The notes beneath the pieces are model-generated. The model was not told where the DNA came from. It ran no database searches and saw nothing but the letters and a program-made list of their open reading frames with translations. Positions 1 through 32,000 of a stretch of DNA of 32,000 nt are shown here, piece by piece (the first letter of the stretch is position 1; every line of letters begins with the position of its first letter). Origin of the DNA: Nonlabens ponticola (GTDB taxonomy: Bacteria; Bacteroidota; Bacteroidia; Flavobacteriales; Flavobacteriaceae); NCBI RefSeq assembly GCF_003966335.1, contig NZ_CP034549.1:2610001-2642000 (forward strand). Direction: 5' to 3'. Both the position numbers and the translations under genes were made by a program.

Positions 1-92
1 ATGACACCAAATCGTTGATAACCCTTGCAGCTGTCCGTACCTTATCTTTAGGCAACTTTTTAACTTTACCCACACAACTTAAAAACTCAACA

Positions 93-938
93 ATGGCTGA
101 TATACAGCAATTAAAAGACCTTACCACGCAGGTGCGACGCGACATTGTGCGTCAAGTACATGCAGTAAACAGTGGTCATCCAGGTGGCTCACTAGGCTGT
201 GCGGAATTTCTAGTGGTTCTCTATAACGAGATCATGCAACACGATCCTAGTTTTGACATGGACGGTAAAGGAGAAGATCTGTTCTTCCTTTCTAATGGCC
301 ACATCTCACCAGTATTTTATAGCGTTTTAGCTCGTGCTGGATATTTTCCCGTTGAGGAATTGAACACCTTCCGTAAGCTGGATTCCAGACTACAAGGTCA
401 CCCAACGACTCATGAAGGACTACCAGGCGTGCGTATTGCCAGTGGTTCACTAGGTCAAGGAATGAGTGTTGCCATAGGTGCTGCCGAGGCTAAAAAACTC
501 AACAATGACAAGCGCACGATTTTTACATTGCACGGTGATGGAGAGTTGCAGGAAGGCCAGAATTGGGAAGCAATCATGTATGCCAGCGCTAACAAGGTTG
601 ATAACCTTATCGCGACCATCGATGTTAACGGTCAACAAATTGACGGTAGTACAGAGAGCGTTCTGGCACTAGGAGATCTTGAAAATAAGTTTGTGGCCTT
701 CGGCTGGGAAGTTGTTATAGTGGCAAACGGGAACGATATAGCCAGTGTGATTTCTGGTATTGAAGAGGCGATCTCGCTTTCGCGAAAGCAAAAACCTGTA
801 TGCATCCTGCTTCATACAAGCATGGGCCATGGTGTGGACTTTATGATGGGTTCTCACAAATGGCATGGTGTAGCTCCTAATGATGAGCAACTTGCAGAAG
901 CACTGAAACAGAATCCTGAAACGCTAGGCGACTACTAA
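93..938 (+). CDS. Transketolase, N-terminal thiamine-diphosphate-binding subunit (split transketolase)
   Basis: ORF 15..938 contains the GHPGGSLG and GDGELQEGQNWEA motifs typical of the TPP-binding half. I moved the start to ATG 93 (MADIQQLKD...) because the ORF-track start is a TTG and the upstream residues look non-coding. Palindrome copy at 776..789 lies inside. Confidence 0.9.
   Translation: MADIQQLKDLTTQVRRDIVRQVHAVNSGHPGGSLGCAEFLVVLYNEIMQHDPSFDMDGKGEDLFFLSNGHISPVFYSVLARAGYFPVEELNTFRKLDSRLQGHPTTHEGLPGVRIASGSLGQGMSVAIGAAEAKKLNNDKRTIFTLHGDGELQEGQNWEAIMYASANKVDNLIATIDVNGQQIDGSTESVLALGDLENKFVAFGWEVVIVANGNDIASVISGIEEAISLSRKQKPVCILLHTSMGHGVDFMMGSHKWHGVAPNDEQLAEALKQNPETLGDY
776..789. repeat. 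Iterated perfect palindrome GCTTTCGCGAAAGC, copy 1 (inside transketolase-N CDS, read as L-S-R-K)
   Basis: Exact 14-nt match read directly from the sequence. Context is atctCGCTTTCGCGAAAGCaaaaa. Confidence 0.95.
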
Positions 939-969
939 TATTAAAACTACTGCCATCGCAGATAGACAT

Positions 970-1923
970 ATGAAAACATATACAAATACAGGAAATAAGG
1001 ACACGAGATCAGGTTTTGGCGCTGGGTTGACCCAACTGGGCGATACCAATAAAAATGTGGTTGCATTGTGTGCCGATCTTACGGGATCGCTCAAGATGAA
1101 TGAGTTTGCAGACCGCTACCCAGAACGTTTTTTTCAAGTAGGAATTGCTGAGGCTAACATGATGGGAATCGCAGCAGGACTTACTATCGGCGGTAAAATT
1201 CCATTTACGGGAACTTTTGCTAATTTCTCTACAGGTCGCGTTTATGACCAGATAAGACAAAGCATTGCTTACTCAGACAAGAATGTGAAAATTTGTGCTT
1301 CGCATTCTGGATTGACTCTAGGAGAAGATGGAGCAACACACCAGATTCTTGAGGACATTGGCCTTATGAAAATGCTGCCTGGTATGACCGTCATCAACAC
1401 ATGTGATTATAATCAAACCAAGGCCGCTACACTAGCCATTGCAGATCATCACGGACCAGTATATTTGAGATTTGGCCGTCCCAAGGTTGCTAACTTCACT
1501 CCTGAAGATGGTGAATTTCATATAGGCAAAGCCGTTCATTTACAAGAAGGTAGCGATGTAACTATTGTTGCGACAGGACATTTAGTTTGGGAAGCACTAG
1601 AAGCTGCTAAGGAATTGAACGAAAAAGGCATCAGTGCCGATGTGATCAACATTCACACCATCAAACCGCTCGATGAAGAAGCGATCATCAAGTCAGTCAA
1701 GAAAACAGGCTGCATCGTCACTGCTGAAGAACATAACTATTTAGGCGGATTAGGTGAAAGTGTTGCTCGTACACTTGCCCAGCATCATCCAGCACCACAG
1801 GAGTTTGTCGCTACTCAGGATACCTTTGGCGAGAGTGGAACGCCAGCGCAACTGCTAGAGAAATACGGGCTTAATGCAGCCAATATTGCTAAACAAGCAG
1901 AAAAAGTGATCGCTAGAAAATAA
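970..1923 (+). CDS. Transketolase, C-terminal pyrimidine-binding/regulatory subunit
   Basis: 317-aa ORF 31 nt after the N-terminal subunit. FQVGIAEANMMGIAAG and GEDGATHQ motifs are typical of the transketolase Pyr domain. Confidence 0.9.
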   Translation: MKTYTNTGNKDTRSGFGAGLTQLGDTNKNVVALCADLTGSLKMNEFADRYPERFFQVGIAEANMMGIAAGLTIGGKIPFTGTFANFSTGRVYDQIRQSIAYSDKNVKICASHSGLTLGEDGATHQILEDIGLMKMLPGMTVINTCDYNQTKAATLAIADHHGPVYLRFGRPKVANFTPEDGEFHIGKAVHLQEGSDVTIVATGHLVWEALEAAKELNEKGISADVINIHTIKPLDEEAIIKSVKKTGCIVTAEEHNYLGGLGESVARTLAQHHPAPQEFVATQDTFGESGTPAQLLEKYGLNAANIAKQAEKVIARK

Positions 1924-1942
1924 GCTAGCAATTGACCTAAAT

Positions 1943-1978
1943 AAAAGACCCTTTGATTTATAAATCAAAGGGTCTTTT
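1943..1978. terminator. Bidirectional rho-independent terminator between convergent genes
   Basis: Perfect 36-nt inverted repeat aaaagaccctttgattta/taaatcaaagggtctttt with an A-run on one side and a T-run on the other. It lies between the stops at 1923 (+) and 1998 (-). Confidence 0.8.
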
Positions 1979-1997
1979 TATGCCTTAAATAATTTGG

Positions 1998-2945
1998 TTA
2001 AGAGGTGGTAACGTCTGTCGCATCATCTAGATAATCTGGAATACCATCATTATCGCTATCCTGTGCGTCCTCTGGATTACCATCGCCATTAGGGTCTGGA
2101 TTCTCATCACGAGTTGGGATACCATCGTTATCATCATCTTCATCGAGATAATTGAATCGTTGACCTATTCTTCTACCCTGATTGTTCAGGATAAAATCCT
2201 CATCGGTATTATCGATATCTCCTGTTCTTACATCGCGGTCATCGTTAAGATCTTCAAACTTTGAGAAAATGCCATCGCCATCATGATCAGTAGTTTTTAC
2301 TCGTCTTACCTTAAAGGTGAATATAATAGGAGAATATGCTGGAATTCCAGTTGGTGTTCCATTAAAGTAAGCAATACCAGATGGCATAAATACTGCACCA
2401 ATTCCAGACCCATTGAAGTTTATTGTACCATCATCTTGAGGCTCGCTAGAATCAGCCTCCTTGAATTCTTCAAGTGCCACTGCAAATCCATCAATCGTTG
2501 ACGGCAAATCAAACCACAAAGAGTTGATTGAGTTATCAAATTGAGTCAAGTCCAGTAATTTACCACTATAACTGACTAGCGCACTATCGGCAAAAGTGGC
2601 ACTATTCTCACCATCTCCTTCTCGAGCCTTTAATATATAATAGGTATAATCGATATCGTCACGTGTGAGTGTGCGCGTCTCAACCTGATCAATTAATGGC
2701 GTACTGTCATCACCATCTTCAATTAAGCTAAATTCAATTTCAAAATCATCGCCATCATCTATATCATCCAACTCATCGCTATTCCATGTATGTGTACTCA
2801 AGAATTTAGTCAGCGAGTCTAAGTCTTCCTCAAACACTTCACGAGCATCTCTTATCACGATTCCAGGATCATCATCATCTGGACTACAGGAAATAACAGC
2901 TGCGATTGCAATGGCCACAATCACTAAATATTTTAAACTTTTCAT
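1998..2945 (-). CDS. Lipoprotein with FKBP-like domain and C-terminal Asp-rich thrombospondin-type-3-like Ca-binding repeats
   Basis: ORF 1998..2966. Start taken at ATG 2945 (MKSLKYLVIVAIAIAAVISC, lipobox Cys). The central segment LVSYSGKLLDLTQFDNS...IDGFAVALEEF...AVFMPSGIAYFNG...IIFTFKV aligns by eye with the FKBP fold signature. The tail contains DHDGDG and DNDGIPxxD repeats. Confidence 0.6.
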   Translation of the reverse strand: MKSLKYLVIVAIAIAAVISCSPDDDDPGIVIRDAREVFEEDLDSLTKFLSTHTWNSDELDDIDDGDDFEIEFSLIEDGDDSTPLIDQVETRTLTRDDIDYTYYILKAREGDGENSATFADSALVSYSGKLLDLTQFDNSINSLWFDLPSTIDGFAVALEEFKEADSSEPQDDGTINFNGSGIGAVFMPSGIAYFNGTPTGIPAYSPIIFTFKVRRVKTTDHDGDGIFSKFEDLNDDRDVRTGDIDNTDEDFILNNQGRRIGQRFNYLDEDDDNDGIPTRDENPDPNGDGNPEDAQDSDNDGIPDYLDDATDVTTS

Positions 2946-2982
2946 AGGAGTTTTTAAGAGCGTCAAAGATAGTATTTTCGGC

Positions 2983-2990
2983 TATTTTTG
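2983..2990 (+). promoter_or_regulatory. Candidate Bacteroidota -7 promoter box (TAnnTTTG) for hslR-like gene
   Basis: TATTTTTG lies 31 nt upstream of ATG 3021. Confidence 0.35.
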
Positions 2991-3020
2991 TAGAGATAAC
3001 GTGATTTTATACCTTGTCAT

Positions 3021-3401
3021 ATGCGCATCGATAAATATTTATGGTCTGTACGATACTTCAAGACAAGAAGTAAGGCCACTGCAGCTGCCAAAAAAGGTCG
3101 CCTGCGTGTGAATGGTGATGTCGTAAAACCTGCGCGAGATGTATATCCTGGCGATATGATTGTGATGCGCAAGGATCAAATAGACTACACGGTCGAGGTG
3201 CTCGACTTACCACCCAATCGGGTAGGTAACAAATTGGTAGACCTTTATAGGGTAGATCGCACACCACGAGAAAATTTTGAGGCTCGCAAAATGGTAGAAC
3301 TCAATCAGGACTACTACCGCCGCAAGGGTGAAGGTCGTCCTACTAAAAAGGATCGCAGGGAACTCGATGACGTACTTGATGCTCCTCATGAAGAAGAATG
3401 A
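3021..3401 (+). CDS. hslR: S4-domain RNA-binding heat-shock protein 15-like
   Basis: RIDKYLWSVRYFKTRSKA S4 motif and C-terminal RPTKKDRRELD, which resembles the Hsp15 tail. Confidence 0.75.
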   Translation: MRIDKYLWSVRYFKTRSKATAAAKKGRLRVNGDVVKPARDVYPGDMIVMRKDQIDYTVEVLDLPPNRVGNKLVDLYRVDRTPRENFEARKMVELNQDYYRRKGEGRPTKKDRRELDDVLDAPHEEE

Positions 3402-3416
3402 TGGATGAAGAGTTAC

Positions 3417-3430
3417 GCTTTCGCGAAAGC
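3417..3430. repeat. Iterated palindrome copy 2 (intergenic, 16 nt after hslR stop)
   Basis: Exact 14-nt match. The left arm is the full consensus gttacGCTTTCGCGAAAGC; the right arm diverges (tgaaac). Confidence 0.95.
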
Positions 3431-3485
3431 TGAAACACGCATAAACAATTAAAGAATCAACTGACTGTATCTTAACCACAAGCCT

Positions 3486-3974
3486 ATGATTATTCTTGAC
3501 AACCAGCAAGTGACCAACAAAATACGTCGTATTGCCTACCAAATTGCAGAGGTCTACATGGATCACGATGCTATTGTATTAGCAGGCATCATGGATGGCG
3601 GGCATAGTTTCGCTAGATTGTTGAAAGCTGAGCTGGATCGCATCAACATGTTTGAGACATTATTGTGTGAAGTTCATGTAGATAAAAAGAATCCACGTGC
3701 TGCTATAAGTACCAGCATTACTGCAGCTCAATACGAAAATAAGGGTGTAGTATTATGTGATGATGTTCTCAACTCAGGAACAACGCTGGTATATGCTGTC
3801 AGACATTTTCTAGATGTACCGCTGACCAAATTCAAAACCGCCGTGCTCGTAAATAGAAATCATAAAAAATATCCTGTAAAGGCAGATTTTAAAGGAATCT
3901 CTTTGAGTACTACGTTACAAGAACACGTGCAGGTAGATCTTAAAAAAGATAATTATAGTGTGAGTCTACAGTAA
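3486..3974 (+). CDS. Phosphoribosyltransferase family protein (PyrR-like)
   Basis: VVLCDDVLNSGTTL PRPP-binding motif. Size and N-terminus resemble PyrR/uracil PRT-type proteins. Confidence 0.7.
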   Translation: MIILDNQQVTNKIRRIAYQIAEVYMDHDAIVLAGIMDGGHSFARLLKAELDRINMFETLLCEVHVDKKNPRAAISTSITAAQYENKGVVLCDDVLNSGTTLVYAVRHFLDVPLTKFKTAVLVNRNHKKYPVKADFKGISLSTTLQEHVQVDLKKDNYSVSLQ

Positions 3975-4502
3975 ATCCTCAATTTCGGCTACTATCTGAT
4001 TAACCGTTTTATTTTCAATGCTAAGATTGTGGGTCGCCTCATTGTAAAATCCTGATCGTTCTAGCAGATGCTTTCCAATAAACTCGGCGAGATCATCTTG
4101 TTGTTCAAATCTCGAGATCAATGGTCGATGCGCTCGCTCATCAAACAAGCGATTTGTCAAAAAAGGTACTGCGGCTCTCAAATAAAAACTAATTGCCTCG
4201 TTCGATTGGCTAATCAGCTTCATATTATTATAGTAACATGGTGTGCCGCCGCCTAAGGCTAAAACTATTTTTTCATCACCTTCTAGAACCTCTTTTAGGC
4301 AATCGTGCTCCCTTTTCCTGAAATAAATAGCACCCTTTTCTTGAATAACTTGAGAGATACTTGCCTTTTCTCTCTCTTCCAGATAATCATCCAGGTCAAT
4401 GAATTCTCTTTCTAATAATACCGCAAGTTCCTTACCTACAGTAGATTTACCAGAACCCATGTAACCCAATAGTATGATTTGTTTAGGCTCATTTGCGATC
4501 AT
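3966..4502 (-). CDS. aroK: Shikimate kinase
   Basis: Walker A LGYMGSGKSTVG, LGGG motif and about 178 aa, typical of AroK. Its 3' end overlaps the convergent gene by 9 nt. Confidence 0.85.
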   Translation of the reverse strand: MIANEPKQIILLGYMGSGKSTVGKELAVLLEREFIDLDDYLEEREKASISQVIQEKGAIYFRKREHDCLKEVLEGDEKIVLALGGGTPCYYNNMKLISQSNEAISFYLRAAVPFLTNRLFDERAHRPLISRFEQQDDLAEFIGKHLLERSGFYNEATHNLSIENKTVNQIVAEIEDLL

Positions 4503-4568
4503 AATAAGTAGATAAATATTTAGACGAATTTATATTAAAAAAAATACGGCTGTATAAAAGATAGGTTT

Positions 4569-4576
4569 TATATTTG
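4569..4576 (+). promoter_or_regulatory. Candidate -7 promoter box (TAnnTTTG) for the tRNA pair
   Basis: TATATTTG lies 21 nt upstream of the tRNA-Lys 5' end. Confidence 0.4.
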
Positions 4577-4597
4577 CACCCGCATTTAAACAATGAC

Positions 4598-4670
4598 GAC
4601 TTGGTAGCTCAGCTGGTAGAGCATCACACTTTTAATGTGAGGGTCCTGGGTTCGAACCCCAGCCAAGTCA
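4598..4670 (+). tRNA. tRNA-Lys (anticodon TTT)
   Basis: Hand-folded cloverleaf. Acceptor gacttgg/ccaagtc, D stem gctc/gagc, anticodon stem tcaca/tgtga with loop cTTTTaa, T arm ctggg-ttcgaac-cccag. No encoded CCA. Confidence 0.9.
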
Positions 4671-4690
4671 CAGAAGCCGTAAGGCCTAGA

Positions 4691-4719
4691 AGCCCTTATT
4701 TTTATAAGGGCTTTTTTTT
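4691..4719 (+). terminator. Hairpin plus T-run between the two tRNAs
   Basis: agcccttat-tttt-ataagggct followed by an 8-nt T run that ends one base before tRNA-Leu. Confidence 0.55.
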
Positions 4720-4801
4720 ACCCAGGTGCTGAAATTGGTAGACAGGCACGGTTGAGGGCCGTGTGTATTTATACGTGTGGGTTCAAGTCCCATCCTGGGT
4801 A
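4720..4801 (+). tRNA. tRNA-Leu (anticodon GAG), class II with long variable arm
   Basis: Hand-folded. Acceptor acccagg/cctgggt, D stem ctg/cag with aaattggtaga loop, anticodon stem cacgg/ccgtg with loop ttGAGgg, variable arm tgtatttatacgt, T arm gtggg-ttcaagt-cccat. Confidence 0.85.
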
Positions 4802-4809
4802 CTCTAAAC

Positions 4810-4843
4810 AACCCTTGTGATCTTAACATCGCAAGGGTTTTTC
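4810..4843 (+). terminator. Rho-independent terminator after tRNA-Leu
   Basis: Stem aacccttg/caagggtt followed by a T run. Confidence 0.5.
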
Positions 4844-5030
4844 TATATCTTATTTGTAGCCTTTTGAATGAGTGTCTTGTCCTCAATATTCAATATTTTT
4901 GTTCAGTTTTTGTAGGAATCACTGGAAATATAAAGTTTATATGATTTTTCTTCAATTCTTTAAAATTTTCTTAACCCGCTAATTCAATAGGATTCAAGAG
5001 TTTCGTTGAAATTAAAACTAGTAATGTCAA

Positions 5031-5100
5031 GGTTTTAACAGTGTAGGATCGAATATCTCATGAGATCAGTGTTTAACTTTGTAGACATATCGTTAAACAA
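5031..5100 (+). promoter_or_regulatory. Candidate promoter/operator region of the carotenoid operon
   Basis: A TAACTTTG -7 box at 5074..5081 lies 26 nt before GTG 5107. It sits inside the inverted repeat GTTTAAC-N14-GTTAAAC (5071..5098). There is a 12-nt perfect palindrome ATCTCATGAGAT at 5055..5066. A direct repeat TTAACAGTGTAG (5035..5046) / TTAACTTTGTAG (5073..5084) is also present. Confidence 0.4.
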
Positions 5101-5106
5101 AAATCA

Positions 5107-6003
5107 GTGATTAAGAACACGTTTAGTATAAAGGACCTAGAAAACCTGAGCGGTATTAAGGCTCATACTATACGCATCTGGGAAAAGCGATATAATCTTC
5201 TCGAGCCTAACCGAACAGACACCAACATACGCAACTATGATGTTGAGGCACTCCAAAAAATCTTAAATGTAAGTTACCTTAAGAACTCTGGAATTAAGAT
5301 AAGTGCGATCGCAGCCTTAAGTGGTGAAGAAATTGAAAAAGAAGTTCGCAGATTAGCGCAAAATGATAATAGACTGAATTTTTCCATCCAGCAGGTCAAA
5401 ATGGCGATGGTGAATTTTGACAACGCGCTGTTTCAAGAAACTTATAAAAAGCTATTTCAACAAAAAGGATTTTCCGGTGTGTTTAAGGAATTGTTTATTC
5501 CATTTCTTATTGAATTGGGATTTTTATGGCAATCAAAAACCATCAACATTGCTCATGAGCACTATATAAGTCACCTCATCAAACAAAAGCTACTCGCTAA
5601 TCTAGAAGAAGTTCAATATTCACGTGCTGAAGAAGGTAGCCAACTCTACGTTTTATTCTTGCCTGAGAATGAAATGCATGACTTAGGATTGTTGTTTCTC
5701 AACTATGAACTACTTTCTAGAGGACACAACACCATCTACTTGGGAGCGAGCATGACTCTGGACAATCTAAGCTACTTCCAAAAGAGGCATGACAAACCTA
5801 TTTATATCACGTACTTGACGGTAAATCCAGAAATTAAAAAGATCCCTACATTTCTAGATAGATTTAACAAAAAGGTCGCCTGTGATACCGATATTGAACT
5901 TTGGTTATTAGGTCATCTTTCAGAAAAAATTGATGCTGATATTTTGAATGATAATCAAAAAAGATTCGACAGTATAAGCGAATTGATTGATCACATATCA
6001 TAG
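5107..6003 (+). CDS. MerR-family transcriptional regulator with CarH/LitR-like cobalamin-binding C-terminal domain
   Basis: GTG start. N-terminal MerR HTH (FSIKDLENLSGIKAHTIRIWEKRYNLLEP). Also W-x9-EH (W codon 5527..5529, EH 5557..5562) and E-x-H-x-x-G (EMHDLG, 5671..5688), the two signatures of AdoB12-binding CarH-type photoreceptors. Confidence 0.75.
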   Translation: MIKNTFSIKDLENLSGIKAHTIRIWEKRYNLLEPNRTDTNIRNYDVEALQKILNVSYLKNSGIKISAIAALSGEEIEKEVRRLAQNDNRLNFSIQQVKMAMVNFDNALFQETYKKLFQQKGFSGVFKELFIPFLIELGFLWQSKTINIAHEHYISHLIKQKLLANLEEVQYSRAEEGSQLYVLFLPENEMHDLGLLFLNYELLSRGHNTIYLGASMTLDNLSYFQKRHDKPIYITYLTVNPEIKKIPTFLDRFNKKVACDTDIELWLLGHLSEKIDADILNDNQKRFDSISELIDHIS

Positions 6004-6014
6004 TAAAATACATC

Positions 6015-7481
6015 ATGGGGCATAAAATAGCCATTATAGGATCTGGTTTTTCATCACTGGCAGCCGCTTCCTATCTCTCACAAGCAGGACACCAAGTATC
6101 TGTATTTGAAAAAAATCCTACCGTAGGCGGTCGCGCACGCAGACTAGAAAAAGACGGTTTTACATTTGACATAGGACCGTCATGGTACTGGATGCCTGAT
6201 ATTTTTGAACGTTTCTTTGCAGACTTTGGGAAGAAACCTTCAGACTATTATCAGCTGGATAAGCTAGATCCAGCCTACTCTGTTTATTTTGAAAAGGATC
6301 GCATCAAGATAGGTGCAGATCTGGAAAGTATCAAGGAGACTTTTGAACAGTACGAGAAAGGCAGTAGCAAACATTTGCAGGAATTCATAGATGAAGCAAG
6401 CGAGAATTATGACATCGCTATCAAGAATCTTGTATATCGTCCAGGAGAATCGCCCTTAGAATTAGTAACTAAACAAACGGTTACCAAGCTTGGTGCTTTT
6501 GTTAGTAATGTGTCGCGAGATGTGCGTAAAAAGTTCAAAGATCCACGACTGATTTCCATATTAGAGTTTCCAGTATTGTTTCTAGGCGCAACTCCGTCAA
6601 ACACTCCAAGCTTTTACAACTTCATGAACTATGCAGACTTTGGTCTAGGCACATGGCATCCTAAAGGTGGTATGTACGAGGTGATTCTAGCTATGAAAAA
6701 GCTAGCGATGGAGCAAGGCGCTACCATAAGAACTGATGCTGCCGTCACCAAAATTCTAGTTGACAAAAAAGGAACTGCCAACGGCATAATGATCGATGAT
6801 GAAAAACATTTATTTGACATCGTACTTTCTGGAGCAGATTATCATCACTCGGAAACTTTATTAGAGGAGAAACACAGGCAGTATTCAGAGAAGTATTGGG
6901 ATAAAAAAACCTTTGCTCCTAGCTCATTGATCTTCTATGTAGGCTTTGACAAGAAATTGAAAAATGTAGATCATCACAATCTCTTTTTTGACACAGATTT
7001 TACCAAGCATGCTAATGAGATCTATGAAGATCCCAAATGGCCAGAGGATCCATTGTTTTATGCAAACTTCACCTCGATAACTGATCCACAAACCGCACCA
7101 GATGGTTGTGAGAATGGTTTCTTCTTGATTCCACTGGCTCCAGATCTAGAAGATACGCCTGAATTACGAGAAGAATACTTTCAAAAGATTATTACCCGAT
7201 TTGAAGATTTGACTGGTCAAAAAGTAAAAGACAATATACTTTTCAAGGAATCATTTTGCGTCAATGACTTTAAAGAAGCTTACAATAGCTACAAGGGAAA
7301 TGCCTATGGAATGGCCAATACCTTACTGCAAACTGCATTTCTTAGGCCTAATTTAAGAAGTCGCAAAGTAAAAAACCTTTACTTTACAGGTCAGCTGACA
7401 GTTCCAGGGCCAGGCGTACCGCCATCATTGATATCTGGTAAACTAGCGGCACAACTGATCAACAAACATTCAAGTCAATGA
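6015..7481 (+). CDS. crtI: Phytoene desaturase
   Basis: N-terminal FAD fold IAIIGSGFSSLAAASYL...EKNPTVGGRA, about 488 aa, C-terminal FTGQLTVPGPGVP. Sits immediately upstream of crtB and overlaps it (ATGA). Confidence 0.85.
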   Translation: MGHKIAIIGSGFSSLAAASYLSQAGHQVSVFEKNPTVGGRARRLEKDGFTFDIGPSWYWMPDIFERFFADFGKKPSDYYQLDKLDPAYSVYFEKDRIKIGADLESIKETFEQYEKGSSKHLQEFIDEASENYDIAIKNLVYRPGESPLELVTKQTVTKLGAFVSNVSRDVRKKFKDPRLISILEFPVLFLGATPSNTPSFYNFMNYADFGLGTWHPKGGMYEVILAMKKLAMEQGATIRTDAAVTKILVDKKGTANGIMIDDEKHLFDIVLSGADYHHSETLLEEKHRQYSEKYWDKKTFAPSSLIFYVGFDKKLKNVDHHNLFFDTDFTKHANEIYEDPKWPEDPLFYANFTSITDPQTAPDGCENGFFLIPLAPDLEDTPELREEYFQKIITRFEDLTGQKVKDNILFKESFCVNDFKEAYNSYKGNAYGMANTLLQTAFLRPNLRSRKVKNLYFTGQLTVPGPGVPPSLISGKLAAQLINKHSSQ

Positions 7482-8317
7482 AAAGTATTTTTGACGAGGT
7501 ATCAAGACAGTGTAGTAAAGCAGTAACTAATAACTACAGTACCTCATTCTCTCTAGCCAGTAAAATGTTGGGGCCATCAATTAGACAGGATATCCATAAC
7601 ATTTACGGCTTTGTTAGATTTGCTGATGAGATCGTAGATACATTTCATGACTACGATAAACGCACGCTGCTTGATAGATTTGAAAAGGATCTCAAAAATG
7701 CTATCGAAGAGAAAATCAGTCTAAATCCTATTCTCAATTCCTTTCAAGAAACTGTCAATAAGTACGATATCACTCCAGATATGTATGGAGCTTTTATCCA
7801 TAGCATGAGATTGGATCTTGATAAGTCCATTTATTTGACTGAAGAAGAATATAAAAACTACATCTACGGCAGCGCGGATGTTGTAGGTCTTATGTCCTTA
7901 AAGGTATTTGTGAAAGGTAATTTAGATCAATACAACGATCTTAAGGACGATGCCATGAGATTAGGAAGTGCCTTTCAAAAAGTTAACTTCTTGCGTGATT
8001 TAAGAGCTGACCTTGATGATCTTGAACGCAGCTATTTTCCTAATACAGATCTGCACGATTTAAAAGAAGCTGATAAGGCAAGACTCATTGAAGAAATAAA
8101 AGAAGACTTTGATGCAGGGTTGCGAGGTATTCAACGACTACCTGTAGAAGCAAAGCTGGGTGTTTACACAGCCTATGTCTACTATCGCAGGTTACTCACG
8201 AGATTAGAGCGTACTCCATCAAAGGAAATACGCAATACTCGTATAAGAGTTCCCAACTATGAGAAGATCGGGCTACTTGCTAAAGGCTATGTAAGTTACA
8301 GACTCAACCTTATTTAA
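7478..8317 (+). CDS. crtB: Phytoene synthase
   Basis: Squalene/phytoene synthase Asp-rich motifs (FADEIVD; NFLRDLRADLD) and YGSADVVG. Confidence 0.85.
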   Translation: MKSIFDEVSRQCSKAVTNNYSTSFSLASKMLGPSIRQDIHNIYGFVRFADEIVDTFHDYDKRTLLDRFEKDLKNAIEEKISLNPILNSFQETVNKYDITPDMYGAFIHSMRLDLDKSIYLTEEEYKNYIYGSADVVGLMSLKVFVKGNLDQYNDLKDDAMRLGSAFQKVNFLRDLRADLDDLERSYFPNTDLHDLKEADKARLIEEIKEDFDAGLRGIQRLPVEAKLGVYTAYVYYRRLLTRLERTPSKEIRNTRIRVPNYEKIGLLAKGYVSYRLNLI

Positions 8318-8319
8318 GA

Positions 8320-8766
8320 ATGCATACATTTTATTGGATTTTAATATTCCTGGTCACCTTTGGAATAATGGAATTTCTAGCATGGTTCATCCATAAATAT
8401 ATCATGCACGGTTTTTTATGGAATCTACATGAAGACCATCATCATAAAACACACGACAGTTGGTTTGAGAAAAACGACTGGTTTTTTGTGTTTTTTGCCT
8501 CTATAAGTATCATTGCCAAAGTTTCTCATAGCCAATTAGACTTATGGTGGGCATTGCCCATCAGTGCCGGGATTTTCGCTTATGGCGTGGCGTATTTTAT
8601 AGTACACGATATCTTTATTCATCAGCGATTCAAATGGTTGCGCAAGGCAAATAATACGTATGCTAAAGGTGTGCGTCGTGCCCATAAGATTCACCATAAA
8701 CACTTAGGTAAGGAAAAAGGTGAAAACTTTGGTATGCTGGTCGTACCACTCAAATACTTTAAATAA
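8320..8766 (+). CDS. crtZ: Beta-carotene 3-hydroxylase
   Basis: 148-aa membrane protein with His boxes HEDHHH, HDIFIHQRF and HKIHHKH. Confidence 0.85.
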   Translation: MHTFYWILIFLVTFGIMEFLAWFIHKYIMHGFLWNLHEDHHHKTHDSWFEKNDWFFVFFASISIIAKVSHSQLDLWWALPISAGIFAYGVAYFIVHDIFIHQRFKWLRKANNTYAKGVRRAHKIHHKHLGKEKGENFGMLVVPLKYFK

Positions 8767-10822
<2,056 letters not shown>

Positions 10823-10847
<25 letters not shown>

Positions 10848-11968
10848 CCATAGTTGGTATGGGTTGCGCCGGTAGCCATGTGCTGCTGGCGATGCTGGAG
10901 CACGAACAATTCATGGACAAAAGCATTCTCATTCTCGACGATTACAGTGCTGATAGTCTTGAGAAAACATGGAGTTATTGGGAAAAAGGTACTGGTAAGT
11001 GGGATCACCTCATCTCACAGCAATGGAATCAAGGTTCATTTATATCGCACAACAAATCCATTGACCTAGATCTCGATCCGTATCATTATAAGATGATTAA
11101 AAGTGTTGATTTTATAGCTTTCGCGAAAGCAAAATTCCAACACCACTCTAACATCACACACGTTGCCGAAAAAGTGACCGACGTTCGTCAAGGGCATACC
11201 GCAAGGATATTCACAGAATCTTGCACTTACCAGGCAGATCTAGTACTTGATAGTCGCGTATCACAAAAGTTCTATAACAACACTAATGCCATTACACTCA
11301 AACAACACTTTCTAGGCTGGCATATCAGGACTGAGAAAGATCTATTTGATCCAGATCATTTTGTAATGATGGACTATAGATATCAAGATCCTGGCACCAC
11401 TAGTTTTATGTATCTGCTACCTTTTGAAAAAAATGAAGCATTAATTGAATACACCTATTTCTCTGGAGAGCTAGTAGACGACGCGGTTTATGAAAGTAAA
11501 ATGCGGGAATACCTCAAAAAAGAATATAAGCTGGATGAATTTGAAATAGTAAGAATCGAGCAAGGTGTCATTCCTATGACGACCTATGATTTTACTGCGC
11601 ATAATACTCAGGTAGTTCACAAAATAGGAACCGCTGGCGGCTGGGTAAAGGCAAGTACTGGTTACAGTTTTAAAATGAGTGAGAAACGCGCCGCGCAGTT
11701 AGTAGATAATTATATTACCGGTAAGGATCTAGGCCACAATATGCAGGAAGCCAAATATCGATGGTATGATCAAATTATGTTAGACGTGTTGCATCAGGAT
11801 AACGGTCGTGGCGATAAGGTCTTCACAACACTTTACAGTAAAAACGATATCCAGCGCATTTTTGCTTTTCTAGATGAAGAAACCACGTTTCAACAAGAAT
11901 TACAGATCATGCTGCCCATGACATCTTATCCTTTTGTAAGATCCGCGGTTACCAGTTTCTTTAAATGA
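10823..11968 (+). CDS. crtY: Lycopene cyclase (possibly monocyclase type)
   Basis: ORF 10706..11968. Start moved to ATG 10823 (MDHHKYDIAIVGMGCAGSHV, FAD GxGxxG directly after the Met). Lycopene cyclase family length. Contains palindrome copy 4. Confidence 0.8.
11117..11130. repeat. Iterated palindrome copy 4 (inside crtY CDS, read as A-F-A-K-A)
   Basis: Exact 14-nt match. Flanks are ttataGCTTTCGCGAAAGCaaaat. Confidence 0.95.
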
Positions 11969-12663
11969 GATTCAATATTTAATTGATCCATGGTGCCTGT
12001 ACTTGCATAAGGTTGAAACCTGCTGAACAATTCCTCGGCATACCACTGTAGAGCGTTGGTTTGTCTTATGGCATTTTTATGAGCCTTGTTGCGATAGGCA
12101 AATTTATTGATAGCATCAGCGCTATCCCATAAACTCATGGTGGCCATATGTGTTACCGGCCATTCACCTACTCCAGCTTTAAATAATACATGCTCGTTCT
12201 CAACAATATCACGTTGGGATTGTGGCACATAATCCCAGAATCTTTTCAAAAATGTCAATTTAATACGAGCTCTCGTCAATACAAAAACCAGTGGATTGCC
12301 GTCATCAAGCTCTGTACTTTCCTCAAAGGGATTCTTTCTAGCCCATTGACCTCTAGCTTTCACATTGCGCATGAAGATAAGCTGGTAATCATCCGCTTTT
12401 TCTTTGAGCCTATTATGAAACTTACTGCTGTCAAAGTATTCTTGAGCTACTTTTTCATTTTCCCATACTTGTACATGCATATAAGTACTCCAGTCTGGTG
12501 TAGGATTGAAACCGTCCAAACCTTTTCCCATGACTTTGAAAAACTGTTGGCCAGCAACTTTGCGCAATCTTACCCAAGCTTCAGCAACCGCGATAAATTG
12601 CCAAGATTTTCCTGATAAAGAATCTCTTTTAAAAATAGATACGGTGGTGATTTGTTTGCTCAT
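11926..12663 (-). CDS. crtA: CrtA (spheroidene monooxygenase)-family protein, probable carotenoid 2-hydroxylase
   Basis: FFKVMGKGLDGFNPTPDWSTYM and RGQWARKNPF align by eye with the Rhodobacter CrtA N-terminal region. Convergent with crtY, with a 43-nt overlap. Confidence 0.7.
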   Translation of the reverse strand: MSKQITTVSIFKRDSLSGKSWQFIAVAEAWVRLRKVAGQQFFKVMGKGLDGFNPTPDWSTYMHVQVWENEKVAQEYFDSSKFHNRLKEKADDYQLIFMRNVKARGQWARKNPFEESTELDDGNPLVFVLTRARIKLTFLKRFWDYVPQSQRDIVENEHVLFKAGVGEWPVTHMATMSLWDSADAINKFAYRNKAHKNAIRQTNALQWYAEELFSRFQPYASTGTMDQLNIESHLKKLVTADLTKG

Positions 12664-12711
12664 AGTAAGTAAGTATCAAGCAATCCTGTGACTTGATGAA
12701 TATGCAAGTTA

Positions 12712-14412
12712 ATGGCTATCTTCCACGCTATGAAATATAGTTTGCATCTTATTTGGCTGTTAGCCGTTTTAATTAGTCCGCAATTACATACGGCGCAGAA
12801 TTATGCGCAGCATGGTATGGTCGTCTCTGATAATGAGATCGCCAGTAAAGTAGGCGTTGAAATAATGAAGCAAGGCGGTAATGCTATTGACGCTAGCATT
12901 GCAACGGCCTTTGCACTAGCCGTAGTACATCCAGCAGCCGGTAATATAGGTGGCGGCGGTTTTATGGTATATCGCCCTAAAGCTGGAGACGTGACCACTA
13001 TTGATTTTAGAGAAAAGGCACCTCTTGCGGCAACGCCTACCATGTTTCTAGGACCAGATGGTGAAGTAATTAAAGGTCTTAACCATAACAGCGCTCTAGC
13101 AATAGGCGTTCCCGGAACCGTTGCTGGAATGGCGCTCGCTCATAAGAAATATGGTAAATTACCCTGGAAAAAACTTGTGCAACCAGCGATTGAACTAGCA
13201 CGTCAAGGAATACCGCTGACCTATGCCCTATCGCGTGACGCTCGCGGAATTGATCAGTGGGATGATGCACCAGCATTTCTCAAGCAGCTATTTACAGAAA
13301 ACGGAAAGGTGCTAGAATTCAATGAAAATTGGAAACAACTAGCACTTGCTAATACATTGGATATTATTGCGACTCGAGGCCACAATGGATTTTACAAAGG
13401 TGAAATTGCCGAACAAATTGCCAACTACGTTCAACGAGAAGGTGGCATCATCACCGAGAAAGATCTCAACCAGTATGAGGCTATCGAGAGAAAACCTATC
13501 CACGGTACTTTTAATGGATACGACATCTACAGTATGCCACCGCCTAGTTCTGGTGGTGTGACACTTGTAGCCATGCTCAATTTAATGGAACAGGCAGATG
13601 TTGAGGAAATACCTTTTAATTCAACAGCCTACACACACTTACTAATTGAAAGCATGCGACGAGGCTTTGCAGATCGCGCTCAATTTTTAGGCGATCCAGA
13701 TTTTAACGAGGACATGCCGCTGGATCGATTGACCTCAAAATCTCATGCTGTGATGAGATTTAAAAATATTGATATGGATAAAGCCTCAGTTAGCGATCCA
13801 TCAACTTACGGTCATCCATATGATGGTGAGAATACCACTCATTATTCAGTTATTGATAGTGATGGTAATGCGGTATCGGTGACCTACACGCTGGAACAGA
13901 GCTACGGGTCTGGAATGGGAAGCAATGAATTAGGTTTTATATTCAATAATGAGATGGGTGATTTTAATCCGCAGCCTGGTGTGACAACTACTAGTGGACA
14001 AGTAGGATCTGATCCTAACATCATTGCACCTGGCAAGAGAATGTTGTCTAGCATGACGCCTGTGATCGTTTCCAAAGACAATAAGCCATTCTTAATCATA
14101 GGTAGTCCTGGTGGTCGTACCATCATCAACACGGTTTACCAGACAGTACTTAACGCAACTCTTTATGAAATGGATTTACATGATGCGATCGAGTCCATGA
14201 AAATCCACCATCAATGGTTACCCGATGTAACATATTATGAGCGTCACAAGCTATCGCCAGATGTAGTCAAAAATCTGGAAGAAATGGGACATACTATGAC
14301 ACCACGCAATGTGTTGGGTAGGCTCATGGGAATTAGTATTGATCAACAAACAGGAATACGCACCGGCGTGAGTGATTCTTCAAGTCCAGATGGCGCAGCA
14401 GTTGGATACTAG
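12712..14412 (+). CDS. ggt: Gamma-glutamyltransferase
   Basis: Signal peptide and the autoprocessing site motif GENTTHYSVID. 566 aa. An alternative start is ATG 12730. Confidence 0.9.
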   Translation: MAIFHAMKYSLHLIWLLAVLISPQLHTAQNYAQHGMVVSDNEIASKVGVEIMKQGGNAIDASIATAFALAVVHPAAGNIGGGGFMVYRPKAGDVTTIDFREKAPLAATPTMFLGPDGEVIKGLNHNSALAIGVPGTVAGMALAHKKYGKLPWKKLVQPAIELARQGIPLTYALSRDARGIDQWDDAPAFLKQLFTENGKVLEFNENWKQLALANTLDIIATRGHNGFYKGEIAEQIANYVQREGGIITEKDLNQYEAIERKPIHGTFNGYDIYSMPPPSSGGVTLVAMLNLMEQADVEEIPFNSTAYTHLLIESMRRGFADRAQFLGDPDFNEDMPLDRLTSKSHAVMRFKNIDMDKASVSDPSTYGHPYDGENTTHYSVIDSDGNAVSVTYTLEQSYGSGMGSNELGFIFNNEMGDFNPQPGVTTTSGQVGSDPNIIAPGKRMLSSMTPVIVSKDNKPFLIIGSPGGRTIINTVYQTVLNATLYEMDLHDAIESMKIHHQWLPDVTYYERHKLSPDVVKNLEEMGHTMTPRNVLGRLMGISIDQQTGIRTGVSDSSSPDGAAVGY

Positions 14413-14413
14413 A

Positions 14414-15115
14414 ATGGAAAATTTTACGTGTAGAATGTTAGAAGCTATTCCGCTTTCGCGAAAGCAGAATCCAAAAAAAGCCTTTCATTATTGCTTTCTA
14501 GCCATTGCTTTCTCAATACTCGCAGGAATAAATGCTCGCGCCCAAGAGAAAGAATACTTCATCGACTATGCTGGACTCAACGCGGGTTTTTCACGTCAAG
14601 ATGTATTCCCGTACAATAATGACAACTATTTTCACGAAAGCAGGTATCTTAAAGTACAGCTAGGTAAGGAAGTATGGAATCGTAAAAAACAGTCGATAGA
14701 GGTGCTGGTTGAGCCATCTGTTTATTTTGTCAAACATAGAATGCTCAATTTTTTCTACATCAAACCTCAAGATGCAGAAAATTTTATGGAGTTGCGAGAT
14801 CGATTTCTTCAACCTCTTGAATACGAAGAATATGCATTAAATATAGGGCTGATATACAGGTATGAATTCAGCGATCTCTGGAGTGCTTACGGGCAGATAA
14901 GCATTGGTCCAATGATCGCGACAGAGAGAACTGAACGCCAAGATGAAGGATTTTCGTTTTCAGACATTGTAGGATTGGGTACCACCTATCGACACGATCG
15001 CTGGCGATATGATCTACGGTTTACACTAAGACACGTAAGCAATGCAGATCTAACCGAAAATAATGACGGTCATAATAATGCTGGTATCGAAATCGGAGTT
15101 GGAATCAATCTCTAG
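14414..15115 (+). CDS. Acyloxyacyl hydrolase (PagL-like lipid A deacylase family) outer-membrane protein
   Basis: ORF 14372..15115 trimmed to ATG 14414 (or 14435), because the upstream part overlaps ggt. Signal peptide ...FLAIAFSILAGINARAQ. C-terminal RHVSNADL...NNAGIEIGVGINL carries the H-x-S-N catalytic signature. Palindrome copy 5 lies in the signal n-region. Confidence 0.65.
   Translation: MENFTCRMLEAIPLSRKQNPKKAFHYCFLAIAFSILAGINARAQEKEYFIDYAGLNAGFSRQDVFPYNNDNYFHESRYLKVQLGKEVWNRKKQSIEVLVEPSVYFVKHRMLNFFYIKPQDAENFMELRDRFLQPLEYEEYALNIGLIYRYEFSDLWSAYGQISIGPMIATERTERQDEGFSFSDIVGLGTTYRHDRWRYDLRFTLRHVSNADLTENNDGHNNAGIEIGVGINL
14452..14465. repeat. Iterated palindrome copy 5 (5' end of PagL-like CDS, read as L-S-R-K)
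   Basis: Exact 14-nt match. Context is attcCGCTTTCGCGAAAGCagaat. Confidence 0.95.
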
Positions 15116-15140
15116 AATTACAATCAATTAGCTAACTCAT

Positions 15141-15177
15141 AAAAAAAGTCCATTATCAATTTGATAATGGACTTTTT
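15141..15177. terminator. Bidirectional rho-independent terminator
   Basis: aaaaaaa-gtccattatcaa-t-ttgataatggac-ttttt between the convergent stops at 15115 (+) and 15200 (-). Confidence 0.8.
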
Positions 15178-15199
15178 AATATTAAAAGATAGCTCTTAC

Positions 15200-17467
15200 T
15201 TAAGCCGCGTTCTCTTCTTTTATCAGATTAAGCGCGCTTCCCTTGCGATACCACTTGATCTGTGCATCATTATAAGTATGGTTTACCTTGATGGTATCTT
15301 TTGATCCATCTTTGTGCACGATTTCTACCGTCAACGGAGTATCTGGAGCAAAGTTCTCTAAATCCACAAAGTTGAAAGTATCATCTTCTTGGATCAGATC
15401 ATAGTCTGCCTCGTTTGCAAAAGTCACACCAAGCATTCCTTGCTTTTTAAGGTTGGTCTCATGAATACGTGCGAACGATTTAACAATTACCACATAAACC
15501 CCTAGATGTCTAGGCTCCATAGCTGCGTGTTCTCTGGATGAACCTTCACCATAATTATGGTCACCTACTACTACTGTAGGAATACCAGCGGCCTTGTAAG
15601 CACGCTGTGTTTTAGGCACGGCATCGTACTCGCCATCAATCTGGCTCTTTACAAGGTTTGTTTGCTTATTGTAAGCATTGACAGCACCTATCAAACAGTT
15701 GTTTGAGATATTATCTAGGTGTCCGCGATACTTCAACCACGGTCCAGCCATAGAGATATGGTCAGTCGTACATTTGCCAAATGCTTTGATCAATAGCTTG
15801 GCACCCATCAAGTTGCCGCCATCCCATGGCTCAAATGGAGTCAACAATTGTAGGCGGTCGCTATCTTCCGCAACTTTTACCTCAACGTGTGATCCATCTT
15901 CAACTGGTGCTACAAATCCTGCATCTTCTACTTCAAAACCTTTAGGTGGCAATTCAATACCACTAGGTTCTTCTAGCATAACTTCTTCACCATCTTCATT
16001 GATCAGTTTATCAGTCATTGGGTTAAAGTCCAACTTACCTGATATAGCAATTGCTGCTACCATTTCTGGTGAACCTACAAACGCGTGTGTGTTAGGATTA
16101 CCATCGGCACGTTTTGAGAAGTTTCTATTGAACGAGTGTACAATAGTATTTTTCTCATCACCTTTCAAATCACTACGATCCCATTGACCTATACATGGTC
16201 CACAGGCATTTGTGAAAATAGTTGCATCCAGATCTTCAAAGATCTTTAAAATCCCATCACGCTCTGCAGTGAATCGTATTTGCTCTGATCCTGGATTGAT
16301 TCCAAAATCTGATTTTGGCTTAATATTCTTCTTCACGGCTTGCTCTGCAATAGAAGCTGCACGAGTTAGATCCTCATAACTAGAGTTGGTACATGAACCG
16401 ATTAGACCCCAATCAACCTTGATTGGCCAGTCGTTTTTCTTTGCTTTCTCACCTAATTGACCTACTGGAGTTGCCAGATCTGGAGTAAAGGGTCCATTTA
16501 AGTGTGGTACCAATTCATCAAGATTGATTTCAATCACTTGATCAAAATATTGCTCTGGATTTGCGTACACCTCATCATCTGCCGTTAGGTATTCTGCAAT
16601 CTTATCTGCCTCATCAGCGATGTCTGATCTATCGGTAGCTCTTAGGTAACGAGACATGGACTCGTCATACCCAAAGGTTGAAGTCGTTGCTCCAACTTCT
16701 GCACCCATGTTACAAATAGTTCCTTTTCCTGTACAGGAAAGATTTTTTGCACCATCACCAAAGTATTCTATAATCGCACCAGTACCACCTTTTACAGTCA
16801 AGATACCAGCAACTTTAAGGATCACATCCTTGGCACTTGTCCAGCCGTTTATTTTACCTGTTAGTTTAACACCAATCAGTTTAGGGAACTTCAATTCCCA
16901 TGGCATACCAGCCATCACGTCAACGGCATCTGCACCACCTACACCTACAGCAACCATTCCTAGACCACCAGCGTTAACCGTGTGTGAGTCAGTACCTATC
17001 ATCATACCACCTGGGAATGCATAGTTCTCAAGCACTACCTGGTGAATAATTCCTGCACCTGGCTTCCAGAATCCAATACCGTATTTATTTGATACAGACC
17101 CTAAAAAGTCAAACACCTCATTACTCACATCGTTTGCACGTGCAAGATCCTTGGCAGCACCTTGCTTTGCCTGGATCAAGTGATCACAGTGTACAGTTGT
17201 TGGTACTGCTACTTTATCCTTACCAGCCTGCATGAACTGCAACAACGCCATTTGCGCGGTTGCGTCTTGGCAAGCAATACGGTCTGGCGCAAAATCAACA
17301 TAATCCTTACCTCTAGTAAAAGCCGTTTGTGCCTTACCATCCCAAAGGTGTGAATAGAGTATTTTTTCAGAAAGTGTGAGTGGTTTCCCAAGAAGCTCAC
17401 GAGCTTTGTCCACGCGCTCTGGCATGGTCTCATACACTTTCTTGATCATGTCAATATCAAAAGCCAT
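15200..17467 (-). CDS. acnA: Aconitate hydratase
   Basis: 755 aa. Fe-S ligand motifs GSCTNSS and ACGPCIGQW, plus GTDSHT and [17 protein letters not shown]. Confidence 0.92.
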
Positions 17468-17665
17468 ATATATGTTTTATTAGTTGTTTCTTCTACGCGC
17501 GAATTTACGAAATCATAAGCCTATTTGAAAATCAAGAGCAATCTTGCCAAAGTCTTGCAGATAATTAGGAAAGTAACAATTATCACTGCGATAAATTCAA
17601 GAATCCATAGGTGTTATTCCCAATAAATTATGAGATTGGCAATCTAATGTTTAGTAGTATTTGAG

Positions 17666-17689
17666 ATTACGCTTTCGCGAAAGCGTAAT
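17666..17689. repeat. Iterated palindrome copy 6, full 24-nt perfect form (intergenic)
   Basis: ATTACGCTTTCG/CGAAAGCGTAAT is a perfect 24-nt palindrome with its core at 17671..17684. It lies 49 nt downstream of the moxR stop and about 200 nt upstream of the acn start. Confidence 0.95.
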
Positions 17690-17737
17690 AATCACCATCT
17701 AGACTGCTATAATTAAAAATCCAGAGAAAATTCTGAA

Positions 17738-18691
17738 CTATAATATCTGAGCGATCAAGCTATCCTCAGTGTGTCCTTCAGCCTCGGCTTTGTAGTTTTT
17801 GATGATGCGATGGCGCAGAATTCCAGTGGCGACAGCCTTTACATCTTCAATATCCGGGCTGTATTTTCCATGGATAGCTGCATGAGTTTTGGCTGCCAAA
17901 ATCAGGTTTTGCGACGCACGTGGTCCGGCGCCCCAATCAATGTATTCCTTGATAATATCTGGAGTCGTATCAGCCTTAGGTCTGGTTTTGCCTACCAATT
18001 TTACCGCATACTCAATCACATTATCAGCTACGGGAATGCGACGTACCAACTGCTGTAAGTCAACAATTTCCTGGGCACTAAAAAGCGGATTAACCTGTAC
18101 TTTCTTATCCGTTGTGGTGGATTTTACTACATCAATCTCTTCTTGATAAGTAGGATATTCTAGATTGATGGCAAACATGAATCGATCCAGCTGCGCTTCT
18201 GGCAACGGGTAGGTTCCTTCTTGCTCAATAGGATTTTGTGTCGCAAGAACAAAATAAGGATTTGCCAGTTTGTATTGCTGTCCAGCAACGGTGACTGATC
18301 GTTCTTGCATAGCTTCTAGAAGTGCAGCTTGAGTTTTTGGCGGCGTTCTATTGATCTCATCTGCAAGGACGATATTTGAAAAAACCGGTCCTTTTATAAA
18401 TTTAAAATTACGGCTCTCATCTAGTATCTCGCTACCTAAAATATCACTAGGCATCAAGTCTGGAGTAAACTGTATGCGCTTAAAGTCAAGACCTAATACC
18501 TGAGAAATAGTATTCACCATCAGTGTTTTTGCAAGTCCTGGAACACCAATGAGCAATGCGTGACCACCTGAAAATATGGAAATAAGAATCTGATCAACGA
18601 CTTGATCTTGACCGATGATTATTTTGGCTATTTCCTGTTTGAGTTGCTTGTGTCTTACAACAAGGTTATCAATGGCTGTAACGTCTGACAT
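17738..18691 (-). CDS. MoxR-family AAA+ ATPase
   Basis: Walker A GVPGLAKT, Walker B LADEINR, about 317 aa and a MoxR-type C-terminal region. Confidence 0.88.
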   Translation of the reverse strand: MSDVTAIDNLVVRHKQLKQEIAKIIIGQDQVVDQILISIFSGGHALLIGVPGLAKTLMVNTISQVLGLDFKRIQFTPDLMPSDILGSEILDESRNFKFIKGPVFSNIVLADEINRTPPKTQAALLEAMQERSVTVAGQQYKLANPYFVLATQNPIEQEGTYPLPEAQLDRFMFAINLEYPTYQEEIDVVKSTTTDKKVQVNPLFSAQEIVDLQQLVRRIPVADNVIEYAVKLVGKTRPKADTTPDIIKEYIDWGAGPRASQNLILAAKTHAAIHGKYSPDIEDVKAVATGILRHRIIKNYKAEAEGHTEDSLIAQIL

Positions 18692-18718
18692 GCTGGTAGG
18701 TTGGTGATTAATTGCAAT

Positions 18719-20230
18719 TTACTGTGTCCACTGCTGCAGGAAGTCGCACTTCTTATACTCATCTCCTATTTTGACATAGGTATCCTTGAGTTTTTCCTCG
18801 CGCCATTCTGCAATCTTGCGTACTTGCTTATCTCGCAATGCTAATTCTTTGATCTTGAGAAAATCACCTGTGTAATCAGCCTTATGATCCTTGATTTTTT
18901 TAATCAAATTGACGATGGTAAAAGTTGCAAGATTTTGACCACCTGGCGCTCTACTCTCGATGATACCACTCACATCGCCTTCTTCCATAAACTGGACCGT
19001 AGATACAAGGTCAGGAGCGGCTCGTGTCAAGTCCAGTCGATATTCACCCGTCTGTGGATTAACGAGTTGTCCACCGTTTTTGGCAGTGCGCTTTTCATCA
19101 CTTATCGCTCTGGCAGCATCTGCAAATGATATTTGATTGAGAATAATGCTATCACGCATGGTCTCTAACTTACGTCGCGCTTTAGCCTCTTGAGCGGTAC
19201 TGATGTATGGATATAATAATATATGACGCACGTCTCTCACTGATCCGCGTATCTTCTCTAGGTAAACAATATGCCAACCGAATTGCGTTTCAAAAGGCTC
19301 GCTTATCTGCCCAACCTCAGTCAATGAAAACGTTGCATCCTTAAACTCTTTAGCATAAGGATCGCTACGTTTTAAACTCAATACGCCACCTTGACGCTCA
19401 GTCCCTATATCCTCAGAGAATAAGGTTGCTTTTGCAGCAAAATCAGAACCATTTTCTAAAACATCAGTTCTATATTGATTGAGTTTATCGATAACATCTT
19501 GTACTGCTTCTTCGGTAGGGACTGCGTTGACAACAATACGAGCCATTTCTACCTCTGTATTAAAGAGTGGTCGTTCATCTTCTGGAATATTGTAAAAAAA
19601 CTGACGCACCTCTTCTGGAGTGATGTCTACTTCTTCCGTAAGGCGTTGTTGCATGCGATTAGACAATAATTCGTCACGACCCAATTGATTGAGCTCATCG
19701 CGCAACTGCTGTACTGTTTCTTTTTGATAGTATTGAGCTACCGTTTCCTCGCTCACACCACCTAGTTTATCTTGAAAGTAACGTATGCGTTGATCAGTAT
19801 AACCGTTAATCTCAGCATCTGCTACCGTGATACTGTCTTGTATCGCATGGTGCGCATACATTTTTTCGATCAACAAAGATTCCATTAAATCACACTCTGA
19901 CAAATCACCTGGCTGCCCTGATCTTTTCCATGCCTGCAATTGCTTTGAAATATCAGATTCTAAAATAACATAATCACCGATGACCCCAGAAACACCGTCA
20001 ATACGAAATCTCACCTCGCGTCGAGGTTGCTTGACAGTATCATTGAGCGCTGATAATACATCGCGCTTGATTTGCTCATCTGATTGCTGTTGTACTTTGA
20101 CATCAAATTGATTACCAGCGGTCCTAGGTTTTACTTGCTGCGCATAGCCTATACTCGCAAATGCTAGGGCCACAAAAACGCTGGTCAATTTAAGGATTGA
20201 CTTTAAGTCGTTTATTTTGTATTGCATCAT
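18719..20230 (-). CDS. Periplasmic peptidyl-prolyl isomerase, SurA-like (one parvulin domain)
   Basis: Signal peptide and the parvulin signature ETQFGWHIVYLEKIRG. Confidence 0.75.
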   Translation of the reverse strand: MMQYKINDLKSILKLTSVFVALAFASIGYAQQVKPRTAGNQFDVKVQQQSDEQIKRDVLSALNDTVKQPRREVRFRIDGVSGVIGDYVILESDISKQLQAWKRSGQPGDLSECDLMESLLIEKMYAHHAIQDSITVADAEINGYTDQRIRYFQDKLGGVSEETVAQYYQKETVQQLRDELNQLGRDELLSNRMQQRLTEEVDITPEEVRQFFYNIPEDERPLFNTEVEMARIVVNAVPTEEAVQDVIDKLNQYRTDVLENGSDFAAKATLFSEDIGTERQGGVLSLKRSDPYAKEFKDATFSLTEVGQISEPFETQFGWHIVYLEKIRGSVRDVRHILLYPYISTAQEAKARRKLETMRDSIILNQISFADAARAISDEKRTAKNGGQLVNPQTGEYRLDLTRAAPDLVSTVQFMEEGDVSGIIESRAPGGQNLATFTIVNLIKKIKDHKADYTGDFLKIKELALRDKQVRKIAEWREEKLKDTYVKIGDEYKKCDFLQQWTQ

Positions 20231-21086
20231 CTAATAATTCCTTTTCTAGATTTTTAATGTATGTAAGTTTACGCTGGTTGCGCAAAATTTGCTTAATGGT
20301 AGGTTGTACGTATGATAAAGGCGCTTGCTCACCGCGTTTGAGCACATCCTTTACATGTACCAAATATACGCCAAGACTATCCTCTAGCTTCCAGTTACTT
20401 CCTGGTTTTAGATAGTCTGCAGCATTAGCCGCAGTTATAGGACTTATGCGTTCAAGAACGGTGCCGCGGTTGACCCAAACATCGTCATTGAGTGAGTAAT
20501 TGCGGTATCCTAATGATAAACTATCTAGTGCTTTGACACTTTTCAGGTCATTACGTTTAAAGAGCTTGTAAATTTCTTCTACATCTGGGTAAGATGCATC
20601 TAGCGATATGTATCTAAATTTGACTAACTCTTCATTGAGTTTAAATTCCTCTTTCCGCTCCTGAAAATATTGCTCAATAGTCGATTTGCTAAAGGTTGTG
20701 TCAAGATTTGCCTTTACCAACTCTTGCAAATAAGCCTGTGTGTAAAGCTCCATTTGATATTTTTTGATCAGTAATTGAAGGTCATCTTGCTTATCCTGAG
20801 TTATATTCTTGCGTGCATTGCGCAGCAACATCTGGTCTGTCGTCCAGTCGTCAATGTATTTTTGAACGATAAGAACACTATCTGCTGTAGTATAATCTGC
20901 AGGTAGAATAGATAATATCTCTGCACGTGTGAGATAAGCATCACCTAGTTGTGCAACGGCATCTGGTTGTTCTTGATTTGTAAAAAACTCACAAGAAACA
21001 ATGGTCAAACAGGCAATGAATGCAAACAGATATTTAAGCAGCTTTTTTAGCAATGGCTTTCTTGGTTTTTTTGAATACTCGTTCAT
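20190..21086 (-). CDS. Lipoprotein with degenerate parvulin-like domain (PPIase-like chaperone)
   Basis: Lipobox LTIVSC. The C-terminal SLGVYLVHVKDV resembles the parvulin G-x-H-x-[IV] strand. Overlaps both neighbours (41 and 53 nt). Confidence 0.5.
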   Translation of the reverse strand: MNEYSKKPRKPLLKKLLKYLFAFIACLTIVSCEFFTNQEQPDAVAQLGDAYLTRAEILSILPADYTTADSVLIVQKYIDDWTTDQMLLRNARKNITQDKQDDLQLLIKKYQMELYTQAYLQELVKANLDTTFSKSTIEQYFQERKEEFKLNEELVKFRYISLDASYPDVEEIYKLFKRNDLKSVKALDSLSLGYRNYSLNDDVWVNRGTVLERISPITAANAADYLKPGSNWKLEDSLGVYLVHVKDVLKRGEQAPLSYVQPTIKQILRNQRKLTYIKNLEKELLDDAIQNKRLKVNP

Positions 21087-23013
21087 TTACTTTGATCTCT
21101 CGACCATCGCGCAGGCTTTCCATCCATTCCTTTTCAAGCGCTTGCTGATAATCATTGATGACAGCACCACGAGATTCCTCAAAACTTTTAGGAGTTGGAT
21201 CTAGGATCTCATTTACCTTGATTACTTTATGAAATGCTGCATTGTCTTTCTTATAGATATCAGACACACCTTCTTTCACTTCAAAATCCTCTGGCAATCG
21301 TGAGTAATTTTGCTCAACGATACCTGTAGAAATCATGGTTTTAGTATTACCAGTACTGTTTATTTGAGCTTTTATCTCATCTACTGTTTTGCCTTGCTCT
21401 AGCAATTCTTGTACTTGCTGCGCGGTTTCCTCACTGGTATTTTGGGTAAGAATAAGGTCTAGTCGTTTCCCATAGCTGTATTTGTCTTTGTTATTCTCAT
21501 AAAATTCTCTCTGACCTAGAGAATCTGTTTTAGCTTTTTCCCAGACTTTCTCTTCCATCAATTCAAACAACAGCAGTCCTTCTTTATACTCATTTAGAAT
21601 AAATGCAAATTCCTTGTTATCACGATCAAGATTTGCCTCATAGTAATCCACAAGTGATCTGTCACTAAATTCTGTAAAATAAATCTTTATCTTATCCTCT
21701 AAAGACTTGAATTTGCGAGGATCTTTCAAATGACGCTTATAGGCATATTCCCAAAAATCACTGCGGTAGTAGGGCTTACCTTCTATGGTAAATAACGGCG
21801 CACGTTTTGTTTTCTCCAATGGTATTTCCCAACTACTAGTCATTATAGAATCCGTTATTAGTGGAAACTCCTTTGAGTAATTCTCGTATTTAGGAATCGT
21901 CACATTATATTTCTCTTTAATGCTATTTGTGAAAGACTCGGTAATCTTGCGAGAACGTGGTGAGCTTTTTATTTTATTTCTCAACGGTTCTTCTATCTTT
22001 TCATAAGGCGCAACAGGATGTTTCTCCAGTAATCTTATGATGTGCCAGCCGTATTCTGTTTTTATTGGTTTTGTGTAAGTTCCTAAGGTATCAAGTGCAA
22101 AGGCTGCTTCCTCAAATTCTGGAGAATTCAAGCCGCCAGTGCCAAATCTTCCTATGCGACCACCATTGCGCGAACTATTGATATCTTCAGAGAATTCTTT
22201 GGCCATATCGCCAAATTCTTTGCCAGACTCTAATTGCTCATAAACCATTCTTATGCGAGCCTCAGCATCTGCGCTATCGGCTGGTTTGCGATCGTATGTC
22301 ATAATGTGTGCAACTGCAACCTCACCTGGCGCTGGTCTTTTATCATTTACCTTGAGTACATGATAACCAAAGTCTGTTCTAAAGATATCTGAAACCTCAC
22401 CAACTGGTGTGTCAAAGGCTGCATTCTCAAAAGGATACACCATTCTAAATGCACCAAACCAGCCAATCTTACCATCTACACCAGCGCTAGGACCTTCACT
22501 CTCGTTGCGTGCCAGCTCGTCAAAGTCTGCACCTCTATCTAACTTGTTTTTAATCAATTTTATCTTGCTATAGGCCTTCAAAGTATCAGCTGGCGCAGCG
22601 TCCTTATCCACCTTTATCAAAATATGGCTCGCGTTGACTTCATTTATCGTTCTTTCATAGGCCTCCTTTATTAGCTCATCGGTCACCTCGTTGTCGGTGA
22701 GATAACCTTCGGCAAGAGTAGATCTATAGCTAGCTAGTTCTTCTTTATATTCCTCGTCATTATCCAGTCCCATTTCTTGAGCCTGCAGCAATTTGAGCCT
22801 GTAATTGATATACAGATCCATGTAATTGTCTAGATCCTTTTGTGACTCGTCTTGTACGATGTCAAGATTCTTGAGGTAAACACGCATAAAAGTTCCTGCG
22901 TCGTATTTATTACCGTCGATAGTGAGTAAGGTTTGATCCTCAAGTTTTTGAGCATTAGCGGTAATTGCTAACAACAAAATCATGGCATTCAAGCCTGTAA
23001 GTAGTTTCTTCAT
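21034..23013 (-). CDS. Peptidyl-prolyl isomerase with two parvulin domains (PpiD/SurA-like)
   Basis: Signal peptide and two rotamase signatures, DFGYHVLKVNDKRP and EYGWHIIRLLEKHP. 659 aa. Confidence 0.8.
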   Translation of the reverse strand: MKKLLTGLNAMILLLAITANAQKLEDQTLLTIDGNKYDAGTFMRVYLKNLDIVQDESQKDLDNYMDLYINYRLKLLQAQEMGLDNDEEYKEELASYRSTLAEGYLTDNEVTDELIKEAYERTINEVNASHILIKVDKDAAPADTLKAYSKIKLIKNKLDRGADFDELARNESEGPSAGVDGKIGWFGAFRMVYPFENAAFDTPVGEVSDIFRTDFGYHVLKVNDKRPAPGEVAVAHIMTYDRKPADSADAEARIRMVYEQLESGKEFGDMAKEFSEDINSSRNGGRIGRFGTGGLNSPEFEEAAFALDTLGTYTKPIKTEYGWHIIRLLEKHPVAPYEKIEEPLRNKIKSSPRSRKITESFTNSIKEKYNVTIPKYENYSKEFPLITDSIMTSSWEIPLEKTKRAPLFTIEGKPYYRSDFWEYAYKRHLKDPRKFKSLEDKIKIYFTEFSDRSLVDYYEANLDRDNKEFAFILNEYKEGLLLFELMEEKVWEKAKTDSLGQREFYENNKDKYSYGKRLDLILTQNTSEETAQQVQELLEQGKTVDEIKAQINSTGNTKTMISTGIVEQNYSRLPEDFEVKEGVSDIYKKDNAAFHKVIKVNEILDPTPKSFEESRGAVINDYQQALEKEWMESLRDGREIKVNERVFKKTKKAIAKKAA

Positions 23014-23044
23014 TTATCTTTTTCTTGCAGTTGGCAAAATTAGG

Positions 23045-23052
23045 TCTTTCCC
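23045..23052 (-). promoter_or_regulatory. Candidate -7 promoter box for the PPIase-moxR operon
   Basis: The plus strand reads CAAAATTA, which is TAATTTTG on the minus strand. It lies 32 nt upstream of the start at 23013. Confidence 0.35.
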
Positions 23053-23133
23053 GTAGTGTTTCAAAACGTGCGCAGTGCTGTAATATTTTACGATTTTTGT
23101 CAAGTTTCACCTCTGTTTACGTACCAATACCAC

Positions 23134-23610
23134 ATGATCGAGTCAAACCATCAAGTAACCATTCACCAACCTATTGATGTGGTAATGGACTTATTCAACA
23201 ATCAGTCCAATTTTAAACATTGGCAGCGAGGTCTGGTAGATTTTGAAAACATTACCAGTACGGTAGGGCAAGTAGGCAGTAAACGCAAATTGCGTATCAA
23301 GACGCCAGCTGGAATCATTAGTATGAACGAGACAATCACGCACCGCGATTTACCGCACCGTTGGGAAGCGACGTACCGTACAAAAGGAGTACTTAATAAG
23401 CAATGCAACAGCTTTCGCGAAAGCGTAACAACCACCAATGGCATACCACAAAAAGTAACCATCTGGAAGTCTCAAGCATCTTTTAAATTTACAGGTATGA
23501 TGCGACTTGTGTCTAAAGCAAGACCTCAACTATTTGAGAATCAAACGCTGCAATTTATGAAAGACTTTAAAGATTTTGCAGAAAATGGCACCTCTGTGAC
23601 GAGCGCATAA
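23134..23610 (+). CDS. SRPBCC (START/polyketide-cyclase-like) family protein
   Basis: ORF 23056..23610 trimmed to ATG 23134 (MIESNHQVTIHQPIDVVMDLF...W). Size and N-terminal pattern fit SRPBCC. Contains palindrome copy 7. Confidence 0.5.
   Translation: MIESNHQVTIHQPIDVVMDLFNNQSNFKHWQRGLVDFENITSTVGQVGSKRKLRIKTPAGIISMNETITHRDLPHRWEATYRTKGVLNKQCNSFRESVTTTNGIPQKVTIWKSQASFKFTGMMRLVSKARPQLFENQTLQFMKDFKDFAENGTSVTSA
23411..23424. repeat. Iterated palindrome copy 7 (inside SRPBCC CDS, read as F-R-E-S)
   Basis: Exact 14-nt match. The right arm keeps the consensus GCTTTCGCGAAAGCGtaac. Confidence 0.95.
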
Positions 23611-23689
23611 TAGCCTGCCGCCTTGGTTTAACTTGAGTTTAATAGGATATTGAGGGAAAGAAGTGATCATGCTGCCGTATTTTTAAGCA

Positions 23690-23926
23690 ATGAGAAAACT
23701 GAAACTTATCTGGGATTTTAAAGGTGAAGATGCAGAGCTGACCGCAAAACACCATCTAACGCACCTGCAGGAATACGTGCAGAAGGAAGAAGTCCAGGTC
23801 ATAACCTCAGGAATTGAACACATCACTGGTAAACATCACATTTGTTTTCTTGCCCTGCAAGAAGAGCACATGCCTCAAGTGCGTGACGCGTTAAAGCCTC
23901 ATCGCGGCCAATTATGGCAAGATTAA
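23690..23926 (+). CDS. Small hypothetical protein (78 aa)
   Basis: Clean ORF in a gene-sized gap with no competing ORF. No motif recognised. Confidence 0.45.
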   Translation: MRKLKLIWDFKGEDAELTAKHHLTHLQEYVQKEEVQVITSGIEHITGKHHICFLALQEEHMPQVRDALKPHRGQLWQD

Positions 23927-23936
23927 ACTTGTAATT

Positions 23937-24269
23937 ATGAATGTATCACAATGGACACAACAGCATTTTGTCGCTTATGTCCTACTCTACTGCTCGCGCG
24001 TTGATGTGTCAAATACAAAACTAGAACGAGATTACCTTAAACATCAACTGCAACCCTTAATCTATGACACTGTCTTCAATGAGATAGAAAAGGACACTGA
24101 TATAGAGGCTCTCAAAAAGATTCAAGGTTATGTAGATCATTATGAATTGAGCGAGGCTACTTTAAGTTCCTTATTTAGGGAAATTAGAGACCTGTTTACC
24201 AACAATGACGATCTAAATGTCATGGAAATGGAGGTACACAACATGTTGCGAAAATTATTGAAACAATGA
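23937..24269 (+). CDS. Hypothetical protein (110 aa), helical
   Basis: ORF lies 10 nt after the previous one and overlaps the next by 4 nt (ATGA), suggesting co-translation. No confident family assignment. Confidence 0.5.
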   Translation: MNVSQWTQQHFVAYVLLYCSRVDVSNTKLERDYLKHQLQPLIYDTVFNEIEKDTDIEALKKIQGYVDHYELSEATLSSLFREIRDLFTNNDDLNVMEMEVHNMLRKLLKQ

Positions 24270-25657
24270 GCGACACTCTAATTAGTAACTTTCAAAATAT
24301 TCTTGACGGTCAAAGAGTATTAATTGGTGAGTCCTTGAAACAGCGATACGATCATATCTGGCATATGAATACCTCGCTAGAAGCACTATGTTTATTGTTA
24401 CCGCAAACTACCGATGAAGTAAGTAAGATTCTTAATTTATGTAATGATCATGAACAAGAGGTGATCATTCACGGTGGCTTGACAAACCTTGTAGGCAGTA
24501 CACGCAGTAGCTCGCAGCAAGTAGTAATATCTCTTGAACGCATGGATGCCATTGAAGAAGTTGATATTGCGAGTCGCACGATCACTGTGCAGGCTGGTGT
24601 GATTTTAGAAAAAATTCATGATGCGGTTGAAGAGCATAATTTGTTGTTCCCATTAAATTTTGGCGCACGTGGCAGTGCTCAAATGGGTGGTATTATTGCA
24701 TCAAACGCTGGCGGTTTGAGAGTACTAAAATATGGTATGACCAGAGATCTAGTTCTAGGGATTGAAGCTGTCATGGCAGATGGTACCGTTATTAATTCAT
24801 TAAAAAAGATAATTAAAAACAATTCAGGCTATGATCTCAAACAGCTGTTTGTAGGATCAGAAGGAACGCTGGGAATCGTGACGCGTGCCGTGTTAAAACT
24901 TGTTGAAGCGCCTAGTAGTCGCAATGCCGCGTTTCTTGCCGTCGATGGTTACAAGGATGTCGTCAGACTACTCAAATTTTTTGACGCACATCTCGCAGGT
25001 AAACTAAGCGGCTTTGAATTGATTTGGGCAAATGCCTATAAGCAAATGACGAGTACTAGTGACGCCGTGCGGCCACCATTACCTTATGATTACCGCTATT
25101 ACATCCTTATAGAGTCACTGGGAAGCAACTATGAAAGAGATCAAGCAGAATTTCAAGCAGTACTTGAAACAGCCATTGTTCAAGAATTAGCGCTTGATGC
25201 TGTGATGGCGCAATCACCTAGCGATGTGGAATGGTTTTTTAGAATACGAGAAGATGTTAATAATCTGACTGATGGCATGACGCACGACCAGCATTTTGAC
25301 ATTAGCCTACCAGTATCCTTAATAGGAAAGTACATTGAAGAATGTTATGACAAACTATCCACAGTAAATGGTGTGGAACAGATCTATGCCTTTGGCCATG
25401 TTGCTGATGGTAATATTCATTTTATGATAGGCAAAGAATCACTGGACGAGAACCTCAAGCTCCAGATTAATGACATCATTTACAACGGATTACAAGACAT
25501 TGGTGGATCTGTAAGTGCAGAGCATGGTATCGGTATCGATAAGAAAGCGTACTTACAAATAAGTCGTACTCCTCAAGAGATTGAGCTGATGAGAGCGTTA
25601 AAGCGTAGTCTAGATCCTAATAACATTCTTAACCCTAGAAGGATTATCGACCTTTAA
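24266..25657 (+). CDS. FAD-linked oxidase (GlcD/D-lactate dehydrogenase-like)
   Basis: FAD_binding_4-type N-terminal domain (IHGGLTNLVGS...VQAGV) and C-terminal SAEHGIG...LDPNNILNP motifs. Confidence 0.8.
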   Translation: MSDTLISNFQNILDGQRVLIGESLKQRYDHIWHMNTSLEALCLLLPQTTDEVSKILNLCNDHEQEVIIHGGLTNLVGSTRSSSQQVVISLERMDAIEEVDIASRTITVQAGVILEKIHDAVEEHNLLFPLNFGARGSAQMGGIIASNAGGLRVLKYGMTRDLVLGIEAVMADGTVINSLKKIIKNNSGYDLKQLFVGSEGTLGIVTRAVLKLVEAPSSRNAAFLAVDGYKDVVRLLKFFDAHLAGKLSGFELIWANAYKQMTSTSDAVRPPLPYDYRYYILIESLGSNYERDQAEFQAVLETAIVQELALDAVMAQSPSDVEWFFRIREDVNNLTDGMTHDQHFDISLPVSLIGKYIEECYDKLSTVNGVEQIYAFGHVADGNIHFMIGKESLDENLKLQINDIIYNGLQDIGGSVSAEHGIGIDKKAYLQISRTPQEIELMRALKRSLDPNNILNPRRIIDL

Positions 25658-25675
25658 ATCTTAAGAATAAAAAAA

Positions 25676-25697
25676 GGCAAGAACTTAAGCTCTTGCC
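25676..25697. terminator. Bidirectional terminator hairpin
   Basis: ggcaagaac-ttaa-gctcttgcc (one mismatch), preceded by an A-run and followed by T-rich sequence. It lies between the convergent stops at 25657 and 25724. Confidence 0.6.
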
Positions 25698-25723
25698 TCT
25701 CTTCTTTTCATATTCAATGAAAC

Positions 25724-27058
25724 TTATTTCTTGATCAATTTGATAGTTGTTGATCCAGCTGCAGTATTCACTTTAGCCAAATAAACACCTTGAGCAAGAC
25801 CAGTATTATCGATACGTGCAACATTAGTCTCAACATCAAGACTTGAAACTTTATTACCTAGCAAAGAGTACACCTCTATTGATTGGATATCGTTGTTATC
25901 GCTTGTTATATTCCACTCGCTTGAAGATGGGTTGGGATACACCTTAAATCCTGCCGCTGCTATATCATTATTACTCGCTGTGCTTTGAGTTGAGAAAAAC
26001 AAGTTATCTACATAAACTAGAGCAGATCCAGATGGATCACCGGCAATAATAATTTGATTGATGTCTGAAAAGTTATCCATACCTGCTTCTTCAAAATCAG
26101 ATAAAGGAATGCTGACTGAATTCCATTCATTTAGGACAGGTGTTAAAGTCACTGTCGCCTCTGTATTGTTGGAGCCATCATCAAATCCATCGCCCTTAAA
26201 ATCCACCAACTTAAAGGCAAATGAAGTCATGTTAGGAGTCCATATATCAAAGTTTACAAATTGCATTCCTGCAGCTTCTAGATCGATTGCATTATCATCC
26301 AAGGTTTCAATACCAACAAATGTTAATGAAGAATATTTCAAAGTTGGGTTTGTCGCGATTTCTACCTGCTCAAAGTCTGCTTGACTAAATCCTGCTCTAA
26401 AAGTATTTACCGGCACATCATCGTACGCATCACTGAAGAGCGAGATTACATTATCAGAATCTGCAGTAGGTGCAGGTGCAGCCTCACTAGGTTCTGGATC
26501 TGGAACTACTGATCCACCATCGCCACCACCAGCAATATCATCAATAAAATAAGTGTTGCTGGTTGTAGCATTAAAGTCTGTAAAAAGAACAATTCTTGAG
26601 TACTTGTCCAGATTTACTTCTTGCTCCTGTGGGCATCCACCACAAAAAGGAAACGCGTTGCCAGCATTTGCGAAGTCTAGAGAAAATTCTTGCCACTCAC
26701 CATTTTGAGTCGCGGTAAATGGAACTTCAACAGCTGGAGAACCATCTGATGATCCAGCAAATTGTAATAGTCCTGGCATATCTGCCTCTACGGGATTCCA
26801 AAATCTGAAGGTGATAACAGTTTCATCGCCAGAAAAATCTACAAATTGGGCCAACTCCAGTTGAACATTGTCAAACTGTCCACCACCACCTATGATCTCA
26901 CCTACAGGATTGTCTTGATCCACAGGTCCTGGTACAATATTAAATACAGATCCAGCATCAGTAAATTCATCCTCAGGAACCGAGAAGTCGATAGGAAGAA
27001 CTTGCCCAAAGCAAAGTCCAGTTGCTAGCAAACTAGCTAAAAGAGTAATTTTTTTCAT
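25724..27058 (-). CDS. Secreted two-module putative glycan-binding protein with T9SS C-terminal sorting domain
   Basis: Signal peptide. C-terminal FKVYPNPSSS...GVYLAKV...IKLIKK is typical of a type-A T9SS CTD. The first module shares the W(E/Q)E..DF / Y(S/Q)(R/K)(V/I)(V/I)(V/I/L)F(F/T)DF / Y(Y/F)(F/I)D(D/E/N)I signature with the protein at 31109. Confidence 0.75.
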   Translation of the reverse strand: MKKITLLASLLATGLCFGQVLPIDFSVPEDEFTDAGSVFNIVPGPVDQDNPVGEIIGGGGQFDNVQLELAQFVDFSGDETVITFRFWNPVEADMPGLLQFAGSSDGSPAVEVPFTATQNGEWQEFSLDFANAGNAFPFCGGCPQEQEVNLDKYSRIVLFTDFNATTSNTYFIDDIAGGGDGGSVVPDPEPSEAAPAPTADSDNVISLFSDAYDDVPVNTFRAGFSQADFEQVEIATNPTLKYSSLTFVGIETLDDNAIDLEAAGMQFVNFDIWTPNMTSFAFKLVDFKGDGFDDGSNNTEATVTLTPVLNEWNSVSIPLSDFEEAGMDNFSDINQIIIAGDPSGSALVYVDNLFFSTQSTASNNDIAAAGFKVYPNPSSSEWNITSDNNDIQSIEVYSLLGNKVSSLDVETNVARIDNTGLAQGVYLAKVNTAAGSTTIKLIKK

Positions 27059-27103
27059 GATTAAATATTTAGAGTTATTGTATTAGTATGTAATCGTTTG
27101 TAA

Positions 27104-29413
27104 TTATTGAATTAATAAGAAATTGGTGCCCAATTGAGTCTTTGAAGAACCGCCTATCCAAACGTTGAATGTGCCGTCTTCAACAATCCAATTGCCATTA
27201 TTATCATAAAATCCTAGCTCATCTTTATCTAAAGTGAATGAAAGTTGCTTACTCTCACCTGGCTTCAAGGTGATTTTTTCAAATCCTTTTAGTTCTCTAA
27301 TAGGTCTAATAACCGATGCAAACTCATCCTGAATGTAAAGTTGAGCAATCTCAGTTCCTGCAACGTCGCCAGTATTTTTTAAAGTTGCCATCACCGTTAT
27401 TTTACCGTTGCTTGAATAATCGTTTAGCAACTTTATATCATTGTACTCAAAAGTTGTATAGCTAAGACCATGACCAAAAACGTACAATGGATCATTAGGC
27501 GCATCTTGATAATGCGACCAGAAAACCACGTCCTTGCCTGGCAATACTGGTCTACCAGTATTTTTGCGATTATAATATATAGGTGCTTGCCCTACATTCA
27601 CTGGAAAACTCATAGGCAGTTTTCCTGATGGATTGTAATCTCCATAAAGTACTTGAGCGATAGCATTACCAGATTGATTACCTAACTGCCAAGCTTCTAG
27701 GATAGCTGGTACATTTTCATCGGCCCATGATAATACCAATGGACGACCACTCGCGACGACTAAAACCACATCCTCATTAACCGCTTGAACTTGCTCTAGA
27801 AATTCTTGTTGTAATCCTGGTAGATCTAGTTGAGTTCTACTGCGACCTTCACCGCTTTGATAGCCATGTTCTCCTAGCATCATCACGACGACATCTGCAT
27901 TTTTTGCAGCCTTGAGCGCCGCGGCAGTTCCTGTGGTATCTGTTTCGTTGTATTGCACTTCCATCGCAAATGCGACGTCTTCTGTCACGAACCTTGGTCC
28001 ACGTTCAAAAGTCACTTGGTTTCCCTTATAACTTTTAAATCCTTCAACGAGACTGACCGCTGTGTTATCAATAGCTCCAATACGCCAGCTACCAAGGACA
28101 CTATTTTTATCAAAAGCGAGATCACCTAAAACTGCTATTTTTTGACCTGATTTTTTAAGTGGTAGTATGTTTTTATCATTCTTTAAAAGAACCATAGACT
28201 TCAACGCCATATCTAACGCGCCGTCCATCATCTCGTCGCTTCCAGTAACCGTTTTTTCTAGCTGCTCATTGCAATATTTGTAGGGATCATCAAATAGGCC
28301 TAATTCAAATTTTACCTTAAGAATACGACGTGCGGCATCATCGATTAGTGCCTCATCAACTTTACCTTCCTTAACTAATTCTTCTAGATGAGATTTATAA
28401 GCATAGGATTCCATATCCATATCACTACCGGCATTTACTGCTAGCCTCGCAGCATCTTTATTATCACGTGCATAATTATGAGCAATCATCTCCTTTATAG
28501 AACCCCAATCTGATACTACAAATCCGTTATAGTCCCATTGATCTTTGAGGATATCGCGCAATAAAAACTCGTTTGCCGTGGCAGGAATCCCATTTAGATC
28601 GTTAAAACTATTCATAAAGGTTCTTGCGCCGGCTTCTGCTGCTGCTTTGAATGGTGGCAAAACAATGTTGTATAGCGTTGATGTGCCAACGTCGGCCGTA
28701 TTATAATCGCGACCAGCCTCTGCAAAGCCGTAAGCCGCAAAGTGTTTTGCACATGCTGCAATGGTAAACTGATCTGCCAAGTCCTCACCTTGAAATCCAT
28801 TCACTCTTGCGGTAGCAATCTTGCTTCCTAAGTAAGGATCTTCACCAGCACCTTCCATCACGCGACCCCAGCGAGCATCTCTTGATATATCTACATTAGG
28901 GGCGAACGTCCAATTAAGACCAGCTACTGCCGCTTCCTTTGCTGCTAATCTTGATGCTTCTTGAATTGCTTCCAAATCCCAGCTTGCAGCCTCTGCTAAA
29001 GGAATAGGGCCCATGGTTTGATAACCGTGGATAACATCAAACCCAAAAATTAATGGTATGCCCAATCTGCTTTCCTCAACGGCTACTTTTTGAACCGCCC
29101 TTACATTCTTCACGCCACGTACATTGAGCATAGAACCTACCATACCATCACGGATATCTTGATACTTTGCAGATGCATCGCCCTGATCGGGAACAGGACC
29201 TGTAAAGTCCATGAATCCATTGTACTGATTCATTTGACCTATCTTCTCTTTCAAGGTCATCAATTGCATCACAGAATCTACCCGCAAATCCAGTGCTGAT
29301 TTTGCTTTATAGCTTATTGATAAGTTGCTGGTTGGTGACTTGACAACAGTCTTATCACTACAGGAAACTAACGCCGCTGTCAACGCTAGAAAACCAAAAA
29401 GGTATTTCTTCAT
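27104..29413 (-). CDS. bglX: Glycoside hydrolase family 3 beta-glucosidase (lipoprotein)
   Basis: Lipobox LVSCS, GFVVSDW nucleophile motif, 769 aa, C-terminal FnIII-like domain. Confidence 0.9.
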   Translation of the reverse strand: MKKYLFGFLALTAALVSCSDKTVVKSPTSNLSISYKAKSALDLRVDSVMQLMTLKEKIGQMNQYNGFMDFTGPVPDQGDASAKYQDIRDGMVGSMLNVRGVKNVRAVQKVAVEESRLGIPLIFGFDVIHGYQTMGPIPLAEAASWDLEAIQEASRLAAKEAAVAGLNWTFAPNVDISRDARWGRVMEGAGEDPYLGSKIATARVNGFQGEDLADQFTIAACAKHFAAYGFAEAGRDYNTADVGTSTLYNIVLPPFKAAAEAGARTFMNSFNDLNGIPATANEFLLRDILKDQWDYNGFVVSDWGSIKEMIAHNYARDNKDAARLAVNAGSDMDMESYAYKSHLEELVKEGKVDEALIDDAARRILKVKFELGLFDDPYKYCNEQLEKTVTGSDEMMDGALDMALKSMVLLKNDKNILPLKKSGQKIAVLGDLAFDKNSVLGSWRIGAIDNTAVSLVEGFKSYKGNQVTFERGPRFVTEDVAFAMEVQYNETDTTGTAAALKAAKNADVVVMMLGEHGYQSGEGRSRTQLDLPGLQQEFLEQVQAVNEDVVLVVASGRPLVLSWADENVPAILEAWQLGNQSGNAIAQVLYGDYNPSGKLPMSFPVNVGQAPIYYNRKNTGRPVLPGKDVVFWSHYQDAPNDPLYVFGHGLSYTTFEYNDIKLLNDYSSNGKITVMATLKNTGDVAGTEIAQLYIQDEFASVIRPIRELKGFEKITLKPGESKQLSFTLDKDELGFYDNNGNWIVEDGTFNVWIGGSSKTQLGTNFLLIQ

Positions 29414-29422
29414 TTCCTAGAT

Positions 29423-31096
29423 TTATTGGTAAACTCTTATGTAATCAACCTCCATCGTACTTTCAGTAAATGCAGGATCAATATCTCCTCCAAAATTTCC
29501 ACCCATCGCAATATTCATGATGATAAAAAAGTCTTTGTTGAAAGGAACCGCATCTGAATTTGCAACTTGATGAATTAATTCACCATCTACAAAAAACCTG
29601 ATAGTGTCCTCATTCCAGATGGTACGGTACGTATGAAATTCTGAAGATGCGTTTTCGATTTCTATCTCACCACCATCTGCATTGCCGCCTGAAGCGCCCG
29701 GTCTATGCACAGTAGCATAAATTGTATTTTGAGTATTACCTATGTGTTCCATGTAATCGATCTCACCTGCAGCTGGCCATGGGTTGGTCTGATAATCTGC
29801 TCCTAGAGACCAAATGGCTGGCCATGTGCCACCACCTTCTGGTAGTTTGGCGCTAAATTCTATTGTACCATATTGGAATTCAAAAAGACCTTCTGTTTTG
29901 ATACGTGATGATGTATATGATCTACCACCAAAGTCCTCATCTCGAGCCGTAATTTTCAATGTACCATTTGAAACTTCTATATTTTCAGTTCGATCAGTAT
30001 AGAATTGCTGCTCGTTGTTTCCCCAACCATCGGAACCTGTTCCCGTATCAAAAGTCCAGTTGGCAGGATTAGGCGCACCATCAACATCAAACTCATCAGA
30101 CCATACCAAGGTGCCTTCTGGCTCTCCTGAACCATCGCTGTTATCGTCACCACCTTGTTCTGCATTGGGATCATCCGTCGAGAACGTATGATACCATGCA
30201 AGATCTCCATTCATGATCCCACGTACCACCATTCTATTCTCGGTTAATTCAAGAATGTCATACACGCTAGTATTAATGTAATAACTCATAAAACCATCAT
30301 CACTAAAAGTCATAGTAGTTCCTCGTTTCTCGCTGTCTGGAACAATAGATTCTGATGGACTTAGAGTAACATTCTTTACGCCATCAGTATCAAAATCATA
30401 GCAGAAGTCAAATCCATTACTACCACCAACGACCGATTCAAATGCGCCGTTGAAATAAGTTTGACCAAAATTGTTCAATTGATAAACTAATTCCTCATCG
30501 TCATTTAAGCTAAAAACTAACTGATCTTCATAAAGACATAAGCTCTCGTCAGCTCCATTTTTTTCAAAAGGTGCCGCTTGATAGAATTGTGGGAAATTAT
30601 TGTTTCCATCTGTAGGGTCACCATTGTTAGGTCCAACTCCTAGATGTCCAGGTTCAGCTGCTGCCCAATACCATATTTTTGAGGAGCCGCCAGTCAATAA
30701 TTGTTTAGCATCGTTGTCTTCAAAAGCACTGAAAACTGTTACTTGAGTTGTTTGTGAAGTGGCTGCGCCACCAGTTCCTGTAGCCGTAACAGTTACAGTA
30801 TATGTATTTACACCTTGCTGGACATATCTATGTTCTAAATCACCATCTGATGAAAAAGAAGAGCGAGAGTCACCGAAACTATAAGTGTAATTCAAGGCGT
30901 TAGATGCATTTGCACTAAAGGTTACCACACCTGTACCATCACCATTAGGATTTTCATCATCTTCTCCTTGTACCTCAAATGACACGGATAAATCAGATGG
31001 TGCAACTACTGGCCCAAACTCTGTGTCATCATCCTGACAACCCAAAATGGTTACCGCAATAACCAGGAACCACCCTATTTTATTAAACATTTTCAT
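29423..31096 (-). CDS. GH16 endo-beta-1,3-glucanase (laminarinase-type) with N-terminal PKD-like domain, lipoprotein
   Basis: Lipobox ILGCQ. PKD-like VTFSANASNALNYTYSFGD...YTVTVTATG. GH16 catalytic motif GEIDYMEH. Confidence 0.85.
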   Translation of the reverse strand: MKMFNKIGWFLVIAVTILGCQDDDTEFGPVVAPSDLSVSFEVQGEDDENPNGDGTGVVTFSANASNALNYTYSFGDSRSSFSSDGDLEHRYVQQGVNTYTVTVTATGTGGAATSQTTQVTVFSAFEDNDAKQLLTGGSSKIWYWAAAEPGHLGVGPNNGDPTDGNNNFPQFYQAAPFEKNGADESLCLYEDQLVFSLNDDEELVYQLNNFGQTYFNGAFESVVGGSNGFDFCYDFDTDGVKNVTLSPSESIVPDSEKRGTTMTFSDDGFMSYYINTSVYDILELTENRMVVRGIMNGDLAWYHTFSTDDPNAEQGGDDNSDGSGEPEGTLVWSDEFDVDGAPNPANWTFDTGTGSDGWGNNEQQFYTDRTENIEVSNGTLKITARDEDFGGRSYTSSRIKTEGLFEFQYGTIEFSAKLPEGGGTWPAIWSLGADYQTNPWPAAGEIDYMEHIGNTQNTIYATVHRPGASGGNADGGEIEIENASSEFHTYRTIWNEDTIRFFVDGELIHQVANSDAVPFNKDFFIIMNIAMGGNFGGDIDPAFTESTMEVDYIRVYQ

Positions 31097-31108
31097 AGCT
31101 GTAATTTT

Positions 31109-32000
31109 TTAATTTGATAGTATTATTTCGTCAAAGTAGTATTCAAGATCCTGACCAATACCACCGTTACCAAAATCAAAGAATACAACTACCTTAGAAT
31201 ATTCTCTAGATAAATCCTGGGCACTGAAATCATAGACTAATTCTTCCCATTGATTGGCCACAGTATTCGTCACATCAATTTCTGTGCTTATATCAGGATT
31301 AGATTCATTCTCTAATTTTAATTTGATGGTGATACCGCTGACTGGTGCATATGTTTTCATTCTGATTTTAGTTTGCGACTGAAAATCAATAGGATCAGAA
31401 AGTGTGATAAAAGACCCTGCAAAGAATTCTGCACTAGCAGATTTTACACTACGTGCCACGGTGTCAGATGAATTAACGTCGTCTGCATCTGGATTTGAAG
31501 CAATGGATGTTGATGCACCACCGAAATCTACAAAGCTGTATGACTGCGAACTATCCTCAAAACTTAATGGTAAATCCAAAGGGTTTGAACCATCAGATTC
31601 TCTAATGTTATCAAAGTAGTAGCGGTCGCCTTGACCGTCTGTCAAGAAGTCAAAAAAGATGATCACACGTTGATAGTCTACTGACGTATCGATACCCGTA
31701 AAATCAAATGTCAATGTCTCCCATTCACCAGGTGTAGCAGATGTTACCGCGGTAACTTCTCTATTTCTACTAGCATCATCTAGATTCTCAACCTTAAGAT
31801 TAACCACAGATCCTGCTTTTGGGGAAAGAACGTCCACCTGAATTTGTGAAAAGTCATCAAAGTTGATGGCCTGCTCTAGATCTATAAATGCACCTGCAAA
31901 AGATTGCGCACCATTTACTTTAAGGGTAGTTGCTACTATAGGTGATATATTAATTCCTGTCGTCTGTGGATTATCAACGACCGTAGTAGGTGCACCGCCG
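31109..32000 (-). CDS. Repeat-module putative surface glycan-binding protein (5' end outside window)
   Basis: The ORF-track start at 31837 is a GTG. I translated the same frame upstream and found no stop up to base 32000, so the CDS is partial. It contains at least two, probably three, tandem copies of a roughly 110-aa module (GEWETLTFDF...YQRVIIFFDF...YYFDNI and NQWEELVYDF...YSKVVVFFDF...YYFDEI). Confidence 0.7.
   Translation of the reverse strand, partial: GGAPTTVVDNPQTTGINISPIVATTLKVNGAQSFAGAFIDLEQAINFDDFSQIQVDVLSPKAGSVVNLKVENLDDASRNREVTAVTSATPGEWETLTFDFTGIDTSVDYQRVIIFFDFLTDGQGDRYYFDNIRESDGSNPLDLPLSFEDSSQSYSFVDFGGASTSIASNPDADDVNSSDTVARSVKSASAEFFAGSFITLSDPIDFQSQTKIRMKTYAPVSGITIKLKLENESNPDISTEIDVTNTVANQWEELVYDFSAQDLSREYSKVVVFFDFGNGGIGQDLEYYFDEIILSN

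Follow-up and report, generated by a model that had tools for sequence, protein, structure and literature searches.

The described systems closest to the sequence word analyzed here are HIP1 of the cyanobacteria as well as the uptake sequences DUS of Neisseria and USS of the Pasteurellaceae. HIP1 (GCGATCGC) is 8 bp long, phylum-wide, 15-300-fold enriched and found about once per kb or denser, with many one-off variants concentrated at the outer positions and with known cognate methyltransferases, which its variants follow (PMC4390886). It is conserved, quasi-periodic and now linked to transformation (PMC5861425; bioRxiv 10.1101/2024.09.10.611283, 10.64898/2026.06.24.733823), its function being debated between chromosome structure, the role proposed by Xu et al. 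(PMC5861425), and transformation (PMC5861425, PMC4390886, 10.64898/2026.06.24.733823). In the family of the strain investigated here, Riemerella columbina is naturally competent and prefers its own DNA (PMC7965970). DUS and USS are asymmetric words of 9-12 nt, occurring about once per kb with abundant near-matches; their biased uptake was shown experimentally, and they often form inverted pairs acting as terminators.

The sites Noc NBS, SlmA SBS, MatP matS, and ParB parS are read by dimeric proteins, a chromosome has 1 to ~100 of them, and their placement follows macrodomains, either by confinement or by exclusion. The half-sites of parS and NBS contain TTTC/GAAA-like runs. Chi, which RecBCD or AddAB recognizes, is asymmetric, 5-8 nt long, co-oriented with replication and few-fold over-represented; it is not known to keep its codons invariant across species. 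The palindromes of REP/BIME elements are imperfect, measure 20-40 nt, cluster outside genes, and flank a Y1 transposase gene.

In a 32-kb stretch of Nonlabens ponticola DNA (in the following, the window), the perfect 14-bp palindrome GCTTTCGCGAAAGC occurs in seven exact copies, starting at positions 776, 3417, 9488, 11117, 14452, 17671, and 23411. An initial annotation of this DNA had reported these starts and considered them to be beyond chance, which our counts support, as dinucleotide shuffles of the window contained 0.00 exact matches on average. There were no further matches at up to two mismatches in the window, all its occurrences of TTCGCGAA fall within the copies of the 14-mer, and only one isolated half-site was detected in it. 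The copies are listed below with their 5' and 3' flanks:

Copy 1, 776..789: within the transketolase N-terminal subunit gene (ORF 15-938, + strand), read in the frame xxG CTT TCG CGA AAG C as LSRK; flanks tctc and aaaa.
Copy 2, 3417..3430: intergenic, 16 nt past the stop of an S4-domain ORF (3401) and 56 nt before the start of a phosphoribosyltransferase gene (3486); flanks ttac and tgaa.
Copy 3, 9488..9501: within a crtD-like gene of the phytoene-desaturase family (8767-10227, + strand), read as cGC TTT CGC GAA AGC gta, RFRESV; flanks ttcc and gtaa.
Copy 4, 11117..11130: within the lycopene cyclase gene (crtY; Pfam match from about 10841 to 11968, + strand), read as GCT TTC GCG AAA GCa, AFAKA; flanks tata and aaaa.
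Copy 5, 14452..14465: 40 nt past the stop of a gamma-glutamyltranspeptidase gene (14412); codons 6-10 of a PagL-like ORF (LSRK), just upstream of the signal peptide, if the start is ATG 14436, and otherwise its 5' leader; flanks ttcc and agaa.
Copy 6, 17671..17684: intergenic, between the start of the aconitase gene (17467, - strand) and the stop of a MoxR ATPase gene (17738, - strand); full 22-bp palindrome TTACGCTTTCGCGAAAGCGTAA.
Copy 7, 23411..23424: within a putative ORF (23056-23610, + strand, 184 aa), read as aGC TTT CGC GAA AGC gta, SFRESV; flanks aaca and gtaa.
Footprint around copy 1, 757..808: about 52 bp, i.e., the core ±19 nt, with the same span at the other six copies.

The former assignment of five copies to genes and two to spacers stands for the transketolase-N, crtD-like, and crtY genes and for the intergenic copies at 3417 and 17671. 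It applies to the PagL-like gene only if ATG 14436 is the start, and the SRPBCC label for the putative ORF around copy 7 was not confirmed, as no Pfam family matched this 184-aa ORF. With gaps of 1.6-6.1 kb between the copies, the window also does not host a CRISPR array, for which repeats of 25-40 nt with short regular spacers would be expected; the initial annotation had come to the same view.

Extension of the analysis beyond the window revealed the word in 12 out of 12 fetched Nonlabens loci (47 copies in 227 kb), while 68 loci of other Bacteroidota (1.19 Mb) contained no copy. A metagenome scan added at least 120 stretches with at least 223 copies, originating from many long contigs. After removal of the copy by which a stretch had been ascertained, the density in the metagenomes was one copy per 8.5 kb among the matches listed, and the overall density amounts to about one copy per 4-9 kb; these densities, like the taxonomic limits, are those of the sampled loci, the metagenome contigs carrying no taxonomic assignment. 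Found at such a density on many unrelated contigs, the word is implied to exist in hundreds of copies per genome. Markov models of order 2-5 on the masked background predict 0.0003-0.003 copies in 1.14 Mb, compared with 277 observed among the matches listed; the enrichment of the word exceeds 10^5-fold. A frequency at background level, an artefact and an absence from relatives had been named beforehand as grounds for abandoning the proposal. None of them applies; the word occurs at orthologous and at other sites in independent isolates, MAGs, and metagenomes of many projects. No other 12-mer palindrome reached a comparable copy number in any locus; three occur twice, each within one locus.

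More than half of the copies (146-160 of 277 among the matches listed) lie within ORFs, in all three frames (87:44:29), and 98 lie outside ORFs, so that the earlier description of a word found in all frames and in spacers is borne out. Copy density in spacers is 4-5 times that of coding DNA. Copies were also found in prophage or phage modules encoding portal, capsid, and protease, with flanks and spacing as elsewhere. Taken together, the word is a property of Nonlabens and its close relatives, iterated genome-wide in genes, spacers, and prophages.

Regarding the anatomy of the word, the initial annotation had proposed a longer 24-mer, which indeed matches fully at 17666-17689 and with one mismatch at 9483-9506, while its left arm is complete at 3412. 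Based on 239 independent sites, a better consensus is the 22-bp palindrome TTnC-GCTTTCGCGAAAGC-GnAA, whose two n positions (±2) tend to be complementary to each other (44% vs 29% expected); a contribution of hairpins or template switching, or else a mixture of species, may lie behind this. Near-matches are scarce. Among the matches listed, 277 perfect copies compare with 22 one-off and 19 two-off variants, and sites carrying the flank signature comprise 169 perfect copies and 7, 3, 2, and 2 sites at rising mismatch count, without excess of three-mismatch sites. The one-off variants show no concentration at outer positions, and only two compensatory changes were found among the two-off variants. 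We found neither spacer variants of the palindrome nor extra half-sites. The isolated half-site, which the initial annotation had not noticed in the window, is not enriched either (87 in 1.14 Mb vs 158 in 1.19 Mb of outgroup). The word family is all-or-none.

Its copies avoid each other within ~1.5 kb. Gaps below 1 kb were observed seven times, with 25.6±4.2 expected and none of 1,000 simulations reaching so low a number; the median gap overall is 3.3 kb. In addition, the flanks are strand-skewed over about ±19-30 nt, with a C-poor, T/G-rich 5' side and a G-poor, A/C-rich 3' side, and follow a 3-nt beat, with a preference for T at -4, -7, -10, and -13 and for A at +4, +7, +10, and +13. Across the 239 independent sites, skew and beat keep the same phase in spacers and in each coding frame separately, and both exceed those at equivalent outgroup positions. 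The flanks are common in composition, not in sequence, and together with the core they give a footprint of 50-75 bp per copy.

These features bear on the idea that the word is abundant without function, as a by-product of methylation-linked biased repair according to Elhai's model for HIP1. Here, a methyltransferase with TCGCGA or CGCG as its internal subsite would work alongside an enzyme of the very-short-patch type to turn near-matches into the word. The core does contain both subsites, the variants of HIP1 go with their cognate methyltransferases (PMC4390886), a quick conversion of one-off sites would explain their scarcity, two of the two-off variants carry C-to-T changes placed symmetrically at the TCG cytosines, and conversion would extend to resident prophage DNA. 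However, a specificity of 14-22 bp is far above known methyltransferase/Vsr contexts, and the model predicts neither the repulsion between copies nor skewed flanks with a 3-nt beat. Sites with two to four mismatches show no excess or gradient, and the one-off variants, unlike those of HIP1, are not concentrated at outer positions. Outside the word, TCGCGA and CGCG occur at outgroup-like frequency, with no sign of the avoidance that restriction would leave. We therefore consider this explanation quite improbable.

Comparison of orthologous sites revealed that the word is conserved as DNA. At the crtD site (copy 3), 11 of 13 Nonlabens sequences use the same codons, and synonymous differences occur in the codons next to them; the two variants carry one (L121) and two mismatches (L122). 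The codons of the crtY site (copy 4) are the same in 10 Nonlabens loci, and L122 keeps the residues A-F-A there with other codons (GCC TTT GCA CAA), which shows that the DNA, rather than the peptide, is constrained. Identity at third positions of identical four- and sixfold degenerate residues is 0.37, corresponding to saturated silent sites, and in orthologous comparisons with flanks less than 80% identical the word was perfect in 158 of 190 cases. Spacers behave alike: the one between the S4-domain and phosphoribosyltransferase genes (copy 2) contains a copy in all seven Nonlabens loci having both genes (eight of eight with the window), even though the spacer itself has diverged beyond blastn alignment, and the one between the aconitase and MoxR genes (copy 6) contains a copy in L119, L121, L122, L125, L127, and L128, with none in L120 and L133. 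No copy was found in the context of copy 5 in the other loci, so that this copy either belongs to one lineage or goes with the PagL-like gene. Once made, copies stay letter-perfect under a constraint that targets the DNA itself and neither the peptide nor hairpin stability.

The same sites illustrate how copies arise. Outgroups differ from the word at 5-11 of 14 positions at the crtD, crtY, and tktN sites, where flanking residues align and no sign of an insertion or indel was seen; at the crtD site they encode FHFNxxV at equal length, with a mean of nine mismatches. Copy 1 is common to the window and N. tegetincola (L119 710), and its site in L121, L122, L124, and the outgroups lacks the word (7-9 mismatches) with no sign of insertion. 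Its presence in some and absence from other Nonlabens and the outgroups indicates a gain within the genus. As far as the alignments tell, copies are made in place by nucleotide substitution, at times altering amino acids. A graded molecular drive would leave an excess of intermediates with two to four mismatches; none was seen, although a new site needs about eight changes.

This origin agrees with the former exclusion of IS and MITE copies. Recent transposition or contamination would be expected to leave many identical copies, and young insertions of a mobile palindromic element (MITE-like or similar to the Rickettsia palindromic element), or an assembly or vector artefact, might thus come to mind. 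But the three coding sites examined show no sign of an insertion, reading frames remain open at the copies despite a length of 14 nt, which is no multiple of three, and sites are common to species with saturated silent sites. As the flanks are alike in composition only and the word is found across isolates, MAGs, and metagenomes, this reading is hardly conceivable in general and already refuted for the sites examined.

A palindrome could likewise act as an RNA or ssDNA hairpin, a REP-like element serving as terminator, mRNA stabilizer, processing site or Y1/HUH substrate, and an RNA-hairpin site had been among the functions initially considered. In favor of this, the ±2 position covaries, spacers are richer in copies than coding DNA, and three window copies lie 16-54 nt past a stop codon. 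Two window copies have stable stems of 10-11 bp, copy 6 folding as ssDNA into a 10-bp stem (-9.4 kcal/mol, z -4.65). Against this, the core is invariant and not covarying, and as ssDNA it folds alone no better than shuffles at five of the seven window copies. On both strands, A and not T prevails in the 3' flank, contrary to the build of an intrinsic terminator; none of 14 terminator-like hits coincides with a copy, and the hairpin formed by the core is weak. Tandem, convergent, and divergent spacers contain copies equally often, and the majority of copies lies in genes in any frame. Furthermore, no copy matched a known RNA family in Rfam 15 at gathering threshold (the only matches being two tRNAs at 4598-4801), and a Y1_Tnp transposase gene in L126 is flanked by a repeat different from the word. 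Spacer orientation, folding, and the terminator scan thus disfavor the hairpin function, which we regard as very unlikely.

A dimeric protein as reader is the common theme of two further interpretations. According to the first, a putative chromosome-organizing or nucleoid-associated dimeric protein binds the word, which would be a very dense analogue of Noc NBS, SlmA SBS, MatP matS, or ParB parS. Selection would keep the copies at regular intervals as anchors of loops or domains or as marks of the nucleoid. On similar grounds, Xu et al. argued for a chromosome-structure role of HIP1 (PMC5861425). The 14-bp perfect palindrome with its parS/NBS-like TTTC...GAAA half-site flavor, the all-or-none behavior expected from a high-specificity binder, the even spacing, the conserved positions, and the ~52-bp footprint with its fairly sharp edge at ±19 are all consistent with such a protein. 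In contrast, the known sites number 1-100 per genome while hundreds are implied here, and phage structural modules carry the word at host-like density, for which host chromosome structure has no obvious need. Strand-skewed, 3-nt-periodic flanks are, to our knowledge, not a feature of the parS, NBS, SBS, or matS systems. A chromosome organizer is therefore rather unlikely in our view.

In any case, the word is a DNA signal without earlier description, like uptake sequences or HIP1; we found no published account of it. Our preferred interpretation, which is tentative, is that a symmetric (homodimeric) protein with sequence specificity recognizes the word in duplex DNA and that the word marks DNA of the lineage as "self" in the manner of USS, DUS, and HIP1, most likely for DNA uptake and/or the start of homologous recombination. 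The missing intermediates, the length, symmetry, and few near-matches of the word compared with known uptake sequences and Chi, and the complementarity at ±2 weigh against this interpretation. The invariant core, the few compensatory variants and the lack of better folding point to sequence recognition rather than structure, and the even spacing would be explained by one site per few-kb segment being sufficient. On either side, the strand whose 3' end would lie at the site is rich in GT, poor in C and carries the 3-nt beat, and this would be the geometry of an ssDNA 3' tail under a RecA-type filament; Tracy and Kowalczykowski (1996) reportedly found that RecA prefers GT-rich DNA.

A bolder proposal, which we judge unlikely, takes the palindrome as a bidirectional entry or cut site for recombination with built-in loading ramps ("palindromic Chi/uptake signal"). 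The 22-bp duplex would be recognized by a symmetric protein, on incoming DNA during uptake or on the chromosome, and cut or unwound at its center, and in both halves the C-free, GT-rich track of 15-30 nt in 3-nt register, on the strand with its 3' end at the site, would then nucleate a RecA/DprA-type filament. We know of no bacterium in which such a design has been described. If true, it would represent the first sequence-specific self-DNA signal of the Bacteroidota.

Compared with the known systems, the word shares with REP/BIME that it is palindromic and iterated hundreds of times, and it is set apart from REP/BIME with RAYT by the location of over half of its copies in ORFs, its perfect core and the mutual repulsion of copies. 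With Noc NBS, SlmA SBS, MatP matS, and ParB parS, which are palindromes of 12-16 bp, often within genes and conserved in position, it agrees in format, and its all-or-none behavior would fit a site of this type. The hundreds of copies implied per genome, prophage DNA included, do not fit a parS-type set of 1 to ~100 sites per chromosome. Chi resembles the word in density (about once per 4.5 kb in E. coli), in lying mostly in genes, in taxon specificity, and in the GT-rich strand of the 3' tail; a palindromic 14-bp word is nevertheless no Chi site, which is short and asymmetric.

The comparison with DUS and USS goes further. Like these, the word is lineage-specific, genome-wide in genes and spacers, spacer-enriched, evenly spaced, and present in resident phage DNA; copies of both kinds originate by substitution at tolerant protein positions, are conserved between relatives, and combine a strong core with weaker flank preferences. 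Unlike these, the word has no asymmetric 9-12 nt core with many near-matches and no association with terminators; known uptake sequences and Chi taken together are asymmetric words of 5-12 nt with many near-matches, whereas the present one is a perfect 14-bp palindrome with almost none. HIP1 and the present word are both GC-cored, GC-rich and perfectly palindromic, hyper-abundant in spacers as well as in every coding frame, conserved at orthologous positions beyond neutral expectation and spaced non-randomly, and neither acts as a peptide, RNA, or expression motif. The word is not HIP1 proper or one of its alternate cyanobacterial octamers, being a different 14-mer in a host from the Flavobacteriaceae and not the cyanobacteria. 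The HIP1- or uptake-sequence-like behavior of a longer word, as suggested by the initial annotation for the window, thus extends genome-wide and genus-wide, with a 14-bp core within a 22-bp palindrome, confinement to one genus-level flavobacterial lineage, skewed, 3-nt-periodic flanks, and an all-or-none character as the traits distinguishing it from HIP1.

The scan of the window recovered GCTTTCGCGAAAGC, a perfect 14-bp palindrome, as exact copies at 776, 3417, 9488, 11117, 14452, 17671, and 23411, confirming the seven copies listed in the initial annotation, and revealed no extra site at up to two mismatches. Exact matches in dinucleotide-preserving shuffles of the window amounted to 0.00. 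All seven TTCGCGAA octamers of the window are located inside these copies, and isolated half-sites, which had not been noticed before, are limited to one. The window has a G+C content of ~40% and a gene content of ordinary housekeeping and carotenoid genes. The copies are found in the following settings:

Transketolase-N gene: one copy, reads LSRK
crtD-like gene: one copy, reads RFRESV
Lycopene cyclase gene (crtY): one copy, reads AFAKA
PagL-like gene: one copy, in codons 1-10 or in the leader
ORF 23056-23610, a putative gene without family match: one copy
Intergenic spacers: two copies

From the initially proposed distribution over five coding sequences and two spacers, the two intergenic copies and three copies clearly within conserved genes, each using another frame, were retained; the PagL-like copy belongs either to codons or to the leader, and the remaining one lies in an ORF without family.

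Further features of the window were recorded. Two tRNA genes (4598-4670 and 4720-4801) are located between a shikimate kinase gene and a carotenoid operon (5107-11968), the first gene of which encodes a MerR-family regulator with a B12-binding domain, a predicted architecture of the light-responsive LitR/CarH type. Next in the operon come crtI, crtB, a small ORF without family, the crtD-like gene, Caroten_synth, and lycopene cyclase, and the carotenoid gene order is kept across Nonlabens. Cumulative GC skew peaks at about 12000-16000 and the gene orientation changes from + to - at about 15 kb in a convergent arrangement; in a 32-kb window, this peak may represent the replication terminus or merely local gene orientation. 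Three consecutive genes on the - strand (18719-23013) carry SurA/PpiC-type peptidyl-prolyl isomerase domains. In a glycan-degradation cluster (25724-31837), GH3 and GH16 (laminarinase-like, with PKD domain) are joined by a CBM-like ORF and a protein bearing a C-terminal T9SS sorting domain, and the 14-mer is absent over about 8.5 kb in this region.

A scan with the crtD-like protein, considering one genome per species, led to 80 loci, the top 12 of which (68-73% identity) all belong to Nonlabens or Nonlabens-like bacteria. GCTTTCGCGAAAGC is present in each of these 12 loci (two to six copies each, 47 per 227 kb), and no copy was detected in the 1.19 Mb of the remaining 68 loci, taking in Saprospiraceae, Psychroflexus, Flavobacterium, Algoriphagus, Fluviicola, and many MAGs. 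Word-bearing and word-free genomes part at about genus level. None of these loci showed a repeated palindrome of its own at comparable copy number, and neither the Nonlabens-like DNA nor the 68 outgroup loci contained a second motif or other iterated palindrome as abundant.

A metagenome scan with TTNCGCTTTCGCGAAAGCGNAA as query provided at least 120 stretches (880 kb, G+C 0.32-0.48) that stem from numerous different contigs, the longest reaching 980 kb, of marine and saline-lake projects. These contigs are assumed to be Nonlabens-like. At least 223 copies occur among the stretches listed, corresponding there to a density of 1 per 8.5 kb after subtraction of the one search-required copy per stretch. 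In total, 277 copies in 1.14 Mb compare with 0.0003-0.003 expected from Markov models of order 2-5. The word is thus far above the k-mer background and, considering the shuffles as well, chance occurrence is ruled out, in agreement with the initial claim. The many different, long contigs indicate that the word is genome-wide, and their unrelated nature rules out a local cluster of the kind formed by parS at the origin. Recovery of the word by many independent projects excludes an artefact. No published description of the word was found in full-text literature searches.

Viral contigs among the matches listed mostly hold single chance copies and are unrelated and often of high GC. Also among the matches listed, a set of viral contigs, mostly with 36-43% G+C, carries two to three copies per 11-15 kb, and the two examined contain portal, major head protein, head protease, and head-tail adaptor genes. 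Copies on these phage-module contigs share the flanks and spacing of the word family.

Orthologous sites allowed the history of individual copies to be followed. At the crtD-like site, outgroup orthologues are of equal length and encode FHFNxxV (e.g., TTC CAT TTC AAC GAA AGG), differing from the word at 5-11 of 14 positions (mean 9). The codons CGC TTT CGC GAA AGC are identical in 11 of 13 Nonlabens sequences, with near-misses in the Nonlabens loci L121 (one mismatch) and L122 (two), and the flanking codons vary synonymously within the genus. Third positions at identical four- and sixfold residues show an identity of 0.37 at an overall nucleotide identity of 68% in the gene compared; its silent sites are saturated between these Nonlabens species. 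At the crtY site, GCT TTC GCG AAA GC is common to 10 loci. Here, L122 keeps Ala-Phe-Ala via GCC TTT GCA, placing the constraint at the DNA and not at the peptide. A peptide motif is ruled out by this persistence of the peptide without the word and by the use of three frames and spacers. Recent recombination spreading the sites across species is unsupported, since site-adjacent codons differ synonymously between species. The L122 lineage (Nonlabens sp. MAG 3300049783_147) may undergo faster site decay: its crtD copy (2 mismatches) and its crtY copy (4 mismatches, Lys to Gln besides the retained Ala-Phe-Ala) are lost, and 3 copies in 21 kb are retained.

Gene-order mapping located the copy of the S4|PRT spacer in 8/8 genomes, though the spacer itself is unalignable, and that of the aconitase|moxR spacer in 7/9. 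Only the window and N. tegetincola carry the transketolase copy; in three further Nonlabens, the site differs from the word at 7-9 positions, as in the outgroups, with no sign of insertion. The transketolase copy therefore looks like a gain inside the genus, which would have taken about 8 substitutions and altered three residues. Among orthologous comparisons with ±150-nt flanks below 80% identity, a phylogenetically non-independent set, 158 were perfect, 10 differed by one base, 10 by two bases, and 12 by more (one with an indel). As far as site alignments and gene-order mapping indicate, copies are made in place, slowly turned over, and otherwise frozen, being kept at orthologous sites across Nonlabens. 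Gap-free orthologue alignments at the three coding sites examined (crtD, crtY, and transketolase) rule out an insertion element.

The word behaves in an all-or-none manner. Sites with 0, 1, 2, and 3 mismatches number 277, 22, 19, and 33 in the 1.14-Mb set vs. 0, 0, 6, and 61 in an equally large outgroup set. With the flank signature as an additional requirement, 0-5 mismatches account for 169, 7, 3, 2, 2, and 3 sites. Most one-off sites bear the flanks of the word family and thus look like decaying copies, and no reservoir of intermediates is visible in the mismatch counts. Isolated half-sites are not enriched (87 vs. 158 in the outgroup), and spacer variants of the palindrome are absent from the 1.14-Mb set. 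The two-mismatch variant GCTTTtGCaAAAGC was observed in two independent cases (L207 9656 and L282 7393, both compared stretches) and equals a symmetric C-to-T exchange at the TCG cytosines of both strands. Deamination of methylated cytosines would give this pattern, two cases being too few to conclude.

Based on 239 independent sites, the element consensus is TTnC-GCTTTCGCGAAAGC-GnAA. At its two n positions, 44% of sites are complementary vs. 29% expected (A:T 45, C:G 31, T:A 30, G:C 0). Past ±4, complementarity of mirrored positions is no higher than composition predicts, which rules out a longer hairpin. In the 5' flank, C is reduced to 1-9% (background 19%) and T and G are increased, resulting in a GC skew of +0.53 to +0.62 at -5 to -19 and +0.25 at -20 to -29, fading to about zero past -35. 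The 3' flank, G-poor and A/C-rich, mirrors this composition. T peaks at -4, -7, -10, and -13, and A at +4, +7, +10, and +13. Skew and 3-nt beat keep the same phase in spacers and all three coding frames and are therefore no codon effect. At the crtD site, the right 18 nt contain on average 1.4 G in Nonlabens vs. 4.0 in outgroups, the skew being stronger in Nonlabens. Folded as single-stranded DNA, 5/7 window copies perform no better than shuffles. The invariant, non-covarying core, the weak hairpin, the missing half-sites, and the strict symmetry point to the word being read as duplex DNA by a putative symmetric, sequence-specific protein. A serious rival to an uptake or recombination signal is a putative, dense chromosome-structuring binding site.

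Placement statistics rest on crude ORF calls. By these calls, spacers make up ~13% of the DNA, yet host ~41% of classified copies, with densities of 1 per 1.45 kb in spacers and 1 per 6.8 kb in genes. Copies occupy tandem, convergent, and divergent spacers in proportion to the numbers of these (36, 32, 14, and 21 copies vs. 232, 229, 93, and 124 spacers, again based on crude calls) and hence show no tie to 3' ends or promoters. None of 14 terminator-like hits (window 1-20000) falls on a copy, and no Rfam match was obtained at copies, the two tRNAs being the only ones found in the window. Terminator hits, Rfam, spacer usage, flanks, and folding together rule out a terminator or known RNA.

Copies repel each other. 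In de-duplicated metagenome stretches, to which the gap statistics are restricted, only 7 gaps are shorter than 1 kb vs. 25.6±4.2 under random placement (0/1000 simulations as low), and the median gap is 3.3 kb vs. 2.1 kb. The even spacing fits a benefit that would saturate at one site per DNA segment. The word may have a methylation-linked origin; the even spacing argues against a mutational or repair bias alone. Restriction avoidance of TCGCGA or CGCG was not seen. The genes beside unusually close copy pairs (parDE, uvrB, infB, a SPOR protein, and unknowns) gave no lead to a cognate gene. In stretch L255, three copies within 1.9 kb (2550-4461) enclose a parDE toxin-antitoxin pair (2755-3295) together with a small ORF without known function (3588-4286), and another small ORF of this sort (4606-5073) is located just downstream; copies appear to set these small accessory genes apart. 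The closest pair (L266, 1736 and 1959, 223 bp apart) straddles the uvrB 5' end.

Another repeat family, GCGCGCGTTTGCAACGCGTGC...GCTGAGCATTTGTAATGC, unrelated to the 14-mer, was observed in three Nonlabens loci (L121 15079-17227 with 14 copies, L126 15362-16030, and L124 14072). In L126, it is found on both sides of a 192-aa IS200-like Y1 transposase ORF (15399-15977; Pfam Y1_Tnp, E 5e-8) inserted upstream of aconitase, an arrangement resembling a Nonlabens REP/RAYT system. As the repeat flanking the transposase is a different one, a link of the 14-mer to this RAYT-like transposase is ruled out. For the 14-mer itself, the defining tests failed for a REP/RAYT element, a MITE or RPE insertion, a CRISPR array, an intrinsic terminator, a Chi site, and a low-copy parS/NBS-type site, so that the early dismissal of CRISPR and IS/MITE copies was borne out, the latter also by the gap-free alignments.

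Taken as a whole, a word that is genome-wide, confined to one lineage, spacer-enriched, born by substitution, kept in position, evenly spaced, and present in resident phage DNA bears what we interpret as the signature of the USS/DUS/HIP1 class. The likeness to HIP1 and uptake sequences proposed in the initial annotation, with a longer word, is supported by these shared properties. Naturally competent species exist in the family, one of them with a preference for its own DNA (PMC7965970), and HIP1, the nearest analogue, which is conserved and quasi-periodic (PMC5861425), is now tied to transformation (bioRxiv 10.1101/2024.09.10.611283; 10.64898/2026.06.24.733823). In combination with the flank geometry, this favours a role in uptake and/or recombination, which we infer for the word. 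In their geometry, the flanks correspond to 3' single-stranded tails that terminate at the site, GT-rich, C-poor, and in triplet register. Such GT-rich, triplet-register tails recall RecA-type filaments. The missing intermediates and the covariation at ±2 are unexplained by the uptake/recombination, chromosome-structuring, and methylation accounts alike.

To our knowledge, genome-wide "self" words are few (USS, DUS, Chi, KOPS, and HIP1), and we know of no such signal in Bacteroidota. Each of these words gave insight into uptake, recombination, or chromosome handling. No other word of this kind known to us is as long and as sharp as that of Nonlabens, with its invariant 14-bp core, >10^5-fold enrichment, and all-or-none occurrence, and its mirror-image, strand-skewed flanks in 3-nt register represent a new anatomy. 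The word also illustrates, in transketolase and the carotenoid genes, that a DNA-level signal shapes which codons, and even which amino acids, ordinary enzymes use. In practice, it can serve as a metagenome marker for Nonlabens DNA and word-carrying prophages and phages and, if it promotes uptake or recombination, as a genetic handle for marine flavobacteria. Differing in word, length, and phylum, it is not HIP1. Uptake sequences and HIP1 are closest to it in working; unlike these, the Nonlabens word is a long perfect palindrome of all-or-none character, accompanied by skewed, periodic flanking tracks.
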